Assembly (NCBI GenBank): GCA_949001935.1 | Contig: CARJLX010000001.1 | Span: 323,231-387,230 of the forward strand | From: an uncultured Eubacteriales bacterium | GTDB taxonomy: Bacteria; Bacillota; Clostridia; Christensenellales; UBA1242 | Reading direction: 5' to 3' | Length of the DNA stretch: 64,000 nt | In this document: positions 1 through 64,000 of the stretch, in pieces | Layout of the letters: each line of letters begins with the position of its first letter | Position numbering within the stretch: position 1 is the stretch's first letter | The notes under the pieces: generated by a model | What the model was told of the DNA's origin: nothing | The model's input: the letters and a program-made list of their open reading frames with translations, nothing else | Database searches by the model: none | Position numbers and translations under genes: made by a program

Positions 1-123
1 GTTAAGGATGAAAAGGCTGAGGTTGCAAAAGGTTATGAATGCGGTATTAAATTTCATGACAATATTGACTTTAAAGAAGGCGATATAATAGAATTCTTTG
101 TAAAAGAGCCTATTAAAAGATAA
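1..123 (+). CDS. infB: translation initiation factor IF-2, C-terminal end (5' part outside window)
   Basis: Frame 1 is open from base 1 to TAA at 121-123. The tail [33 protein letters not shown] looks like the IF-2 C-terminus. It is followed by rbfA and truB, as in the conserved cluster. Confidence 0.8.
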
Positions 124-136
124 AAAGAGGTGATAT

Positions 137-502
137 ATGTCTACAAGAATTGATAGGGCAAATAGCGAAATTCAACGTTGTATTGCTGATATAATTCAAA
201 ATAAAATGAACGATCCTAGACTTAAAACACTTATCTATGTAAGTGAAGTTAGCGTGACACCAGATTTTAAATATTGCAAGATTAAACTTGGGATTGACCA
301 AGAAGATGAAAAGGTGCTTAATGGAATTATTAACACTTTGCAAAAATCTGAGGGGTTTATCAAACGCGAACTTGCTAATATGGTTAAAATGCCACAAGTA
401 CCTAAACTTACATTCGTTGTTGATAAAGGTACTCAAGCAAGTATTAGAATTAATGAGATCTTAAAAAATTTAAACATTCCAAAAGCTGATGATGAGGAAT
501 AG
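137..502 (+). CDS. rbfA: ribosome-binding factor A
   Basis: 121 aa. The N-terminus RIDRANSEIQRCIADIIQNKMNDPRL is typical of RbfA. SD GAGGTG lies upstream, and the gene sits between infB and truB. Confidence 0.9.
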   Translation: MSTRIDRANSEIQRCIADIIQNKMNDPRLKTLIYVSEVSVTPDFKYCKIKLGIDQEDEKVLNGIINTLQKSEGFIKRELANMVKMPQVPKLTFVVDKGTQASIRINEILKNLNIPKADDEE

Positions 503-529
503 GTAATATAATTTAAGGAGATTTTACAA

Positions 530-1522
530 ATGGATAAAAAGATCTTTAAAAAGATTAAGCAAAAACTAAATAAGGCGAATTCAATCGCCTTATTTTGCCA
601 TATTGATCCTGACTTTGATTGTTTGTGTTCTATGTATGGATTAAGACTTGGACTTGTTGAGCTTGGCAAACAAGTTCAAATGTTTACACACGAAAAATTT
701 GCATTAAATCATAAGGCAATGTTAGATGAAAAACAAGTTAAGATAGGGGAATTTAAACCTGACAATTTTGATTTAGTTATAACTGTTGATACTCCATCCT
801 TAGATAGACTTGGGATTTACTCAAAAGCTATAGAAAAGTTTGATAATATAATCAAACTTGACCACCATCAAGTTAGAGAAGAATTTGCAAAAATTGCACT
901 TGTTGACACAGAAAAATCATCATGTTGTGAAGTTGTTTATGAATTGTTAAAATTATTAAAAATAAAAATCACGCCAGAACTAGCCACTATAATTTATTGT
1001 GGACTATTTTCAGACACCAATTCATTTATGAATTCTAACACTAATTTAAACTCACTCCAAACCGCCTTGGAGTTATATAAAGCAGGTGGAGATATAAACA
1101 AAGCAAGTGATGTTAACACAAAAATGAAAACTATGGCAGAATTTAAATTAAAAAAAATATTTTATCAAAATCTAGAAATTGTAAATAAAGAAATAGCAAT
1201 CTCAACAATAACTTTAGCAGAATTCAAAAAAACTGGTGCAATAAAGCAAGATACAAGTGGTTTTAGTAGTGAACTTTTGTCTTTTGTTGGTATAAATATT
1301 TCTTGTTGTATGACGCAAATAGAAGAAAATTTGTTTAGTTGTTCTTTGCGTTCTATGACAGGGTATGATGTAAGTAAACTTGCTGGGGTTTTTAATGGAG
1401 GAGGTCATGTTTGTGCCTCTGGTTGTAAAATTAAGGCCAAAACAATCACAGAAGCAAAAAATAAGTTTATAAAAGCAGCTAAATCTTATTTAAAGCATAG
1501 AGAAGAAAACTATGATAAATAG
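530..1522 (+). CDS. DHH/DHHA1 family phosphoesterase (NrnA-like oligoribonuclease / pAp phosphatase)
   Basis: 330 aa with the DHH motif (KLDHHQ), a GGGH motif near the C-terminus (FNGGGHVCASG) and an AAGGAG SD. It is in the usual position between rbfA and truB. Confidence 0.75.
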   Translation: MDKKIFKKIKQKLNKANSIALFCHIDPDFDCLCSMYGLRLGLVELGKQVQMFTHEKFALNHKAMLDEKQVKIGEFKPDNFDLVITVDTPSLDRLGIYSKAIEKFDNIIKLDHHQVREEFAKIALVDTEKSSCCEVVYELLKLLKIKITPELATIIYCGLFSDTNSFMNSNTNLNSLQTALELYKAGGDINKASDVNTKMKTMAEFKLKKIFYQNLEIVNKEIAISTITLAEFKKTGAIKQDTSGFSSELLSFVGINISCCMTQIEENLFSCSLRSMTGYDVSKLAGVFNGGGHVCASGCKIKAKTITEAKNKFIKAAKSYLKHREENYDK

Positions 1523-2396
1523 CAACTTTAATATAGAAAATAAAATAGGAATTATTTTAGTAAATAAACCAAAAGGTTTAAGTTCTTTTTCTGTTGTAAA
1601 CATTACTAGAAAGGTCTTAGGTGCAAAAAAAGCAGGGCATTTAGGAACATTGGATGTTGCAGGTGAGGGGCTTTTACCTATCGCTTTAGGCAAAGCCACT
1701 TGTTTATTTGATTTTTACTTATCTAAAGATAAAGTTTATCGTACAATCTTTGAATTTGGCTGGACTACTGACACTCTTGATTTAGAAGGAAACGAAACAA
1801 ATAGAGATGGTAAAATTATATCAAAGGAACAAGTTTTAAAAGTTATTCCTTTACTTGAAGGAAAGTATCCACAAATGCCACCTCAATATTCAGCTAAAAA
1901 AATTAATGGACAAAAAGCCTATGATATTGCAAGAGCAGGAGGACGGGTTGAATTAAAGCCAAAAGAAATTGAAGTGTATTCAATCAACCTTTTAGGAGAA
2001 ATCAAAACAAATGTTTTTGAGTTTGAAATTCATTGTTCATCAGGGACATATATTCGTTCTATTGCTAGAGATATGGCAGAGAAATTATCAACTTATGGTG
2101 TTATGCAAAGCATACTACGCACAAAATGTGGTGATTTTGAACTAAATAATTCATATACAATAGAAGAAATAAAAAGCGGAAAATATCAAATAATAAAACC
2201 TGAAACTTTATTTGATTATCCTATAGTTAATTTTAATAATGAACAAACTGAAAGGCTTTTAAATGGTCAGTTTGTCAAAGTAGGCTTACAAGTTGGTTTA
2301 GAAGATGGTTTATTTAAAGCCTACAATAAGGATAATTTTTTAGGAATTATCCAATCAAAAGATAAAATTTTAAATTTTAAATATAGATTTATATAA
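1512..2396 (+). CDS. truB: tRNA pseudouridine(55) synthase
   Basis: 294 aa with the catalytic-Asp motif GHLGTLDVAGEGLLPIALGKAT. It overlaps the upstream gene by 11 nt. Confidence 0.92.
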   Translation: MINSNFNIENKIGIILVNKPKGLSSFSVVNITRKVLGAKKAGHLGTLDVAGEGLLPIALGKATCLFDFYLSKDKVYRTIFEFGWTTDTLDLEGNETNRDGKIISKEQVLKVIPLLEGKYPQMPPQYSAKKINGQKAYDIARAGGRVELKPKEIEVYSINLLGEIKTNVFEFEIHCSSGTYIRSIARDMAEKLSTYGVMQSILRTKCGDFELNNSYTIEEIKSGKYQIIKPETLFDYPIVNFNNEQTERLLNGQFVKVGLQVGLEDGLFKAYNKDNFLGIIQSKDKILNFKYRFI

Positions 2397-2424
2397 AATA
2401 GTGTTTAAAAACAAAGGAGATTAT

Positions 2425-3282
2425 ATGGCAGTTTTATTTGGTCCATCAGGCGGTGGAGAAGAAGCAGTTAATTCTGGTATCACAATCACAAAAATTCCAG
2501 AATTTATTAAAGAAAAAGGACTTGATGCTTTTGAATATTCTTTTGGGCATGGTTATATGATGTCTATTAAAACTGCATTACTTGCAGGCATGAAATTTAA
2601 ACAACATGATATTAAACTTAGCCTTCATGCACCTTTTTATATCAATTTTGCAAACCCAGATGATATTATGTACCAAAAATCTGCTGGATATCTTTATACT
2701 GGCATAAAATTTATGAGGGCTTTGGAAGCTGATAAACTTGTCTTTCATTCTGCTTCGTGCGGAAAACAAGATAGAAGTGAGGCGTATAAACTTACTTTCA
2801 ATCGTTTTCAAGAAACTTTTGATAAAATGGAAGAGCAAAATCTTTTAGATGGAATTTATCTTTGTCCAGAAACAATGGGGAAATCAATGCAAATTGGAAC
2901 ATACAAAGAAGTTATTGATCTTTGTACTGTAAATTCTCATCTAACTCCAACCTTTGATTTTGGACATATAAACTGCATTATGCAGGGCGGTTTGAAAACT
3001 CCTGATGATTATAAACGCATATTTGACTATGCTATTGAGAAACTTGGCTTTGAACGCACTTCAAATTGTCATATACATTTTTCTAAAATTCAATTTGGAG
3101 ACAAAGGAGAAATTCGTCACTTGAACTACACAGAAGACCAAGTTTATGGTCCTGAATTTGACCCGCTTGCAGAGGTTTTAATAGACTATAAACTTTCACC
3201 TCGTGTTATAACAGAATCAATGTCAAACATGGTTAACGACGCCATTTTACTTAAAAAAATATATAACGAAAAAATGAAATAA
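2425..3282 (+). CDS. endonuclease IV-like (AP endonuclease 2 / xylose-isomerase-like TIM barrel) protein
   Basis: Metal-ligand-like blocks lie in EndoIV order: HAPFYINFA, FHSAS, PETMGK, FDFGHIN, CHIHFSK. The start is moved to ATG 2425, behind SD AAAGGAG. The GTG at 2401 in the ORF track lacks an SD. Confidence 0.55.
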   Translation: MAVLFGPSGGGEEAVNSGITITKIPEFIKEKGLDAFEYSFGHGYMMSIKTALLAGMKFKQHDIKLSLHAPFYINFANPDDIMYQKSAGYLYTGIKFMRALEADKLVFHSASCGKQDRSEAYKLTFNRFQETFDKMEEQNLLDGIYLCPETMGKSMQIGTYKEVIDLCTVNSHLTPTFDFGHINCIMQGGLKTPDDYKRIFDYAIEKLGFERTSNCHIHFSKIQFGDKGEIRHLNYTEDQVYGPEFDPLAEVLIDYKLSPRVITESMSNMVNDAILLKKIYNEKMK

Positions 3283-3333
3283 GGTATTGAAATAAATTGT
3301 TATTTATGGTAATATTCTTTTAGAGGTAATTTT

Positions 3334-4812
3334 ATGACTAATGAAGAAAATATAAATTTAAGAAAAAGATTGTTTGAAATAATTTCTAAGTTTATGATAG
3401 GGAAACAAAAAAATACTGATGTAAAAGAACTAGCAGAAATTTTTATTTACCATGCTCCATATAAAAACAGAGTAGTGTATAAAACAAGCAAAGACGACTT
3501 AAAAATAGATTTTAAAAAGTTTATTGATGATGATGGAAGTTATGAAAACAAAGTTATCACTTTTGATAAAAAAACTTATCGCAAGAATTTCTTTGATATT
3601 TTAATAACTGTTGGACATGAATATACACATTACATTCAGGATTTAGTAAATAAAGCAGTTAAAGAACATAAAATTGCTAAAATCAGAGAAAGAGTTCAAA
3701 AGATTATTTATTCTTTAGAGTTACCAAACTCGGGGATGGGAATTTATAACTTCTTGAAAACTTATAAATATCTTAATCTTGCCCTCAAGCCAAAAGAAGT
3801 TGAGCCTATTGCTTATGCATTATATCTGCAATTGCCTGACGAAGAAAATGCAAGAAAATGTTCTTTTCAATTTGTAAAAGAAATTTTACGTTCTTTAAAA
3901 GAGGATGAGTTATGTCCTCAAAACGTTAGAGAATATTTAACTCTGCAAGAAACATTACTGAAGTGCAAATGGAAAAAAGAATTAAAAAATTATGATAAAA
4001 ATTATTATGTTTTACGCAGAGTGTATGAAAAGGCAATACAAGATACTGAACATGTGCCTTATAAAGAGATTATTGCAAAAAGTAAAGATCCTAAATTACA
4101 AGAAGAATTAATTTGTGGAAAGATGTTAAATTATAGAAAACAAGGTATGGAGAAAAAGGAATATTTTAAACATCTTTTTAATTCATGCGGATTATTTTAC
4201 TCTCCAAACGAGTATGAAGGTATAAACAATGACCTCAAAAATCTAACTATTGAATATTTGACAAATGATAAAGATGTTGATATTTCTCATATCATTTTAT
4301 TGCTTGAATATATAAAGGTAAACAATAAATATTATAAAGATAACAAATTTGATTTTGTTGAACTGAGCGACTTTCCAGAAATCTGCACTAAACTTTTAAA
4401 AAATAGAAATTCAAAAACAGTTTATGATTTTGTAGAAGGAATTTTTAATATTGCCATTTCTAAAAAAGATAAAAATAATCCTATACAAAAAACTTTAAGA
4501 AAGAATTTAACAAAAAAACAATGTGGAGATATTTATTGGGATCTTGTTCAAAATGATGACTTATGTAACGCTATCTTTGCAGAGCGAGAACGACTTGTTG
4601 CTAAACAACAAGAAGATAAAAATTTGCAAGATGAAAAGGCTTCAAATCCTATTGAGAAGGCGGAAATGTTGATAAATCAAGTAGAGGCTTTAATAGAAAA
4701 TGTTAATTTAGATTTGTTAGCAAAGTTAGACGACTATATTTCTTGTGGAAAACAGGCTCTTGCAAAAACCCAATATAAAAATAAGTGCAAAGAAAATGAA
4801 ATAGAAGGTTAA
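3334..4812 (+). CDS. hypothetical protein with a single HExxH motif (possible zinc metallopeptidase-like domain)
   Basis: 492 aa ORF. GHEYTHYIQ lies at about residue 95. The rest is helical and Lys/Glu-rich with a coiled-coil-like C-terminus. I recognise no family. Confidence 0.4.
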   Translation: MTNEENINLRKRLFEIISKFMIGKQKNTDVKELAEIFIYHAPYKNRVVYKTSKDDLKIDFKKFIDDDGSYENKVITFDKKTYRKNFFDILITVGHEYTHYIQDLVNKAVKEHKIAKIRERVQKIIYSLELPNSGMGIYNFLKTYKYLNLALKPKEVEPIAYALYLQLPDEENARKCSFQFVKEILRSLKEDELCPQNVREYLTLQETLLKCKWKKELKNYDKNYYVLRRVYEKAIQDTEHVPYKEIIAKSKDPKLQEELICGKMLNYRKQGMEKKEYFKHLFNSCGLFYSPNEYEGINNDLKNLTIEYLTNDKDVDISHIILLLEYIKVNNKYYKDNKFDFVELSDFPEICTKLLKNRNSKTVYDFVEGIFNIAISKKDKNNPIQKTLRKNLTKKQCGDIYWDLVQNDDLCNAIFAERERLVAKQQEDKNLQDEKASNPIEKAEMLINQVEALIENVNLDLLAKLDDYISCGKQALAKTQYKNKCKENEIEG

Positions 4813-4907
4813 AAAGTTTTATTAACTACAAAATTTTTGACAAAAATACTAGACAATAGGTGAGGATTGTGGTAAAATAAATAAGAATTTAGTTTAAGGA
4901 GATTATT

Positions 4908-5468
4908 ATGATTACAGCAGGCGATTTTAGAAAGGGCGTGACATTTGAAATGGATGGAGTTGTTTACTCTGTTGTTGATTTCTTACATGTTAAACCAGGA
5001 AAAGGCTCACCATTTGTTAGAGCTAAACTTAAAAATGTTATGACTGGGCAAGTTAAGGAGCAAACTTTTAACCCATCAGACAAATTCCAAGTTGCAGTTA
5101 TTGAAAAGAAAGAAATGACTTATCTTTACAACGATGGGGATATCTACTATTTCATGGATGCTGAAACTTACGAACAAATTCCACTCAACAAGGACTCTGT
5201 TGAAGATGCACTCAATTTCGTAAAAGAAAATACAAATGCAACTATGTATTTCTATAAGGGCAATCCATTCTCAGTTTATCCTCCAACTTTCGTTGAACTT
5301 GAAGTTATTGATTGTGAACCTGGAATTCAAGGAGATACTTCTAAATCTACAACAAAACCAGCTAAAGTTGAAACAGGATATGTTCTTGGCGTTCCTCTCT
5401 TTGTTAATATTGGAGATATCATCCGTATTGATACTCGTGATGGCTCATATATGGAAAGAGTAAAATAA
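4908..5468 (+). CDS. efp: elongation factor P
   Basis: 186 aa. [43 protein letters not shown] is canonical EF-P. SD AAGGAG lies upstream. Confidence 0.95.
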
Positions 5469-5524
5469 CAGTAATATACTTGGTGATTAAAAACATTTAC
5501 TATTATAGAATAATATAAAACTAT

Positions 5525-5555
5525 AAAAAGTGGCATGGCTATGCCACTTTTTTTG
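5525..5555. terminator. rho-independent terminator after efp (bidirectional shape)
   Basis: Stem AGTGGCAT (5529-5536) pairs with ATGCCACT (5541-5548) around loop GGCT. An A5 run precedes it and a T7 run follows. Confidence 0.8.
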
Positions 5556-5642
5556 TTGAAAATTATTGTTGAAATTTATCATTCTTTGTCATAAAATCAT
5601 TTTGAAATTTGCCACTTCATACATTATCGCATGAGGTGAATA

Positions 5643-6554
5643 ATGCTTGAAAAAATACTGCCCGAAAATATTTATAATATTCTTGCAGAACGGATTTCAT
5701 TTAAAGCTTTAAATGAAATTCGTTTTCGTACCGAAAAACCTATTGTTGTTATTCTTGATGGACAACGATATTTTTTAGGTAGTAATGGAATAACCTCTAA
5801 TCTTAAAGAGGCTTTATCCTCAAGCAAAGTTATGATTGAGGATATCATTTTTAGAGCAAGTGAATGTTCTATCTATTCAGTCAATGAACAAATCAAAAAA
5901 GGCTTTATTGTCACACAAGGAGGAATTAGGCTTGGAATAGGTGGGGACTTCATTGAAGAGAATGGAGTTATTAAAACTATGACCAATTTTAACTCACTAA
6001 ATTTACGATTTCCTCATGAAGTTAAAAATTGCTCTCTGCCTATTTTTAATTATCTTTTTCAAAATGAAAATATTCAAAACACACTTATTCTTTCTCCACC
6101 TGGGGCGGGCAAAACGACTTTTCTAAGAGACTTTGTTTGTCAACTTTCTCAAAGAAATTATGCTTATAATGTACTTGTCCTTGACGAGAGGGGAGAACTT
6201 GATTTAGGCACACCTCAAAGCTTAGGAAATTTCAGTGACAAGATTTCATTTGCTCGTAAAAAAATTGGCTTTGAAAATGGAATCCGTGCATTGAGTCCAA
6301 ATATAATCGTAACTGACGAACTTGGAAGCAAAGATGATTTGGACGCTGTTATATATGCGGCAAATTGCGGAGTAAATATTGTAGCATCAGCTCATTGCGA
6401 TAATATGGATAACTTTATGAAAAAAGATGGATTTAAAGAGATTATCAACCTTAAAGTATTTAAACGGTTTGTTTTACTTTCTATGCGAGAAGGTCCTGGC
6501 ACTATTGAAGGAGTTTATAACGAAAACTTTTCAAGAATTATAAATCGAAATTAA
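5643..6554 (+). CDS. spoIIIAA: stage III sporulation protein AA (ATPase)
   Basis: 303 aa with Walker A SPPGAGKTT and a Walker B-like VLVLDE. It is the first gene of an eight-gene array matching spoIIIA order. SD GAGGTG lies upstream. Confidence 0.85.
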   Translation: MLEKILPENIYNILAERISFKALNEIRFRTEKPIVVILDGQRYFLGSNGITSNLKEALSSSKVMIEDIIFRASECSIYSVNEQIKKGFIVTQGGIRLGIGGDFIEENGVIKTMTNFNSLNLRFPHEVKNCSLPIFNYLFQNENIQNTLILSPPGAGKTTFLRDFVCQLSQRNYAYNVLVLDERGELDLGTPQSLGNFSDKISFARKKIGFENGIRALSPNIIVTDELGSKDDLDAVIYAANCGVNIVASAHCDNMDNFMKKDGFKEIINLKVFKRFVLLSMREGPGTIEGVYNENFSRIINRN

Positions 6555-6563
6555 GGAGGGAAC

Positions 6564-7058
6564 ATGAAATGGATTTTAATTGCAATAGTTTTTATTGCAT
6601 GTATAATTATTGGTTATGTTTTTTCACTTAAGTATAAAAGGCGTGCAAATTTTTTTAAAGCCTTAATTCTACTTTCTCAAAAACTTGATATTGGAATTAA
6701 TTTTTCTCGTGAACGGCTACAAAACTTATTTGCTGGTTTAGATGAAGGAATAAAAAAAGACCTAAACAATTTGACCGAAAATTATATTTCTTATCTTCAA
6801 GAAAACAGTGACTTAACCAGTGAAAAATTGTTTAAAGGCATCAACCTTTTGAAAGACAATGAAAAAGAGATTGTTTTGATGTTTTTCAAAATGTTAGGAC
6901 GCAGTGATGTAGAAAGTCAATCTAAAGAAATAAAGAATTTTGAAATACGCTTCAACGAATTTTCTAGCAAAGCCAATGAAGAGAATAAGAAGTATGGCGG
7001 ATTATCTTTAAAAATGGGACTTATTATTGGACTTATGTCTACTGTTATATTATGGTAA
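6564..7058 (+). CDS. spoIIIAB: stage III sporulation protein AB
   Basis: 164 aa with TM helices at the N- and C-termini. Size and position (second gene) match SpoIIIAB. Confidence 0.7.
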   Translation: MKWILIAIVFIACIIIGYVFSLKYKRRANFFKALILLSQKLDIGINFSRERLQNLFAGLDEGIKKDLNNLTENYISYLQENSDLTSEKLFKGINLLKDNEKEIVLMFFKMLGRSDVESQSKEIKNFEIRFNEFSSKANEENKKYGGLSLKMGLIIGLMSTVILW

Positions 7059-7071
7059 AAAGGAGGGGAGA

Positions 7072-7266
7072 ATGGGTGTTGAAATTATATTTAAGATTGC
7101 CGCAATCGGCATTTTAACCGCCATTGTAGGGCAGATTTTAAAACAGACTGGAAAGGAAGAAATCTCCTCTCTTGCTACACTTGCTGGTCTTATACTTGTA
7201 CTTTTGATGGTTTTAAATTTAGTTGGTGACTTATTTACAACAATTAAAACAATGTTTAATTTTTAA
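7072..7266 (+). CDS. spoIIIAC: stage III sporulation protein AC
   Basis: 64 aa, two TM helices. MGVEIIFKIAAIGILTAIVGQILKQTGKEE resembles B. subtilis SpoIIIAC. The start is moved from 7027 to ATG 7072, behind GGAGGGGAG. Confidence 0.8.
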   Translation: MGVEIIFKIAAIGILTAIVGQILKQTGKEEISSLATLAGLILVLLMVLNLVGDLFTTIKTMFNF

Positions 7267-7308
7267 CATCTATAGTATTATGCATTGCATAATATCTACA
7301 AAATATAG
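7266..7308 (+). repeat. intergenic motif family 2, long form (contains a 19-nt perfect palindrome)
   Basis: ACATCTATAGTATTATGCATTGCATAATATCTACAAAATATAG. The palindrome TATTATGCA-T-TGCATAATA is at 7276-7294. Near-identical copies lie at 39404-39440 and 47772-47810. Confidence 0.7.
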
Positions 7309-7329
7309 ATTTATTATAGAAGGGGTTAA

Positions 7330-7722
7330 ATGGATTTAATTTATAAGATAGTTGCTATTGGTATAATAACTTCAATTGCAACGCTTATCATAAAACCTAT
7401 AAGAAGCGACTTTGCATTGATGATAGCCTTAACAGGGGGTATCATTATTTTGCTTATGCTCTTAAACTATTTAACAAGTGTTTTTGATGCTTTCAAACTT
7501 ATAATTAATTCAACAGGAATTTCCTCATCGCTTTATTCTATTGTATTAAAAATTGTTGGTATAGGTTATTTGATAGAATTTTCTGCTGGAATATGTAATG
7601 ATAGTGGCAATTCCTCGCTTGCCGATAAAATATTATTAGGTGGAAAAATTGTAATAATGGTTATGGCTTTACCAATTATAACAAATATTCTTCAAATTAT
7701 TTCGGAGCTATTGCCTGCATGA
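7330..7722 (+). CDS. spoIIIAD: stage III sporulation protein AD
   Basis: 130 aa, four TM helices, fourth gene of the array. Size and hydrophobic pattern fit SpoIIIAD. Confidence 0.8.
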   Translation: MDLIYKIVAIGIITSIATLIIKPIRSDFALMIALTGGIIILLMLLNYLTSVFDAFKLIINSTGISSSLYSIVLKIVGIGYLIEFSAGICNDSGNSSLADKILLGGKIVIMVMALPIITNILQIISELLPA

Positions 7723-9032
7723 TAGGAAAACCATATTGTTTATTTTTAAAGCGAGGAAGTGTAAACAATTTTAATAAATATACTAACTTTGAAAGGCTTC
7801 AAAAATTAACCATAAAGAAAAAAGTTTTAAAAATTTTAACTATATGTCTATTCATATTTTTATTTCTTTCTCCAATTATATCAGCTTCTTTTGAAACTTA
7901 TATTATTGCTGATGAGATTACTGCAGAAGAGCGAGAAGAGGCCATGAAAGAGCTTCAAGAAAACATTTTAAATCAATTAGAAGATTTAAACTTTGAAGGA
8001 CTTGAAGAAATTTTAAAAAACTTGGATATTCAAGGTAATGAAATATTTGGTTCAGCCTCTTTTAAAGACAAAATTTTAAGTTTAATATCTGGTCAATTCA
8101 CGGAAGGAAAAGCTAGCTTTTGGGAGGCTTTGATTGCTTTGTTTTTTGATGACCTTCTAGCATTACTTCCTATTATGGCAACAGTAGTTGCTATCGCTAT
8201 TTCTGGAGGAATGTTGCAAGGGCTTAGACCGACATCAAACTCTAAGTCCATACAAGATGTTATTCATTTTGTCACATATGGAATTATAGTTGTAGTGTTG
8301 CTAGGAGTGACTGTAAAAATGGTGACAATGACTGGTGGAGTTATTACCTCTATAAAAAATCAAATGGATGCAATATTTCCAATACTCTTAACTCTTTTAA
8401 CTGCGTTAGGCGGAACGGTTAGTGTTTCTGTTTATCAACCTGCTATGGCACTATTGACAGGGACTATTTTAAATTTCTTTTCTTATATACTTTTGCCATT
8501 ATTTATTTTTTCTATAGTTTTCAGCGTTGTTTCAAATCTTTCTAACACCGTAAAATTGGACAAGTTCACTTCATTTTTCCACAGCACTTTCAAATGGTTA
8601 TCAGGGCTTATTTTTACAATTTTCTCGGCTTTTATTTCTATTCAAGGTATAACCGCTGGATCTGTTGACGGAATTTCTATCAAGACCGCTAAGTATGCTA
8701 TTCGTTCTTATGTTCCTATTTTAGGATCTTATATTAGTGATGGGTTATCTATTATAATAGCAAGTTCTTCTTTAATCAAAAATGCAGTTGGTGCGGCTGG
8801 ATTACTTTTACTTTTAGCGACTATTATTTCTCCTTTAATTAAACTTATTATTTTTATGCTTGCTCTCAAGCTTATGTCGGCTATTATCGAACCACTTGGA
8901 AACTCTAAGGTTGCAAACTTTATCTCTGGAATTTCCAAATCTATGGTTCTCCTTATCGCTATTATTATTGGTGTTGCTTTCATTTATTTCATTATGCTTG
9001 GTCTTATCATGTGCTCCGCTAATATCTTTTAA
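7719..9032 (+). CDS. spoIIIAE: stage III sporulation protein AE
   Basis: 437 aa. It has a signal/TM N-terminus, a soluble acidic segment, then a polytopic membrane domain. Fifth gene; overlaps spoIIIAD by 4 nt. The exact start is uncertain. Confidence 0.8.
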   Translation: MIGKPYCLFLKRGSVNNFNKYTNFERLQKLTIKKKVLKILTICLFIFLFLSPIISASFETYIIADEITAEEREEAMKELQENILNQLEDLNFEGLEEILKNLDIQGNEIFGSASFKDKILSLISGQFTEGKASFWEALIALFFDDLLALLPIMATVVAIAISGGMLQGLRPTSNSKSIQDVIHFVTYGIIVVVLLGVTVKMVTMTGGVITSIKNQMDAIFPILLTLLTALGGTVSVSVYQPAMALLTGTILNFFSYILLPLFIFSIVFSVVSNLSNTVKLDKFTSFFHSTFKWLSGLIFTIFSAFISIQGITAGSVDGISIKTAKYAIRSYVPILGSYISDGLSIIIASSSLIKNAVGAAGLLLLLATIISPLIKLIIFMLALKLMSAIIEPLGNSKVANFISGISKSMVLLIAIIIGVAFIYFIMLGLIMCSANIF

Positions 9033-9040
9033 ACATGTAT

Positions 9041-9070
9041 TTTCTTTTCTCTAGAGAAAAGAAACAAAGG
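9041..9070 (-). repeat. Py/Pu hairpin element (family 1), reverse orientation
   Basis: A 24-nt perfect palindrome TTTCTTTTCTCTAGAGAAAAGAAA lies at 9041-9064. With its flank it is the reverse complement of the copy at 18748-18780. Confidence 0.85.
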
Positions 9071-9206
9071 AGCCTCTTAATAATTTTTTATTGCTATCGC
9101 AATATAAAAAATTAAATGCTCTTTAACTTTTGTTTAGATAAATAAAATTAAAAAAGTTTTTATCAACTGAAGGCATAATTTTATGATGACAAGGTTGATA
9201 AAATAA

Positions 9207-9243
9207 GTTTCTTATGCTTACTTTTCTTTAAAAGAAAAGTAAG
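9207..9243 (+). repeat. Py/Pu hairpin element (family 1)
   Basis: Flank GTTTCTTATG is followed by CTTACTTTTCTTT-A-AAAGAAAAGTAAG (13-bp arms, 9217-9243). It ends 25 nt before the spoIIIAF ATG. Confidence 0.85.
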
Positions 9244-9268
9244 ACATAAAAAGAAGAAAGGAGGGAAT

Positions 9269-9769
9269 ATGTTTGCATCTTTGTCGGCATGGATAATGTC
9301 TATTGCAGGGATAATATGCCTGTCAGTACTTATAGAATTAGTTCTTCCAAACGGTCAAATGAGTAAATATATCAAAGGTATATTTTCTTTTATAATCATA
9401 CTTGTTATTATTTCTCCTATTCCCAAATTACTTCATAAAGATTTTGACTTTTCCAATATGTTTGGTTCAAGCGAAATAAAAGTGCAGGAGGATTATCTTT
9501 ATCAATTAAACTTAAATAAAGTTTCAGCTATGCAAAAAAGCATAAATGAACAAATTGAAGAATGCGGTTATCAAAATGTAACTGCAAGAATTGATAGTGA
9601 TATATTTGCTTCAACAATAGAAATTAAGGCGGTTTATGTCGATATTAGTCTTTTAATCATAAGTGAAAATGCTGTGCATAAAGATATTATAGAAGCAAAG
9701 AAGGACATGCTTAAAATCGTCACAACAGTTGTTCAAATTCAAAATGAAAGGGTGGTGTTTAATGAATAA
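9269..9769 (+). CDS. spoIIIAF: stage III sporulation protein AF
   Basis: 166 aa with two N-terminal TM helices and a soluble C-domain. Sixth gene of the array. SD AAAGGAGGG lies upstream. Confidence 0.65.
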   Translation: MFASLSAWIMSIAGIICLSVLIELVLPNGQMSKYIKGIFSFIIILVIISPIPKLLHKDFDFSNMFGSSEIKVQEDYLYQLNLNKVSAMQKSINEQIEECGYQNVTARIDSDIFASTIEIKAVYVDISLLIISENAVHKDIIEAKKDMLKIVTTVVQIQNERVVFNE

Positions 9770-10304
9770 AGTTTTAGCCTCATTTAAAGGTTTTTGGGAA
9801 AGAATAAAAAAAGTTAAACATATTGAAATATATTTAACGATTATTGTTGCACTTATAATAATTGCTATCTATCTTTCATCATTGGGTTTAGGTTCAAGCA
9901 AACAAACTTCAACAAACGACAAAAATAATCAAAATTCGCCAACCACTTTTTCGACATCTGCGGAATATGTGGACTACCTTGAGAATAAACTAGACAATGT
10001 ATTATCAAGTGTGCAGGGGGCTAGCAATGTTAATGTGATAATAACTCTTGAAAGCGGTTTTGAGTATGAGTATGCAACTGAAGAAGAAACAAAACAAACT
10101 TCAAACGGAAGTGTAACAACTTCAACATTAGTTCTTGTAGACGGCAAACCAGTCGTAGTTAAAGAATATTACCCAACAATAAAAGGCATTGTAGTTGTTG
10201 CAAAAGGTGCAGAAGATGTAAAAGTAAAAATGGACATTCTAACCCTCATCCAGACGGTTATTGAAGTCGAAAACGCCAAGATAACAATTTTGGCAGGAAA
10301 TTAA
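9762..10304 (+). CDS. spoIIIAG: stage III sporulation protein AG
   Basis: A single TM helix is followed by a low-complexity linker and a C-terminal ring-building-like domain (KGIVVVAKGAED). The start is moved to ATG 9762 (MNKVLASF). Confidence 0.7.
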   Translation: MNKVLASFKGFWERIKKVKHIEIYLTIIVALIIIAIYLSSLGLGSSKQTSTNDKNNQNSPTTFSTSAEYVDYLENKLDNVLSSVQGASNVNVIITLESGFEYEYATEEETKQTSNGSVTTSTLVLVDGKPVVVKEYYPTIKGIVVVAKGAEDVKVKMDILTLIQTVIEVENAKITILAGN

Positions 10305-10316
10305 AAGGAGAGAATT

Positions 10317-10787
10317 ATGAAGAAAAGAACAAAAATTATTATTTTAACAGCAATGGTATTACTTCTTGGCGTGACAGGATATTTGAATATCGTACTCAAC
10401 AACAATATTAAACAACCAGACTCAACTCAAACTACAACAAGTTATTTCACTGCATACAGAACCGACAGAGAATCAACTCGTGATCAAGAAATGCTTTACT
10501 ATGATGCAATCATTGGAAATGAAACTTCAACTGAAGAGGCAAAGAAAGCTGCAGAAAGTGCTAGACTTAGCTTAGTTGCTCAAATGGAAAAAGAGCTTGT
10601 TGTGGAAGGTTTAATTAAGGCTAAAGGTTTTGAGGATGCAATTGTAACTATTTCTGGAGCTAATGTTAATGCAATCGTAAAATCTAGTGAACTTAAATCT
10701 ACCGATGTAGCTCAAATTGTTAGTGTAATTCAAACTCAACTCAATATTGACGATATTGACAACATCAAAGTTATACCAGTAGCCTAG
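10317..10787 (+). CDS. spoIIIAH: stage III sporulation protein AH
   Basis: 156 aa with an N-terminal TM helix. Last gene of the array, with the size and layout of SpoIIIAH. SD AAGGAGAG lies upstream. Confidence 0.65.
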   Translation: MKKRTKIIILTAMVLLLGVTGYLNIVLNNNIKQPDSTQTTTSYFTAYRTDRESTRDQEMLYYDAIIGNETSTEEAKKAAESARLSLVAQMEKELVVEGLIKAKGFEDAIVTISGANVNAIVKSSELKSTDVAQIVSVIQTQLNIDDIDNIKVIPVA

Positions 10788-10842
10788 CTGGTGAGGGGAA
10801 CCATATGTTCCACGATTATTTTAACAACTCTAATTTTAAAAT

Positions 10843-10878
10843 AAAGCAGAAGAGATACTATATTTCTTTTGCTTTTTT
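10843..10878 (+). terminator. terminator of the spoIIIA operon
   Basis: AAAGCAGAAG (10843-10852) pairs with CTTTTGCTTT (10866-10875), including one G-U pair. A T run follows. Confidence 0.6.
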
Positions 10879-10914
10879 ATAAGTTAGAAATATTAAAATT
10901 TTCTTTATATTTAA

Positions 10915-10944
10915 TTGCAAAATTATGTTATCTTATGATATAAT
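10915..10944 (+). promoter_or_regulatory. sigmaA-type promoter for asp23-nusB-xseA
   Basis: TTGCAA (10915-10920), an 18-nt spacer, then TG-A-TATAAT (-10 at 10939-10944). Confidence 0.5.
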
Positions 10945-10972
10945 CTAAATAAAGTAAGAATTAGGAGTAATT

Positions 10973-11344
10973 ATGGCAAAAAATAATACACTAACAAACA
11001 AAGGAAAGGTGGATATTGATAGAGATATTTTACTTTCTATTATTAATCTTGCAACCAAAGAAATTAGTGGTGTGGAAAGTTTAACAAATGCATATATGTC
11101 TTGGTTTAAACGCACTTTTACTAAGCCCAAAAGCGAAGGTGTTAATATAAAGTTTGAAGGCAATAATGTTTTAAAAATAGATGTTTATATTCGAGTATAT
11201 GCAGGTGTAAGTGTACCGGACATTGCTTTCCGTGTTCAAGAAAATATTAAAAACAGTCTTGGTTCTATGGTTGGAATAAAACCAGGGAAAATCAATGTAC
11301 ATGTATATGGCGTGAACTGTGATAAAGTGGTAGGTGAAGAATAA
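10973..11344 (+). CDS. Asp23/Gls24 family envelope stress protein
   Basis: 123 aa. GKVDIDRDILLSIINLATKEISGV is the typical Asp23 N-terminus. It precedes nusB, as yqhY does in Bacillus. Confidence 0.8.
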   Translation: MAKNNTLTNKGKVDIDRDILLSIINLATKEISGVESLTNAYMSWFKRTFTKPKSEGVNIKFEGNNVLKIDVYIRVYAGVSVPDIAFRVQENIKNSLGSMVGIKPGKINVHVYGVNCDKVVGEE

Positions 11345-11736
11345 TGAGAAGAGATGCCAGACTTAAGGCCTTTACTCTTGTTTTTGAAAAACTTTTTTCT
11401 CAATGTGACGAATTTGATAGCGAAATGATTGATGAACTTAAGAAAGCTGAAGACAGAGAGTTTGCAAGAGCTATTGTTGAAAAATTTGAAGAAAATAGAA
11501 AAACTCTTCAAATGCTTGTTGAAAATAATTTGAAAGACTACGAAATAGATAGGGTTTACAAAGTTGACCTCGCCATTATCTATACCGCTTTAAGTGAAAT
11601 TGTATATTTAAAGACGCCAACAAAGGTGGCAATCAATGAGGCTCTTGAAATTGCTAAAGTATATTCAACAGAAAAGAGTTCAAAATTTATTCATGGCGTG
11701 TTGTCAGCAATAATAAAAAGTGAAGGACTATGCTAA
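11344..11736 (+). CDS. nusB: transcription antitermination factor NusB
   Basis: 130 aa. MRRDARLKAFTLVFE and the C-terminal FIHGVL block are NusB-like. Its ATG overlaps the asp23 stop codon. Confidence 0.88.
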   Translation: MRRDARLKAFTLVFEKLFSQCDEFDSEMIDELKKAEDREFARAIVEKFEENRKTLQMLVENNLKDYEIDRVYKVDLAIIYTALSEIVYLKTPTKVAINEALEIAKVYSTEKSSKFIHGVLSAIIKSEGLC

Positions 11737-12902
11737 AAACAATAACTGTAAGTCAGTTAAATGGTTATATAAAAGGAATATTTGAAGCTGAGGTACTTCT
11801 CCAAAACATTGATGTGATTGGAGAAGTTTTTGGTATTTCTATATCACGCAATATAATGTATTTTTCTTTACGCGACAATGAAGCTAGCATTCCATGCGTT
11901 TGTTTTTATCCTGCCTTATTTGATAGTATAAAAGAAGGCGAAGAAATGATTGTGACAGGCTCTCCCAATTTTTATTGTAAAGGTGGGAAATTAAGTTTTG
12001 TTGTCACTAAAGTAGAAAAGAATGGACAAGGCAAACTTTATGAAGAGTTTTTAAAACTTAAAGATAAACTTGAAAAAGAAGGTTTATTCAGCGAAAGCCA
12101 CAAAAAACCAATCCCGCAAAACATAAGACGCATAGGCGTGATAACTTCAAGTGAAGGTGCTGTAATACAAGACATAAAGCAAGTTAGTTGGAGAAGAAAT
12201 CCAGGAGTAGACATAGTGCTTTATTCAACACGCGTACAAGGCAAAGGTGCTGAAAATGAGATAGCACACGCTATTGAAGTTATGGGTGAATATGATAAAA
12301 TTGATGTTATCATAGTCGCTCGTGGTGGCGGTTCACTTGAAGATTTGTGGGCTTACAACACCGAAATAGTTGCTAGAGCCACTTATAATTGTCCAAAACC
12401 TATTGTGTCAGCAGTAGGTCATGAAACAGATTTCACAATAATAGATTTTGTAAGTGACCTTAGAGCCTCAACGCCGTCAGTTGCGGCCGAAGTTCTAAAT
12501 GCAAATCTAGAAGAGAAAAAAGAGAACTTAATAACACTTTCTTATAAATTTAAAAATTTATGTTTTGATTTTGTAGAAGATAAAACTCAGAACATTACAG
12601 TTTTACAAAATTACTTGATTAATGCACTTGAAAAGACTATAATAAACTCAAACTCAACTTTAGACAAATTGGCTATGCGTTTTGAAAGGGTGGCAAGTAG
12701 ATTTTTGGAAGAACGCTCTTACAATTTAGGGCTATTAGAAAACTCACTTGCAAAGCTCAATCCAACCGCACTTTTAAAACAAGGCTATGCCAAAGTTGAA
12801 CAATGTGGCAAGCCGATCACCTCAAAAGCGAGTTTAGATTATAATGCCGACTTAGACATTTACTTTGGTGATGGTAAGGTAAGTGCAAAACCAGTAAAAT
12901 AA
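11730..12902 (+). CDS. xseA: exodeoxyribonuclease VII large subunit
   Basis: 390 aa with an N-terminal OB fold (ITVSQLNGYIKGIFE) and the RGGGSLEDLWAYN motif. Confidence 0.9.
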   Translation: MLKTITVSQLNGYIKGIFEAEVLLQNIDVIGEVFGISISRNIMYFSLRDNEASIPCVCFYPALFDSIKEGEEMIVTGSPNFYCKGGKLSFVVTKVEKNGQGKLYEEFLKLKDKLEKEGLFSESHKKPIPQNIRRIGVITSSEGAVIQDIKQVSWRRNPGVDIVLYSTRVQGKGAENEIAHAIEVMGEYDKIDVIIVARGGGSLEDLWAYNTEIVARATYNCPKPIVSAVGHETDFTIIDFVSDLRASTPSVAAEVLNANLEEKKENLITLSYKFKNLCFDFVEDKTQNITVLQNYLINALEKTIINSNSTLDKLAMRFERVASRFLEERSYNLGLLENSLAKLNPTALLKQGYAKVEQCGKPITSKASLDYNADLDIYFGDGKVSAKPVK

Positions 12903-12916
12903 CATGAGGAGAAATT

Positions 12917-13705
12917 ATGAAAGCACCAATAACAGAATTTTTTAATGATGAAGGCTTAATAAATAAAGATTCTTATCGCAAAATGGTTGCGAAAGATTTT
13001 ATTTACCAAGATTTAATCAAAAAATATAATATCGACACCTGCTTAATGATTTTTATCAAAGATAGAGATTTACCAGAAGATATTTTAGAAAAGTGTAAAC
13101 CTTTTTACACTTATACATCGGCAAGCAATGAAAATTGGGCATATATATATGATAACAAATTTATATTGGCTCAATCTCCACTTGGTGGTCCTGCAGCAGC
13201 TGGATTTATGGAGGAACTTGGCTTTCAAGGGATTACAAACTTCTTTGCTTGTGGAAGTGCTGGACAAGTTGACCACAATTTTGATAGTTCAAAATTTGTT
13301 TTAATTGAAAAGTCAATAAGAGATGATGGTATGTCTTATCATTACTTAAAGGCATCAAAATATGTTGAAACTGATAAAAGCTTAACAAACTTCGTTGCAA
13401 ATTATTTAGATAAAACTAATCACAAATACGAACTTACAACAAGTTGGTGTAACGATGCATTTTTTAGAGAAACTCCAAAGGCAATAGAAAGAAGAGTTAA
13501 GCAAGGTGCAGTTAGTGTTGAAATGGAAAGTGCTGGTTGGAGTGCAGTTGCCAAATTTAGAGGATACAAATTTGCTCAATTATTATATTTTAGTGACGCA
13601 GTCAAACAAGAAGGTTGGGAACATAAACCTGATAGAAAAGAATTAAAAATCCTAATTATCAGATTGATGATTGATTGCATTAAAGAATTTGTTAAGAATA
13701 AGTAA
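12917..13705 (+). CDS. nucleoside phosphorylase family protein (PNP/UDP-1 superfamily)
   Basis: 262 aa. GSAGQV and VEMESAG blocks are characteristic of the PNP_UDP_1 fold. Substrate is unknown. Confidence 0.6.
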   Translation: MKAPITEFFNDEGLINKDSYRKMVAKDFIYQDLIKKYNIDTCLMIFIKDRDLPEDILEKCKPFYTYTSASNENWAYIYDNKFILAQSPLGGPAAAGFMEELGFQGITNFFACGSAGQVDHNFDSSKFVLIEKSIRDDGMSYHYLKASKYVETDKSLTNFVANYLDKTNHKYELTTSWCNDAFFRETPKAIERRVKQGAVSVEMESAGWSAVAKFRGYKFAQLLYFSDAVKQEGWEHKPDRKELKILIIRLMIDCIKEFVKNK

Positions 13706-13746
13706 TTTATATTTTATTTCCCCGTAAGGGAAAAGAAAATGTTAAG

Positions 13747-13781
13747 TTTTCTTTTGCTTCTTTTCTTCAAAAGAAAAGAAG
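13747..13781 (+). repeat. Py/Pu hairpin element (family 1)
   Basis: TTTTCTTTTG is followed by CTTCTTTTCTT-CAA-AAGAAAAGAAG (11-bp arms, 13757-13781). It ends 20 nt before the proS ATG. The ORF track translates it as a spurious N-terminal extension. Confidence 0.9.
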
Positions 13782-13801
13782 AGAATAAACAGGAGGAAAA
13801 T

Positions 13802-15502
13802 ATGAGATTAAGCCATATGGTTAGTGAAAGAACAAAGGATGTTCCACAAGGAGCTAATGTTAAAAGTCATATATTGCTAGTTAGAGCAGGATATATAAAA
13901 CAAGTTAGTAATGGAATATATACTCTTTTGCCACCAGCCCAAAGAATAAGCCAAAAAATACAAAAAATCATTAGAGAAGAAATGGATAAAGTGGGCGGAC
14001 AAGAAGTTTTGTTCCCTGTTGTTATGCCACGCGAAATGTGGGACAAAAGCGGAAGATATAGTTCCATCGGCGAGGAAATGGTTCGCTTTAAAGATAGAGC
14101 AGGGCGTGACATGCTTTTAGGCATGACGCATGAAGAAGCAGCAGTTCATGCCTGCCAAAATATCATTAAAAGCTATGACCAACTTCCATTCATGATTTAT
14201 CAAATCCAAACAAAGTTTCGTGATGAGGCAAGACCACGTGCCGGACTTATTCGTGTGAAAGAATTTACAATGAAAGACGCGTACTCTTTCCATACCTCTT
14301 ATGAAGATTTGGAAAAATATTATAATGAAGTATTTGAAGCATACAATCGCATTTATACTCGTATTGGCATGAAAAACTTTATATCTGTAAAATCAGATAG
14401 CGGAATGATGGGCGGCTCTTATGCTCATGAATTTCACCTTTTGACAGATATCGGTGAAGATAGTATTGTTATTTGTCCTCATTGTGACGCTCGTGCAAAT
14501 ATGGAAGTTGCAAACTCTGTTTATGAAATGCCAAAGTTTGAAGACTCTCCTTTAAAAGAGGTTTTTACAGGTAAAGCAAAGACTATTGAAGAGGTTTGCG
14601 AATTTTTAAAGGTTAAACCAAATCAAACAATGAAAGCAGTTTGCTACGCTATCGTTGGTGACGATAAACGCACTGTTGTTGCTTTTGTTCGTGGCGACAA
14701 AGAAATTAATGAAGCCAAACTTAAAAAAGCTGTAGGGGCAGAAGTTGCCGTAAAAGATCTTGAAGGAAGTGACCTTGTGAAAGGCAATATTGGCCCTGTT
14801 GGACTTAAGGGCAAGAATTTGACTATAGTGTTTGATAATAGCCTTAAAAATCTTTGTGGCTTAGTTTGTGGGGCTAATAAAGATGAATATCACTTAACTG
14901 GCGTAAATATGGCAAGAGATATTAAACCAGAAAACTATGTAGACATTTCAAAGGTAAATGAAGGGGAACTTTGTCCTCATTGTGGTAAACCACTCACTAT
15001 TAAACGAGGAATTGAAATAGGAAATATCTTCCAACTTGGCACAAAATATACTAAATCTATGGGAATGACAGTTCATATGCCTGATGGAAGTTTAATCAAT
15101 CCTATAATGGGGTGTTATGGGATTGGAGTAGGTCGTTCGCTTGCATCCATTGCCGAAGAAAGTGCAGATGATAAGGGTTTAAACTGGCCTATGGCTATTG
15201 CTCCTTGGCAAATTTATCTTTGCCCACTTCGAAATGATGATGAAAATGTGGCTAAAGTAGCAGAACAACTATATAAATCACTTTCTCAAAATTTTGAGGT
15301 AATTTATGATGATCGCAAAGTATCAGCAGGTGTTAAATTAACAGATAGCGAACTTATGGGTATTCCTATTAGAGTAGTTGTAAGCCCAAGAAGTTTGTCT
15401 GAAAATCAAGCAGAAATAACTATTCGTTCAACTGGCGAAAAGATTATGATTGCGTTAACCGACCTTGAAAACAAACTTAAAGAACTTTGTAAAATAGATT
15501 AA
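13802..15502 (+). CDS. proS: proline--tRNA ligase
   Basis: Class II synthetase motifs are present (FRDEARPRAGLIRVKEF, GCYGIGVGR) along with a central editing-domain insert. The start is moved to ATG 13802, behind ACAGGAGG. Confidence 0.93.
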   Translation: MRLSHMVSERTKDVPQGANVKSHILLVRAGYIKQVSNGIYTLLPPAQRISQKIQKIIREEMDKVGGQEVLFPVVMPREMWDKSGRYSSIGEEMVRFKDRAGRDMLLGMTHEEAAVHACQNIIKSYDQLPFMIYQIQTKFRDEARPRAGLIRVKEFTMKDAYSFHTSYEDLEKYYNEVFEAYNRIYTRIGMKNFISVKSDSGMMGGSYAHEFHLLTDIGEDSIVICPHCDARANMEVANSVYEMPKFEDSPLKEVFTGKAKTIEEVCEFLKVKPNQTMKAVCYAIVGDDKRTVVAFVRGDKEINEAKLKKAVGAEVAVKDLEGSDLVKGNIGPVGLKGKNLTIVFDNSLKNLCGLVCGANKDEYHLTGVNMARDIKPENYVDISKVNEGELCPHCGKPLTIKRGIEIGNIFQLGTKYTKSMGMTVHMPDGSLINPIMGCYGIGVGRSLASIAEESADDKGLNWPMAIAPWQIYLCPLRNDDENVAKVAEQLYKSLSQNFEVIYDDRKVSAGVKLTDSELMGIPIRVVVSPRSLSENQAEITIRSTGEKIMIALTDLENKLKELCKID

Positions 15503-15511
15503 AATATCTTG

Positions 15512-15550
15512 TTGACTAGTCACTCTTTTAGACTAGTATGTTATTATAAT
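15512..15550 (+). repeat. intergenic motif family 2, short form (two GACTAGT copies)
   Basis: TTGACTAGTCACTCTTTTAGACTAGTATGTTATTATAAT. GACTAGT occurs at 15514 and 15531. TAGACTAGTATG is shared with 53787-53798. Confidence 0.55.
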
Positions 15551-15595
15551 ATAACTAAAACAGAATAGCCAAGAAAAATAAATAAAGGAAAAAAA

Positions 15596-15805
15596 ATGGA
15601 AGAAAAATTGACATATGAACAAGCAAGCAAGGAACTTGAAGAAATCGTTGCAAAACTTGAAAACGGCAATCTACCAATGGCAGAAGCAGTTAAAGCCTTT
15701 GAGCGTGGTCAAGAACTTGTTAAATTTTGTTTTGGTGAACTTGATACTGCTAAAGGAAAACTAACCATTATTAAAGAAGAACTTGGCAAATTGATAGAGG
15801 AATAA
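15596..15805 (+). CDS. xseB: exodeoxyribonuclease VII small subunit
   Basis: 69 aa. TYEQASKELEEIVAKLENGNLPMAEAVKAFERG is canonical XseB. Confidence 0.9.
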   Translation: MEEKLTYEQASKELEEIVAKLENGNLPMAEAVKAFERGQELVKFCFGELDTAKGKLTIIKEELGKLIEE

Positions 15806-16528
15806 GTGAAACAAAACAGAAAAGCATTTTACTTTAAACTAATTGCAAGTATTTTATTTGCAATTCTTGTTTTTGGTATGTATTTATATGCCAATATTGA
15901 GGGTGATATAAGAGTAGGCGAATACAAAAATATACTATGTTATGCATGTATTATCGCCTGCTTTATTTTTTCATTGTTATTTATAAAAAAAAATACAAAA
16001 AAAATATTAATAACTATCGCACTTGCTTTGAATGTTGTTGCAGATTATTTTTTAGTTTTAACTTTATCTTATAAAACTCAACTTATAGGTGTTTGTATAT
16101 TTTGTTTTATTCAATTTGCTTACGCTTTATATACCATTTATTTAACTAAAAATGTTTGGCTAAAACTTCTCAATGTAGTTATTCGTGTAGTAGTAACAGT
16201 TGTTGCATATTTTGTTATTCAACATTTTCTTCATCTTGAAACTGTGGAAATAATTTCTTTGCTTTATGCAATTAATTGTTTTATCACAGTCGTTGTTTTG
16301 CTGTTCTATATAAAAACTGAATGGCTATTATTTTTAGGCTTATTACTTTTGCTCATTTGTGATATATTTGTAGGTTTACAATATGGAGCAGTCGACATTT
16401 TAGGTATAACAGGGTGGTTTTTAAATATAATAGAGAATTATGATATTGCTTTTATATGTTATATACCTGCTGAATTTCTAATCGCTCTTTCTTCAGTATG
16501 GAGCAGAAAGCAAAAATTAAAAAATTAA
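15806..16528 (+). CDS. polytopic membrane protein, function unknown (possibly YhhN-like)
   Basis: 240 aa with about 7-8 hydrophobic helices. The GTG start lies directly after the xseB stop, with GAGGAA upstream. The family guess is weak. Confidence 0.5.
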   Translation: MKQNRKAFYFKLIASILFAILVFGMYLYANIEGDIRVGEYKNILCYACIIACFIFSLLFIKKNTKKILITIALALNVVADYFLVLTLSYKTQLIGVCIFCFIQFAYALYTIYLTKNVWLKLLNVVIRVVVTVVAYFVIQHFLHLETVEIISLLYAINCFITVVVLLFYIKTEWLLFLGLLLLLICDIFVGLQYGAVDILGITGWFLNIIENYDIAFICYIPAEFLIALSSVWSRKQKLKN

Positions 16529-16564
16529 CCTCATACATATAGTCTTCGCTTAATAAAATACTCT

Positions 16565-17158
16565 ATGAGAAATGATAAAAAACGAACAATAAAAATTCAA
16601 GGCGTTAAAGATAAACCTAATTATAAATGGGCATTTCAAACCCTTATTTTATCTATAAGTTTGTCAATTATGTTTGGGCTTTTGAGTCAAACCTTGCTTT
16701 CAAAACTAGGTGTGGCTATGGCAATAGTCGGCATTTGCGTTTTCATCTTTTTAAGTGTGGTTTTTGATATGTTTGGCATTGCAGTTGCCTCTGCCGATGA
16801 AGAAAAGTTTTTGCAGTGGCGTAAAGAGGGTGTATTTGGCGCAAGTGCTGGACTTCATCTTTGCGAGAACTCTGAGAAGGTTTGTTGCCTTTGTGCAGAT
16901 GTAGTTGGAGATATTTGTTCAACTCTCTGCGGTGCAGGTGGTGCTTGCGTTGTAGTAGCACTCACACAACACTTACAAAATCCAAATATTGTGCTTTTTA
17001 TCTCAACACTGGTCAGTGCAATCATTGCAGGACTAACTATCTTTTTTAAAGCCATTATGAAAGAATATGCCATAACAAACTCAAACAAACTAATTCTTTT
17101 TATAGGTAAAGTTTTAGAAAAAAGATTATTAAAGAAAAGAAAAAAAAGTGCAAAGTAA
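16565..17158 (+). CDS. Cys-rich membrane protein, function unknown
   Basis: 197 aa with about four TM helices and a cluster CENSEKVCCLCADVVGDICSTLCGAGGAC. No clear SD, so the start is uncertain. Confidence 0.45.
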   Translation: MRNDKKRTIKIQGVKDKPNYKWAFQTLILSISLSIMFGLLSQTLLSKLGVAMAIVGICVFIFLSVVFDMFGIAVASADEEKFLQWRKEGVFGASAGLHLCENSEKVCCLCADVVGDICSTLCGAGGACVVVALTQHLQNPNIVLFISTLVSAIIAGLTIFFKAIMKEYAITNSNKLILFIGKVLEKRLLKKRKKSAK

Positions 17159-17249
17159 ACTTTCTTATAAAGTTTTTTTGCAAATATTTATTTTTATAAA
17201 TTGATAATGTTAAATTTTTGATATTATATAAAAAACTTTGTAAAAACAG

Positions 17250-17278
17250 TTGACAAAGATGTTTTATTATGATAATAT
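17250..17278 (+). promoter_or_regulatory. sigmaA-type promoter of the infC-rpmI-rplT operon
   Basis: TTGACA (17250-17255), a 17-nt spacer, then TAATAT (17273-17278). Confidence 0.6.
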
Positions 17279-17284
17279 ATCGTC

Positions 17285-17440
17285 AGAAAGTAGAAATTTC
17301 CATTTCTCACCAGTCGCAATTGGGCGTACTTGGTAATAACTTAATATATGATGCATTCTTTTTGTCATTTTTTTTGATAAATAGATAATGCTTTATGATA
17401 TTTTGTTTGGTGGAAATTATGCTTCCACCAAATTTTTATT
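17285..17440 (+). promoter_or_regulatory. probable L20 (rplT) ribosomal-protein leader with terminator/attenuator
   Basis: A 170-nt untranslated leader ends in hairpin TGGTGGAA (17408-17415) / TTCCACCA (17423-17430) followed by AATTTTTATT. Firmicute infC operons are known to use an L20-sensing attenuator. The sequence was not matched to a covariance model. Confidence 0.5.
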
Positions 17441-17458
17441 TAAAAGGGGATTACAACA

Positions 17459-17971
17459 ATTTTTAAGGAATTATTAATCAACGAACAAATTAACGCAAGC
17501 GAAGTTCGCTTAATTGACGAAAATGGCACTCAGGCTGGTGTAGTTTCTTACAATGAAGCTATGCGTATGGCTGAAGAAAAAGGTCTTGACCTTGTTATGA
17601 TGGCAGGAGCTTCAAAACCGCCAGTTTGCAGACTTTTAAACTATGGTAAGTTTAAATATGACGCACTCAAAAAAGATAAAGAGATTAAAAAAGCTCAAAA
17701 GATAGTTGAAACGAAGGAAGTTCATCTTTCAATGACTATTAATGAACATGATATTGCTTATCGTGTGACAAGTGCTGTTAAATTTCTTCAAAATGGTGAT
17801 AAGGTTAAAATTGCTCTTCGTATGAAGGGGCGTGAACAAGCTTACGCAAACAAAGGTGTTGAGATTGTTAAAGAGTTCGCTGGTCGTTTAAGCGAATACG
17901 GCAGTCTTGATAAAGAGCCTGAAAAAATGGGCAGAAATATTTTTGCTGTTGTAAACCCAAAAAAGAATTAA
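17459..17971 (+). CDS. infC: translation initiation factor IF-3 (ATT start)
   Basis: The frame is open from 17444. IFKELLINEQINASEVRLIDENG matches the IF-3 N-terminus upstream of the first ATG (17561). ATT 17459 lies 8 nt after SD AAAGGGGA. A non-canonical AUU start is the established infC autoregulatory feature. Confidence 0.8.
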   Translation: MFKELLINEQINASEVRLIDENGTQAGVVSYNEAMRMAEEKGLDLVMMAGASKPPVCRLLNYGKFKYDALKKDKEIKKAQKIVETKEVHLSMTINEHDIAYRVTSAVKFLQNGDKVKIALRMKGREQAYANKGVEIVKEFAGRLSEYGSLDKEPEKMGRNIFAVVNPKKN

Positions 17972-17991
17972 ACAAAAGGAGATAAAAGGTT

Positions 17992-18186
17992 ATGCCAAAA
18001 CAAAAAACACACAGTGGTGCTAAAAAGCGTTTCCACGTAACAGCAAACGGAGATGTTAAGTTTGCTAGACCAGGAAAAGGTCACTTCTTGACAAACAAGA
18101 AAAAAGACAGAAAGAGAAAATTAAGAAAGGGTTCATATATTGCAGGAAAGAATGCAAACAACATCAAAACCCTTTTGGGCAAATAA
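17992..18186 (+). CDS. rpmI: 50S ribosomal protein L35
   Basis: 64 aa. MPKQKTHSGAKKRF is canonical L35. Confidence 0.95.
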   Translation: MPKQKTHSGAKKRFHVTANGDVKFARPGKGHFLTNKKKDRKRKLRKGSYIAGKNANNIKTLLGK

Positions 18187-18201
18187 GAGGAGGAATGACA
18201 C

Positions 18202-18546
18202 ATGAGAATTAAAAGAGGTGTTAACGCTGCTAAAAAGCGTCGTGCAGTTTTAAAAAGTGCAAAAGGGTATCGTGGAGCAAAATCTAAACTTTATAGAGTA
18301 GCACGCGAACAAGTTATGAAATCTGGTCAATATGCTTACATTGGCCGTAAACAAAAGAAGAGAGATTTCCGTGCTCTTTGGATCACAAGAATAAATGCTG
18401 CTTGCAGACTTAACGGAATTTCTTATTCAAAATTTATTAATGGCTTAAAGGTTAAAGGAATTGACCTTAACAGAAAAGTTCTTGCTGATATGGCAGTTCG
18501 CCAACCAGAATCTTTCACAGCACTTGTAAACCAAGTTAAAGCTTAA
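18202..18546 (+). CDS. rplT: 50S ribosomal protein L20
   Basis: 114 aa. [26 protein letters not shown] is canonical L20. Confidence 0.95.
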
Positions 18547-18558
18547 ATTATTTTTTCT

Positions 18559-18591
18559 CTTCTTTTCTAGAAAGAAAAGAAGCAAAAGAAA
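18559..18591 (-). repeat. Py/Pu hairpin element (family 1), reverse orientation
   Basis: CTTCTTTTCT-AGAA-AGAAAAGAAG (18559-18582) is followed by CAAAAGAAA, the reverse complement of the usual 5' flank. It lies 13 nt after the rplT stop. Confidence 0.85.
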
Positions 18592-18598
18592 TCTAATT

Positions 18599-18667
18599 TG
18601 ACGCTTGAATAAATTGACTTTAAAATAGATTTCTACTATTTACTTATTACAATTTATTCAAGCGTCA
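18599..18667 (+). terminator. long hairpin, probable terminator of the infC operon
   Basis: A perfect 18-bp stem, TGACGCTTGAATAAATTG (18599-18616) with CAATTTATTCAAGCGTCA (18650-18667), encloses a 33-nt loop. A T-rich tract follows. Confidence 0.6.
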
Positions 18668-18747
18668 TATTTTATTTTCTTTTTTTAGAAAAATAAAGTA
18701 AATTTTGCGATGCGAAAGCAAATTTTTGCTGAGTATCGTAAAAAAAT

Positions 18748-18780
18748 GCTCTTTTGTTTCTTTTCTCTAGAGAAAAGAAA
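18748..18780 (+). repeat. Py/Pu hairpin element (family 1)
   Basis: GCTCTTTTG is followed by the 24-nt perfect palindrome TTTCTTTTCTCTAGAGAAAAGAAA (18757-18780), identical to 9041-9064. It ends 18 nt before ATG 18799. Confidence 0.9.
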
Positions 18781-18798
18781 ATTTAAATGGTGATAAAA

Positions 18799-19557
18799 AT
18801 GGAAAAAGCGACAAACAACCTAATTAAAGATTTAAAAAAATTGAAAAAGGAAGGAGCTTTGCTCTTTTTGGACAATATCAAAATCATAAATGATGCAATT
18901 GTTCGTGGTTTGGAACCAAAGTATATTTTGGTTGAAAAGGAAGATTTAAATATATACAAAAACACCAATGTTTATAAGGTTGACAAAAGCATAATCGACC
19001 AACTTTCTGACAGTAAAACACCACAGGGAGTAGTATGCGTTGCAGAATACCTACAAAATAAAGTAGATAAGCCAAAAGATAATTTTCTGGTGCTTGACGG
19101 GCTCCAAGACCCAGGCAATGTTGGAACTCTCATTCGAACAGCTTATGCTTGTGGCTTTAACGAGGTGTTTTTGATTGACAGCGTTAAGGTAACAAACTCA
19201 AAACTTGTGCGAAGCAGTGTTGGTGCAATCTTCTTGGCTAAAGTTTATGAAATGAGTAGAGTTGATTTTATAGATTTCGCAAAAAAGAACAGACTAAGTC
19301 TGTTAAAAGCCGATATGAATGGCGAAAATATCTTTGAGTTTTCCAACAAAATATCAAATGCAGAAAAAAGCAAGAATAATGTGACATTACCACTGGGCGT
19401 AGTGGTTGGCAATGAAGGACAAGGCGTCAGCAAAGAAATAGGTGACATCTGCACATTAGCAGTTAGAATACCAATGCGAGATGGGATTGAAAGTTTAAAC
19501 GCATCTATAAGCGGGGCAATAATCATGTATGAAATCAATAAAAAAAGATTGTCATGA
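18799..19557 (+). CDS. TrmH/SpoU family RNA 2'-O-methyltransferase
   Basis: SpoU-type motifs are present (LVLDGLQDPGNVGTLIRTA, VVVGNEGQGVS, ESLNASISGAIIMYE). It follows rplT, as ysgA does in Bacillus. ATG 18799 is preferred (GGTGA SD) over 18787. Confidence 0.8.
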   Translation: MEKATNNLIKDLKKLKKEGALLFLDNIKIINDAIVRGLEPKYILVEKEDLNIYKNTNVYKVDKSIIDQLSDSKTPQGVVCVAEYLQNKVDKPKDNFLVLDGLQDPGNVGTLIRTAYACGFNEVFLIDSVKVTNSKLVRSSVGAIFLAKVYEMSRVDFIDFAKKNRLSLLKADMNGENIFEFSNKISNAEKSKNNVTLPLGVVVGNEGQGVSKEIGDICTLAVRIPMRDGIESLNASISGAIIMYEINKKRLS

Positions 19558-19572
19558 GTGACAATCTTTTTT
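19541..19572. terminator. bidirectional terminator between convergent genes
   Basis: AGATTGTCA (19546-19554) pairs with TGACAATCT (19559-19567) around loop TGAG. An A6 run and a T6 run flank it. It overlaps the methyltransferase stop codon. Confidence 0.8.
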
Positions 19573-19573
19573 A

Positions 19574-19903
19574 TCAATAAGGGTGTTCAGTCTGGACTAT
19601 ACCTTTATATACTTCTAGTTCTTCTTCTAGTTGTTCAATTTTTTGTTCCCTTTGAGACTGTTCCTTTTCTTTTTGTTCTTCTTCTGCTCTTTTAGCCTCA
19701 CAAATTTGATTTTTAACAAAATCTTCTGCCTTCATAGCAACTCCACCAAATTTATCGGTCTCATATTTCCCAGTTCCTTCGTTGTATTTCATTTCAACAT
19801 CTTTACATAAAGGGCAAGGAATTGTATCTGGCAACATATAAGTACCTGAAATTCTTGTGATATCTCCAATTTTTACTTTTTCTTCTATTTTTATGAATGG
19901 CAT
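19574..19903 (-). CDS. hypothetical protein with acidic coiled-coil tail
   Basis: 109 aa. It is a lone minus-strand gene with SD AAGGAGA. It has a CPLC motif and an EEEQKEKEQSQREQKIEQLEEELE tail. I recognise no family. Confidence 0.5.
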   Translation of the reverse strand: MPFIKIEEKVKIGDITRISGTYMLPDTIPCPLCKDVEMKYNEGTGKYETDKFGGVAMKAEDFVKNQICEAKRAEEEQKEKEQSQREQKIEQLEEELEVYKGIVQTEHPY

Positions 19904-20053
19904 AATTTTTCTCCTTTGTTTTACACTTAAATTTTAGCACATAATTTTTTTAAGTCAATACCCAAATTTAACAAATTTCTTTCATTCACTTGACAAGGAT
20001 TTGTGATTTGTTATATTATTAATCAGAAAGATTTTTTACTAGGAGGATTAAAC

Positions 20054-20785
20054 ATGTCAGGACATTCAAAATGGCACAATATTCAAGCAAGAAAGGGCAA
20101 GAGTGACGCTGCCCGTGGAAAGATTTTTACAAAGATTGGTAGAGAAATTGCAGTTGTTGTTAAAGCAGGTGGAAGCGACCCTGTTTCTAATCCAAGACTT
20201 CGTGATGTTATCGCAAAAGCTAAACAAAACAACATGCCTAATGATACGATTGAGCGTTCTATCAAAAAGGCATCTGGTGAACTTGCTGGTGTAAACTATG
20301 AATCTTGCGTTTATGAAGGTTATGGCGTAGGTGGCTCAGCTGTTATTGTTGAATGCTTGACAGACAACAAAAATCGTACTGCAGGGGATGTTCGTCACGC
20401 TTTTGATAAATTTGGCGGTTCAATGGGAAGCAATGGCTGTGTTAGCTATTTATTCCAACGCAAAGGTTTAGTAGAAGTATCAAACGAGGGCGTTGATACT
20501 GACGAAGTTATGATGTCCGCACTTGACGCAGGTGCAAAAGATGTTAACGAATATGATGACAGTCTTGAAATTGTAACTGAACCTAATGATGTTAATGTAG
20601 TGGCTGAAGCTTTGACTAAGGCTGGGTACAATGTACTTTCTAGCGAAGTTCAAATGGTTCCAGACAATTATGTAGATCTTGATGAATCAAAACTTGCAAC
20701 ATTCACTCGCATGATTGATATGCTTGAAGATAGCGATGATGTTCAAGAAGTTTATCATAATGTAAATATGCCAGAAGAGTGTTAA
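20054..20785 (+). CDS. YebC/PmpR family DNA-binding transcriptional regulator
   Basis: [27 protein letters not shown] is the canonical YebC N-terminus. The start is moved to ATG 20054, behind TAGGAGGA. Confidence 0.92.
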
Positions 20786-20981
20786 TAACGCTGAACGATT
20801 ATCTTACAATCAAATTATAAAAATAGAGTGGATTTGTTCAACTTAAAAAGTTATACCTTCACTCTTTTTTATTTGCCTCTTTTTAAGAAACAACCAAATT
20901 CGACAATTTTCATAAAAATTTATAAAAAAGTCTTGATTTTGCCAAACAGATTGTATATAATATTTATGTAGGGAGGAAAAT

Positions 20982-21206
20982 ATGTCATTTAATTTTGATT
21001 ATAATAGTTGGGATAATGATGAAGAAAGATATCAAAATGCTATTGAGTTCGCAAAAATGTTTGCACCTGAACAACCTCAAAATGCTGATCAACCTGTTCT
21101 TAAAGATGAAAATTTGAATGGTAAAAAAATTGCTAAACCCGTACAATTAAGTATATTTGACCTACAAGAAGTTAAAGTACATATAAGTGAAAGTGAACAA
21201 TGTTAG
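20982..21206 (+). CDS. hypothetical small protein
   Basis: 74 aa with SD GGGAGGAAAA. A TTGATT-17-TATAAT promoter lies about 40 nt upstream and a terminator follows. Confidence 0.5.
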   Translation: MSFNFDYNSWDNDEERYQNAIEFAKMFAPEQPQNADQPVLKDENLNGKKIAKPVQLSIFDLQEVKVHISESEQC

Positions 21207-21220
21207 TTTTAATAGATAAA

Positions 21221-21248
21221 ATGCCATAGTCTTTTATGGCGTTTTTTT
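21221..21248 (+). terminator. rho-independent terminator
   Basis: GCCATA (21223-21228) pairs with TATGGC (21235-21240), followed by GTTTTTTT. Confidence 0.7.
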
Positions 21249-21328
21249 ATTTAAAAATATAAAATTCACTATTGACTATTGGCAAATTCTATGCTAAAAT
21301 ATCTTCATAAACAAAAGAGGAGAAATTT

Positions 21329-21892
21329 ATGCTTAAATTTAGAGGGATTTTAAAATTTGTTTTAGGGGTTAGTTTATTAGCGCCAATGTTTATTTCTGCA
21401 GGTATAGGTTTTGGATTAAAACACCAAGCAAAAGTCATGGAAGATAATACTTATAAACAATTTTTAAAAAATAAGGATGAAGATTATCAAGGCTATATTG
21501 TTGAGCGCAACAAAAATATGGATATGATTTATGAGGCTTATTTTAAAACTGACCGTGAAAAATATGATAAACTAAGTGATTATTATGCATATGCACCATT
21601 CATGCATGATTATGTAGCAAAAACTGAAAAGTATGGGCAAATGTTGAATGATGCAAAGAAATTAGAAGAAGTTAGTAAGGGTGTGTTATTTTTAGGAACT
21701 GCTTCTGGATTTGTAATTTCGGCTTTTAGCGAAGGAACTTTGAATGATTTTGTCTATAAGGATGAAAGAGGAAATAGAGGATTTTATCATTTATTTGAGA
21801 ATGCAGTAGCAGATTTAAAAAATAAAAAGAAGAAAAAAGATACTATTGAAATTTCTTCTGCCACAACAGAATTAATTGAACAAAATTCATAA
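21329..21892 (+). CDS. hypothetical membrane-anchored protein
   Basis: 187 aa with an N-terminal TM helix and a second hydrophobic segment. SD AGAGGAG. TTGACT-17-TAAAAT lies upstream. Confidence 0.5.
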   Translation: MLKFRGILKFVLGVSLLAPMFISAGIGFGLKHQAKVMEDNTYKQFLKNKDEDYQGYIVERNKNMDMIYEAYFKTDREKYDKLSDYYAYAPFMHDYVAKTEKYGQMLNDAKKLEEVSKGVLFLGTASGFVISAFSEGTLNDFVYKDERGNRGFYHLFENAVADLKNKKKKKDTIEISSATTELIEQNS

Positions 21893-21913
21893 GATAAAAC
21901 TTATGAATTTTTT
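21886..21913 (+). terminator. rho-independent terminator overlapping the stop codon
   Basis: TTCATAAG (21886-21893) pairs with CTTATGAA (21900-21907), followed by T6. Confidence 0.7.
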
Positions 21914-21942
21914 ATGTAAAGTTATAAAAACAACGATTTCAT

Positions 21943-21971
21943 TTGACAAAACACTATAGATTAAGTAAACT
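21943..21971 (+). promoter_or_regulatory. sigmaA-type promoter placed for a leaderless ruvC mRNA
   Basis: TTGACA (21943-21948), a 17-nt spacer, then TAAACT (21966-21971). The ruvC ATG at 21978 is only 6 nt past the -10 box and there is no SD. Confidence 0.45.
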
Positions 21972-21977
21972 TAAATT

Positions 21978-22469
21978 ATGGTTATTTTAGGAATTGATCC
22001 TGGTTATGGAATAGTTGGTTATGGAGTTATTGAAACTGATGGCTATACTTATCAAGTGTTAGATTATGGAGCAATAACAACATCAAAAGAGGACAGCATT
22101 GCAGTTCGTTTACAAGAGATAGAGGAGAACTTAATTTTTTTACTTGATAAATTTAAACCTGATGTAGTAGCTATTGAGGAATTATTCTATTTTAAAAACC
22201 AGACAACAATTATTCCAGTTGCCGAGGCAAGGGGAGTTATCGTATTAACTGCTCAAAAATATTGTGGCAAACTTTTTGAATATACACCACTTCAAATTAA
22301 GCAGGCACTAACAGGTAATGGTCGTGCAGAAAAAGCTCAGGTGCAATATATGGTTAAATCTATTTTGGGATTAAATTCAATTCCTAAACCAGATGACGCA
22401 GCCGACGCACTCGCTGTTGCAATCTGCCATAGCCAAACAAGCAGTGTGCTAAATAATAATTTTATGTAA
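21978..22469 (+). CDS. ruvC: crossover junction endodeoxyribonuclease RuvC
   Basis: 163 aa. MVILGIDPGYGIVGYGVIE and the C-terminal DAADALAVAICH are canonical RuvC. Confidence 0.92.
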   Translation: MVILGIDPGYGIVGYGVIETDGYTYQVLDYGAITTSKEDSIAVRLQEIEENLIFLLDKFKPDVVAIEELFYFKNQTTIIPVAEARGVIVLTAQKYCGKLFEYTPLQIKQALTGNGRAEKAQVQYMVKSILGLNSIPKPDDAADALAVAICHSQTSSVLNNNFM

Positions 22470-22470
22470 T

Positions 22471-22500
22471 TTTCATCTTCTTTTCTTTATAGAAAAGAAG
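22471..22500 (+). repeat. Py/Pu hairpin element (family 1)
   Basis: CTTCTTTTCT-TTAT-AGAAAAGAAG (22477-22500). It ends 24 nt before the ruvA ATG. Confidence 0.85.
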
Positions 22501-22524
22501 CACATAATAAAAATAGGAGAAAAT

Positions 22525-23112
22525 ATGATTTCGTTTTTGAAAGGAATAATTGAAGAAAAGCAAGAAAACATAATCTTTGTTGATGTTAATGGCGTAGGTT
22601 ATGAGGTTGGCGTTTCAGCAAATTCAATGACATGTTTGCCTATGGGTGAGCCTATCAAAATTTACACTTATCTGGCTGTTCGAGAAGATGGCGTTTCGCT
22701 CTATGGCTTTGCAAATAAGGAAGAACGAGATGTTTTCAATAAACTTATTTCTGTCAGTGGAATTGGTCCAAAGGTTGCAATAGGAATACTTTCTGGAATG
22801 AAACTTTCAGACCTTTGCATTGCTATTGCAAAACAAGATATTAAAATGTTATCAACAATAAAAGGACTTGGTAAGAAGACCGCTGAAAGACTTGCAGTTG
22901 AACTTAAAGACAAGATTGATATGCTGGGCGACACACAAGATAACAACTTGGTTATGGATTATAATGAAGATGCTGTTCAAATGGCAACTGACACACTTAT
23001 TTCACTTGGCATAAACAAAAATGACGCCTACACTTTGGCAAGAAGCTATGCAAGCAAAGATGCGACTGCTGAGGAGATTATTTCAAAAGCATTAAGGGGG
23101 TATAAAGGATGA
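22525..23112 (+). CDS. ruvA: Holliday junction DNA helicase RuvA
   Basis: 195 aa. [12 protein letters not shown]... plus HhH blocks [11 protein letters not shown] and [12 protein letters not shown]. Confidence 0.92.
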
Positions 23113-24134
23113 TAGAAAGCAACAAAGATAACGGCAACAATAGATTTATCACAAGCACTAAGAACTTGACTGATGCCGAAATTGAAAACTCACTTCGTCC
23201 AACTTCCTTTGACGAATATATGGGGCAAGATAAAGTTAAGGAACAACTTTCAGTTTATATTCAAGCCGCAAAGTCTAGAAAGGAAAGCCTTGACCATGTT
23301 TTACTTTATGGCCCTCCAGGACTTGGGAAAACAACTCTTTCACATATCATAGCAAATGAAATGGGCAGTCAATTTAAAGTGACTTCAGGTCCAGCAATTG
23401 AACACGCTGCCGACCTTGCAGCAATACTTACAAACCTCAATCAAAATGATGTTTTATTCATTGATGAAATTCATAGACTTAACAAAACCGTTGAGGAAAT
23501 TTTGTATCCAGCAATGGAAGACTTTGCACTTGACTTTATTGTAGGCAAAGGCCCATCTGCAAGAAATATGAGATTGAAAATTAAACCTTTCACTTTAATC
23601 GGTGCAACAACAAGGGCAGGTATGCTTACAAATCCACTTCGTGACCGCTTTGGCGTAATCTGCCGACTTGAACTTTACTCAACAGAAGAACTTAAAGTTA
23701 TCATCAAACGTTCTGCCAAAATTTTAGGAGCAAACATCCATGATGACGCTTGCACAGAAATTGCAAAACGCTCTCGTGGAACTCCTCGTATTGCAAACAG
23801 ACTTTTGAAACGCGTTCGAGATTACGCTCAAGTGCAAAGTGCAGGGGAAATCACAAAAGAGATTGCCGAAAGCACACTTGCAAAAATGGAAATTGACGAA
23901 CTCGGTCTTGACACAATCGATCGCAAAATTTTGCTTGCAATAATCGATAAGTTTGGCGGTGGGCCAGTCGGTCTTGATACACTTGCCGCAACAATAAGCG
24001 AAGATGCAACAACAATTGAAGATGTTTATGAGCCATACCTTTTGCAACTTGGTTTCATCTCACGCACACCACGCGGCCGTGTCGCAATGGAACCAGCCTA
24101 TAAGCATCTTGGAAAAGAGTATTTTGTGAAGTAA
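23109..24134 (+). CDS. ruvB: Holliday junction DNA helicase RuvB
   Basis: 341 aa. [12 protein letters not shown], Walker [10 protein letters not shown] and FIDEIHRL. It overlaps ruvA by 4 nt. Confidence 0.95.
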
Positions 24135-24138
24135 AATT

Positions 24139-24498
24139 ATGAAATCTATTGAAGAATTAGAATCAATCTTAGATAAAGTTTATCGCAAAGAAACTGCACA
24201 TCCAGATTGGCAAGAAAAATGGAATAAAAATAATCCTACTTACGGACAGTGCGTTCCAACTGCTTTACTTGTCCAATATTATTTTGGTGGAGATATATAC
24301 AAACATAATAAAGAAAATCACTATTTCAATGTTATAGATGGGCAGGTTATGGACTTAACAAAAGAGCAATTTGTTTGCAAATTAGACTACTCAAATTCTC
24401 ACCAGAAACAACCAGACTTAACAAAATCACAAACTCAAGAAAGATTTGATTTATTGAAAAATCTAGTTGAAGAATATTTAAATAAAAAGCAAAATTAA
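24139..24498 (+). CDS. conserved hypothetical protein
   Basis: 119 aa, starting 4 nt after ruvB. I recognise no motif with confidence. Confidence 0.5.
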   Translation: MKSIEELESILDKVYRKETAHPDWQEKWNKNNPTYGQCVPTALLVQYYFGGDIYKHNKENHYFNVIDGQVMDLTKEQFVCKLDYSNSHQKQPDLTKSQTQERFDLLKNLVEEYLNKKQN

Positions 24499-24530
24499 TA
24501 ATTCTTTCTCGTAGAGAAAAAATTATTCAG

Positions 24531-24567
24531 TTTTCTTTTGTTTACTTTTCTTTAAAAGAAAAGTAAG
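24531..24567 (+). repeat. Py/Pu hairpin element (family 1)
   Basis: TTTTCTTTTG is followed by TTTACTTTTCTTT-A-AAAGAAAAGTAAG, nearly identical to 9217-9243. It ends 14 nt before the queA ATG. A separate 14-bp hairpin (24497-24527) precedes it. Confidence 0.9.
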
Positions 24568-24581
24568 AAAAAAAGGATAAA

Positions 24582-25637
24582 ATGACAGATAAAAATTTAC
24601 TTTTAAAAAGTTCCTATTATTATGATTTACCTGAGGAACTCATAGCACAGACGCCTGTTGAACCAAGAGATAGTTCAAGGCTTTTGTGTTATAATAAAAA
24701 TGAAGATAAAATCGAACATAAACATTTTTATGATATTGTGGACTATTTGCAAAAGGGTGATGTGCTTGTTGTAAACAACACTCGTGTTTTGCCTGCAAGA
24801 TTGTATGGCTATAAAGACACTGGTGCAAAGATTGAAGTCTTACTTCAAAAACGCAAGGATTTAACCACTTGGGAAGTTATTGCAAGACCTCAAAAACGCT
24901 TAGATATTGGAACAAAAGTTACTTTCAGTGAAAGGCTTTCATGTGAGATTATTGAAAAGGGTGAGTATGGAGCTTGCACAATCAAGTTTGAATTTGATGG
25001 GGTTTTCGAACAGCGTTTGTCAGAAGTTGGCACAATGCCATTGCCACCATATATTCATGAAAAGCTGAAAGATAAGGAACGTTATCAAACTGTTTATTCT
25101 AAAATTGAAGGCTCATCAGCAGCACCAACAGCAGGTTTACATTTCACGCCACAACTTATAGAAAAGATTAAAGAAAAGGGTGTGGAAATAGTTGAAGTTT
25201 TGCTTCATGTTGGACTTGGCACATTTAGACCTGTCAAAGAAGATAACATTTTAAATCATGATATGCATAGCGAATACATTGAAATGACACCTGAAAATGC
25301 TGATAAACTCAATAAAGCAAAAGCAGAAGGCCGACGAATAATAGCAGTTGGTACAACCTCTGTCAGGGTGCTTGAAAGTTGTGCTGACGAAAAGGGGATA
25401 ATTACGCCACAAACGAAAGAAACAAAGATTTTTATTTATCCTGGCTATAAATTCAAGGTGGTTGACGGACTTATTACAAATTTCCATCTTCCAGAAAGCA
25501 CGCTTATCATGCTTGTATCAGCCTTTATCGGCTATGAACAAACAATGAAAGTTTATAACACTGCAGTTAAAGAAAAATATCGTTTCTTCTCATTTGGTGA
25601 TGCATGCTTTTTCTGGGGAAACACCGAAAGTTTTTAA
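24582..25637 (+). CDS. queA: tRNA preQ1(34) S-adenosylmethionine ribosyltransferase-isomerase
   Basis: 351 aa. [28 protein letters not shown] and HFTPQL are canonical QueA blocks. Confidence 0.93.
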
Positions 25638-25835
25638 AGGTTGCAAAATCAAAAACCATCTTTTCAATTGTTGCGATTTTAATTAAAAACACAACATCTT
25701 GTGACTGTTATGTGCATACAAGATACTAAATATAGTTTTTAAAAAACAAGCAATTTTTAACGCTTTGCAAAATTTACAACTAAACAATACTGAGTAATAT
25801 CATCAAATATAAATTTAAAAAGCGTTAAAATTATA

Positions 25836-25868
25836 TTTCTTTTGCTTCTTTTCTAGCAAGAAAAGAAG
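25836..25868 (+). repeat. Py/Pu hairpin element (family 1)
   Basis: TTTCTTTTG is followed by CTTCTTTTCT-AGCA-AGAAAAGAAG (25845-25868). It ends 23 nt before the tgt ATG. Confidence 0.9.
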
Positions 25869-25879
25869 AGAAAAAATAA

Positions 25880-27031
<1,152 letters not shown>

Positions 27032-27045
27032 CAGAGAGGAAACAA

Positions 27046-27615
27046 ATGAAAAAATCCATTTTAATTGATATAGACGATTGTATTTGCGACAATGTTTATT
27101 TTAAAATTCTAAAAGATGTTATAAAAAGCAATAAGAAAATTGAGGATTGCACTGAATATCATGTTGAAGACAATTTTAATTTATCCAAAGAACAAATTGA
27201 TTGTTATAATAATAGACTTGGACAAATTAATCCTTATAAACGGGCAATTATACATAAAGATTGTATTGAAGTTATACAAAAACTAAATGAAAAATATAAT
27301 GTCTATATTTGCTCTGCCGCAATATTAAAAGAAAACTTACTAAAAAGCGGAAATTATTTTAAATATAAATATGACTTTTTAAGACAAAATTTTCCCTTTT
27401 TAAATCCTTTTAATTTTATTTTTGCTTGTAATAAAACTATGCTAAAAGCAGATATCATGATTGATGATAAACCAGCAAATTTGCGGGGAAACAATGTGAA
27501 AGAAAAACTGCTTTTCACAGCTTATCATAACAAAAACCTGACTGATAAAGAACTTAGAAAACAAGGACTTAAACGAGTAAATGACTGGAAGGAAATAAAA
27601 AATATTTTGTTATAA
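27046..27615 (+). CDS. HAD-superfamily hydrolase, 5'(3')-deoxyribonucleotidase-like
   Basis: 189 aa. The N-terminal DxD motif (LIDIDDCICD) and late IMIDDKP resemble NT5C-type HAD phosphatases. Assignment is tentative. Confidence 0.45.
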   Translation: MKKSILIDIDDCICDNVYFKILKDVIKSNKKIEDCTEYHVEDNFNLSKEQIDCYNNRLGQINPYKRAIIHKDCIEVIQKLNEKYNVYICSAAILKENLLKSGNYFKYKYDFLRQNFPFLNPFNFIFACNKTMLKADIMIDDKPANLRGNNVKEKLLFTAYHNKNLTDKELRKQGLKRVNDWKEIKNILL

Positions 27616-27672
27616 ATTATTGATATTTTTTGGTATTTATGTTATACTTATTTTAGAAATGGAGATGAAATT

Positions 27673-27870
27673 ATGGAAAAAGAAGAAATGATAACTTTAG
27701 ATAAAAAAGTTTTGATTGATATTGTTGAACAGTATGATGACGCATATAATCTTTTGCCAGCAAATCTTAAATCTGATTTGGATTTTATTGATGCTAAATT
27801 GCGTGGCATGACAATCCGTACTAATGCAAGATATGAATCAGCAAAAAATACTTTATATCCAGAAAATTAA
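27673..27870 (+). CDS. hypothetical small protein
   Basis: 65 aa with SD GGAGATGAAA. It has its own TTGATA-17-TATACT promoter and its own terminator. Confidence 0.5.
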   Translation: MEKEEMITLDKKVLIDIVEQYDDAYNLLPANLKSDLDFIDAKLRGMTIRTNARYESAKNTLYPEN

Positions 27871-27896
27871 AAAGCCTCTCATTGGGAGGTTTTTTA
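27871..27896 (+). terminator. rho-independent terminator
   Basis: CCTCTC (27875-27880) pairs with GGGAGG (27884-27889), followed by T6. Confidence 0.7.
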
Positions 27897-28020
27897 ATTT
27901 TTTATCTATGAAATTATTTGACTTAAAAATTCTTTATGGTGTATAATTAGTTAGGTGAAAATTAATTTATTGCATATGTTGCTAATTTAAACAATTTTCA
28001 TACATTAAAAGGGGAAAGTT

Positions 28021-29610
28021 ATGAGCAGTTTAAGCATTCTTTGCTCTGCTGCTGTGACCGCCGGAATTGTTAGTGGGGTTATCGCACTCATCGTTGGAGT
28101 GGGATTTGGTATACTTTTATACAAACTTCTTGCCACAAAAAAAATCGGTAAATCTAAGACAAATGCTGTCAAAATTATCGAAGAGGCGTATGCAGAGGCA
28201 AAGACTATTAAAAAAGAAGCTATTTTAGAAGCTAAAGAGGAATCTCAAAAAATTAAAGATGAGGCTACCGAAGAAGCTAAAAATAGACGAAACGAAATTC
28301 AAAAGTCTGAGGAGCGTCTTGAACAACGCGAAGAATACATCACTAAAAAAGAGATGGCTCTTGACACTAAACAAGAACAAATTGACAACGAAAAAAACAA
28401 GATTGATGCTGAGCGTCAAAAAATTGCAGTCGCAATTGAAGAGCAGGCAAAAATCAAAGAAAACATGCTTACTGAACTTGAAAAAATTTCAGGCTTAAGC
28501 AAGAATGATGCTAAGAATATTTTAATTGAAAACATCACAGAAGATGCAAAAAAAGATGCTGGTATTTTAGTTAAAAAGATTGAGGATGAAGCAAGAGAAA
28601 ATGCAGAAAAGTTTGCACAAGAAATTGTTGCAGGTGCTATTCAAAAATGTGCAACAGACCTTTCTAGTGAAATGACTGTAACAACAGTGCCTCTTCCAAA
28701 TGACGAAATGAAGGGTAGAATAATTGGTCGCGAGGGACGTAATATTCGTTCTATCGAAAGCGTGACAGGCGTTGAACTTATTATTGACGATACACCTGAA
28801 GCAATCACTATTTCAAGTTTCGACCCAATTAGAAGAGAGATTGCACGTCTTTCTCTTGAAAAACTTATTGTTGATGGCAGAATTCATCCAACAAGAGTTG
28901 AAGAAGTTGTTGATAAAGCCACAATGGAAGTTGAAAAGACAATCAAACAAGCGGGTGAAAACGCATGCGAAGAGGTTGGAATTTTCAATCTTCACCCAGA
29001 ACTTGTTAAAGTTTTAGGGCGATTGAAGTATAGAACAAGTTATGGGCAAAATGTGCTTAGGCACTCTATTGAAACTGCAATCTTAGCAGGATTAATTGCC
29101 AGTGAACTTGGGGCAAACGCTACAATAGCAAAACGCGGTGGACTTCTTCATGATATTGGTAAAGCCTTAGACCATGAAATTGAAGGAACACATGTTTCAA
29201 TCGGTGTTGACCTTGCCAAAAAATACAAAGAGAATGAAGAAGTTATTCATTGTATCGAAGCTCACCATATGAATGTTCCTTTCCATAGCATTGAAGCTAT
29301 TATTGTTCAAGTAGCAGATGCGATTTCATCTTCAAGACCTGGTGCAAGACGCGAAAGCTTTGAAAACTATATTAAGCGTTTACAACAACTTGAAGAGATT
29401 TCAAACAGCTTCAAAGGCGTTGAAAAATCTTATGCTATTCAAGCAGGTCGTGAAGTTCGCATCATTGTAAAACCAGAAGAAATCAATGATAATGACGCTA
29501 TGTTCCTTGCAAAAGATATTGCAAAGCGTATTGAAAATGAAATGCAATATCCAGGGCAAATCAAAGTCAACGTTATTCGCGAATACCGTGCAAGTGACAT
29601 TGCAAAATAG
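28021..29610 (+). CDS. rny: ribonuclease Y
   Basis: 529 aa with an N-terminal TM helix, a coiled coil, a KH domain (GRIIGREGRNIRSIE) and an HD domain (LLHDIGKA). Confidence 0.95.
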   Translation: MSSLSILCSAAVTAGIVSGVIALIVGVGFGILLYKLLATKKIGKSKTNAVKIIEEAYAEAKTIKKEAILEAKEESQKIKDEATEEAKNRRNEIQKSEERLEQREEYITKKEMALDTKQEQIDNEKNKIDAERQKIAVAIEEQAKIKENMLTELEKISGLSKNDAKNILIENITEDAKKDAGILVKKIEDEARENAEKFAQEIVAGAIQKCATDLSSEMTVTTVPLPNDEMKGRIIGREGRNIRSIESVTGVELIIDDTPEAITISSFDPIRREIARLSLEKLIVDGRIHPTRVEEVVDKATMEVEKTIKQAGENACEEVGIFNLHPELVKVLGRLKYRTSYGQNVLRHSIETAILAGLIASELGANATIAKRGGLLHDIGKALDHEIEGTHVSIGVDLAKKYKENEEVIHCIEAHHMNVPFHSIEAIIVQVADAISSSRPGARRESFENYIKRLQQLEEISNSFKGVEKSYAIQAGREVRIIVKPEEINDNDAMFLAKDIAKRIENEMQYPGQIKVNVIREYRASDIAK

Positions 29611-29618
29611 GAGCAGAT

Positions 29619-30200
29619 ATGAATAATATAATTGAGACAGTTCAAAAATATAATCAAGGGGACGAACTTCTTGAAATTCTCACAGAAAATGGGGGGGGGA
29701 CAGGTGTTCCTGCTAAAAGAAAAGATATTCATAAACAAGGACTTTGGCATAGAGCAGTCATCATTGCAATTATAAATGATGAAAATAAAATCTTGATACA
29801 AAAAAGAGCCTCGACAAAAGAAAAATTTCCTGGACTTTGGGATTTATCAGTAGCAGGTCATGTCCCATTTGGACAAGATAGCACAAGTTGTGTAGTATTA
29901 GAAATTATGGAAGAAGTTGGCTATATGATTCCTAAAAAAATTGGGGTAAAAGACTTTAGATTCATGACTTCTTTTAGAAGTCATATTAATGTTAGTGATT
30001 CTTTTATAGAAAATCAATTTTATGATTTCTTTATTTGTAATTTTAATATACCTATACAGGATATTCATCTGCAAAAAGAAGAAGTTGATGAGGTTCGTTA
30101 TGCAACAATTTTTGAGATAAAAGAAATGGCAGACAAAGGGCTATTTCATCCAAGAACTGAATGGATTCAAGTTCTTTATAATTATATTGCTAAATTTTAA
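29619..30200 (+). CDS. NUDIX-fold hydrolase (degenerate Nudix box); contains an in-frame G9 tract
   Basis: 193 aa. WHRAVIIAI and GHVPFGQDSTSCVVLEIMEEVGY resemble an IDI/Nudix fold with non-consensus box residues. The G9 run at 29691-29699 encodes GGG. Confidence 0.6.
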   Translation: MNNIIETVQKYNQGDELLEILTENGGGTGVPAKRKDIHKQGLWHRAVIIAIINDENKILIQKRASTKEKFPGLWDLSVAGHVPFGQDSTSCVVLEIMEEVGYMIPKKIGVKDFRFMTSFRSHINVSDSFIENQFYDFFICNFNIPIQDIHLQKEEVDEVRYATIFEIKEMADKGLFHPRTEWIQVLYNYIAKF

Positions 30201-30211
30201 TTGGAGTTAAA

Positions 30212-30763
30212 ATGAAAAACTACTTTATAATTCATGGAAGCTTTGGTTCTTCTCAAGAGAACTGGTTCCCTTGGCTTGAAGCTGTAATTAAGCAGCGGGG
30301 GGGGGATTTGTGTATTAATTTAGATTTCCCAATAGGTGAAGGTAAACAAAACTACACAAATTGGGAAATGGTGCTAAACTCTGTTAAAAGATTTATAAAT
30401 GAAGATAGCGTATTCTTTTGTCATTCTATTGCTTGTATATTTTTAGTTAAATATTGTATAAAAAATCATATTAAAATAGGTAAAGCAATATTCGTGTCGG
30501 GATTCAATCATTATCTTGGATTAGATGAAAATTTTGATGAAGTCAATTGCACAATGTACACTACTCGTGGAAGTGAATTTATTAATCTTTGCAAAGAAAG
30601 AATTTGCTATTATGCAAAAAATGATCCATATGTAAAATTTAATAAACTCCAAGAATTTGCAGAATTGATTGAAGCAAAATCAATAGTAATCGAAACGGCA
30701 GGACATTTTAACCAATCAGCAGGTTATACACAATTTAAAGAGTTATTAGAGTATATAAAATAA
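30212..30763 (+). CDS. YdeN/RBBP9-like alpha/beta serine hydrolase; contains an in-frame G9 tract
   Basis: 183 aa. NYFIIHGSFGSSQENWFPWL and CHSIAC (nucleophile-elbow-like) fit the YdeN family. The G9 run at 30297-30305 encodes RGG. Confidence 0.55.
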   Translation: MKNYFIIHGSFGSSQENWFPWLEAVIKQRGGDLCINLDFPIGEGKQNYTNWEMVLNSVKRFINEDSVFFCHSIACIFLVKYCIKNHIKIGKAIFVSGFNHYLGLDENFDEVNCTMYTTRGSEFINLCKERICYYAKNDPYVKFNKLQEFAELIEAKSIVIETAGHFNQSAGYTQFKELLEYIK

Positions 30764-30826
30764 AAGTTAATGACATATTTTAAGCAATGGAGATTTACAA
30801 AGGAAAAATAAAATAAATGTTAAAAT

Positions 30827-30880
30827 AAAGCATTCATACTAAATTGAAAAAAAATTAGTTGAATGCTTTATTTATATTTT
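30827..30880 (+). terminator. rho-independent terminator
   Basis: AAAGCATTCATACTAA (30827-30842) pairs imperfectly with TTAGTTGAATGCTTT (30855-30869), followed by a T-rich run. Confidence 0.6.
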
Positions 30881-30912
30881 TCTTTTGCTTCTTTTCTTTT
30901 AAAGAAAAGAAG
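30877..30912 (+). repeat. Py/Pu hairpin element (family 1)
   Basis: TTTTTCTTTTG is followed by CTTCTTTTCTTT-T-AAAGAAAAGAAG (12-bp arms, 30888-30912). It ends 34 nt before ATG 30947. Confidence 0.9.
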
Positions 30913-30946
30913 TCATAATTGAAAATCTTGTCGAATAATATATATC

Positions 30947-31531
30947 ATGAATTGGTTTTATGAGTTATTTATAGAAAATTTTCAAGGTTGTATTTGGCTT
31001 GCTTGTATATTACTTGCAATGATACCTGCTTTAGAGGCAAAGATAGCAATTCCTTTTGCTATGAATCCTGCATTTTGGGGGAATAACGCACTTCCTGCTT
31101 GGCAGGCTTGCATATTTGCATTTATAGGATCAATATTACCAAGCCTTGCAATAATATATTTTACTAGATTTTGCAAATCTAAAACAAGCGGATTTTTAGT
31201 TAACTCAAAAAAATTTTCTGTTAAAGTTAAACAGTTAAATAACAAGTCTTCTAACTTTAAAAAATACTTAACGCTTTGTGGTTTTGTTGCATTACCTTTA
31301 CCTTTGACTGGCGTTTGGACGGGAAGTTTAGTTGCTGGAATAAGTAATTTAAAGATTTGGAAATGTATTATTTCTATATTTATTGGAGCTTTAATTTCTT
31401 GTATATTAATGACTTTAATATGTGTTTTCTTTTCAAACTCAATAGGAACAATTTTAATAATTTCTCTTTGCTTAATAATAGTCTTCCTTGCAATAGATTT
31501 ATTTATAACTTTAATAAAGAAAAAATCATAA
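30947..31531 (+). CDS. small membrane protein, possibly COG2426 small multidrug export family
   Basis: 194 aa with 4-5 TM helices. IPALEAKIAIPFA resembles that family. No SD, and the assignment is weak. Confidence 0.4.
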   Translation: MNWFYELFIENFQGCIWLACILLAMIPALEAKIAIPFAMNPAFWGNNALPAWQACIFAFIGSILPSLAIIYFTRFCKSKTSGFLVNSKKFSVKVKQLNNKSSNFKKYLTLCGFVALPLPLTGVWTGSLVAGISNLKIWKCIISIFIGALISCILMTLICVFFSNSIGTILIISLCLIIVFLAIDLFITLIKKKS

Positions 31532-31550
31532 ACTTTTGTTTATGATTTTT

Positions 31551-31793
31551 TTATTCAAGATTATCTTCATAATCACTAAAAATGCTAGAAACTATTGGAT
31601 TAGAATTGCCATATACAAATTCGTGCACATCATGACAAACTAATCCAATATAACAATTATTGTCACTTTTATTATTATAGGAATTAGATGATTTTATTAC
31701 GATTGGAGCAAGGACTAATCCTGCGAACAATTTTAAAATTCCTTTAAAACGAACTTCTAACATTTTAACCTCATTTATTTTAATTAATGCCAA
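31551..31793 (-). CDS. hypothetical small secreted/membrane protein
   Basis: 80 aa with a signal-like hydrophobic N-terminus. Its start overlaps the end of the PadR-like gene by 10 nt, which suggests translational coupling. Confidence 0.4.
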   Translation of the reverse strand: MALIKINEVKMLEVRFKGILKLFAGLVLAPIVIKSSNSYNNKSDNNCYIGLVCHDVHEFVYGNSNPIVSSIFSDYEDNLE

Positions 31794-33649
31794 TGTTTAA
31801 CAATCATTGTTTTCTTAACAAAATTGTAAATAGGTAGATAAATCAAAATATAAACTGCTGGCAAGAATAGGGTAGTAGAAAAAGTTAACCAATTTTCTGT
31901 ATTTAAACCAAAAGCGAAATTTAATCCTATTATAGCTCCACAACCTAGCAAAGTTATCAACCAAACTAACCAGCCAGAGAGCATAGGTTTAGGTTCCCAA
32001 CTTGTATGTTTTTTAAATGCGTAATATCTACAAACGCATTCAGCACCTGCGAGAATAGGAAATGCTAAGAAAAGAAAAGTAGTGGCGTTCATTAAATTAT
32101 TGGTCAAATAAAGAGCAGTGAAGATAACAGCGGTAGCTACAAGAGATAATCCTAAGCAAATCAAAGAAGAAATAAAACCAAGCTTGTTTGTATTATGTTT
32201 TTCTTTTATATTAGACTTCTCATAAACTTTAAATGCAATGCCTTGTGAAGTGTAATAATCTTGTAAATCCTCATAATCATAAATATAATTTTCATCAACT
32301 TGACCATTGGCATTTCCGCCTTTACTCTTAGAGTATAGTTTAGAAATAATTTCTTTATGAGAAAGGTCAATAGAATTATCACGCTTAGGTGCAGGAAGAG
32401 GAGTTTCCTTTTCTCCCATAATTTTAAGTCTAGGAGGCTCTATTTTTCTTGCTTTTGCTACCTGAGATTTATCTAAATATTGATTGATAAAAACTCCATC
32501 ATCATTTTGCATTTCTTCTTTACTTTCTTTTGCACTTGGGAAGTTTGCTGAATAGTAATTTCTTATAGCCGCATTGTTTTGACTTTGACTTATAGTAGGT
32601 TGTGGATTAGGAGTAACATGTTCACGAACTTTATTAAATTCGTCCTCGCTTAATCTTTCATTTACTCTACCTTTATTAGCCAAAATAGAGGACTTCAATT
32701 CTTCTATATTTTGTTTAGTTTTTTCATCATCACGCTCAAGAGGATCGCTTACCGCAAAAGACATTTGATCTTCAGCAAAACTACGCTTTCTCTTATACTT
32801 ATTTATGTCTCTAGAGATATCATAAATTTGTTGATTTGATAATTGTGTTTGTGTAAATACTTCTTCTTTTATTTCACTTTGTTGTTCACTTGCAGTTTCA
32901 TGAATCAACTCATCTTTTTCAACTTGCTCATTTTCTTGTACTTGCTTTTCAATAGAAGGTTGATTTTCTTCAGATGGCTTCAATAAACTTGCAATAGAAA
33001 ATTGCTTTTCTTGATGCTGAGGTTTTTCGGCTTCTTGCACTTGTTGCTGATTACTTTCTTCTATATACTCTTGTTTGTCCTCATAACCTTGTTTATTTTG
33101 GAACTCAGTTTGAGGGATAGGCTCAACAAAAGATTCTTCTGTAGATAAAAAGACACCATCGTCTTCAACAATTTCCTCTTTCTCTTGATTTGTAGAAGTA
33201 TCTAATGAAGAAAAATCAAAGAAATCACTTTGCTCATAATTTTCTTGATTATCTTCTTTATCTTGTATTTCAGTCTTAACGCCAATTGCTTCAACTTGAG
33301 CAATAGGGGATTTTTCTTCAATCACATTGCCATCTTCATTAAAATCCTTGAATACATCAATGCCATTTCGATCGAAATAATCTTTTAAAGAAGCAAAAGT
33401 GTCACGACCTTTTTCAGTTATACTATAATATCTACGATTTGGGCCAAGTTCGCTGCTTTGTACATAAGAAGATACTTGACCTTGTTTTTCCATTCTAGTC
33501 AAGTTTGAGTAAACACTTGGTTTTTTGAGTAGGATACGACCATTAGAGCGATCTTTAACTTCGCTAATAATGTCTAGACCGTAATAGTCACGCTCTAAAA
33601 GACAATTTAAAATTAAATATGATAATTGACCTTTTGCATAAATTTCCAT
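31784..33649 (-). CDS. PadR-family winged-helix regulator fused to a long acidic linker and a C-terminal four-TM membrane domain
   Basis: The first ~95 aa (GQLSYLILNCLLERDYYGLDII...YYSITEKGRDTF) are PadR-like. About 380 aa of E/Q/K-rich low complexity follow, then four hydrophobic helices. Confidence 0.7.
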   Translation of the reverse strand: MEIYAKGQLSYLILNCLLERDYYGLDIISEVKDRSNGRILLKKPSVYSNLTRMEKQGQVSSYVQSSELGPNRRYYSITEKGRDTFASLKDYFDRNGIDVFKDFNEDGNVIEEKSPIAQVEAIGVKTEIQDKEDNQENYEQSDFFDFSSLDTSTNQEKEEIVEDDGVFLSTEESFVEPIPQTEFQNKQGYEDKQEYIEESNQQQVQEAEKPQHQEKQFSIASLLKPSEENQPSIEKQVQENEQVEKDELIHETASEQQSEIKEEVFTQTQLSNQQIYDISRDINKYKRKRSFAEDQMSFAVSDPLERDDEKTKQNIEELKSSILANKGRVNERLSEDEFNKVREHVTPNPQPTISQSQNNAAIRNYYSANFPSAKESKEEMQNDDGVFINQYLDKSQVAKARKIEPPRLKIMGEKETPLPAPKRDNSIDLSHKEIISKLYSKSKGGNANGQVDENYIYDYEDLQDYYTSQGIAFKVYEKSNIKEKHNTNKLGFISSLICLGLSLVATAVIFTALYLTNNLMNATTFLFLAFPILAGAECVCRYYAFKKHTSWEPKPMLSGWLVWLITLLGCGAIIGLNFAFGLNTENWLTFSTTLFLPAVYILIYLPIYNFVKKTMIVKHWH

Positions 33650-33735
33650 ATTTACCTCTTGCTTTGATTATAGCGAAAAAAGCACTATTATGTCAAATAA
33701 AATGTGGCTATTATGCAAAATTTTAAAGAATTTTG

Positions 33736-33773
33736 TCAATATATGGCACTAGTATGTCTTGCATACCACCAAA
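33736..33773 (+). repeat. intergenic motif family 2, short form
   Basis: TCAATATATGGCACTAGTATGTCTTGCATACCACCAAA. It shares TCAATATAT, TAGTATG and GCATAC blocks with 39404 and 47772. Confidence 0.5.
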
Positions 33774-33813
33774 TTTAATCTTACAAGAAAATAAAAAAGT
33801 TAGATACTTATAT

Positions 33814-34632
33814 TTAATTATAAATATTATTTAGTAATAAAGTTATTTTGTTAACTTCTTTTAAAATCAAATCTTCTCCTAAATGAACGACATGTTTAAA
33901 GTGCCTTATCTGCCTAACTAATTTGACTAAATAAATATTTTTAACATCCACTTTCTTGTTATAATGATTAAGCATTGAATTAAAAATTATATCGTCATAC
34001 CCCATCATTGGGGCAAATTCAACTTCCTTAACATAATATTCCATATTGCCAAAATCTATAATGCCGGATAATTTATTATCTTCGCCAATCAATATGTTTG
34101 CTTCCTGGAGGTCGCCGTGAGTTAAACAAAACTCGCTTTGCCTCATAAATTCTTCATAGTTTTTATATACTTTTAAAAATTTATTAAAATCTTCTTTGCA
34201 CACATATTCCTTCAATAAATTTAAACTTTTTTCAAGTTTAGCAAGATTTATTTTTATTTCATCGTCTTTATTCAAATCACAATTTATTGATTGCATTTCT
34301 TGAAAAAAATTAACAAGACTTTTCCCAATATCTTCTTTTTCAACATTAGACAATTCATTTATCTTATTCTTAAGAGTTTTTCCATCAACAAAATTTTGTA
34401 GCATGGCTCCAAAAGGGTATTTTGAATTTGGTTGTATAAGTTCAGGATTGTCAGTTATCTTTACAGAAGAGATTTTGCCATCAATAAGTCTTGTTTTATT
34501 AAATAAACTTTGATAAAGCGAAAATGAATCTTCTCTTTTACCAACCAATAAAACTCTGTTATCTTCCGTTAAATATGCATCACTGCAAGCACCGCTATCT
34601 ATAAACTTTAAATTTTCAAATTCTTTTTCCAT
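33814..34632 (-). CDS. aminoglycoside phosphotransferase (APH)/choline-kinase family protein
   Basis: 272 aa. The catalytic-loop motif HGDLQEANILI and IIDFGN (DFG-like) match the APH fold. Substrate is unknown. Confidence 0.7.
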   Translation of the reverse strand: MEKEFENLKFIDSGACSDAYLTEDNRVLLVGKREDSFSLYQSLFNKTRLIDGKISSVKITDNPELIQPNSKYPFGAMLQNFVDGKTLKNKINELSNVEKEDIGKSLVNFFQEMQSINCDLNKDDEIKINLAKLEKSLNLLKEYVCKEDFNKFLKVYKNYEEFMRQSEFCLTHGDLQEANILIGEDNKLSGIIDFGNMEYYVKEVEFAPMMGYDDIIFNSMLNHYNKKVDVKNIYLVKLVRQIRHFKHVVHLGEDLILKEVNKITLLLNNIYN

Positions 34633-34756
34633 TGTATTTCCTTTTAATTTTTAAAAATAGGGGATTTCAAAAACAAAAATCTTTTCAAATATTTTATCAC
34701 AAACAAATCCATTTTACAACAAAAAAGAGCATTACTTTGCTCTTTTGATTTTCTAC

Positions 34757-35266
34757 TTAAACTGCAGTTTCGTCAAAGATGCCTTTTCTAGAATAATCAT
34801 AAATTTGATTTATTTCACTTTCTTTTACATCTTTTGTAAACCATTCAAAATATCTTGAATGTAAATCACTTCTCTTAAAACCTTTTTCCCCATTATAAGT
34901 TATTAAATCTACTACATTATCAACTTTTTTACAAACTGATTTAATTTTAAAAAATGGTAACTCTCCATGAGTATGAATATATTGACTTTGAGTTTCCAAA
35001 ACAGGTTCAAAACCATAGTCATTCAAAATGCTACTTACATGCTTTACACTCGTTAAACTTGCCTCTTCAATTGAATTTTCTTTTTCTACTTTTTGAGATA
35101 AATAAGATATAATTTTGCAGGCGTCATTTAAAGACATTCCTTTTGGCAAATAAAATTGTTGTGAATAAAAACATGTTTCTCCAAGCATAGATCTAGAATA
35201 ACTATCATAAATTGAAAGTGCTGAATAAACCATTCTAATTTTCTTTAAAGTACCATTATTTTCCAT
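34757..35266 (-). CDS. hypothetical protein
   Basis: 169 aa ORF with SD AGGAGGG. I recognise no family. Confidence 0.45.
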   Translation of the reverse strand: MENNGTLKKIRMVYSALSIYDSYSRSMLGETCFYSQQFYLPKGMSLNDACKIISYLSQKVEKENSIEEASLTSVKHVSSILNDYGFEPVLETQSQYIHTHGELPFFKIKSVCKKVDNVVDLITYNGEKGFKRSDLHSRYFEWFTKDVKESEINQIYDYSRKGIFDETAV

Positions 35267-35454
35267 TTTCCCTCCTTATTGCTTTTTTATTATATCATAA
35301 AACTTTTAATTATTCAAGTATAAATATAAAAAAACTACAAAACTCAACTTAAACCATTTTATAATATCCTTTTACAAAATTAAAGTATATTAGAATAATG
35401 AAATCGACAGTCATTTTATTTGCCATACAAATTATAAAGTATTATAATTAACTT

Positions 35455-36096
35455 ATGGATATAAAAATTATTAGAAGCAAACGCAAAACACTTTCACTTT
35501 CTGTCACAAAGGAAGGTGAGGTGATTGTTAGAGCCCCTTTACATTTGAAAGAAGATAAAATACTTAAGTTTATAGAAGATAAGAGGGGATGGATTGAAAA
35601 AAGTCTTGCGAAAATTATGGCTAGAAATAATTTTAAAGATAGTTTTGATTTCAAAAATTACATTTATCTTTTAGGCGAAAAACAAAGTGTCAATAATTTT
35701 AATATGGCAGCAGGAAAAATATCTACAAAACCATCAAAAACCCAAATGAAAGATACTTTTAATGTGTTTTACGAAAAACTTTACAAAGAATATGCAAAAA
35801 AATACCTAAATAAACGAGTACAAGAAATTGCTCAAACTATAGGATTAAATTATAAAGATCTCAAAATTTGTAAATCAAAACGCATTTGGGGGAGTTTCAA
35901 TAAAGATGGATCAATGAAATTAAATTTTAAACTTATTATTTTGCCAAAACCACTAATTGATTATGTTATAGTCCACGAACTTTGCCATGGAGTACAATTG
36001 AATCATAGTCCAAAATTTTGGGCATTGGTAGGGCAGACCCTTCCAAATTATAAACTTCTTAAAAAAGAACTAGAAAACTATGGGTTTTTGTTATAA
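35455..36096 (+). CDS. YgjP-like (DUF45/M48-related) metal-dependent hydrolase
   Basis: 213 aa. The N-terminus IKIIRSKRKTLSLSVTKEGEVIVRAP and the HExxH motif VHELCHGVQLNHSPKFW are typical of DUF45. Confidence 0.7.
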   Translation: MDIKIIRSKRKTLSLSVTKEGEVIVRAPLHLKEDKILKFIEDKRGWIEKSLAKIMARNNFKDSFDFKNYIYLLGEKQSVNNFNMAAGKISTKPSKTQMKDTFNVFYEKLYKEYAKKYLNKRVQEIAQTIGLNYKDLKICKSKRIWGSFNKDGSMKLNFKLIILPKPLIDYVIVHELCHGVQLNHSPKFWALVGQTLPNYKLLKKELENYGFLL

Positions 36097-36124
36097 AAAA
36101 GATGCAATAAATCGCATCTTTTTT
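36095..36124. terminator. bidirectional terminator between convergent genes
   Basis: AAGATGC (36099-36105) pairs with GCATCTT (36114-36120). A-rich and T-rich runs flank it. Confidence 0.75.
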
Positions 36125-36392
36125 ATCTTGGTGGAATTTCCATTTGAAATTGCTCACACGCAATAACAAGTTCTTTGTCGAGTTTACTACTATATTTCTT
36201 TTCACCATGGACAAGTTCATAGCCACCATCTTTGAAACAATTTGAAATTAAATTATCTTGCATTCTATAACTCCAAACCTTTTTAGTCTTTTCTGCAACA
36301 CCAACTGAACATAGAGCACCGATAAAAGTTCCGCCTAAGGCAACTATTACTCCAGCGATAATTAATGCAGCAGCATTTTCATTTTCTTTCAA
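36123..36392 (-). CDS. hypothetical small membrane protein (TTG start)
   Basis: 89 aa with one Gly/Ala-rich TM helix (AAALIIAGVIVALGGTFIGALCSVGV). The TTG start has GAGG 6 nt upstream. A 31-codon related fragment lies just upstream. Confidence 0.4.
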   Translation of the reverse strand: MKENENAAALIIAGVIVALGGTFIGALCSVGVAEKTKKVWSYRMQDNLISNCFKDGGYELVHGEKKYSSKLDKELVIACEQFQMEIPPR

Positions 36393-36675
36393 TATTGCCT
36401 CGTCTTGAACCTCTTCATTATTAATATAATAAGTTTCTTTATATTAAGTTTCTTTATATATTGGTATACTTGTTGCAAGCATTGTTGTTCCAGCTGCCAA
36501 GCAAATTGGTGCAGGGGAACAAAGCGCAATGCCTGCCAATAATTTTGCAAAACCTTATTAAAAATCAAAATTGAGGGGAGTTTTGCCTTTTTAAAAAGAG
36601 GTTACTAGATAAAAATAAAAAAGAGGGCAGTTTGATTGCGATTTTTTGCATACTACCGCTCTCTTTTTAGTTTTA

Positions 36676-36723
36676 AAAACACGCATTATCTCTGCGTAAA
36701 ACACAAGTTTTACGCAGAGATAA
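36676..36723 (-). terminator. strong minus-strand terminator ending the serS transcription unit
   Basis: A perfect 17-bp stem, TTATCTCTGCGTAAAAC (36686-36702) with GTTTTACGCAGAGATAA (36707-36723), has a 4-nt loop. On the minus strand it is followed by TGCGTGTTTTT. Confidence 0.75.
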
Positions 36724-36855
36724 CCGTAGAATAGCCTTATTTGATAATCTATTATGTTATTTTTTAATAACTTTATTTTTTATGATAAAAATCTATTTTT
36801 AATTTAAATTAAATAAATTTTTAATATAAAAAATTTTTGCATACTAGTTAATACT

Positions 36856-37968
36856 TTATTTATCATCTTTCTGTTTTTGCTCATTGTTTATGCTTTGATT
36901 ATTTTCATTTTTTGTTTCAAACTTTTTATATTGATTTTTTTTAATTGTTTTTTCTAAAGCTATTTTATCTTTTTCTTTCATTTCTTCTTTTTCATTTAAA
37001 TATACAAATTGATTAATAAATTTTTCATAACCAAGAGAACTTGAAGATGACAATGGATCGGTAAAAATTGACTTATTTGGATTGTTAATTGATTTAATAT
37101 TTTTAACTGAAGTCATTGTTAAATAATTTATTATTTTAACAAAAATTGTATATGCATCATCCCCTTTAAATAAATCATCTGGACAAGATACTAAAATGCT
37201 TTCAATAAAAATTTGATTTGGCGTAGTTTTATTTGCATAGAAATATAAAACATTAAATATTTTGATCATATCAACAAAGTTTTCGCCACATTTATTAAAT
37301 TTTTCATTTAAAGTCTCTGCACGAGATGCAATATTTATCTCAATAAAGCCTTTTTTACGACCTGCATAGTATTTATAAACCTCACCATTATAAATAACTG
37401 GATAAATTATAATTTGAGTATTAGAGCCGTAATCATCTTTTCCAATCAATCTAATTCGAGTATCTTCTAAATAAACAACAGTAGTTAAAGCTGAAAATTT
37501 TGCTATTGCTGTTTGTAAATCTTCACAAAGTGAATATATATTGTATTTGGAAGGATCAAAATTATATATAACTGGGTTTACAGCCAATTCTTTCTCTTGC
37601 TTTTTCTTTTTTTTGCGTTCTTTTCGTTTAGCTCGCCTTGTATTTCTATTTTGCCAAGCAAAAAGGATTCGATTTTTTAAATCTTTCCAAAAATTAGTAG
37701 ATTTTAATGTATTAAGTTCAAGTTGAGCGCTGTCAATTCCCATTAAATAAACAAATTTTGAATTATCGGTAAAAGCTCCGCTTATAAGTTCGTTTGCCGG
37801 CTGTAATATTACATTATCTAAATTAATATATGCAATTTGTTGAGCTAAGTCATCAACAGCATTCGAAACAATTAAATTTAGTTTTTCATTAACCTTATCA
37901 ATAAACTCATCATTTTTCTTTCTAACGATACTTTCGATTAGTTGTTTATCAATGACTTTTCCCTTCAT
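36856..37968 (-). CDS. hypothetical protein with internal polybasic tract, co-oriented with serS
   Basis: 370 aa. It starts 37 nt after the serS stop with SD GGAAGAGG and no intervening hairpin. It contains RNTRRAKRKERKKKKKQEKE and a low-complexity C-tail. I recognise no family. Confidence 0.5.
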   Translation of the reverse strand: MKGKVIDKQLIESIVRKKNDEFIDKVNEKLNLIVSNAVDDLAQQIAYINLDNVILQPANELISGAFTDNSKFVYLMGIDSAQLELNTLKSTNFWKDLKNRILFAWQNRNTRRAKRKERKKKKKQEKELAVNPVIYNFDPSKYNIYSLCEDLQTAIAKFSALTTVVYLEDTRIRLIGKDDYGSNTQIIIYPVIYNGEVYKYYAGRKKGFIEINIASRAETLNEKFNKCGENFVDMIKIFNVLYFYANKTTPNQIFIESILVSCPDDLFKGDDAYTIFVKIINYLTMTSVKNIKSINNPNKSIFTDPLSSSSSLGYEKFINQFVYLNEKEEMKEKDKIALEKTIKKNQYKKFETKNENNQSINNEQKQKDDK

Positions 37969-38005
37969 AAATTACCTCTTCCTTGAAATTATATCTTTCC
38001 CAAAA

Positions 38006-39298
38006 TTATTTATTTTTAGGCGCAATAACAGTTTTTCCTCCCATATATGGTTGTAAAACCTTTGGTATAACTACACTACCATCTGCCTGCAAATGATTTT
38101 CGACAAAACAAATGAGCATTCTTGGAGGTGCAACAACAGTATTGTTTAATGTGCTTGCATAAACATTTTCACCTTTGGCATTTTTATATTTAATATTAAG
38201 GCGTCTTGCTTGAGCATCAGTAAGGTTTGAACACGAACCAACTTCAAAATATTTCTTTTGTCTTGGACTCCAAGCCTCAACATCACAACTTTTATATTTC
38301 AAATCTGCTAAATCACCACTACAACAGATAAGTTGGCGAACAGGAATTTCCATACTAACAAAAAGTTCAACAGTATATTTCCACATTTTTTCATACCATT
38401 CATCAGCTTCTTCAGGTTTACAAATTACAATCATTTCCTGCTTTTCAAATTGATGAATTCTATAAATTCCACGCTCTTCGATACCATGAGCTCCCTTTTC
38501 CTTTCTAAAACATGGTGAATAACTTGTTAAAGTTAAAGGCAATTTGCTTTCATCTATGATTTGTCCCATAAAACGGCCTATCATTGAGTGTTCACTAGTT
38601 CCAATTAAGTATAAATCTTCACCCTCAATCTTATACATCATGTTTTCCATTTCGTCAAAACTCATAACACCAGTCACAACATCACTTCTAATCATAAAAG
38701 GAGGAATTACATAAGTAAACCCTTTATCAATCATAAAATCACGAGCATAAGCAAGTATCGCACTATGAAGTCTTGCAATATCGCCAACTAAATAATAGAA
38801 ACCTTGTCCACTTGTTCTTCTTGCAGAATCAACATCAATTCCACCAAGTTTTTCAAGTATTTCTGTATGATAAGGTATTTCAAAATTTGGAACTTTTGCC
38901 TCCAAAAATCTTTGACCTTCCACATTTTTACTATCATTTTCACCAAGCGGAACATCTTCAGCAATAATATTAGGTATTGTCATCATGCATTTTTTAAGTT
39001 CAATATTAAGCTTTTCCTCTTCAGCTTCAATTTCAAGAATTCTAGCGTTATTAGCAACAACTTGAGCCTTGATTTTATTTGCTTCATCCACCTTTTTATC
39101 ACGCATAAGTTGACCAATTTGAGTGCTAAGCGTATTTCTACTAGCACGCAAAGTGTCACCTTCTTTTTTCAGCTCTCTAACTTTAGCATCTAATTCAAGA
39201 ACTTGGTCTACCAAAGCAAGTTTATGATTTTGAAACTTCTTTTTAATATTCTCTCTTACAAGCTCTGGATTATTTCTTATCAAATTGATATCTATCAT
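38006..39298 (-). CDS. serS: serine--tRNA ligase
   Basis: 430 aa with an N-terminal coiled coil (MIDINLIRNNPELVRENIKKK). Class II motifs include FRKEKGAHG and GSCSN. Confidence 0.95.
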   Translation of the reverse strand: MIDINLIRNNPELVRENIKKKFQNHKLALVDQVLELDAKVRELKKEGDTLRASRNTLSTQIGQLMRDKKVDEANKIKAQVVANNARILEIEAEEEKLNIELKKCMMTIPNIIAEDVPLGENDSKNVEGQRFLEAKVPNFEIPYHTEILEKLGGIDVDSARRTSGQGFYYLVGDIARLHSAILAYARDFMIDKGFTYVIPPFMIRSDVVTGVMSFDEMENMMYKIEGEDLYLIGTSEHSMIGRFMGQIIDESKLPLTLTSYSPCFRKEKGAHGIEERGIYRIHQFEKQEMIVICKPEEADEWYEKMWKYTVELFVSMEIPVRQLICCSGDLADLKYKSCDVEAWSPRQKKYFEVGSCSNLTDAQARRLNIKYKNAKGENVYASTLNNTVVAPPRMLICFVENHLQADGSVVIPKVLQPYMGGKTVIAPKNK

Positions 39299-39403
39299 TT
39301 CTATCTCCTTAATTTATATTAATAATTATATATTCATAATAAAATATAGTCAACTAAATTAAAAAGTTAAATAAAAAATATAGTACTAAAGTTTAAAGTT
39401 TTA

Positions 39404-39440
39404 TCAATATATAGTATTATGTAACGCATACAACCTACAA
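39404..39440 (+). repeat. intergenic motif family 2, long form
   Basis: TCAATATATAGTATTATGTAACGCATACAACCTACAA. It matches 47772-47808 at about 30 of 37 positions. Confidence 0.7.
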
Positions 39441-39562
39441 CTAGACAACCAAATATTGCAAGACTATTAAAATTTCAATTTTAAACAAACTAAATTTTCA
39501 ACTGTAACAATTTATGGAAATTTGCTTTACAATAAAAAGAGGTTTATGCTAAAATAAAATAT

Positions 39563-40603
39563 ATGACAGGCCTTTCCTTTTATGAAAAGCGAGACATTCA
39601 AAATAGATTAAAAACAGGTAAATATTCTGAAAATTTACCTGAGTTTTGTTATGATTTTTTAGTAGGCATAGAAAACAATACATCTACTTTAACAAGATAT
39701 AATTATTCCATGGATATAGCTGTATTTATGGACTATCTTTCACGCTATGTGATAAAGAAACCTGTTGAAAATATTTCACTTGAAGATATGGATAAAATAA
39801 AATCTCGTCATATTGAGCAGTTTTTATCATATCTCTCATATTACGACAAAGACGGAAAGGAGAATAAGAATGGCGAAAAAGGGAAAGCCAGAAAACTTGC
39901 CTCAATACGCAGTTTATTTAAATATTTATTCAATCATGATATGATTTCTTCTAATGTAGCAAGCAAGGTTGAAACCCCAAAGCTACACAGTAAAGAAATT
40001 ACTCGACTTGAACAAAACGAAGTTGAAAAACTTATGAATGTAGTTGAAAACCCTTGTACATTTACAGAAAGACAAAAGAACTATGACAAAAACACTTTTG
40101 AGCGCGATAATGCAATCATTACCCTGTTTTTAGGAACTGGAATACGTATTTCAGAGCTTGTTGGGCTTGATATTGATAGTTTTGACTTTTCACAAAATGC
40201 ATTTATCGTCACACGCAAAGGCGGAAATCAAACTATGCTATATTTCTCTAACACTGTTGCGCAAGCTCTCAAAACTTGGCTTGAAAAAAGATCCACTTTG
40301 GAGCTTCCTAATGATGAAAAAGCAATGTTTATCTCTTTACAACGCAAACGAATTTCTGTTCGTGCAGTTGAAAACTTAGTTAAAAAATTTGCTAAAGAAG
40401 CCTCACCTCTTAAAAATATCTCACCACACAAACTTCGCAGTACATTTGGCACAAACCTATATCGCGAAACCAAAGACATCTATATTGTTGCTGATGTTTT
40501 AGGTCATAAAGATGTCAACACAACAAAACGCCACTATGCCGCTATCAGCGAAGACATGCGTAAAAGCGTGGCCGATAAAGTCAAGATTAGAAACGATGAC
40601 TAA
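39563..40603 (+). CDS. tyrosine site-specific recombinase, XerC/XerD-like
   Basis: 346 aa with an N-terminal SAM-like domain. Catalytic residues lie in order: R (GIRISELVGL), HKLRSTF, GHKDVNTTKRHY. No phage or IS genes flank it. Confidence 0.8.
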   Translation: MTGLSFYEKRDIQNRLKTGKYSENLPEFCYDFLVGIENNTSTLTRYNYSMDIAVFMDYLSRYVIKKPVENISLEDMDKIKSRHIEQFLSYLSYYDKDGKENKNGEKGKARKLASIRSLFKYLFNHDMISSNVASKVETPKLHSKEITRLEQNEVEKLMNVVENPCTFTERQKNYDKNTFERDNAIITLFLGTGIRISELVGLDIDSFDFSQNAFIVTRKGGNQTMLYFSNTVAQALKTWLEKRSTLELPNDEKAMFISLQRKRISVRAVENLVKKFAKEASPLKNISPHKLRSTFGTNLYRETKDIYIVADVLGHKDVNTTKRHYAAISEDMRKSVADKVKIRNDD

Positions 40604-40632
40604 AAATAAGGATTTAAAATTCCTTATTTTTT
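40602..40632 (+). terminator. rho-independent terminator
   Basis: AATAAGGA (40605-40612) pairs with TCCTTATT (40621-40628), followed by a T run. Confidence 0.75.
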
Positions 40633-40708
40633 ATTACCGCCATGTTTAAATTAAATGGATTAATAAAAATCAAATTGCCAAGAAAATAATCGTGCAACTT
40701 TTGATTGC

Positions 40709-40746
40709 AAAAAAAAGAAACACAATTCTGCTGAACTCGTGTTTCT
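40709..40746 (-). terminator. minus-strand rho-independent terminator with no annotated gene upstream
   Basis: AGAAACAC (40716-40723) pairs with GTGTTTCT (40739-40746). On the minus strand a T8 run follows (A8 at 40709-40716). Confidence 0.7.
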
Positions 40747-40850
40747 TCTTCTATAATGTGAAGCATATCTCCTTCACACTATTATCTTGTGTAGTTTTTT
40801 ATATATTATTCATTTATAATTAATTTTTAATAAAATTTGAAATGTTGACA

Positions 40851-40897
40851 AAAAATCTTGCACTATCATTTTTAGCAAATTATAGTGCAAGATTTTT
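40851..40897. terminator. bidirectional terminator downstream of spoIVB
   Basis: A perfect 16-bp stem: AAAAATCTTGCACTAT (40851-40866) with ATAGTGCAAGATTTTT (40882-40897). Confidence 0.75.
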
Positions 40898-40932
40898 TTA
40901 TTTATAAATTTAAGAATTATAAAGAGAAAATT

Positions 40933-42174
40933 TTATTTCCCTTCTCCTTCCATTAACCAATCGCTATAAATTCCATACCCTTTTGTTGGATCTGATAAGA
41001 ACACATGCGTAACAGCTCCAATTAGTTTATCATTTTGAATTATTGGCGAACCACTCATGCCTTGAACTATTCCGCCTGTCAATTCCAAAAGACGTTTATC
41101 TGTCACTCTAAACACTAGACTTTTATCATCAGATTTAGACTGATAATTGGCTTTAATAATTTCAATATCATATTCTTCTCGAATTCCACTAACGCTTGAA
41201 ACAATCTTAGCTTTACCAGGTTTCACACCCAATCTTCCTCCTAAGGTCGCTGTTAAATTAGCATCAACCATATTTTCTAAATCATCGAGGTGACCAAATA
41301 TGCCATATTTATTATTTTTCTTTATTTGACCTTTCTCATTACTTTGCAAGAACACACATCTAAGCTCCCCAGGGTTATTTCTTTCCCCTTTATTTATACC
41401 TATTAGAGAGCAATCAAAAACTTTACCATCTGTTAAAGGAATAATATTTCCAACTTTACCATCTGTTATTGGATGCCCAAGTGCTACAAAATTATGGTTA
41501 TCTTGTTTAACATAAGTTAAAGTACCAACTCCTGAGATGTCATCTTTTACCCAAAGCCCCAATTTATATTTGCCATCTTTATTTTTAATGAGGTCTACAA
41601 TAGTTTTTTCAAGTTGATTTTTCCTTAAGTATTCTATTTCAACCCTGCCATTACTAGAATTTAAAATTTCTTCCACCTCATCAAGCGAATTAATCAATTT
41701 CCCATCTATCGTTTTTAAAACATCTCCACTTTTAAAAATTCTATTTTTGTTTATTCCTTCCCCATCAGTTGCAACAATCGTATCACTAATCACAATAGCC
41801 CCATCAGTTGCAAGAGAAATCCCGATAGGCACTCCACCTATAAATACATCTTCTTCTGGCAAAATATTTACCTTAACCTTTCGAATAGGAATCAAACCAA
41901 AAAGTTTAAATACAACAGTTCCTTCTTTCTGCCTTTCGCTACTAACGCTTGCATCTCCCTTTTCTAAGGAAGTTTTTACAAATGAACCAAATAAAGAATT
42001 GTTATTTACATTATCAACATCATTAAAACTTGCTGAAAAATTATCTGGTAATGCAAAAATATCGCCAAACCCAACATTCTGCAAAAGAATTAAAGTTGAT
42101 ATGGCTAAAACAAAAATTAGCGTATAAATTCGTTTAAATCTTTTACCTTTTCTCATAGGTTTTAGTCTACGCAA
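40933..42174 (-). CDS. spoIVB: SpoIVB peptidase (S55 family sporulation signalling protease)
   Basis: It has a signal/TM N-terminus, a PDZ-like region and a serine-protease block GMSGSPIIQNDKLIGAVTHVF. The start is uncertain: TTG 42174 or ATG 42156, neither with a good SD. Confidence 0.88.
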   Translation of the reverse strand: MRRLKPMRKGKRFKRIYTLIFVLAISTLILLQNVGFGDIFALPDNFSASFNDVDNVNNNSLFGSFVKTSLEKGDASVSSERQKEGTVVFKLFGLIPIRKVKVNILPEEDVFIGGVPIGISLATDGAIVISDTIVATDGEGINKNRIFKSGDVLKTIDGKLINSLDEVEEILNSSNGRVEIEYLRKNQLEKTIVDLIKNKDGKYKLGLWVKDDISGVGTLTYVKQDNHNFVALGHPITDGKVGNIIPLTDGKVFDCSLIGINKGERNNPGELRCVFLQSNEKGQIKKNNKYGIFGHLDDLENMVDANLTATLGGRLGVKPGKAKIVSSVSGIREEYDIEIIKANYQSKSDDKSLVFRVTDKRLLELTGGIVQGMSGSPIIQNDKLIGAVTHVFLSDPTKGYGIYSDWLMEGEGK

Positions 42175-42195
42175 AAAGGTTTAAATTATACAAAT

Positions 42196-42220
42196 AAAAA
42201 AGAGCATTTTCTGCTCTTTT
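42196..42220 (-). terminator. terminator after recN
   Basis: AGAGCA (42201-42206) pairs with TGCTCT (42212-42217). On the minus strand a T run follows, then TATAAT. Confidence 0.6.
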
Positions 42221-42222
42221 AT

Positions 42223-43884
42223 CTACTTTGCTTTTGCCCGCATTTCTTGTGAGTGTTTAAGTGCAACTTCAGTTGCATCACCACCAACCATTTTTGCAAG
42301 ACCTTCAATAATCCCTTGTTCATCAAGCCTCTCTACATTCGTGACAGTTGATTCGCCTTCCACTTTTTTGGAAACATAAAACATCTCATCACAATATGAA
42401 GCAACTTGAGGTAGATGGGTTATACAAATAACTTGATTATTTTTAGAAAGTTTAGAAATTTTTTCGCCAACAACAACGCCAGTTTCGCCACCAATGCCTG
42501 CATCTATCTCATCAAAGATAAGAGTTTCTGCACTGCCAAATTCAGCAAATATATTTTTAATAGCAAGCATAAACCTACTCATTTCACCACCAGAAGCTGT
42601 TTTACTTAATGCTTTAACTTCTTGTCCTTTATTTGCAGAGAAAGCGAACCTAGCAATATCATAACCATTAGCTGAGAACCCTTCAGCTTTTTCAAATTCT
42701 ACTATAAAGGTTGTATTTTTCATGCCTAGTTCACTCAACTCTTTAACGACCTTTCCTTCAATAACCTTTGCTACTTCCGCACGCTTATTCGTCAAACTAT
42801 TACATGCTTCAAATAAAGAACTCTCTTGTTGAACTTTTAAATTTTCTAACATTTCCAACTCGAACTCTGCATCATTAAGTTTGTTTAATCTGTCTTTTGC
42901 GTTTTCACAAAATAATAAAACTTCGCTTATGCTTCCACCATACTTCTTGAGCATAGATTTTATCAAATCATTGCGTTTATCTAATTTCTCCAACTCAAAT
43001 TCATTGAAATTAAGCTCACTAGCAAAATCATTTAATGTTTCATTTATATCTTGAAGTTCATACTTACAACTATTTAATCTTTCCTTACAAGAGTCAATCA
43101 CTTCAATTCCAGTCACATTATTTATTGACATCAACGCTTCCTGAACTTGAACAATTGCAGACATTGAAGAGTTCTCAAGTGCTTCATTACAAGATTTAAC
43201 GCCATCACAAATTTTTTCAGCATTAGCTAACATCAATAATCTAGATTTTACTTCTTCATCTTCACCATCATGAAGACTAGCTTCTTCTATCTCCTTAATT
43301 TGATACTCCAAAAGAGCCTTAGTACGCTCTCTTTCAAAAACATCTCCCCCCATTGCTTTAATTTGAGCTAATGTGTTTTGATAACGCTCATATCTTTCTT
43401 TTACCTCATTTTTGAGAGCCCATAAACTTTGTCCACCAAACTTATCTAACATAGCTAAGTGATTTTTATTATTCAAAAGTTCAATACTCTCATGCTGAGA
43501 ATAACTGTCTACTAAAATACTACCAATCTTTTTTAAAGTTGAGGCTATCATAGGTGTGCCATTCACGCGTATAACACTCTTTCCGTCACGTGTAAGTGAA
43601 CGTGAAAGTAAAATCTCATTTTCTTCAACCTCAACTCCAAGTTCATTTAAAAGTGCAATTGCTTGAGAAGATAATTCACTAAACAAGGCATCAACTTTCA
43701 TTAAATCCTCACCAGTACGCAAAAGTTCTTTATCTGCCTTACCACCAAGCACAAAGTTTAACGAGTCAAATATAATACTCTTTCCTGCACCAGTCTCACC
43801 TAACAGAACATTAAAACCTTTCCCAAAATCAATAGAAAGATTTTTTATTAATGCAACATTTTTTATATTTAAAGTTTGAAGCAT
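42223..43884 (-). CDS. recN: DNA repair protein RecN
   Basis: 553 aa. It has an N-terminal Walker A LLGETGAGKS, a long coiled coil and a C-terminal SGGEMSRFMLA signature. Confidence 0.95.
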   Translation of the reverse strand: MLQTLNIKNVALIKNLSIDFGKGFNVLLGETGAGKSIIFDSLNFVLGGKADKELLRTGEDLMKVDALFSELSSQAIALLNELGVEVEENEILLSRSLTRDGKSVIRVNGTPMIASTLKKIGSILVDSYSQHESIELLNNKNHLAMLDKFGGQSLWALKNEVKERYERYQNTLAQIKAMGGDVFERERTKALLEYQIKEIEEASLHDGEDEEVKSRLLMLANAEKICDGVKSCNEALENSSMSAIVQVQEALMSINNVTGIEVIDSCKERLNSCKYELQDINETLNDFASELNFNEFELEKLDKRNDLIKSMLKKYGGSISEVLLFCENAKDRLNKLNDAEFELEMLENLKVQQESSLFEACNSLTNKRAEVAKVIEGKVVKELSELGMKNTTFIVEFEKAEGFSANGYDIARFAFSANKGQEVKALSKTASGGEMSRFMLAIKNIFAEFGSAETLIFDEIDAGIGGETGVVVGEKISKLSKNNQVICITHLPQVASYCDEMFYVSKKVEGESTVTNVERLDEQGIIEGLAKMVGGDATEVALKHSQEMRAKAK

Positions 43885-43893
43885 ATTTCACCT

Positions 43894-44346
43894 CTATGCC
43901 AAAATATCATTCAATGAAAGCACAATCTCTGTAGCCTGTGCCACGCTAGGAAAAATCAACATAACAGTATCATCTCCATTTACAGCCCCCATAAGGTCAG
44001 TTAAGTTTAGTTTGTCAACAAAATTACAAACACTAGAACCAAGCCCCTTGATAGTTTTAATAACAACAAGATTAAGTGCATTCTTAACAGAAATAACAGA
44101 CTCCTTAAAGATAGAAATATACTTATTAGAAATAAGTTGTTCATCAGAGCCAACAAAACAATATTTATATTTGCCAGAAGAAGATAGGATTTTTGTAAGT
44201 CCTAACTCTTTAATATCACGCGAAATAGTGGCTTGAGTAATCTCAAAATTTGCATTTTTAAGCTCTCTAGCGAGTTCATCCTGAGTTTCAATCTCTTTAG
44301 TGGAGATTAATTCAAGAATTTTTGATTGTCTTGCACTTCTTGCCAT
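43894..44346 (-). CDS. argR: arginine repressor
   Basis: 150 aa. RQSKILELISTKEIETQDELARELKNANFEITQATISRDIKEL and the C-terminal GAVNGDDTV block are canonical ArgR/AhrC. Confidence 0.92.
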   Translation of the reverse strand: MARSARQSKILELISTKEIETQDELARELKNANFEITQATISRDIKELGLTKILSSSGKYKYCFVGSDEQLISNKYISIFKESVISVKNALNLVVIKTIKGLGSSVCNFVDKLNLTDLMGAVNGDDTVMLIFPSVAQATEIVLSLNDILA

Positions 44347-44396
44347 TGTTTTCTCCTTAATGGCTACATCCCTTTATTTTAAAGGCATGTAGCGAT

Positions 44397-44414
44397 TGTG
44401 AATAATTATAAATT
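44397..44414. promoter_or_regulatory. ARG box-like operator
   Basis: TGTGAATAATTATAAATT matches TNTGAATWWWWATTCANW at 16 of 18 positions. It lies 51 nt upstream of the argR start. Confidence 0.5.
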
Positions 44415-44474
44415 TATACTTATTCAGCAATTTTTTATCATTATACAACTTTTTTTATAATTATGCAAGTGTTT

Positions 44475-44492
44475 TTTGAATAATTATTCATG
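44475..44492. promoter_or_regulatory. ARG box-like operator
   Basis: TTTGAATAATTATTCATG matches the ARG box consensus at 17 of 18 positions. The core TGAATAATTATTCA is a perfect palindrome. Confidence 0.6.
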
Positions 44493-44666
44493 ATTTTTTT
44501 ATATAAATTGCATATTTTGCAAATTTATAAATTTCGTTTTTATATTTATAAGTGAGTATGCATAAGCATTTTAATTACCTTTATCAAAAATATAATAAAA
44601 TAAAAAACAAAAGCCTATTGACTTTTGACCACCCTTTTGATATAATTGTCAAGCATAGGAGGAAAT

Positions 44667-45422
44667 ATGCCACAAATAGATCAACAATACAACTATAGAA
44701 GCTTCTCAACCCCAGAATTATCTCAATTAGAAAAAGAAATGAAAGAGTATGATTTTGTAAACTATCACAGCCTTATAATAGGAACATTATACAATTTTAG
44801 ATTTGAAAGCATCAGGGGCAAATTTAAGACAGACAAAATTTTAAATATTTTTGTAAAAAGAATGAAAGAACAAATATCTGCCCTGCCAAAGAATTGCGAA
44901 CTTAGAAAAGCCATGTCCAACAAACTTACTGGTTGCAAAGCTTTTACATTAACACATAAATGCGATAAGGCCAAAGCAATAAAAATTTTAAATCGCTTGG
45001 TAGAACTTGGACTTTTCGAATACTCAAATAATGGCTCTTGGATTTCAACTATTCCTAATAAAAAATTAAATAATGAAGCTAAAAGAATTATCAACGAGGT
45101 TGACAATCTTTACTTCTTAGATACAAATAATTTAAGAATCATGATCTATGATTGCGTTGAAGAAATAATATCATCTAAAAACGACTGCATGATTATTAGA
45201 AAACCCAAAGAAGATCCAAAAGTTGAAAAAATTTTAAATAATTTTGAAGAATTTTACGAAGGTCTAAAAGTAATAGATAAATACTTAAAACCCAAAAAGA
45301 AAAAACTTGACAACATAAAAGAAATTAGAGCATACACCGATCCTATTATAGAATATTTTGATAATATGGAAAATGTTGCGGACGACACAGAAAACACACC
45401 CCCTGAAGATGAAGCAAATTAA
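44667..45422 (+). CDS. hypothetical protein
   Basis: 251 aa counted from ATG 44667, behind TAGGAGGAAAT. The ORF-track start at 44646 has no SD. The C-terminus is acidic. I recognise no family. Confidence 0.5.
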   Translation: MPQIDQQYNYRSFSTPELSQLEKEMKEYDFVNYHSLIIGTLYNFRFESIRGKFKTDKILNIFVKRMKEQISALPKNCELRKAMSNKLTGCKAFTLTHKCDKAKAIKILNRLVELGLFEYSNNGSWISTIPNKKLNNEAKRIINEVDNLYFLDTNNLRIMIYDCVEEIISSKNDCMIIRKPKEDPKVEKILNNFEEFYEGLKVIDKYLKPKKKKLDNIKEIRAYTDPIIEYFDNMENVADDTENTPPEDEAN

Positions 45423-45440
45423 TTAAATTTACCAACCAAC

Positions 45441-45472
45441 AAAAAAAACACGATTTTAAAATCGTGTTTTTT
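45441..45472. terminator. bidirectional terminator between convergent genes
   Basis: A 20-nt perfect palindrome ACACGATTTTAAAATCGTGT (45448-45467) is flanked by A and T runs. Confidence 0.8.
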
Positions 45473-46637
45473 AATCTCGATTAATTTCTATTACCTCTTC
45501 ACCTGCAAGGCATTCATTCACAAGTTCATCTATATTTAAAAAACTTTCTTCTCTTTCCGCTTTTTCTATAGCTGGTCTTATAACAGGATTTTTTGGCAAA
45601 AATACAGTACAACAATCTTCATATGGCAATATAGAAGTGTCATAAGTTCCAATTCTCTTCGCAACAGCCATAATCTCTTCTTTATCCATAGCAATACAAG
45701 GCCGAAATACTGGAAGAGTTTTCACAACAGAGCCTGTAACCGTCATACTTTGCATTGTTTGACTTGCAACCTGCCCTAAACTTTCGCCAGTAACAATAGC
45801 TCCTAAAGCATTCTCCTCGCAAATTTTTTCTGCAACTCTCATCATTATTCTTCGCATGATAGTTATCATGTATTCGGGCACACAATTAACATGAATAGCT
45901 TCTTGCACTTTAGTAAAAGACACGCAATGTAATTTAATATTCCCCACATAGGGTGTTAATTCTTTGGCTAATGTTAAAACTTTTTCCTTAGCAAGCTCGC
46001 TTGTATAAGGATAACTATGAAAATGCAAGGCGTGCAATTCTAACCCTCGCTTAGCCATTAAATACCCAGCAACCGGGCTATCTATTCCACCTGATAAAAG
46101 CAATAAGGCTTGTCCAGCAGTTCCTAATGGCAAACCACCTTGGCAAGGTATTGTTTGAGTATAAATATAAGCTCTACCATTATTTCTTATATCAATATTT
46201 ATCTCAATTTGAGGATTATATAAATCTACAACAGGATTTAAATTATTATTCCAAATAATAGTCCCTAAAATTTTAGCATATTCCATTGAAGAAATAGGAA
46301 ACTTCTTATCAGCACGTTTAACAGAAACCTTATAAGACATCCCCTCAAGATTAATTTCATTGACCACTTCTTCAATTTCCTCACGATAAGAAAATACTTC
46401 TGTTGCAGGACTCAAACTGAAAAGCCCAAAAACTTGTCCAAGTTTCTCAATAAGCCTATTTTCAACCTCAATATCATAATTAGATACTATATAACGACCT
46501 AATGTCACATGAAAATCAAATTTCTCACCTTCCAACTGCTTTTTTATATTATTAATCAAAGCGTTTTCAAAAACCTTAATATTTTTCCCTTTCAAAAAGA
46601 GTTCACCAAATCGAAGCAATAAAACCCTTTTTCTCAT
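45471..46637 (-). CDS. thiI: tRNA 4-thiouridine(8) synthase ThiI
   Basis: 388 aa with a THUMP region and the PP-loop motif LLLSGGIDSPVA. Confidence 0.92.
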   Translation of the reverse strand: MRKRVLLLRFGELFLKGKNIKVFENALINNIKKQLEGEKFDFHVTLGRYIVSNYDIEVENRLIEKLGQVFGLFSLSPATEVFSYREEIEEVVNEINLEGMSYKVSVKRADKKFPISSMEYAKILGTIIWNNNLNPVVDLYNPQIEINIDIRNNGRAYIYTQTIPCQGGLPLGTAGQALLLLSGGIDSPVAGYLMAKRGLELHALHFHSYPYTSELAKEKVLTLAKELTPYVGNIKLHCVSFTKVQEAIHVNCVPEYMITIMRRIMMRVAEKICEENALGAIVTGESLGQVASQTMQSMTVTGSVVKTLPVFRPCIAMDKEEIMAVAKRIGTYDTSILPYEDCCTVFLPKNPVIRPAIEKAEREESFLNIDELVNECLAGEEVIEINRD

Positions 46638-47752
46638 TTTACCTTCTCCCTTATATCTTTGTAAGTAGCTAGAATAATTTGTCCAGCTTTTTCAGCATCT
46701 TCTAAATTCATATAGGCATTAAAGCTAATCCTAACACTTGACTTAACCTTATCTTTTACAAATCCTATATTTTCAAGTATACGATTACCCGCGTGTTTAG
46801 CAGAACAAGCAGAGCCAACACCTATAATCACTTCATTCTCAACTGCACGCATCAAAGTTTCTCCATTTACAGTTTGAAAACTCATACTAATAATATATGG
46901 ACTCTGCGTTTCTATAAAACTTACCCCATTTTCATCTTCGAACACCTTTAAAAACCCAGTTTTAAGTTGTTGCACTTTGTTTAAATTGAATTCGACATCG
47001 ATTTGTTCAATAGCATATTTCATAGCCATGATTGCAGGTAAATTTTCAGTTCCCGAACGCTTGCCTTGCTCTTGCCCACCGCCAAAAACTATTGCTTTGA
47101 GCGGTTCAATATTTTTAACATATAATACTCCTATACCTTTAGGCCCATGAAACTTATGTGCAGAAATTGAATAAAAATCTATATCATTTATAACACTTCT
47201 TTCAAGAGGAATTTTGCAAAAAGCCTGAACCCCATCCACATGAAAAAGTGAATTTTTAGCATACTTCTTTTTTAATTCAATAATCTTTGCCAAATTAGTT
47301 ATTGCACCTGTTTCATTGCTAACATGCATACAAGAAATTAATCTAGTTCTATCATTCAAAACACTTTGTAATTTTTGATAATCAATTTCGCCATTCTTTT
47401 GCAAAGGAACAAAATGCACAACAGCACCTTGAGCTTGCAATTCCAAAGCAGTATTATATACACTTGGGTGTTCACCCATAGAAAATACATATTCCCATTT
47501 CCCATTTCTCTGACTTCCACGAATCGCAAGATTATTACTTTCAGTTGCACCACTAGTAAATATTATATCACCCTTTAACGCACCCAGTTTTTTCAAAACA
47601 ACTTGACGCACCTCATCAATAAACTTAGCATTTTGAATAGCTTGCTTATAGCCTGCCGAAGGATTGTAAAAAAGGTTGCAGGCATATTCTTTGTATATGT
47701 CCGCACAACCTTCAAACATTTTAGTTGTAGCTGCATTATCTAAATATATCAT
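46634..47752 (-). CDS. cysteine desulfurase (NifS/IscS class V aminotransferase)
   Basis: 372 aa. MIYLDNAATT, the PLP-lysine motif SAHKFHGPKG and the active-site loop GSACSA. It overlaps thiI by 4 nt. Confidence 0.9.
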   Translation of the reverse strand: MIYLDNAATTKMFEGCADIYKEYACNLFYNPSAGYKQAIQNAKFIDEVRQVVLKKLGALKGDIIFTSGATESNNLAIRGSQRNGKWEYVFSMGEHPSVYNTALELQAQGAVVHFVPLQKNGEIDYQKLQSVLNDRTRLISCMHVSNETGAITNLAKIIELKKKYAKNSLFHVDGVQAFCKIPLERSVINDIDFYSISAHKFHGPKGIGVLYVKNIEPLKAIVFGGGQEQGKRSGTENLPAIMAMKYAIEQIDVEFNLNKVQQLKTGFLKVFEDENGVSFIETQSPYIISMSFQTVNGETLMRAVENEVIIGVGSACSAKHAGNRILENIGFVKDKVKSSVRISFNAYMNLEDAEKAGQIILATYKDIREKVK

Positions 47753-47771
47753 ATATCATCCGTTTCCCAAA

Positions 47772-47810
47772 TCAATATATAGTATTATGCAATGCATAAT
47801 AGCTACAAAA
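47772..47810 (+). repeat. intergenic motif family 2, long form (19-nt perfect palindrome)
   Basis: TCAATATATAGTATTATGCAATGCATAATAGCTACAAAA. The palindrome TATTATGCA-A-TGCATAATA is at 47783-47801. It lies between the pheT stop and the desulfurase start. Confidence 0.7.
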
Positions 47811-47816
47811 GATAGC

Positions 47817-50183
47817 CTAACCTCTTAATTTTGCACCAAGCTTACTTTCAACATCCGTAATAATAGAATTAAATACTCGCATAACCTCTTCTTCAAGCAA
47901 AGTTTTCGTTGAATCTTTGAATGTCAAAGAATATGCTATTGATTTTTTACCTGGCTCAACATCTTTATAAACATCAAATTCACGAATTGAGTCAAGTAGT
48001 TTTCCACCAGAACGTTTTATTTGTGTTTTTATCGTTTCACTTTGAGTATCATTGCCTACTACAAAAGCAACATCCTTAATCATTTCTGGATATTTGTTCG
48101 CTTCTTTGAATTTCAATGGTTTAATTTGCTTATTATAAAGTTTTGTCATAGAAAACTCTGCCACATAGATTTCATCCTTTTTTAAACTTGGATGAACCCT
48201 ACCAATAACACCAACCTCTTCTCTATCAAGCAAAATTTTAGCACAAATTCCAGGATGTAAATCTGCTATTTCAGCTTTAACAAAAGAGTATCGATTTTTA
48301 AAGCCAAGATAATCAAATAAATTTTCTATTATTCCCTTCAAACAATAAAAATCAGCTTTTACATTCACGCCCTGCCATTCATTCATAAGATAACTACCCT
48401 TCATAAGAATTGCAACTTTACTATCTTCTACATAATTAACATCATAAGTTTTTGCAATTTCATAGAGCATTATATCTTTTATATTTCTTGCTTTATTATA
48501 TTCATAAACATTAATAAGCGAAGGTAATAAGCTTGTTCTAACCACAGACTTATCTATAGTCATAGGATTTGGCAAGTTAATTTGAGTTTTATCTTCATAC
48601 CTAAAAGTTTTTGCCATTTCAGGACTTGTTAACGTATAATTTTTTGTTTCATTCAAGCCTAAGCTACGTAGACGTTTAGAGATTTCTTTTCTTATCTTAA
48701 CATCACCAATATATTGTCCTCTTCTAACAGGAACACGAGGAAGTGTTGACTTCAAATTATGATACCCATACAATCTACCAATTTCTTCAGCTATATCATT
48801 AACATTTTCATCGATATCAAGACGACGATTTGGAATAGTCACATTAAACACACTATTTTCTACCTCATAAGCAAATCCTAATCTATCTAGTTCAGTTTCA
48901 ACATCACTATCAGTTAAAACCAAACCTAAAAGAGTATTAACTTCTTGAGTTTTGAAAGAAACTTTCTTTTCCTTTTTATCTAGTTTGTCAATTGCGATAG
49001 TACCTTTAAGCACTTTTGCATCAGCATATTTTTCAAGCAAATAACAAGCTCTTTCAATCGCTTCAAGGGTATACTCATAATTCAAACCCTTTCCATATCG
49101 AATAGATGCTTCACTTCTAAGGTCAAGATTAGAGGCAGTATAACGAATACTAACGGCGTCAAAAATTGCACTTTCAATCAAGATATTTTTAGTATTTGCG
49201 TCAACTTCAGTGTTCTCACCTCCCATTACACCAGCTATGCAAATAGGTTTAACTCCGTCAGTTATCACTATATCACTTGATTTTAAAACTCTCTTATTAC
49301 TATCTAAGGTGATAATCTCTTCACCTTCTTTAGCATCACGAACTAAGATACGCCCGCCAACCTTATCTTTATCAAAGAAATGAAGTGGTTGTCCATACTC
49401 AAGCATAACATAATTTGATATATCAACTACATTATTGATTGGACGCATCCCAGCGGAAATAAGACGCTTTTTGATAAACTCTGGGCTTTCCTTTATAACA
49501 ACATCCTTAACCATTTTCGCTGTATAAAAAGGACATTTTTTTGTTTCCACTTTGATGGACATATTATCTTTTACATCCTCATTAATTTCACCATGTTTAG
49601 ACTGTGGCAAAACAACCTTTCTATTTAAAATTGAAGCAATCTCATAGGCAAAGCCAATATGATAATAACAATCATTATTACGGTGTTTATGAATATCAAC
49701 TTCATATAATGTATCATCTGTCCCAAGATAAATATTTGCGTCCGTACCTGCTGGCAAATCTGTATCTATTTCAGCAATACCTTTAGCATAAGTTTCCTCA
49801 GTTTTCTTTTCAAGACCAAGCTCATACAATGCACAAATCATACCATTTGACTCTTGTCCACGAATTCGACCTGCCTTAATCTCAAAATCTCCTGGCAACA
49901 CACACCCTGGCAGAGCCACCAAAACTTTAAGCCCCTTTCTTACATTAGGCGCACCACAAACAATTTGTGTTGTTTTTTCACCAACATCCACCTGACAAAC
50001 ATGCAAATGGTCGCTATCTGGGTGATCAACACATTCTTTAACATAACCAATCACAAGATGATCAATGCGGTTTGGAATAACTTTTTCAATTTTTACGCCT
50101 GCTTTAGTTATTTTGACAGCAAGTTCTTGAAGATCTTGATCTTCAATATCTATATAATCTTTAACCCAATTTAAACTTATCAT
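47817..50183 (-). CDS. pheT: phenylalanine--tRNA ligase beta subunit
   Basis: 788 aa. MISLNWVKDYIDI, a tRNA-binding OB domain, and B3/4, B5 and FDX-ACB regions. Confidence 0.95.
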   Translation of the reverse strand: MISLNWVKDYIDIEDQDLQELAVKITKAGVKIEKVIPNRIDHLVIGYVKECVDHPDSDHLHVCQVDVGEKTTQIVCGAPNVRKGLKVLVALPGCVLPGDFEIKAGRIRGQESNGMICALYELGLEKKTEETYAKGIAEIDTDLPAGTDANIYLGTDDTLYEVDIHKHRNNDCYYHIGFAYEIASILNRKVVLPQSKHGEINEDVKDNMSIKVETKKCPFYTAKMVKDVVIKESPEFIKKRLISAGMRPINNVVDISNYVMLEYGQPLHFFDKDKVGGRILVRDAKEGEEIITLDSNKRVLKSSDIVITDGVKPICIAGVMGGENTEVDANTKNILIESAIFDAVSIRYTASNLDLRSEASIRYGKGLNYEYTLEAIERACYLLEKYADAKVLKGTIAIDKLDKKEKKVSFKTQEVNTLLGLVLTDSDVETELDRLGFAYEVENSVFNVTIPNRRLDIDENVNDIAEEIGRLYGYHNLKSTLPRVPVRRGQYIGDVKIRKEISKRLRSLGLNETKNYTLTSPEMAKTFRYEDKTQINLPNPMTIDKSVVRTSLLPSLINVYEYNKARNIKDIMLYEIAKTYDVNYVEDSKVAILMKGSYLMNEWQGVNVKADFYCLKGIIENLFDYLGFKNRYSFVKAEIADLHPGICAKILLDREEVGVIGRVHPSLKKDEIYVAEFSMTKLYNKQIKPLKFKEANKYPEMIKDVAFVVGNDTQSETIKTQIKRSGGKLLDSIREFDVYKDVEPGKKSIAYSLTFKDSTKTLLEEEVMRVFNSIITDVESKLGAKLRG

Positions 50184-50185
50184 GA

Positions 50186-51229
50186 TTAACCCTCCTTTCT
50201 ATCAAATACAACACTTTCACGAAGGTCTGTTTGATAGAATTTTCGTATATCACTTATTCCGTATTTTAGCATAGCAAGCCTTTCTGCACCAAAGCCAAAG
50301 GCAAAGCCGTTCCAAACTTTAGGATCGTAGCCACAATTTCTCAAAACATTTGGATGAACCATGCCTGCACCACTAACAGTTATCCAACCGCTGTTTTTGC
50401 AAAGAGAGCAACCCTTTCCTTTACAAACAAAACATGAGATATCTGTTTCAACAGAAGGCTCTGTGAATTGATAATAACTTGGCCTAAACCTTGTTTGAAC
50501 ATCCTCGCCAAAAAGTTTTTTAGCAATCTCATCAAAAGTTCCCTTTAGGTCTGCAAGAGAAATATTTTTATCTATTAGCAAACCTTCAATTTGCATAAAT
50601 TGATGACTATGAGTTGCATCGTCAGCATCACGGCGGTAAGTTTTTCCAGGACAAATCATACGAATAGGCTTATCTCCGCCTGCAGCAAGCATTGTTCTTG
50701 CTTGAACTGGAGATGTTTGACTGCGAAGTAAAATTCTTTCGTCTTCAATATAAAAAGTATCTTGTGCATCTCGTGCAGGATGTCCCTTAGGAATATTTAA
50801 AAGTTCAAAGTTAAATCTATCCTCTTCAATCTCTGGTCCATCAACAACATCATAGCCCATAGACATAAACACCTCTTCAACTTCTTCAATAATATGTTCC
50901 AAAATGTTAGGTGCTCCATGCGGAATTTTAAGGGCTGGAAGTGAAATATCAATTTGTTCGCTCTTCAATTTTTCTTGTAATTTTGCATTAATAAACCCTT
51001 CTTCCTTTACCTTTAATGCACCTTCAATAGCATCGCGAACTTCATTTACTAAAGCACCAACCACAGGTCTTTCCTCAGCAGGAACATCTCTCATACCACG
51101 TAAAATAGCAGTAAGTTTTCCATTCTTACTTAAAAGTTCAACACGAAGTTCGTTCAAAGTTTTTTCATCAACCGCCTTTTCAATTGCTGACAACCCATAA
51201 ATTTTAATTTGCTCTAATTCTTGTTTCAT
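50186..51229 (-). CDS. pheS: phenylalanine--tRNA ligase alpha subunit
   Basis: 347 aa. GHPARDAQDTFY, FRPSYYQFTEPS and GFAFGFGAERLAML are canonical PheS. Confidence 0.95.
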   Translation of the reverse strand: MKQELEQIKIYGLSAIEKAVDEKTLNELRVELLSKNGKLTAILRGMRDVPAEERPVVGALVNEVRDAIEGALKVKEEGFINAKLQEKLKSEQIDISLPALKIPHGAPNILEHIIEEVEEVFMSMGYDVVDGPEIEEDRFNFELLNIPKGHPARDAQDTFYIEDERILLRSQTSPVQARTMLAAGGDKPIRMICPGKTYRRDADDATHSHQFMQIEGLLIDKNISLADLKGTFDEIAKKLFGEDVQTRFRPSYYQFTEPSVETDISCFVCKGKGCSLCKNSGWITVSGAGMVHPNVLRNCGYDPKVWNGFAFGFGAERLAMLKYGISDIRKFYQTDLRESVVFDRKEG

Positions 51230-51242
51230 TTCTCCTCCAAAC

Positions 51243-51518
51243 TAAAAAAGCCCTTTCTCCTTATTGTTAGGACGAAAGGACAATTCGTGGTACCACCTAA
51301 ATTCAGTTGATTTTATCAACCCTCATTACTTCATTAACGCAGAGTCACGGTGAAAACTATTTAACCAAAGTTTTTAATATAAAAATCCAACCTTCAGTTG
51401 TTCATAATCACGGCTAAAAAGTGAATTCACATTTTTTATTGTTATTCCCTTTCAGCCATGGGGAACTCTCTGCAAACACCTCAAAAATGCTACTAGTCTT
51501 TTATCTTCGCCTTTATAT
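51243..51518 (-). promoter_or_regulatory. T-box riboswitch leader (Phe specifier) for pheST
   Basis: The minus strand carries AGAGAG and GGCTGAAAGG stem-I elements and a GAA-TTC specifier context (plus-strand GTGAATTCAC at 51421-51430). It also has the T-box sequence AGGTGGTACCACG (about 51285-51297) and terminator CCTTTC...GAAAGG plus T6. Confidence 0.85.
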
Positions 51519-51524
51519 GAATTA

Positions 51525-51554
51525 ATATTAACAAAATAACCAACTTCAAGTCAA
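51525..51554 (-). promoter_or_regulatory. sigmaA-type promoter for the pheST leader
   Basis: On the minus strand: TTGACT (51554-51549), an 18-nt spacer, then TAATAT (51530-51525). Confidence 0.55.
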
Positions 51555-51638
51555 GTAATTTGCCGAATTTTAAAATATTTTTCATATCTTTTTTAATAAA
51601 CACTTGCCTATATTTTTATTTTATTTTACAATAAAACC

Positions 51639-52541
51639 ATGAAAATGCAGAAATTTATCATTGACAGAGATTGTAAAAGCATTTATATCTTTCTAAAACA
51701 ACATGGTTTTTCAGAAAATTATATCAAAAACCTTCGCAAAGTCGAAGGCTTTTTGCGTGTAAATAATGAAACAGTTTTTATTAATCATGCCTTAAAAACT
51801 GGTGACAAATTAGAAATTAACGCAAACCCAAACACTAAATCTAGTATTATGCGTTGCATAATACCTTTAGATATTGTATTTGAAGATGAATTTTACTTAA
51901 TCGTCAACAAACCTTCTGGTCTTGCAACAATGCCAACACGGTCACACTACACCAAAAATCTTGCAGGTGCGATTTGCAACTATATGGACAAAAAAGACCC
52001 TAATTTTGTACTTCGTATTATCAATCGTCTTGATAAAGACACCGCTGGACTTATTATTGTCGCAAAAGACAGTGTTGCACAAAAAGAGCTTAAAACTATT
52101 GAAAAATTTTACCACGCTTTATGTGTAGGCAAAATTGAAAGGGCAATTACAATCGACAAACCAATTGCTACACTTATAAATCAATATGGATACAATGAAA
52201 ACAAACGAGTTATTTCAAATGATGGACAAGAAGCTACAACTTTTGTGAATCCTATTAAATATTATAAAGAAAAAAATATGACCTTAATCTCATGCAACCT
52301 TATACATGGCAGAACACATCAAATACGAGTTCATCTTTCAAGCATAAACCACCCACTAATTGGCGATAAACTTTATGGCAATGAAACTTATTTTATTTCA
52401 GGCCTACAAAAACAATATTCAACATTCCTTAACCACACAGCCCTTGTATGCAAGTCTATTTCATTTACCCACCCTTTTACTAATAATTTGATTAAGTTAG
52501 AGATTGATTATCCCGAAGATATCAAAAATTTAATAAATTAA
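51639..52541 (+). CDS. RluA family pseudouridine synthase
   Basis: 300 aa with an S4-like N-terminus. Catalytic motif INRLDKDTAGLII and HGRTHQIRVHL. The start could be 51645. Confidence 0.85.
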   Translation: MKMQKFIIDRDCKSIYIFLKQHGFSENYIKNLRKVEGFLRVNNETVFINHALKTGDKLEINANPNTKSSIMRCIIPLDIVFEDEFYLIVNKPSGLATMPTRSHYTKNLAGAICNYMDKKDPNFVLRIINRLDKDTAGLIIVAKDSVAQKELKTIEKFYHALCVGKIERAITIDKPIATLINQYGYNENKRVISNDGQEATTFVNPIKYYKEKNMTLISCNLIHGRTHQIRVHLSSINHPLIGDKLYGNETYFISGLQKQYSTFLNHTALVCKSISFTHPFTNNLIKLEIDYPEDIKNLIN

Positions 52542-52564
52542 AAAACTCACTAGTTTAGTGAGTT

Positions 52565-52801
52565 TTATTCTTTATCTTTTTCTTCTTTCTTGATTTGCTT
52601 TAAATCAGCAATAGTGTTTGTAACAATGCCAACAATGCCACATGTCAAACCACCTGCAAAAACAATAAGCCAACCTGGATGCCAAAAATTCAGCGTAATG
52701 CCTAATATCACATAAACCAAAGAGCATAAAATCATAATTGTTCCACATATTGCACCTGAAATGACTTGTACAAAAGTTTTCTTTTCATTTTCTTTAGTCA
52801 T
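52565..52801 (-). CDS. hypothetical small membrane protein
   Basis: 78 aa with two TM helices, a Lys/Glu tail and an SD-like AGAGGA upstream. Confidence 0.45.
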   Translation of the reverse strand: MTKENEKKTFVQVISGAICGTIMILCSLVYVILGITLNFWHPGWLIVFAGGLTCGIVGIVTNTIADLKQIKKEEKDKE

Positions 52802-52903
52802 AATATCCTCTGATTAATAATATTATCTCATATTCAATAGTTTTTGTCAAATAATATATCTATAAAAAATTTTATATTTAGTAGAAAATATTACGAAATT
52901 TAC

Positions 52904-52932
52904 TTGACATCAAACAAATTCTTATATATAAT
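52904..52932 (+). promoter_or_regulatory. consensus sigmaA promoter for the tRNA gene
   Basis: TTGACA (52904-52909), a 17-nt spacer, then TATAAT (52927-52932). Confidence 0.7.
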
Positions 52933-52971
52933 ATCAAAGTACGCTTTAAAAAGCGTGCTCATATTTCCTAT

Positions 52972-53056
52972 GCGGGCGTGGCGGAATGGCAGACGCGCAC
53001 GTTTAAGGGGCGTGTTCCTAATCAGAGTGTGGGTTCAACCCCCACCGCCCGCACCA
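52972..53056 (+). tRNA. tRNA-Leu (type II, long variable arm); hand-folded anticodon AAG
   Basis: Acceptor GCGGGCG/CGCCCGC, 3-bp D stem GCG/CGC, anticodon stem CACGT/GCGTG with loop TTAAGGG. It has a 14-nt variable arm, T arm GTGGG-TTCAACC-CCCAC, discriminator A and an encoded CCA. The layout parallels E. coli tRNA-Leu. Confidence 0.85.
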
Positions 53057-53342
53057 TTATCGAAAAACTAGGCTTTATCGCCTTGTTTTTTTATTTAAAA
53101 AACTACGGCCTGACGCCAGTTTTTCTCATCTTGCGACCAAAGCACATTCGTTAGCAATTTGTTGCAACTCAACAAAGAGATATTAATAAGATTGTATTTT
53201 ATACAATCTCTTCTTTTTAATTTTAATCTTACTTTTTAGGTGGGCACAGCCCACCACGAAATTAAATTATGATTCCAACTTGGTTTTGGCTAAAAACTTG
53301 TCCCTGGCATTTTTTTACGCATCATCACGCCCGTACCAAATT

Positions 53343-53366
53343 AAAAAGTGGCATTTTGCCACTTTT
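53343..53366 (-). terminator. terminator of the EncFtn-like gene (bidirectional shape)
   Basis: GTGGCA (53348-53353) pairs with TGCCAC (53357-53362). A5 and T6 runs flank it, directly after the stop codon. Confidence 0.75.
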
Positions 53367-53648
53367 TTAGTCTTGTTGCATAAATTCAGTATATCCTTTC
53401 TCAAATTGAGTTTTAGAATCAGGATCAAGTTTAAACAAAAGCCCAAAAAGTTGACCAACATGCAACTTTTCTTCTTCCATGATGTCTTGAATGGTTCGTT
53501 TAGCATCGGGATCATCTGTTGCATCTAAATGATTTTGATACATTACTATTGCTTCAAGTTCACCTATAATATCAAGCCTTGTATTTTGAGCTGTTAATGT
53601 GGTGTTTGTTTTATTTGAAACATTCAAAGATGAAAAAACACTTTTCAT
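53367..53648 (-). CDS. encapsulated-ferritin-like (EncFtn family) di-iron protein, no shell gene nearby
   Basis: 93 aa. GELEAIVMYQNHLDATDDPDAKRTIQDIMEEEKLHVGQL follows the EncFtn pattern ELEAVxWYxxRxDAxxDP...EEKxH, recalled from Rhodospirillum and Haliangium proteins. Confidence 0.65.
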   Translation of the reverse strand: MKSVFSSLNVSNKTNTTLTAQNTRLDIIGELEAIVMYQNHLDATDDPDAKRTIQDIMEEEKLHVGQLFGLLFKLDPDSKTQFEKGYTEFMQQD

Positions 53649-53745
53649 AAATACCTCCTTGTTTTATATATGCTAAAATCAAAAACAAGTGTTCTTTAAA
53701 CAAAAATCTAGATATTAAGGATTTATAAAAAGCATATTCTACTAG

Positions 53746-53809
53746 TCTATTTTTGTTATATAAAAATAACATACTAGCCAATATTTTAGACTAGTATGCA
53801 TACTTATTT
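53746..53809. repeat. intergenic motif family 2, cluster of three ACTAG-type copies
   Basis: CTACTAGTCT (53750), CATACTAGCC (53770) and TAGACTAGTATGCATACTT (53787), with the 12-nt palindrome AGTATGCATACT. It lies directly downstream of the clpX stop. Confidence 0.55.
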
Positions 53810-53820
53810 ATAAAATTTAA

Positions 53821-55089
53821 TTAAATAACCTCTTTTTTCTTTTCTGGAAGCTCAAGTTTAATTATGTCAGGTTCAGCATCTTCTGTTTCTATAAATTTAT
53901 CAGTGACAACAATCTTAGAAATATCTTTATGGCTTGGGGCTTCGTACATAAGTTTATTCATTTTCTTTTCAAGAATTGTTCTAAGCCCTCTAGCACCAGT
54001 TTTCAAATCCATTGCTTTTTTAGCAACCGCCTCAATAGCATCATTTGAAAATTCTAAGTTAATTCCATCAATTTCAAACATAAGTTTATATTGTTTTACT
54101 ATTGAGTTTTTAGGCTCTGTTAAAATTCGAGTTAACGCCTTTCTATCTAAATCATCAAGACCAACTTGCACTGGTAAACGGCCTACAAATTCAGGAATAA
54201 GACCAAATTTTATCATATCATTTGGTTGAAGATCTTTCACAAAATTTACTTCACTCTTTTCTTGTTCTGTTTTTATTGGAGCATTAAAGCCAAGAGTCGT
54301 ATCATTCTTTCTAGATTCAATAATCTTATCTAAACCTACAAAGGCACCACCGCAAATAAACAAAATGTTTGTAGTATCAATTTGCAACATTTCTTGATGA
54401 GGATGTTTTCTTCCACCTTGAGGTGGAACACTTGCAATTGTACTTTCCATAATTTTTAAAAGAGCTTGTTGGACGCCCTCTCCAGCAACATCACGAGTTA
54501 TTGAAACATTTTGTGTTTTCTTAGCAATTTTATCTATTTCATCTATATAAATAATTCCGCGTTGAGCCTTTGCAATATCGTAATCAGCATTTTGTATAAG
54601 CTTTAATAAAATGTTTTCAACATCATCACCTACATAACCAGCTTCGGTTAACGTTGTCGCATCAGCAGAGGCAAAAGGAACTTTCAATATCTTTGCGAGT
54701 GTTTTAGCAAGCAAAGTTTTTCCTGATCCCGTTGGTCCAACCATTAAAATATTACTTTTTTCTAACTCAACTTCATCTTTTTTATTTTTAACTGTATAAT
54801 TATAATTTATGCGTTTATAGTGATTATAAACTGCAACTGCTAAAACGCGTTTTGCCTCATCTTGACCAATGATATATTCATCAAGTTTGCCTTTTATAGT
54901 TTCTGGTGTTGGTAATTCGATAGCCTCAAACTCACTTGATTGTTTATTCTCCTCATGCATAATATCTCTACATATAGCAACACACTCATCACAAATAAAA
55001 GCTTCTCCACCAGGACTTGCAATCAATTTTTTTGCATCTTTTTGTTTTTTTCCACAAAACGAACAGCTATAACTTTCTTCATCTTTCAT
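53821..55089 (-). CDS. clpX: ATP-dependent Clp protease ATP-binding subunit ClpX
   Basis: Zinc finger CSFCGK...CDEC, Walker A GPTGSGKT and IYIDEIDK. The start is moved to ATG 55089 (MKDEESYS), behind GGAGG. Confidence 0.95.
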
Positions 55090-55148
55090 TATTAAACCTC
55101 CAGCCTTATATAAAGATAGGGAGAAAAACCTCCCTTTATAATATATCA

Positions 55149-55751
55149 CTATTTACTATTTTTATCAGTCATTTTTCTTGTCACAAAAATATCGTCAATA
55201 ATTCCGTATTCTTTTGCTTCCTCTGCAGACATAAAATTATCTCTATCAGTATCTTTTTCAATAATTTCAAGTGGCTTGCCTGTATTTTCACTAAGAATTT
55301 TATTTAATCTTTCCTTAGTTTTCAAAAGGTGCATAGTCCTAATTTGAACATCAGTTGCCTGCCCTTGAGCTCCACCAAGAGGTTGATGAATCATAATTTC
55401 ACTATTAGGAAGAGCAAAGCGTTTGCCTTTAGTTCCGCCAGCAAGTAGAAAAGCCCCCATTGAAGCCGCCATACCTACACAGATTGTTGAAACATCACAT
55501 TTGATATATTTCATTGTGTCGTATATAGCAAACCCAGCGGTCACACTTCCACCAGGACTATTAATATAAAGGAAAATATCTTTATCAGGATTTTTACCTT
55601 CAAGATACAATAGTTGCGCAACAATCAAATTGGCAGAATTATCATCAACTTCTCCATTTAAAAATATAATTCTATCTTCAAGAAGTCTTGAATAAATATC
55701 ATATGACCTTTCACTATTGCCAGTTTGGTCAACAACCATAGGAATTAACAT
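55149..55751 (-). CDS. clpP: ATP-dependent Clp protease proteolytic subunit
   Basis: 200 aa. [18 protein letters not shown], active-site GMAASMGAF and MIHQP. Confidence 0.95.
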
Positions 55752-55823
55752 AGATTTCTCCTTTTTGCCTTTTATATTATAAACTAAATTAAAATAAGAA
55801 AATTGTCTAATCTTAAAATAAGA

Positions 55824-57098
55824 TTATTTATTTTGGTCTTTTATGAAAGAAATAATTTTTTCCATCATTGCTTGATTTTGGAAATATAAATAATCTTGTT
55901 GAGAAAGGCTCTTTTTCATGTCCTCAACTTTCATACCATATTGCTCTGCATAAGCTTTGATTTTATCTTCCATATCTGCATTTGAAACAGATATTTTATG
56001 TGCAGAAATAATCTTTTGAAGAACAAGACGAGTTCTAATATTTTTCTTAGCATCATCTTCTCTTTCCTTTTTAAATTCATCTAAAGTTGTGCCAAGATAG
56101 TCAAGATAATCATCAAGCTTCATGCCTTGATGAGCTAAACGATGTTCAAATTCATGAATCATTTCATGAACTTCTTTTTCAACCATAGACTCAGGAATTT
56201 CCACCTTGCTTCTCTCTGAAACTTCTTCTAAAAGAGCAGCCTCATAATCAAGTTGAGCCTTCTTTTTACCCTCTTCCTTTAACTTCTCTGTCAAATCTTT
56301 TTTATATTCTTCAAGAGTTTCAAATTCTGTTACATCAGAAATAAACTTATCATTAACTTCTGGAAGTTCCTTCTTCTCAACTTTTTTAAGAACAACTTCA
56401 AATACAGCAGGTTTACCCTTCAAATTTTCTGCATGGTAGTTTTGTGGGAATGTAACATTTACATCTTTCTTCTCGCCAACTTTCATGCCAATAACTTGCT
56501 CTTCAAAACCATCAATAAATGTGTGAGAGCCAAGTTCCAGCTTATAATCACTTGCAGTTCCGCCATCAAACTTAACCCCATCAACAGAACCTGAAAAATC
56601 AATAGTTGCAAAATCACCATTTTCAGCAACTTTATCAGTTTCTACAAAACGAGCATGAGAATTTTTTAAACCTTCAATCGCGTCATTAATTTGCTTATCT
56701 TCAACTTTTGGCTCAACAAATTTAGCCTTCAAGCCAGAAAGAGATCCAAGTTCAACCTCTGGAATAAGATCAAAAGTGAGAGTTGCCTCGATTCCTTTAT
56801 CTAATGTGAAAGAGTTTGTTTCTACATTTGGATAACCAGCTGGTCTAACCTCTAAATTTTTCTCTAAGAAAGTTGAATATTCTTTAGAAATCACCTCTTC
56901 AAAAGCGTCATCAAAGAAAACAGTGTCGCCATAAGTTTGTTCAATAACTCTTCTTGGAGCTTTACCAGGTCTGAAACCTTGAACCTTAAATTTCCCTTTG
57001 TTTTTCTCGTAAGCATTTTGAATAGCTTTTTCAAATTCCTCGGCAGAGACTTTAACTTTCAAAACACCTTGTTTGTTTTTAACTTCGTAAGTATACAT
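55824..57098 (-). CDS. tig: trigger factor
   Basis: 424 aa with a ribosome-binding N-domain (GFRPGKAPRRVIE) and a central FKBP-like PPIase domain. Confidence 0.93.
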   Translation of the reverse strand: MYTYEVKNKQGVLKVKVSAEEFEKAIQNAYEKNKGKFKVQGFRPGKAPRRVIEQTYGDTVFFDDAFEEVISKEYSTFLEKNLEVRPAGYPNVETNSFTLDKGIEATLTFDLIPEVELGSLSGLKAKFVEPKVEDKQINDAIEGLKNSHARFVETDKVAENGDFATIDFSGSVDGVKFDGGTASDYKLELGSHTFIDGFEEQVIGMKVGEKKDVNVTFPQNYHAENLKGKPAVFEVVLKKVEKKELPEVNDKFISDVTEFETLEEYKKDLTEKLKEEGKKKAQLDYEAALLEEVSERSKVEIPESMVEKEVHEMIHEFEHRLAHQGMKLDDYLDYLGTTLDEFKKEREDDAKKNIRTRLVLQKIISAHKISVSNADMEDKIKAYAEQYGMKVEDMKKSLSQQDYLYFQNQAMMEKIISFIKDQNK

Positions 57099-57216
57099 AA
57101 TTTTCTCCTTTTTCCATGAAATTATAGCACATTTTTATCAATAAAACAACTAAAAATCACGCTTTAAAAACAAAAGCGAGATTTTTCGACAAACTTTTAG
57201 TTATTTAGACATATTT

Positions 57217-57585
57217 TTAAAAGAAAACAAAAAATAATGCGATAAAAAAACCTATTGCAAAGCAGATTTTAATCCAACAAATAAATTTTTCTTTTATTAA
57301 AGTGCGTTTAAATTTCTTATAAAATATTTTATCACTTTTTTGTATTAAATCAAGGGTTAATGCCGAAGAATTAATTAAAACAGCACAATATATTTTATAT
57401 CTCTCATCCAAGTTTTCGCGTTTATATTTATAAAAATAATCTACAATCCAAATTATAGCCCACATCAAGCATAACGCACAACCAAAAGCCAAGGCGAAAT
57501 AAGAAAATCCCGTCCAAACAGAATATAAACAAGCAAACAAAATTGCAAGCCCCAATAAAATTCCACTAGAAATATATTTTATCAT
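57217..57585 (-). CDS. hypothetical membrane protein
   Basis: 122 aa counted from ATG 57585 (MIKYISSG), with three to four TM helices. The longer ORF-track start would overlap the upstream gene by 76 nt. Confidence 0.4.
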   Translation of the reverse strand: MIKYISSGILLGLAILFACLYSVWTGFSYFALAFGCALCLMWAIIWIVDYFYKYKRENLDERYKIYCAVLINSSALTLDLIQKSDKIFYKKFKRTLIKEKFICWIKICFAIGFFIALFFVFF

Positions 57586-57599
57586 ACTTAGCCCCAAAA

Positions 57600-57890
57600 T
57601 TAAATCGCATGGACTAATCCTATCACATACAATACAACTATAACGACAACAAAAACAACATAGCAAATTAACCATGCAATATGTTTTTGTCGTTTAACAA
57701 ATAAAAATGCAAGAACTATTGAAAGACTGTATGCAATTCCGTCCCCAACTGTTTTAAATGAAATATAAATCACATTATTTCCTTGAAAACATATTGCAAA
57801 TATCAGCGAAATTGCAATACAGGCTACACCAAAAAAGGCAACACATTCAAGCACTTTATTTAACCTTGAATTATCGTTATTGTTAGACAT
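57600..57890 (-). CDS. hypothetical membrane protein
   Basis: 96 aa with three TM helices. SD GGAGGAAAA. It starts 17 nt downstream of gap. Confidence 0.45.
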   Translation of the reverse strand: MSNNNDNSRLNKVLECVAFFGVACIAISLIFAICFQGNNVIYISFKTVGDGIAYSLSIVLAFLFVKRQKHIAWLICYVVFVVVIVVLYVIGLVHAI

Positions 57891-57907
57891 TTTTCCTCCA
57901 ACAATTT

Positions 57908-59688
<1,781 letters not shown>

Positions 59689-59696
59689 TTGCCCTC

Positions 59697-60116
59697 CTAT
59701 AATTTTTTTATTCTTCTAGCATGTCGTCCACCTGCAAAATCTGTAGTCAAAAATACTTTAACAATTTTGATTGCTTTTCTTGGCTTAACTCTTCGGCCAG
59801 CCAAAACTAAAACATTAGCATCATTATGTTCCCTTGCAAGAGTTGCTGCTTGTACTGAATCACAAAGGGCTGCACGAATTTTAGGATTTCGGTTTGCAGC
59901 TATGCTCATACCAATTCCAAAACCGCAAATAAAAATTCCAACATTGCGGCTATCTTCAAGAACCTTTGCACAACCTGCCTTAGCAAAATCTGGATAATCG
60001 CAACCTTCACGGCTATAACAACCAACATCTATAGTAATAATGTTTTCCTTATTAAAAAATTTTTTCAATTCTTCTTTTAATAAATAACCAGCATGGTCAC
60101 TTGCAAGTATAATCAT
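59697..60116 (-). CDS. rpiB: ribose-5-phosphate isomerase B
   Basis: 139 aa. MIILASDHAGYLLKEELKKF and ICGFGIGMSIAANR are canonical RpiB/LacAB. Confidence 0.92.
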   Translation of the reverse strand: MIILASDHAGYLLKEELKKFFNKENIITIDVGCYSREGCDYPDFAKAGCAKVLEDSRNVGIFICGFGIGMSIAANRNPKIRAALCDSVQAATLAREHNDANVLVLAGRRVKPRKAIKIVKVFLTTDFAGGRHARRIKKL

Positions 60117-60119
60117 AAC

Positions 60120-60545
60120 TCAACCTCTCCATTTAATAATTTTTTCTATCAAAATTTCAACACCCTTCTCAAGTTGTTCGCATGTTGTTAAATATGTTTG
60201 CAAATCTTGTCCATAAGGATCAACGATTTCCTGACCAATCAAATCTTTGAAAGACAAGACTTGTGTTGACTTGATTAATGCCTTTTGTTGTTCTGTCATA
60301 ACAACATAAATAGTTTTCACATCAATTTTACCAAGTTTAACCGACTTTCTGTTTGAAGCTAACGCTCCCTTAATTTTAAGTGCTTGCTTAGCATTTTCTG
60401 CAATGTTATCACCTTTAGCGTTCAAGCCTTTAGAAGTAACAGATATGTCTTTAACCTTAAGTTTTTTCAAATTTCTTTTCATTAGCCGTTCGGCCATAAT
60501 TGATCTGCAGGTATTGCCCGCGCAGACAAAACAAATTTTAATCAT
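60120..60545 (-). CDS. low-molecular-weight protein phosphatase (YwlE-like arginine/tyrosine phosphatase)
   Basis: 141 aa with the P-loop CFVCAGNTCRS and a late DPYG motif. Confidence 0.85.
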   Translation of the reverse strand: MIKICFVCAGNTCRSIMAERLMKRNLKKLKVKDISVTSKGLNAKGDNIAENAKQALKIKGALASNRKSVKLGKIDVKTIYVVMTEQQKALIKSTQVLSFKDLIGQEIVDPYGQDLQTYLTTCEQLEKGVEILIEKIIKWRG

Positions 60546-60557
60546 CCTTTGCGTCCT

Positions 60558-60899
60558 TTATTTTTTAGATTTCTTAGGTCCTTTTAAATCTATTTTTTGG
60601 CTTTGATATAATTTATCTAAATTATATTTTTCACGCTTAACAGGAATGAATGTATGAAGCAAAATTCCATTGAAAGAAAATATAATCCACTCTCCCTTGT
60701 TATAACCTTCTGGAAATTCTTCTATTCCCAACTTTTTCATAAAATTTTCAGCAAAAAGTTTATTTTCGATACAATTTGGAAAATTCGCAAGAACAACAAA
60801 ATCCTCATCTATTTTTTGTTGCCTAGCATCAAAAACCGCCAAGTCTTTTGCTTTGTTGCTTTCAAGATAATCAAGCAATATTTCAATACTCTCTTCCAT
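60558..60899 (-). CDS. rsfS: ribosome silencing factor RsfS
   Basis: Iojap-like: LESNKAKDLAVFD..., FVVLANF, EGYNKGEWIIFSFNGILLHTF. The start is moved to ATG 60899 (MEESIEI). Confidence 0.8.
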   Translation of the reverse strand: MEESIEILLDYLESNKAKDLAVFDARQQKIDEDFVVLANFPNCIENKLFAENFMKKLGIEEFPEGYNKGEWIIFSFNGILLHTFIPVKREKYNLDKLYQSQKIDLKGPKKSKK

Positions 60900-60992
60900 A
60901 GAGCCACTCCTTATGTTACATATGATATAATAATTAAAAATTAAAGTCAAATTTTTTTGATTAGTTTGAAAAAATAAGTCAATAATTTTGTT

Positions 60993-61799
60993 ATGAAATA
61001 TGTCAGTTTAATATTGCAAAGTTTGCTAAGAGCAATTTTAATTTTTTCTTTAACCTTTATTTGGGTTAGATATTTTATTCACGCATTGTGGCTTTCGATA
61101 CTTTTAAGTTGCTTAATTACAATGGTATTAGATATCTTTATTAGATTTATAACCAAACGAAGAAATAATAAAAGCAATATGAAAATAAAAGAAAAAGAAG
61201 AAGCAGAAAATATGTTTTTATCACTTGCCACTTCTTCAAACTATATGACATTTTTTTTAAACCTTTCAAAGAAAGAAAATCCAAATGCAACAAAAAAGAA
61301 AAATTATATCATCCTAGAAAATCCTGAAAATAAAACTTTATTTTACCCATTTATGTCAGCCAATGAATTAAGCAAGGATGACATAGCTAAAATAATCATA
61401 CTAGCGAACAAAGAAAAGGCTGGGAAAATAGTTATAACATGCGGCGAAATAAATAAAGAGGCATTTTCTTTTTCAAAAAGTTTAAACATCCCTATAATCT
61501 TGCTAGACAAATTTTCGACATATAATGACCTTTATAAATATTATGATATTTTCCCTAAAATCACCCTAACATATCAAAAAAGTAAAAAACTAGCTTTTAA
61601 AGAAATGTTGGCATATTCATTTAATAAATCGCGTACAAAAGGATATTTTTTATCAGCAATTGTTCTCTTAATTTCCACCTTTTTTATACGAATGAATATC
61701 TACTACACAATAATGGCATCCCTGCTTTTAATATTCGCACTAATATCTTTCTTTAATCCATATTTCAATATCAAAACAAGCAAAATTCCCCTTCGTTAA
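60993..61799 (+). CDS. hypothetical membrane protein
   Basis: 268 aa with two N-terminal and two C-terminal TM helices around a soluble core. I recognise no family. Confidence 0.45.
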   Translation: MKYVSLILQSLLRAILIFSLTFIWVRYFIHALWLSILLSCLITMVLDIFIRFITKRRNNKSNMKIKEKEEAENMFLSLATSSNYMTFFLNLSKKENPNATKKKNYIILENPENKTLFYPFMSANELSKDDIAKIIILANKEKAGKIVITCGEINKEAFSFSKSLNIPIILLDKFSTYNDLYKYYDIFPKITLTYQKSKKLAFKEMLAYSFNKSRTKGYFLSAIVLLISTFFIRMNIYYTIMASLLLIFALISFFNPYFNIKTSKIPLR

Positions 61800-61848
61800 A
61801 ATAATTATAAGTATTGACATAAAGCAGTTTTTATGTTAAACTCTTGCC

Positions 61849-62394
61849 ATGAAGGAGTTTAATATGAAATACTTAAATGAATATTCAGAAGATTATCTTG
61901 CTTTAGCAAAACAAATTGACGATGAAACAAATCAAAGAATTGATGAAACTTTAAAAGAAATTTTTCAAAAAACAGGAATTCAAAATGAAAATACTCTTCG
62001 AACCCTAGCGTTACCTGTCACAAAAGTTAAACTTGAAGGGCTTGAAGTAGAAGCAACATTAAAACAGAAAGATTTAAAATTTCACAAAAAGTTAAATTTA
62101 GGTCATACTCTTAAAATGGCTGCCAGCACTTTTCTCGCCGGAATGTCAGGAATTGCAGTGCCTTTTATAATACAAGATTTTATTGATGGTAATATAAAAT
62201 CAGGTATATTAAAAAGTGTATTGGCTTTAGGAAGTCTTGCATTTTCATTCTCTCATAGACAAGACTATAAAAAAGAAGAAGCTTTCGCAAATGCAAACTT
62301 AAAGTGTCTTATTGAAGTTGAACACAATCTATCTGAACTTGAGAATAAAAAACTCGACCTTAAAGAAGAAATCAGTATGCTTGAGCATAATTAA
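61849..62394 (+). CDS. hypothetical protein with central hydrophobic hairpin
   Basis: 181 aa with an AAGGAG SD (the start may be 61864). It has two adjacent hydrophobic helices and a coiled-coil C-terminus. Confidence 0.45.
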   Translation: MKEFNMKYLNEYSEDYLALAKQIDDETNQRIDETLKEIFQKTGIQNENTLRTLALPVTKVKLEGLEVEATLKQKDLKFHKKLNLGHTLKMAASTFLAGMSGIAVPFIIQDFIDGNIKSGILKSVLALGSLAFSFSHRQDYKKEEAFANANLKCLIEVEHNLSELENKKLDLKEEISMLEHN

Positions 62395-62471
62395 TTATTT
62401 AATAAAAAAGAAGCAAAATTTTGCTTCTTTTTTATTAATTCATATTAAAATAAATCTTTCCAATTTGATTG

Positions 62472-62768
62472 CTAAATCAATTCAATATGTTTAAAGCCCT
62501 TTTTAGTTGAAACTTTATAAACTATAACCATACTCCCAATCACTTGAACAGGATCACATCCTACTTTTTGACAAAGCATATCACAAATTTCTCTCGCACG
62601 TTGAGGACAAGTTGGAAGCACTTTAATTTTTATAAGTTCCCTAGCTTCCAAAAGTGAATTTATTGCATCAAAAGAATTGTCAGTTAATCCTTCTTTACCA
62701 ATTTGCATAACAGGATCAAGTGCATTGCCAAGCCCTCTTAAATGCGCTCTTTGTTTTGTTGTAATCAT
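62472..62768 (-). CDS. yhbY: YhbY/CRS1 family RNA-binding protein
   Basis: ITTKQRAHLRGLGNALDPVMQIGKEGLTDN is canonical YhbY. The start is moved to ATG 62768, 6 nt after AAGGAG. The ORF-track extension translates the hairpin repeat. Confidence 0.88.
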   Translation of the reverse strand: MITTKQRAHLRGLGNALDPVMQIGKEGLTDNSFDAINSLLEARELIKIKVLPTCPQRAREICDMLCQKVGCDPVQVIGSMVIVYKVSTKKGFKHIELI

Positions 62769-62787
62769 AACCATCTCCTTTTTAATT

Positions 62788-62818
62788 TTACTTTTCTTTA
62801 AAAAGAAAGCAAAAGACA
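62788..62818 (-). repeat. Py/Pu hairpin element (family 1), degenerate copy
   Basis: On the minus strand it reads GTCTTTTGCTTTCTTTTTAAAGAAAAGTAAAA. It ends about 20 nt before the yhbY ATG. The arms are imperfect. Confidence 0.6.
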
Positions 62819-62892
62819 CTTAACAAATTTCTTTATAACGGAAATAAAGTGTCTATTTTTATTTATTTTATTCTTAAATAGCAATGAATTTG

Positions 62893-62939
62893 CACAATAT
62901 ACAACTATTATGCATGCATACTAGTCACAATATGTTGTG
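62893..62939 (-). repeat. intergenic motif family 2 copy with TATGCATGCATA palindrome
   Basis: CACAATATACAACTATTATGCATGCATACTAGTCACAATATGTTGTG. The minus strand reads GACTAGTATGCATGCATAATAG. It lies between the obg stop and the yhbY start. Confidence 0.55.
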
Positions 62940-62941
62940 TT

Positions 62942-64000
62942 TTATTCCATATATTCAAACACTATATCTTTTATTTTAACAGTATCGCCATTTTTAAGAC
63001 CTCGCTCTTTTAACATATCAATTATTCCCATATCATTTAATCTTGACTGAAAATATGCAAAAGATAATGTATCATCAAGAACAACACCGCGAACAAAATT
63101 ATCAATTTTGCCACCCTCTACCACAAAAGTACCATCATCTTCGCGAGTGATTTCAATCGTATTTTTTTGACGCCTATCAAAATCAAACTCTTCAACTTCA
63201 ATTGGAGGCTTTTTAGGAATTTTTGACAATTTTTCAAGTGTAAGTTTCTTAAGCTCTTCAATCCCCTTATATGTTGCACCAGAAATTTCAATATGTTCTA
63301 ACCCCACCTCTCTTTCAAAGCGAGATATCTTAGCCTTTAATTCATCATCTCCTAAAAGATCTGTTTTTGAAAAAACTACCACTTGAGGAGTTTTAGCAAG
63401 CTCCGCACTATAATGTGAAAGTTCTTTGTTAATTTTATGATAATCATCAATAAAATCACGCCCCTCACTCTCAGATATATCCAAAAGATGTAAAATCAAA
63501 CGAACGCGTTCAACATGTTTCAAAAAATAATGACCTAATCCTTGCCCCTTACTAGCACCTTCAATAAGTCCAGGAATATCTGCCACAACAAAGGTTTGCC
63601 CCTTAACCTCACATACTCCAAGATTTGGATAAAGAGTTGTAAAGTGATAATTTGCAATCTTTGGATTTGCATTTGATATACAAGAAAGTAGAGTTGATTT
63701 CCCCACATTCGGAAAGCCCACTAGTCCAACATCAGCGATTGTTTTAAGTTCAAGATAAACTTCTTTTTGTTTAACCTTTTCACCAGTTTGCGAAAAAGCT
63801 GGAGCCTGTTTAATAGAAGATTTATAATAAGCGTTTCCATGACCACCTTCTCCGCCACGAAGAGCCACAAACTCCATCCCATCTTCAAAGAGATCTGCAA
63901 TTATTTTATCTGTCTCAGCGTCAATAATAACAGTCCCGCAAGGCACTTCAATTCGCACATCCTTACCATTTGCTCCTGTCATATTTTTCTTATCGCCATT
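62942..64000 (-). CDS. obg: GTPase Obg (N-terminal part outside window)
   Basis: The Obg fold is followed by the G domain GFPNVGKST, DIPGLIEGA and the TGS-like C-terminus. The frame stays open to the window edge. Confidence 0.92.
   Translation of the reverse strand, partial: NGDKKNMTGANGKDVRIEVPCGTVIIDAETDKIIADLFEDGMEFVALRGGEGGHGNAYYKSSIKQAPAFSQTGEKVKQKEVYLELKTIADVGLVGFPNVGKSTLLSCISNANPKIANYHFTTLYPNLGVCEVKGQTFVVADIPGLIEGASKGQGLGHYFLKHVERVRLILHLLDISESEGRDFIDDYHKINKELSHYSAELAKTPQVVVFSKTDLLGDDELKAKISRFEREVGLEHIEISGATYKGIEELKKLTLEKLSKIPKKPPIEVEEFDFDRRQKNTIEITREDDGTFVVEGGKIDNFVRGVVLDDTLSFAYFQSRLNDMGIIDMLKERGLKNGDTVKIKDIVFEYME

What the first reader, a model, noticed from the sequence alone, without database searches (positions are those of the whole stretch)
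9041..30912. Dispersed polypyrimidine/polypurine hairpin family sitting 14-34 nt upstream of start codons
I found at least ten copies of one short element. Consensus: TTTCTTTTG, then CTTCTTTTCT, a 1-4 nt centre, then AGAAAAGAAG. Copies: 9041-9070(-), 9207-9243, 13747-13781, 18559-18591(-), 18748-18780, 22471-22500, 24531-24567, 25836-25868, 30877-30912 and a degenerate one at 62788-62818(-). Three sub-types recur almost base for base: GCTTCTTTTCT..AGAAAAGAAG, TTACTTTTCTTTAAAAGAAAAGTAA, and TTTCTTTTCTCTAGAGAAAAGAAA. Eight copies are in sense orientation. They end 14-34 nt before the ATG of unrelated genes (spoIIIAF, proS, a TrmH methylase, ruvA, queA, tgt, a membrane protein, yhbY), with the SD in between. 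None is followed by a U tract, so they are not ordinary terminators. They are not evenly spaced, so this is not CRISPR. I know of no named element with this sequence. Candidate roles are a 5' stabiliser or RNase processing site inside operons, a protein-binding RNA/DNA site, or a REP/MITE-like repeat.
Basis: seen in the sequence. Interest (0 to 1): 0.8.

Follow-up and report, generated by a model that had tools for sequence, protein, structure and literature searches.

The report
Triplex-forming hairpin repeat of Clostridia
The ten short hairpins are real, but they are copies of a widespread Clostridial intergenic repeat whose conserved T-rich tail always mirrors its own hairpin arm, as a three-stranded (triplex) fold requires, making it an A/T-rich relative of the E. 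coli BoxC/PIT triplex repeats rather than a start-codon signal.

Summary
Observation confirmed. The window holds nine strong copies and one degenerate copy at the stated coordinates, against 0 expected by chance.

Interpretation partly supported. The element is not tied to start codons. The same about 32-nt module occurs in more than 115 loci of many Clostridial lineages (GC 29-69%). It lies next to stop codons as often as next to starts, in either orientation to transcription, often as inverted pairs around a spacer.

Module formula: 5'-T(a)C T(n)-G-[outer stem]-C T(n) C T(a)-loop-A(a) G A(n) G-[outer stem].

The new point is that the tail is a mirror repeat of the 5' arm, that is, the parallel complement of the purine arm. 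When n is 3, 4, 5 or 6, or a is 1 to 4, the tail changes with its own hairpin. Matched combinations number 19, 142, 18 and 4; mismatched ones 2.

Watson-Crick folding, direct repeats and pairing with the partner copy do not explain this. A pyrimidine-motif intrastrand triplex does (T*A-T, C+*G-C).

The closest known relatives are the BoxC/PIT/TMECO triplex repeats of enterobacteria. REP/BIME elements resemble it in genomic behaviour.

Function is inferred, not shown: a structure-forming, indel-prone dispersed DNA repeat, most likely selected as single-stranded DNA. Any effect as a 5'-UTR hairpin is probably secondary.

The parts
9041..9072 (-). Module, minus orientation, 9 nt after the spoIIIAE stop. 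Hairpin TTTCTTTTCTC-TA-GAGAAAAGAAA. Tail on the minus strand is CTCCTTTG, matching purine arm GAGAAAA at 6 of 7 positions.
9207..9243 (+). Module 25 nt before the spoIIIAF ATG. Tail GTTTCTTATG, outer stem CTTA/TAAG, arms CTTTTCTTT/AAAGAAAAG; the tail matches at 7 of 8 positions. Right end of the inverted pair 9041-9243.
13746..13781 (+). Module 20 nt before the likely proS start (13802). Tail GTTTTCTTTTG, outer stem CTT/AAG, arms CTTTTCTT/AAGAAAAG.
18559..18591 (-). Module, minus orientation, 13 nt after the rplT stop. Hairpin CTTCTTTTCT..AGAAAAGAAG followed by CAAAAGAAA, the complement of the tail.
18748..18780 (+). Module 6 nt before the SpoU-methylase ORF. Tail GCTCTTTTG against purine arm GAGAAAAG, a 7 of 7 parallel match. 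It shows the T-to-C / A-to-G / T-to-C three-way change. Right end of a unit whose 30-nt arms are 87% complementary and 160 nt apart.
22477..22500 (.). Hairpin with no tail (CTTCTTTTCTTTATAGAAAAGAAG) between the ruvC stop and the ruvA SD. The orthologous spacer in L016 holds a full unit, (-) 2039-2067 ... (+) 2251-2278. This copy therefore looks like a unit collapsed between its two palindromic hairpins.
24531..24567 (+). Module 14 nt before the queA ATG. Tail TTTTCTTTTG, outer stem TTTA/TAAG, arms CTTTTCTTT/AAAGAAAAG. The position is conserved in L016, where the outer stem is ATTA/TAAT.
24499..24527 (.). Second, imperfect pyrimidine/purine hairpin (TAATTCTTTCTC-GTA-GAGAAAAAATTA) directly after the yunG stop, conserved in L016. 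Possibly a degenerate partner of the 24531 module.
   Evidence: inference
25836..25868 (+). Module 23 nt before the tgt ATG. Tail TTTCTTTTG, outer stem CTT/AAG.
25745..25875 (+). Insert of about 125-130 bp in the queA-tgt spacer, absent from the orthologous 78-nt spacer of L016. It carries an inner inverted repeat TTAACGCTTT...AAGCGTTAAAA, also present inside the L016 ruvC-ruvA unit, and ends in the 25836 module. Boundaries are approximate.
30877..30912 (+). Module 34 nt before the ATG of a small multidrug-export protein. It is preceded by an A/T-rich hairpin plus T run, which is terminator-like by eye.
62790..62817 (-). Degenerate module between obg and yhbY, in sense to yhbY. Tail GTCTTTTG. 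The arms disagree (C-T3-C against G-A4-G), which suggests a decaying copy.

Best explanation
**What it is**

Each copy is a module of about 32-40 nt:

5'-T(a) C T(n) - G - outer stem 5' (3-6 nt) - C T(n) C T(a) - short loop - A(a) G A(n) G - outer stem 3'

The two arms form a Watson-Crick hairpin. The conserved 5' tail is the mirror image of the pyrimidine arm. It can therefore lie in the major groove parallel to the purine arm as a Hoogsteen third strand (T*A-T, with one or two C+*G-C).

In the published nomenclature this is a class IV pyrimidine-motif intrastrand triplex. The complementary strand has the class II (purine-motif) layout.

**Where it sits**
- The module is the conserved core of a dispersed intergenic repeat family found across Clostridia.
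- It behaves like REP/BIME and BoxC/PIT elements.
- It occurs alone, as inverted doublets with the tails facing inward around a lineage-specific spacer of 50-250 nt, or in tandem arrays.
- In this window the copies are ends or remnants of 30-220-bp inserts. These lie in short spacers between housekeeping genes, which is why they end up 6-34 nt from start codons or 9-13 nt from stop codons.

**What is shown**
- The family exists.
- The hairpin and its outer stem covary.
- The tail covaries with the arm in the mirror sense.
- There is no link to gene function.
- Spacers differ by insertion, deletion or collapse between relatives.

**What is inferred**
- The triplex is the selected structure.
- It forms when the DNA is transiently single-stranded (replication, transcription, or a step in the element's own spread). 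The reason is that copies antisense to transcription keep the match, and a purine-motif triplex does not form in RNA.
- The pyrimidine-tail strand is probably the relevant one. The module stays T/A-rich, with only 1-2 C in the third strand, even in genomes of 60-69% GC.
- Effects on neighbouring genes (a stable hairpin just 5' of the SD or just 3' of the stop) are side effects.

How the element spreads is unknown.
For: **Family size and spread**
- 9 copies in the window against 0 expected.
They come from Christensenellaceae, Oscillospiraceae, Acutalibacteraceae, Faecalibacterium/Gemmiger and other Clostridial MAGs, GC 0.29-0.69.

**Tail-arm coupling of n** (tail run n' against arm run n), counted on the loci:

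| n' , n | matches |
|---|---|
| 3,3 | 19 |
| 4,4 | 142 |
| 5,5 | 18 |
| 6,6 | 3, plus one whose tail ends in A |
| 4,5 | 0 |
| 5,4 | 0 |
| 4,3 | 1 |
| 3,4 | 1 |

No T4 or T5 tail occurs with an n=6 hairpin. The 4,4 count is partly forced by the retrieval pattern.

**Coupling of a**
- Hairpins with a 5-nt middle have tail xTC 19 times and TTC 2 times.
- Hairpins with a 6-nt middle never have xTC and have TTTC once.
- Hairpins with an 8-nt middle have TTTC twice and a shorter tail never.

**Mirror repeat, not direct repeat**
- All three two-run hairpins (C-T4-C-T3-C..G-A3-G-A4-G) have the tail C-T3-C-T4. None has C-T4-C-T3.
- CTC tails go with GAG purine arms: window 18748, and L006, L009, L088, L091, L112, L115.

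**Coupling is within each module**
- L093 7815-7991 holds four adjacent modules, each with a different (a,n) and each with a matching tail.
- In L041 the two ends of one unit differ (n=6 and 4; n=5 and 6), yet each end is self-consistent.

**Orthologous sites**
- L001 and L002 are 92% identical across the site. Inside the module they differ by tail A-to-T, an arm G-to-T plus one extra A, and an outer-stem change C-G to T-A.

**Other support**
- About 24 different complementary outer-stem pairs occur.
- Watson-Crick folding leaves the tail unpaired.
- Antisense copies keep the coupling: L041 1428-1460 after a stop codon, L025 after a tRNA.
- Orientation and context: sense 26, antisense 29, convergent 26, divergent 10. 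Median distance to the nearest gene is 46 nt on the hairpin side against 102-245 nt on the tail side.
- Insertion and collapse relative to L016.
- Precedent for conserved intrastrand triplex repeats in bacteria, and the class definitions: PMC4666352.
Against: - No biophysical or in vivo evidence exists. For the closest known family (TMECO/BoxC) the triplex forms in vitro, but in vivo footprinting did not detect it (PMC4666352).
- Geometry is unresolved. With the covarying outer stem formed, only 1-2 nt link the third strand to it. Outer stem and triplex may therefore be alternative states.
- Counts are not corrected for shared ancestry. Some sub-types are single lineages, and the L093 arrays are copies of each other.
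- Exceptions exist: the JAISTA01 sub-family has tail GCGATTTTG, and L019, L031/L090, L033 and L047 do not fit. Window copies 9041 and 9207 each carry one mismatch.
- All eight gene-start copies in the window are in sense orientation. This is what an RNA role would predict, although it is confounded with replication direction.
- No mobilising enzyme was found.
- ORF calls behind the context statistics were crude.
Confidence: 0.62

Rival explanations
1. An RNA element of 5' UTRs and operon-internal spacers. The hairpin, possibly with the U-rich tail docked as a U*A-U RNA triple helix, would protect the downstream cistron from 5'-to-3' decay by RNase J. Alternatively it would mark an RNase Y site or tune translation.
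For: - All eight copies next to gene starts in the window are in sense orientation, 6-34 nt from the ATG with the SD in between.
- In other genomes many copies run directly into a purine-rich SD, for example L041, L073, L083, L107.
- A pyrimidine-motif triplex can form in RNA (PMC4666352, introduction).
- RNA hairpins are stable, -8 to -17 kcal/mol. The minimum-energy fold sometimes pairs the tail with the purine/SD stretch downstream.
- The window encodes RNase Y.
Against: - Across the family there is no sense bias: 26 sense and 29 antisense between co-directional genes.
- More copies abut stop codons (62) than starts (40).
- Antisense copies and copies after tRNA genes keep the tail-arm match. 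mRNA-level selection cannot maintain that.
- Some copies lie after a canonical terminator and before the next promoter-like site, for example L012.
- Neighbouring genes have no common function.
Confidence: 0.2
2. An ordinary hairpin-only REP/MITE. The tail would be conserved because a transposase or host protein reads its sequence, and the mirror relation to the arm would be a by-product of low-complexity T-rich sequence. No triplex would be involved.
For: - Terminal inverted arrangement of the modules: 30-nt arms, 87% complementary.
- Lineage-specific interiors combined with universal ends.
- Insertion polymorphism.
- REPs also consist of a short 5' tail plus a hairpin (general knowledge).
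Against: - A protein reading a fixed tail sequence does not predict that the tail changes length and C positions together with each hairpin.
- Polymerase copying produces direct or inverted repeats, not mirror repeats (inference).
- No transposase was seen in the segments examined.
- The pattern gave only 8 hits in 2.9 million viral contigs.
Confidence: 0.1
3. A double-stranded DNA operator for a dimeric or tetrameric transcription factor, for example a SinR-like GTTCTYT box or a CodY-like palindrome.
For: - The tail GTTCTTT matches the SinR consensus as I recall it (from memory, not tested).
- The core is palindromic.
Against: - Half-site spacing varies (middle of 4-10 nt) and arm lengths vary.
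- Outer-stem covariation preserves pairing, not sequence.
- Copies lie at gene ends, after tRNAs and in tandem arrays.
- Neighbouring genes are unrelated housekeeping genes in genomes of very different families.
Confidence: 0.03
4. An unusual transcription terminator or attenuator.
For: - A stable hairpin in intergenic DNA.
- In composite units the modules flank a canonical bidirectional terminator: L025, L092, L095, L101.
Against: - No T tract follows the hairpin on either strand.
- The terminator scan does not pick the modules up.
- Modules sit inside operons directly upstream of an SD.
- BoxC/PIT elements showed no terminator activity (PMC4666352).
Confidence: 0.03

Closest known systems
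BoxC / PIT (potential intrastrand triplex) elements / TMECO of E. coli and other proteobacteria (Hoyne et al. 2000; Holder et al. 2015, PMC4666352)
   Same: - Three consecutive homopyrimidine/homopurine blocks on one strand: a hairpin plus a mirror third block, separated by short loops.
- Highly conserved, multi-copy and strictly intergenic, with no strand bias.
- No link to the function of neighbouring genes.
- Frequent inverted pairs.
- Spread over hundreds of genomes with no associated transposon.
- Loci vary between relatives by small deletions that leave a hairpin.
- Read on the complementary strand, the block order here (Y-R-R, class II) is the same as TMECO.
   Different: - Composition and triad type differ. 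TMECO is G/C-rich (CCCTCNCCC..GGGNGAGGG..GGGNGAGGG) and forms a purine-motif G*G-C triplex. This module is A/T-rich, with a T*A-T pyrimidine motif carrying 1-2 C+.
- Host phylum differs: Clostridia rather than Proteobacteria and Cyanobacteria.
- This module has an extra covarying outer stem, which makes the second loop complementary to the 3' flank.
- Run lengths vary here (n 3-6, a 1-4) and so give natural three-way covariation. I found no such analysis for TMECO in the parts of that paper I read.
REP / BIME / REPIN elements and their RAYT transposases (enterobacteria, pseudomonads)
   Same: - A short conserved 5' tail plus an imperfect palindrome of 20-40 nt.
- Dozens to thousands of intergenic copies.
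- Inverted doublets and clusters.
- Positions just after stop codons and inside operons.
- Known side effects on mRNA stability.
   Different: - REP tails (GTAG type) do not mirror the stem.
- REP families are specific to a species or genus, whereas this one spans families.
- A RAYT gene was not looked for genome-wide here and was not seen in the segments checked.
MITEs such as Correia/NEMIS (Neisseria), RUP, BOX and ERIC
   Same: - Units of 100-250 bp with terminal inverted repeats.
- Inserted between genes and co-transcribed.
- Presence varies between relatives.
   Different: - No clear target-site duplication.
- The ends are themselves hairpin-plus-tail modules, which also occur alone and in tandem.
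- The interiors are not conserved across lineages.
RNA triple helices (ENE of PAN/MALAT1; pseudoknot triplexes of telomerase RNA, SAM-II and preQ1-II riboswitches)
   Same: A U-rich strand in the major groove of a U-A helix (U*A-U), which in some cases protects RNA ends.
   Different: - Different topology. An ENE clamps a 3' A-rich tract in a U-rich internal loop. Here a 5' pyrimidine tail folds onto its own hairpin.
- No evidence here that the RNA form is the one under selection.

Membership tests
Intrastrand triplex motifs (classes I-IV of Hoyne 2000 / Holder 2015) | Three blocks on one strand: a pyrimidine and a purine block that are Watson-Crick complementary, plus a third block that mirrors one of them. 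Stems of 6-15 nt, loops of 1-6 nt. | tested here: met
   Tail T(a)CT(n) is the parallel complement of A(a)GA(n), 6-10 triads. Loop 1 is 2-4 nt. Loop 2 is 4-8 nt if the outer stem opens. The block order Hoogsteen - pyrimidine - purine is class IV.
Intrastrand triplex motifs (classes I-IV of Hoyne 2000 / Holder 2015) | The third block follows the duplex blocks when they vary, so the mirror relation is not a coincidence. | tested here: met
   Matched 19/142/18/4, mismatched 2. Mirror 3, direct 0.
Intrastrand triplex motifs (classes I-IV of Hoyne 2000 / Holder 2015) | The triplex actually forms (CD, NMR, melting, footprinting). | not testable with these tools
   The 2D folding tools model Watson-Crick pairs only, and the tail stays unpaired.
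BoxC / TMECO family proper | Consensus CCCTCNCCC-N3-6-GGGNGAGGG-N3-GGGNGAGGG. | tested here: not met
   The module is A/T-rich. It has the same architecture but is a different sequence family.
BoxC / TMECO family proper | Multi-copy, intergenic, no strand bias, inverted pairs, no shared function among neighbouring genes. | tested here: met
   compared with the published description.
REP/REPIN with RAYT | A 20-40 nt palindrome with a conserved 5' tail, in many intergenic copies and inverted doublets. | tested here: met
REP/REPIN with RAYT | A cognate Y1 (HUH) RAYT gene in the same genome, typically flanked by REPs. | not tested
Only L093 proteins were checked, and none is a transposase.
MITE | Terminal inverted repeats. 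| tested here: met
   Arms 18560-18589 / 18750-18779 are 30 nt and 87% complementary. Arms 9035-9064 / 9218-9247 are 70% complementary.
MITE | Target-site duplication and a related autonomous element. | tested here: inconclusive
   The queA-tgt insert is flanked by A-rich runs that cannot be read as a duplication. No autonomous element was seen.
Intrinsic terminator | A G+C-rich hairpin followed by a U tract. | tested here: not met
Any Rfam family | A covariance-model match. | tested here: not met
   The gathering-threshold scan found only a T-box elsewhere. The E-value scan of 8900-31100 gave only a chance hit on one module, at E=4.4.
CRISPR array | Regularly spaced direct repeats with unique spacers. 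| tested here: not met
   Copies are 0.2-5 kb apart, in both orientations, and separated by genes.

The most novel reading that the evidence does not exclude
The tail-hairpin module is a true triple-helical fold kept by purifying selection at each copy in many Clostridial genomes. The evidence would be natural three-way covariation (third strand, pyrimidine arm, purine arm), the kind of evidence normally used for RNA helices. On this reading the fold does something specific. One possibility is that it is the recognition structure of a still-unknown single-strand DNA transposase or host factor. Another is that, in sense copies, it caps the 5' end of the downstream message as an exonuclease-resistant U*A-U triple helix. 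The different (a,n) values of neighbouring modules in arrays would then keep each tail paired with its own hairpin.
Probability: 0.35. Interest if true: 0.85.

Novelty: new variant of a known kind. Interest (0 to 1): 0.68.

Why it matters
**The open question.** Whether intramolecular triplexes ever form and matter in bacterial cells has been open since BoxC/PIT elements were described. For TMECO the triplex forms in vitro but was not seen in vivo (PMC4666352).

**What this family adds.**
- The third strand changes together with the duplex it would bind, in many lineages and even between neighbouring modules. That argues the triplex-forming ability itself is under selection.
- The family is abundant in gut Clostridia, including Faecalibacterium, Christensenellaceae and Oscillospiraceae.
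- It comes in natural variants (n 3-6, a 1-4) that act as ready-made compensatory mutants for biophysical and genetic tests.

**Practical consequences.**
- It marks a source of spacer insertions and deletions between housekeeping genes.
- It can mislead gene calling. An upstream in-frame ATG in front of proS extends the ORF through one module.

Tried and rejected
**Alternative readings of the tail**
- Direct-repeat reading (TTCTTTT twice). Rejected: the tail does not follow the outer stem (CCAG, CCTA and GTTA variants). The two-run hairpins show mirror order, not direct order.
- Tail pairing with the tail of the partner copy. Rejected: the two ends of one unit differ in n, yet each matches its own hairpin.
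- Tail as anti-SD. RNA minimum-energy folds pair it with the downstream purine stretch in some window copies. This is not general, because many copies have no SD downstream.

**Protein and sequence-signal ideas, all recalled from memory**
- CodY box, SinR box, sigma-54 -12 element and the CspB-preferred heptamer TTCTTTT. None explains the variable spacing or the copies at gene ends. None was tested further.

**Searches that found nothing useful**
- Promoter and terminator scans: at chance level, no consistent site in or next to modules.
- Rfam: no family.
- Literature: the exact sequence string gave no paper. Searches for a Clostridial triplex or REP-like family found only the proteobacterial work.
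- Phage vehicle: only 8 viral contigs carry the pattern.
- Transposon bounded by arrays in L093: the interior is glgB/glgC/glgD plus an M23 peptidase.
- dif-like site at the GC-skew switch: none.

**Not done or inconclusive**
- A possible pairing between the base before the tail and the middle loop base (g with TCA loops, a with TTA loops) is seen in one sub-family. It does not hold for other loop types, so I left it open.
- A formal covariation test with the count of structure pairs was not run. Most of the signal is in run lengths (indels), not substitutions.
- The scripting machine was lost. The contingency tables were rebuilt with pattern counts.

Full report
**1.

- The core CTTTTCT-N1-6-AGAAAAG occurs nine times in the window, all between 9 and 31 kb. 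Dinucleotide shuffles give none.
- With the upstream tail included, seven copies match against none expected.
- Allowing two mismatches adds only the degenerate copy at 62791. Everything else is at chance level.
- Pfam confirms the neighbours: spoIIIAE|spoIIIAF, a PNP-like gene|proS, rplT|a SpoU methylase, ruvC|ruvA, yunG|queA, queA|tgt, a serine hydrolase|a small export protein, and obg|yhbY.
- Two details were missed. The two minus copies lie 9 and 13 nt after stop codons, and each is the left end of an inverted pair (9041-9243 and 18559-18780; 30-nt arms, 87% complementary). The copy at 22477-22500 has no tail at all.

**2. The element is not private to this genome**

- One scan of 185,579 species genomes used the pattern TTTGYTT(N)CTTTTCT-N3-5-AGAAAAGWA.
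- The loci come from Christensenellaceae, Oscillospiraceae, Acutalibacteraceae, Faecalibacterium, Gemmiger and many unnamed Clostridia. GC content runs from 0.29 to 0.69.
- The consensus is aaaGTTCTTTTG-CTT(A)-CTTTTCTT-TC-AAGAAAAG-(T)AAG.
- A few hits in other phyla have a different left flank and may be a different thing.
L016, L054 and L069 come from a related MAG, CANSRZ01.

**3. Context across the family**

These figures rest on crude ORF calls.
- 114 of 131 modules are intergenic.
- The hairpin side abuts a gene: 62 times a gene end (median 46 nt) and 40 times a gene start (a tight group at 7-35 nt).
- The tail side faces a longer stretch (medians 102 and 245 nt).
- Between co-directional genes the module is in sense 26 times and antisense 29 times. 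Convergent spacers hold 26 and divergent spacers 10.
- Many spacers hold an inverted pair with the tails pointing inward. Examples are L041, L016, and L025, L092, L095 and L101, where the pair flanks a canonical bidirectional terminator.
- Tandem arrays also occur (L093).
- Neighbouring genes are unrelated housekeeping genes: gltX, ychF, rpiB, aroC, purF and the glg operon.
- The start-codon association seen in the window is therefore one face of a more general rule. The modules are the outer ends of units that fill short spacers.

**4. The key finding: the tail mirrors the arm**

Standard folding pairs the two arms and leaves the tail free. Yet the tail is the most conserved part, and it changes with its own hairpin. 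The general formula is:

T(a) C T(n) G - outer stem - C T(n) C T(a) - loop - A(a) G A(n) G - outer stem

Counts on the 115 loci, for tail run n' against arm run n:

| n' , n | matches |
|---|---|
| 3,3 | 19 |
| 4,4 | 142 (partly forced by the retrieval pattern) |
| 5,5 | 18 |
| 6,6 | 3, plus one whose tail ends in A |
| 4,5 | 0 |
| 5,4 | 0 |
| 4,3 | 1 |
| 3,4 | 1 |

The n=3, 5 and 6 copies were by-catch in the fetched loci, found without any condition on the tail.

The T run before the C of the tail follows the number of T-A pairs next to the loop:
- A 5-nt middle goes with xTC 19 times and TTC 2 times.
- A 6-nt middle goes with xTC 0 times and TTTC once.
- An 8-nt middle goes with TTTC twice and a shorter tail never.

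CTC tails go with GAG purine arms. This includes window copy 18748-18780, where the parallel match is 7 of 7.

**5. Mirror, not direct; own hairpin, not partner**

- The T-rich tail can also be read as a direct repeat of 'outer stem + arm'. That reading fails where the outer stem is CCAG, CCTA or GTTA.
- It also fails for hairpins with two different runs. All three C-T4-C-T3-C..G-A3-G-A4-G hairpins carry C-T3-C-T4 (mirror) and none carries C-T4-C-T3 (direct).
- In L093, four neighbouring modules have the run patterns (C-T3-C-T4), (2,5), (3,4) and (4,3). Each tail mirrors its own arm.
- In L041 the two ends of one unit have n=6 and 4, or 5 and 6, and each end is self-consistent. Pairing between partner tails is therefore not the constraint.
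- At an orthologous site upstream of gltX, L001 and L002 are 92% identical in the flanks. Inside the module they differ by tail A-to-T, an arm G-to-T plus one extra A, and an outer-stem change C-G to T-A.
- About two dozen different complementary outer-stem pairs occur.
- Polymerase copying produces direct or inverted repeats, never mirror repeats (inference). A mirror relation that tracks variation therefore points to selection for parallel, Hoogsteen-type recognition of the purine arm. That is a T*A-T / C+*G-C triplex.

**6. What is known**

- Holder et al. 2015 (PMC4666352) and Hoyne et al. 2000, cited there, describe intrastrand triplex motifs in bacteria and define four classes.
- The order Hoogsteen - pyrimidine - purine is class IV. 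The complementary strand here has the class II layout.
- Their main example, BoxC = PIT = TMECO, is a G/C-rich class II motif. It is intergenic, shows no strand bias, often forms inverted pairs, is extremely conserved, and occurs in 262 proteobacterial genomes.
- It has no promoter or terminator activity and no associated transposon. Its loci are unusually variable, often by deletions that leave a hairpin.
- That description matches the behaviour seen here, down to the tail-less hairpin at 22477-22500.
- I found no paper describing an A/T-rich family in Clostridia. Rfam has no match.

**7. Turnover in the window's lineage**

Comparison with the relative L016:
- ruvC-ruvA spacer. L016 has a full 250-bp unit, (-) 2039-2067 ... 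(+) 2251-2278. The window has only a 24-nt tail-less hairpin. This is the expected product of recombination or slippage between the two palindromic hairpins.
- queA-tgt spacer. It is 78 nt with no module in L016. It is 255 nt in the window, with an insert of about 125 nt that ends in tail plus hairpin. The inner repeat of that insert (TTAACGCTTT...AAGCGTTAAAA) also occurs inside the L016 ruvC-ruvA unit.
- yunG-queA spacer. The module is conserved in place, with an outer-stem change on both sides.

**8. How it most likely works**

- *Shown:* the family, its structure-preserving variation, its indifference to gene function and to transcription direction, and its turnover.
- *Inferred, single-stranded DNA:* the fold is selected on single-stranded DNA. 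Copies antisense to the local transcript keep the match (L041 1428-1460 after a stop codon; L025 after a tRNA). Their transcript would carry the purine-tail version, which cannot form a triplex in RNA.
- *Inferred, which strand:* the pyrimidine-tail strand is probably the relevant one. The module stays T/A-rich with only one or two C in the third strand even at 60-69% GC. That suits a pyrimidine motif at neutral pH, whereas a purine motif would favour G.
- *Open:* when the strand is single (replication, transcription bubbles, or a single-strand step of the element's own spread) is unknown. So is whether the outer stem and the triplex coexist or alternate.
- *Likely secondary:* sense copies place a stable hairpin (-8 to -17 kcal/mol as RNA) a few nucleotides 5' of the SD. 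An effect on mRNA stability or translation is plausible but probably secondary.

**9. Limits**

- There is no experimental evidence.
- Counts are not corrected for shared descent.
- ORF calls were crude.
- The genome scan was truncated and biased toward n=4.
- Exceptions exist: the JAISTA01 sub-family, L019, L031/L090, L033 and L047.
- Scripting was lost, so the later statistics are pattern counts.

Noticed in passing
window 51265-51516 (-) and 52972-53056 (+): A T-box leader (115.8 bits, above the gathering score) and a tRNA-Leu(AAG) gene. Neither is related to the repeat.
   Followed up: no
window 17282-17380 (+) and 17405-17433 (+): A sub-threshold match to the ribosomal protein L20 leader (38 bits, E=2e-4) upstream of infC-rpmI-rplT. 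A terminator-like hairpin follows it. This fits the known L20 autoregulatory leader.
   Followed up: no
window about 31000-32000: GC skew changes from positive to negative exactly where gene orientation flips from + to - (convergent). This looks like a replication terminus or a strand-switch point. No B. subtilis-type dif site was found at up to 3 mismatches. All strong repeat copies lie on the left side.
   Followed up: partly
window 13739-13801: The longest proS ORF starts at an in-frame ATG at 13739 and would read through the repeat module. The start with an SD is at 13802. This is an annotation trap created by the repeat.
   Followed up: partly
window 9033-9268: The spoIIIA operon is interrupted between spoIIIAE and spoIIIAF by a 236-nt spacer made almost entirely of one inverted-pair unit. 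A weak promoter-like site lies at 9160-9187 inside the unit, at chance level in the scan.
   Followed up: partly
window 31784-33649 (-): A 621-aa protein with only an N-terminal PadR domain recognised by Pfam. The remaining 530 or so residues have no Pfam match.
   Followed up: no
L007, L013, L020, L029, L046, L058, L065, L068, L074, L082, L084, L094, L096, L098 (positions): A sub-family in which the module is followed directly by GCGGG and a second, G+C-rich hairpin (for example TTGAGGGC-AGA-GCCCTCAA, GCGGGGGC-GGA-GCCCCCGC). The stem varies while staying paired. In this sub-family the base before the tail is g when the loop is TCA and a when it is TTA.
   Followed up: partly
L006, L023, L079, L080, L088, L091, L102, L112 (Oscillibacter MAG): Here the module sits inside a longer repeat. 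The left flank of about 100 nt is conserved (a hairpin gtgggNccttcc..ggaaggNcccac, then ..gtgtagagcggtattaaa). The right flank CCGCCGGAGGCC is also conserved.
   Followed up: no
L014, L026, L028, L049 (Patescibacteria/Levyibacteriota and mislabelled MAGs): The retrieval pattern also hits a conserved ..caag(a/g)ag(c/a)TTTTG(C/T)TTCTTTTCTCGGnAGAAAAGAAg.. whose tail lacks the TC/TTC prefix. There is no Rfam match. It may be an unrelated conserved hairpin.
   Followed up: partly
L093 1643-1779 (-) and 7815-7991 (+): Two arrays of three to four modules lie in inverted orientation with the same order of sub-types. They bracket a 6-kb glgB-glgC-glgD + M23 peptidase segment. This multi-module array is therefore itself a dispersed repeat unit.
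   Followed up: partly
window 28021-29610 (+): An RNase Y gene (RNase_Y_N, KH and HD domains) lies within the repeat-rich stretch.
   Followed up: no

Follow-up and report, generated by a model that had tools for sequence, protein, structure and literature searches.

The locus under study lies on the plus strand of the window, by which we mean the whole 64-kb stretch of DNA analysed, and comprises the following genes and homopolymers:

28021-29610, plus strand: RNase Y gene (rny), taken from the ORF list; the orthologue in relatives carries Pfam RNase_Y_N/KH/HD
29619-30200, plus strand: Nudix-fold gene, 193 aa (Pfam PF00293, E 1.7e-12)
29691-29699, plus strand: G9 homopolymer, codons 25-27 (GGG GGG GGG) of the Nudix-fold gene, in frame (ON)
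30212-30763, plus strand: YdeN/RBBP9-type serine hydrolase gene, 183 aa (Pfam PF06821, E 4.8e-17)
30297-30305, plus strand: G9 homopolymer, codons 29-32 of the serine hydrolase gene, in frame (ON)
30947-31531, plus strand: Sm_multidrug_ex/VTT membrane protein gene, downstream flank

Because only 8 nt separate rny from the Nudix ATG, and 11 nt the Nudix stop from the hydrolase ATG, rny and the two enzyme genes are likely co-transcribed as a presumptive operon; the best promoter-like site (27918-27947) precedes rny. Between rny and sme, related species differ in gene content, and the hydrolase gene was found in several unrelated genomic contexts. No mutS or mutL gene was present among the window genes scanned, which cover 64 kb of the genome.

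Run counting and the sequence itself agree with the preliminary description of this DNA, which had reported two in-frame G9 homopolymers, 606 bp apart, early in adjacent genes. The Nudix tract occupies nt 73-81 of its ORF, within the peptide ENGGGTG. The hydrolase tract occupies nt 86-94 of its ORF and reads C-GG GGG GGG G-AT; it gives R29, G30 and G31 and supplies the initial base of the D32 codon. At these lengths the two ORFs are intact; they are lengths as assembled, from the one assembly of this species (P0001 and P0121, with one member and one contig each).

The two G9 runs are the only G/C runs of at least 7 nt in the window, whose GC content is 31.7%. A C6 run at 43346-43351 is the only further G/C run of at least 6 nt, the same result as in the earlier description, and runs of 5 nt number 12. 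The G8 pattern gave 4 matches against a shuffle mean of 0.09, with none of 100 dinucleotide-preserving shuffles reaching 4, and the iid expectation for G/C runs of at least 9 nt is 0.007 per 64 kb; the earlier claim that nine-G runs are improbable at this GC content thus holds. Chance does not explain the two G9 runs. The tracts, CGG-GGG-GGG and GGG-GGG-GGG, moreover draw on the rarest codons: GGG makes up 13.9% of glycine codons and CGG 1.7% of arginine codons in the long ORFs of the window, where all three GGG-GGG codon pairs fall inside the two tracts. Both runs are therefore homopolymers of at least 7 nt in the 5' part of an ORF that exceed the length predicted from composition. Changing either by one nucleotide in silico truncates the product: the Nudix tract gives 51 aa as G8 and 32 aa as G10, and the hydrolase tract gives 36 aa as G8 and 35 aa as G10.

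The upstream protein matched the Pfam NUDIX profile at 47.9 bits, against a cutoff of 21.1. Its NCBIfam matches to IDI and YfcD fell below their cutoffs (66.8 versus 127 for IDI), and its PDB profile matches were also to IDI and YfcD. Compared with the Nudix box GX5EX7REUXEEXGU, residues 80-102 (GHVPFGQDSTSCVVLEIMEEVGY) keep the G, E, EE and G positions, but the first E is replaced by Q and the R by L. The protein resembles IDI/YfcD and is best described as a putative hydrolase or isomerase.

The downstream protein matched the Pfam Ser_hydrolase profile at 62.9 bits (cutoff 22) and, among PDB profiles, 1UXO (YdeN; E 2e-20). Its AF2 model (pLDDT 93) predicts alternating strands and helices, as in an alpha/beta-hydrolase fold. 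S72, D138 and H165, which we take from family knowledge to be the catalytic Ser-Asp-His triad, align in columns that are invariant across 45 homologues. In the model, the tract-encoded residues form a surface turn (loop 29-32) between helix 19-28 and strand 33-37, where an extra or missing glycine should be tolerated. Bacillus subtilis YdeN (PDB 1UXO) and human RBBP9 belong to the same PF06821 family and have in common with this protein the conserved Ser/Asp/His columns and the predicted fold; in the literature searched, we found no description of a homopolymer switch in the YdeN/RBBP9 family. A role in anti-phage defence was considered for the gene pair and rejected, PADLOC having returned only a weak generic match for the Nudix gene (PDC-S07, E 2.6e-7) and none for the hydrolase.

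We assessed the conservation of the hydrolase tract in the 20 closest species-representative genomes, all from uncultured gut Christensenellales-like Clostridia, with 64-86% amino acid identity. Thirteen of the 20 have a pure run of G7-G10 at the position of the window's tract: G9 in L002, L007, L008, L009, L012, L016 and L017, G10 in L003, L014 and L020, G8 in L005 and L013, and G7 in L019. The preliminary description had proposed comparing orthologous codons, with mixed glycine codons counting against a switch; none were found at this site, and in three representatives (L014, L019 and L020) the reading frame is shifted exactly at the tract, with the 150 downstream codons still open. In L015 a G9 run lies elsewhere in the hydrolase gene, near codon 41. 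The tract is lost or interrupted in L001, L004, L006, L010 and L011; L001, the closest relative, has an interrupted tract (CGGGAGGGGG) and no Nudix gene at this locus. A hydrolase-alignment scan of metagenome contigs yielded relatives that were at best only 58% identical.

The codon phase of the hydrolase run varies among species (CGG GGG GGG; TC-G GGG GGG GGG; TGC GGG GGG GGG), and so does the encoded peptide (RGG, SGGG or CGGG), in what is the least conserved segment of the protein. It is therefore the DNA run that has been kept, not the peptide, and its presence in 13 of 20 species in varying phases amounts to DNA-level conservation in excess of the protein's needs. Protein-level constraint as the cause of the run is ruled out by the differing phases, the differing peptides and the use of the rarest codons.

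Tract length also varies within species. Over 2.2-3.5 kb, L013 (G8, ON) shares 99.9% identity with L161-165 (G9, OFF; from five samples), and the tract is the sole gap between them. In the P0132 species, a single cohort contains G10 (ON) and G9 or G11 (OFF) alleles among loci that are 98-100% identical, and L179 and L190 are 99.96% identical with one gap. Among strains with 98-100% DNA identity, the tract is often the sole indel, and such length polymorphism between near-identical strains was found for orthologues of both the hydrolase and the Nudix gene. In the natural OFF alleles (L014, L019, L020 and L161-174) the downstream frame is open, so that in nature, as in the in silico products of 32-51 aa, a one-nucleotide change truncates the product with the rest of the ORF intact. 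In-frame variants of the hydrolase that differ in glycine number were also seen. Same-species alleles were taken from cluster members, the homologue database holding one representative per 90% cluster. For the window's own species, length heterogeneity is an extrapolation from these relatives.

Gene calls were then compared between protein clusters with and without a tract. Clusters with a tract contained 189 contigs with intact N-termini and 167 of 356 with truncated or frameshifted calls, whereas clusters without one contained 84 intact contigs and 2 of 86 truncated or frameshifted calls (Fisher P = 7e-18; counts are from 90%-identity protein clusters, whose contigs are not independent samples). 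All comparison data are short-read metagenome assemblies, in which homopolymer and truncated-gene calls are partly erroneous. Assemblies also break at the tract: the L018 contig begins inside the run, the L016 contig begins 16 nt before it, and in L207 a scaffold gap coincides with the tract. A poly-G artefact of two-colour sequencing chemistry is ruled out by the unique conserved flanks and by recurrence across many independent studies.

The Nudix tract has a different history. The G9 run at codons 25-27 is unique to this genome, and relatives encode G-V-G there with mixed codons, which is literally the pattern that the preliminary description had set against a switch. At the residue it displaces, 108 of 112 motif-matching homologues have V, I or L, so that the tract could have come from an assembly error or from a recent neutral mutation. 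Orthologous Nudix genes of other species nevertheless carry independent tracts at three other early positions. In one species the ATG is followed by a G run at codons 2-4, seen in DNA as G9 (ON) and as G7 and G10 (OFF), with G12 deduced from the product; in another, a poly-C tract spans codons 15-17, seen in DNA as C9 (OFF) at six loci, with C8, C11 and C14 deduced from PP, PPP and PPPP products; in a third, a G9 run lies nine nt upstream of the ATG. These three further sites indicate that the Nudix gene family is a recurrent target, and hence that it is no coincidence to find the tracts paired in adjacent genes. All members of tract-free Nudix clusters are full length, and in L196 and L199 the Nudix start codon and tract are both lost. 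A truncated Nudix homologue, P0054, was rejected as a switch: its frameshift is a one-nucleotide deletion in ...GGGCTATG-CAT..., where there is no homopolymer.

Taken together, the conserved hydrolase tract, the within-species length polymorphism and the gene-call counts support the phase-variation reading of the preliminary description. We estimate a probability of about 0.72 that both G9 runs are hypermutable slipped-strand ON/OFF switches, or contingency loci, of two small cytoplasmic hydrolases, a reading drawn from sequence comparison. The host of both would be an uncultured, spore-former-like gut lineage of Christensenellales-like Clostridia. During replication, the nascent or template strand would misalign within the run, so that one G is gained or lost. 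The frame would then shift after about 25-32 codons and meet a stop within 10-25 further codons, leaving a Nudix product of 32 or 51 aa or a hydrolase product of 35 or 36 aa, and a second slip would restore it. Two independent tracts would give four expression states of the gene pair in a population; the state seen in this assembly is ON for both genes. We infer slippage as the mutational mechanism, together with its reversibility and rate. Contingency loci are typically surface or restriction-modification genes, whereas the targets here are cytoplasmic enzymes, so that any selective rationale is conjectural.

It is unlikely, though the most serious competing account, that the tracts slip merely as mutational hot spots with no selected switching, OFF alleles being recurrent losses of function in dispensable accessory genes and the tract being kept by ancestry or drift. 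Both genes are indeed accessory, as the varying rny-to-sme gene sets and the unrelated contexts of the hydrolase gene attest; the losses and interruptions of the hydrolase tract listed above, the Nudix genes of L196 and L199, and OFF alleles amounting to as much as about half of contigs all fit such decay. A neutral run of rare codons at 32% GC should, however, break up fast, and this one has survived in 13 of 20 species representatives amid diverging flanking codons. Decay also sits poorly with the independent appearance of new tracts at other sites in the same two families (L015 and the three Nudix positions), with OFF alleles that have acquired no secondary stops in 150 downstream codons, and with the invariant catalytic triad columns.

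It is very improbable that sequencing or assembly produced either G9 run, or both, as an artefact, the Nudix site being the likelier case: the true sequence there may be GGGGTGGGG (G-V-G) or a run of another length. That tract occurs in this assembly alone, at the expense of a conserved V/I/L, it would arise from GGG-GTG-GGG by one T-to-G change (relative L178 reads GGC GTG GGG), homopolymers are error-prone, and the species has been seen once. Against this, G9 leaves both ORFs in frame, an outcome with a chance of 1/3 per tract if the lengths were random errors; a consensus substitution error is uncommon in a 451-kb contig; the hydrolase tract matches a conserved feature assembled independently in many relatives by different studies; and Nudix orthologues elsewhere have real, reproducible tracts. 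We give least credence to an action mainly at the RNA level, in which transcriptional slippage, ribosomal frameshifting, an internal Shine-Dalgarno-like site or a Gly-Gly-Gly pause would make the lengths graded settings. In other bacteria, RNA polymerase can slip on stretches of at least 9 identical bases (PMC2831843 discusses the poly(A) case of Buchnera), a G-rich run could act as a ribosome-binding site, gene callers assign a GTG start immediately behind the run to the OFF alleles of one species (P0242, 151 aa), and roughly one natural allele in two is out of frame with its ORF still intact. A product restarted after the tract would nonetheless lack the first beta-strand and the HGSFG motif, and tracts at many positions, in G and C orientation and in promoter-like spacers of relatives, fit a switch set by DNA length better.

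The slipped-strand switch reading can be set beside known systems: the switch type is already known, the lineage is new and the target genes are unusual. Like the poly-G contingency genes of the Campylobacter jejuni/coli 'phasome', Helicobacter and Neisseria (PMC6321876, PMC2823697, PMC3786947), those described here have G/C runs of about 8-13 nt early in ORFs. With the Campylobacter-type genes they further share one-nucleotide frame toggling, length differences between strains, tracts conserved across species of a genus, occasional promoter-spacer tracts (here at related locus L022, TTGACA-G9...-TATAAT) and, for Campylobacter, a comparably low-GC genome. They differ in their host, a Gram-positive, spore-former-like, uncultured gut Clostridia lineage, and in their targets, a YdeN-type hydrolase and an IDI/YfcD-like Nudix protein without signal peptide or known surface role, as against surface-glycan, flagellar, receptor and restriction-modification genes. 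G-tract switching is also known in a Gram-positive gut commensal: in Bifidobacterium breve, a coding-region G tract turns a sortase-dependent pilus ON and OFF by replication slippage (PMC9187656) and, as here, recurs across species of the genus. That organism, however, is a high-GC actinobacterium, its target is a pilin precursor, and its switch has been confirmed through maximum-depth sequencing as well as enrichment in vivo, whereas ours is read from assembly comparison.

The preliminary description knew of no documented case in spore-forming Firmicutes, which overlooks the poly(A) tract at nt 20-27 of Bacillus subtilis swrA, where a one-nucleotide change switches the gene (Kearns et al. 2004, via PMC2831843). 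That case shares the spore-forming Firmicute host and the early-ORF homopolymer; unlike the present one, it is a single locus, and its poly(A) run lies in AT-rich sequence, in which runs of this kind are frequent. More generally, homopolymers are biased towards 5' ends, and poly-G/C runs are under-represented (PMC2831843). In Mycobacterium tuberculosis, glpK is reversibly inactivated by homopolymer indels with a drug tolerance phenotype (bioRxiv 10.1101/717272); its product too is a cytoplasmic metabolic enzyme and not a surface structure, so enzyme genes can be contingency loci, although phylum and GC content differ and glpK has a defined phenotype. For Christensenellales, YdeN-type genes or Nudix genes, the literature searched contained no report of homopolymer phase variation.

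Work on phase variation by homopolymers has concentrated on a small number of pathogens and, for the most part, on surface structures. In the present case, the indications of a poly-G switch that is conserved between species come entirely from public metagenome assemblies, with roughly half of natural hydrolase alleles apparently OFF and a neighbouring Nudix gene that has gained switches several times independently. If confirmed, this would extend contingency loci to abundant, uncultured, spore-forming gut Firmicutes, and would flag two enzymes as being under fluctuating selection, a strong hint for the search for their substrates. It would also mean that 'pseudogene' or truncated calls at these sites are switch states and not errors, a warning to annotators. 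More speculatively, and with considerable doubt, the clade may possess a Campylobacter-style 'phasome' of poly-G/C contingency loci in ORFs and promoter spacers, with the Nudix and YdeN-type genes as conserved, independently switchable members that perhaps share a small-molecule or envelope-precursor substrate and provide four-state bet-hedging, for instance by making cells tolerant of phage or of a compound from the host, the diet or other microbes. Were that so, cytoplasmic 'housecleaning' enzymes would constitute a new functional class of contingency gene, found purely from metagenomes.

Two runs of nine G lie early in two consecutive genes of the window, which has a GC content of 31.7%, and both open reading frames (ORFs) are intact at this tract length. 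The features concerned are the following:

28021-29610: RNase Y gene (rny), upstream of the two tract-bearing genes; successive gaps of 8 and 11 nt
29619-30200: ORF of the Nudix-fold protein
29691-29699: first G9 run, codons 25-27 of the Nudix ORF (GGG GGG GGG; peptide ENGGGTG)
30212-30763: ORF of the YdeN-type serine hydrolase
30297-30305: second G9 run, codons 29-32 of the hydrolase ORF (C-GG GGG GGG G-AT; peptide QRGGD)
43346-43351: C6, the only further G/C run of at least six in the whole window

Checked against the sequence and a run count, the preliminary description of the runs, their positions and frames, and the C6 proved accurate wherever it was examined. The G8 pattern was matched four times, against 0.09 expected from dinucleotide-preserving shuffles of the window, and an iid model predicted 0.007 G/C runs of at least nine per window. 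Among the window's long ORFs, CGG is the rarest Arg codon (1.7%) and GGG the rarest Gly codon (13.9%), and the three GGG-GGG codon pairs all fall inside the two tracts. Shortening the tracts to G8 in silico yielded a Nudix product of 51 aa and a hydrolase product of 36 aa; the corresponding G10 products were 32 and 35 aa.

The Nudix-fold protein matches Pfam PF00293 and resembles IDI/YfcD in PDB profile matches, scoring below NCBIfam equivalog cutoffs and having a partly degenerate Nudix box. The hydrolase belongs to PF06821, with B. subtilis YdeN (1UXO) as its nearest solved structure, and its residues S72, D138 and H165 occupy invariant columns in an alignment of 45 homologues. Because the top-scoring promoter-like site lies upstream of rny, the three genes are likely to form one transcription unit. 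Besides housekeeping genes, the window carries homologues of spoIIIAA and spoIIIAE (5643-9032, +) and of spoIVB (40933-42174), supporting a spore-former-like lineage. Its close relatives are all uncultured gut MAGs labelled Clostridia, "Christensenella sp." or Candidatus Onthoplasma, placed in Christensenellales by NCBI; the window's own species occurs once in the protein collection.

Adjoining the tract-bearing genes, 31784-33649 (-) encodes a 621-aa protein in which a long acidic Q/E-rich linker joins a PadR DNA-binding domain at the N-terminus to a hydrophobic C-terminal region that probably spans the membrane several times; it is predicted to be an unusual membrane-tethered PadR-type regulator. 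The window also contains an APH-family phosphotransferase gene (33814-34632, -) and a tyrosine recombinase/integrase gene (39563-40603, +) beside seryl-tRNA synthetase.

We scanned one genome per GTDB species for the hydrolase, listing 80 homologous loci (numbered L001 onwards) and comparing the 20 closest (64-86% aa identity). The preliminary description had proposed both G9 runs as slipped-strand phase-variation switches, and at the hydrolase site the orthologous codons bear this out: 13 of the 20 retain a pure G run at about nt 80-86 of the gene, as G9 (L002, L007, L008, L009, L012, L016, L017), G10 (L003, L014, L020), G8 (L005, L013) or G7 (L019). L015 has its G9 elsewhere, near codon 41 (PCGGGNQ), and more distant homologues use GGA/GGT codons without a run. 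The codon phase of the run varies, so that it encodes RGG, SGGG, CGGG or RGGN depending on the species, and it falls in the protein's least conserved stretch, modelled by AlphaFold (pLDDT 93) as a turn between helix 19-28 and strand 33-37. A run of the rarest codons is thus kept while neighbouring codons diverge, which speaks for selection acting on the run as DNA. In other species the gene follows mreB, a U32 peptidase gene or an SDR gene, or lies next to iPGM and RNB; these unrelated contexts indicate that the tract travels with the gene.

Comparison of near-identical strains of related species, all from short-read assemblies, demonstrated that their hydrolase tract varies in length and toggles the frame, in keeping with the switch that the preliminary description proposed. 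In three species representatives (L014, G10; L019, G7; L020, G10) the frame is lost precisely at the tract, and in each the 150 codons 3' of it stay open. L013, intact with G8, shares 99.9% identity over 2.2-3.5 kb with five independent assemblies that have a broken G9 (L161-165), the tract being the only gap. In the most frequently sampled cluster examined (P0132; loci 98-100% identical in DNA), G10 is intact and G9 or G11 broken, with length variants found even among samples of a single cohort; two of its loci, L179 and L190, show 99.96% identity and one gap. In the P0157 species all eight loci listed carry an out-of-frame G9. Such recurrence of an identical out-of-frame length in many independent samples would not be expected from random homopolymer error. 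Counting contigs, which are not independent samples, among the members listed (up to 15 per cluster), seven tract-bearing clusters (90% identity) comprised 189 N-terminally intact and 167 truncated or frameshifted contigs, against 84 and 2 in two clusters without a tract (Fisher P = 7e-18). Gly number also varies in frame (RGGEQ/RGEQ; AGGVQ/AGGGVQ). Assemblies tend to stop at the run, the L018 contig starting inside it and L016 16 nt upstream.

Among L179-L192, poly-T runs lie about 10-40 nt 3' of the hydrolase stop, before the RNB (RNase R/II-like) gene. Between near-identical strains they are absent or T9, T12, T13 or T14, accounting for most of the remaining gaps.

The Nudix tract gave a more divided picture. 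At its site relatives have mixed codons (GGA GTT GGG, GGT GTA GGC or GGC GTG GGG), and the middle residue of ENG-V-G is V, I or L in 108 of 112 motif-matching homologues, so the window's G9 is unique at that position and replaces a conserved hydrophobic residue. In L001, the closest relative (flanking DNA about 81-91% identical), the Nudix gene is missing from this locus and the hydrolase tract is interrupted. Taken alone, the site and this comparison would favour a young mutation or error. Orthologues nevertheless carry variable tracts at other early positions, which makes the window's Nudix tract credible:

Cluster P0024: Gn directly after ATG, codons 2-4; G9 intact (L201-206), G10 broken (L193, L194, L197, L198), G7 broken (L195, L200), G12 giving MGGGGT products
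Cluster P0009: coding-strand poly-C at codons 15-17; C8, C11 and C14 deduced from PP, PPP and PPPP products; six loci with a broken C9, in one of which a scaffold gap falls at the tract
Clusters P0013/P0360: G9 nine nt upstream of ATG; GGGG and GGGGG in read-through calls

In six Nudix clusters that lack a tract, the products are full length throughout. That one gene family gained early homopolymers independently in several species is difficult to account for unless switchability brings an advantage. In two P0024-type loci (L196, L199), AAAAATAGAGGGGTACT replaces AAAAATGGGGGGGGGTACT at the start region, about 210 nt upstream of a called 112-aa gene; start codon and tract are both destroyed, and the allele looks locked OFF (out of frame) or decaying. 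A Nudix frameshift in L175 (2380-2620) and L176 was rejected as a switch: it is a one-base deletion in GGGCTATG-CAT (GLWHRA motif), not in a homopolymer, of an orthologue on an 855-kb contig, and represents an ordinary pseudogene or error.

Between rny and the downstream Sm_multidrug_ex/VTT membrane-protein gene (sme), gene content differs among relatives:

Window: rny, Nudix, hydrolase, sme
L001: rny, hydrolase, sme
L007: rny, Nudix, small membrane ORF, hydrolase, sme
L003: rny, Nudix, small membrane ORF, MBL-fold gene, hydrolase, sme
L014: rny, hydrolase (OFF), SnoaL-like small gene with out-of-frame G8, sme
L178: rny, Nudix, sme

The interval appears to be a small variable accessory-gene slot within a conserved core region, the Nudix gene being exactly present or absent between window 29611-30211 and L001:3973-4000. 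In L014, the G8 (4619-4626) lies 57 nt into the SnoaL-like ORF (MKDYQKWIKNFMDSWKKLDGG...), and both it and the G10 of the adjacent hydrolase are out of frame. These gene orders, including the L014 pair, show that neighbouring tract-bearing genes recur.

Elsewhere in about 0.94 Mb of relatives' loci, G/C runs of at least eight are rare, and some of them sit in promoter-like arrangements; this suggests that the wider group has a limited number of contingency loci rather than random scatter. L022 (3157-3165 and 3895-3903, minus strand) repeats the element CTCTTGACA-G9-AATGTGA-TATAATCA before each of two paralogous membrane-protein genes (180-185 aa): a predicted consensus TTGACA/TATAAT promoter with an extended -10 and the poly-G within its 16-nt spacer. 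In L081 the two copies of the element differ (663-671, G9; 1401-1408, G8). The element resembles a case of phase variation through the promoter spacer, in a more distantly related member of this gut Clostridia group. In L004, whose hydrolase gene has lost its tract, a C9 (4786-4794) separates TTGACA from the -10-like TGCTATGAT (TATGAT), some 200 nt before the next gene.

Taken together, classical slipped-strand mispairing at the G runs is the best-supported reading, and the comparative support for a switch, drawn from relatives' assemblies, is strong. Three rivals remain. The tracts may be non-adaptive hot spots in dispensable genes; the G9 at the Nudix site may be an assembly artefact; and RNA-level slippage or restart may make OFF alleles leaky. 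None of them accounts as well as slipped-strand switching does for the retention of tracts across species and for their repeated, independent emergence.

The anatomy of the window's tracts matches that of poly-G contingency genes in Campylobacter, Helicobacter and Neisseria (PMC6321876, PMC2823697, PMC3786947) and of the G-tract pilus switch of Bifidobacterium breve (PMC9187656). Poly-G/C runs are generally under-represented (PMC2831843). The preliminary description knew of no documented case in spore-forming Firmicutes; the poly(A) of B. subtilis swrA is such a homopolymer precedent (PMC2831843). Phase variation of a cytoplasmic enzyme has a precedent in M. tuberculosis glpK (10.1101/717272). 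A literature search found no report of homopolymer phase variation in Christensenellales or in YdeN-type or Nudix genes. A known type of switch would here occur in a new lineage and act on target genes of an unusual class. Slippage at each run would confer a heritable, presumably reversible ON/OFF state on its gene, and the two tracts would give the Nudix-hydrolase pair four ON/OFF combinations.
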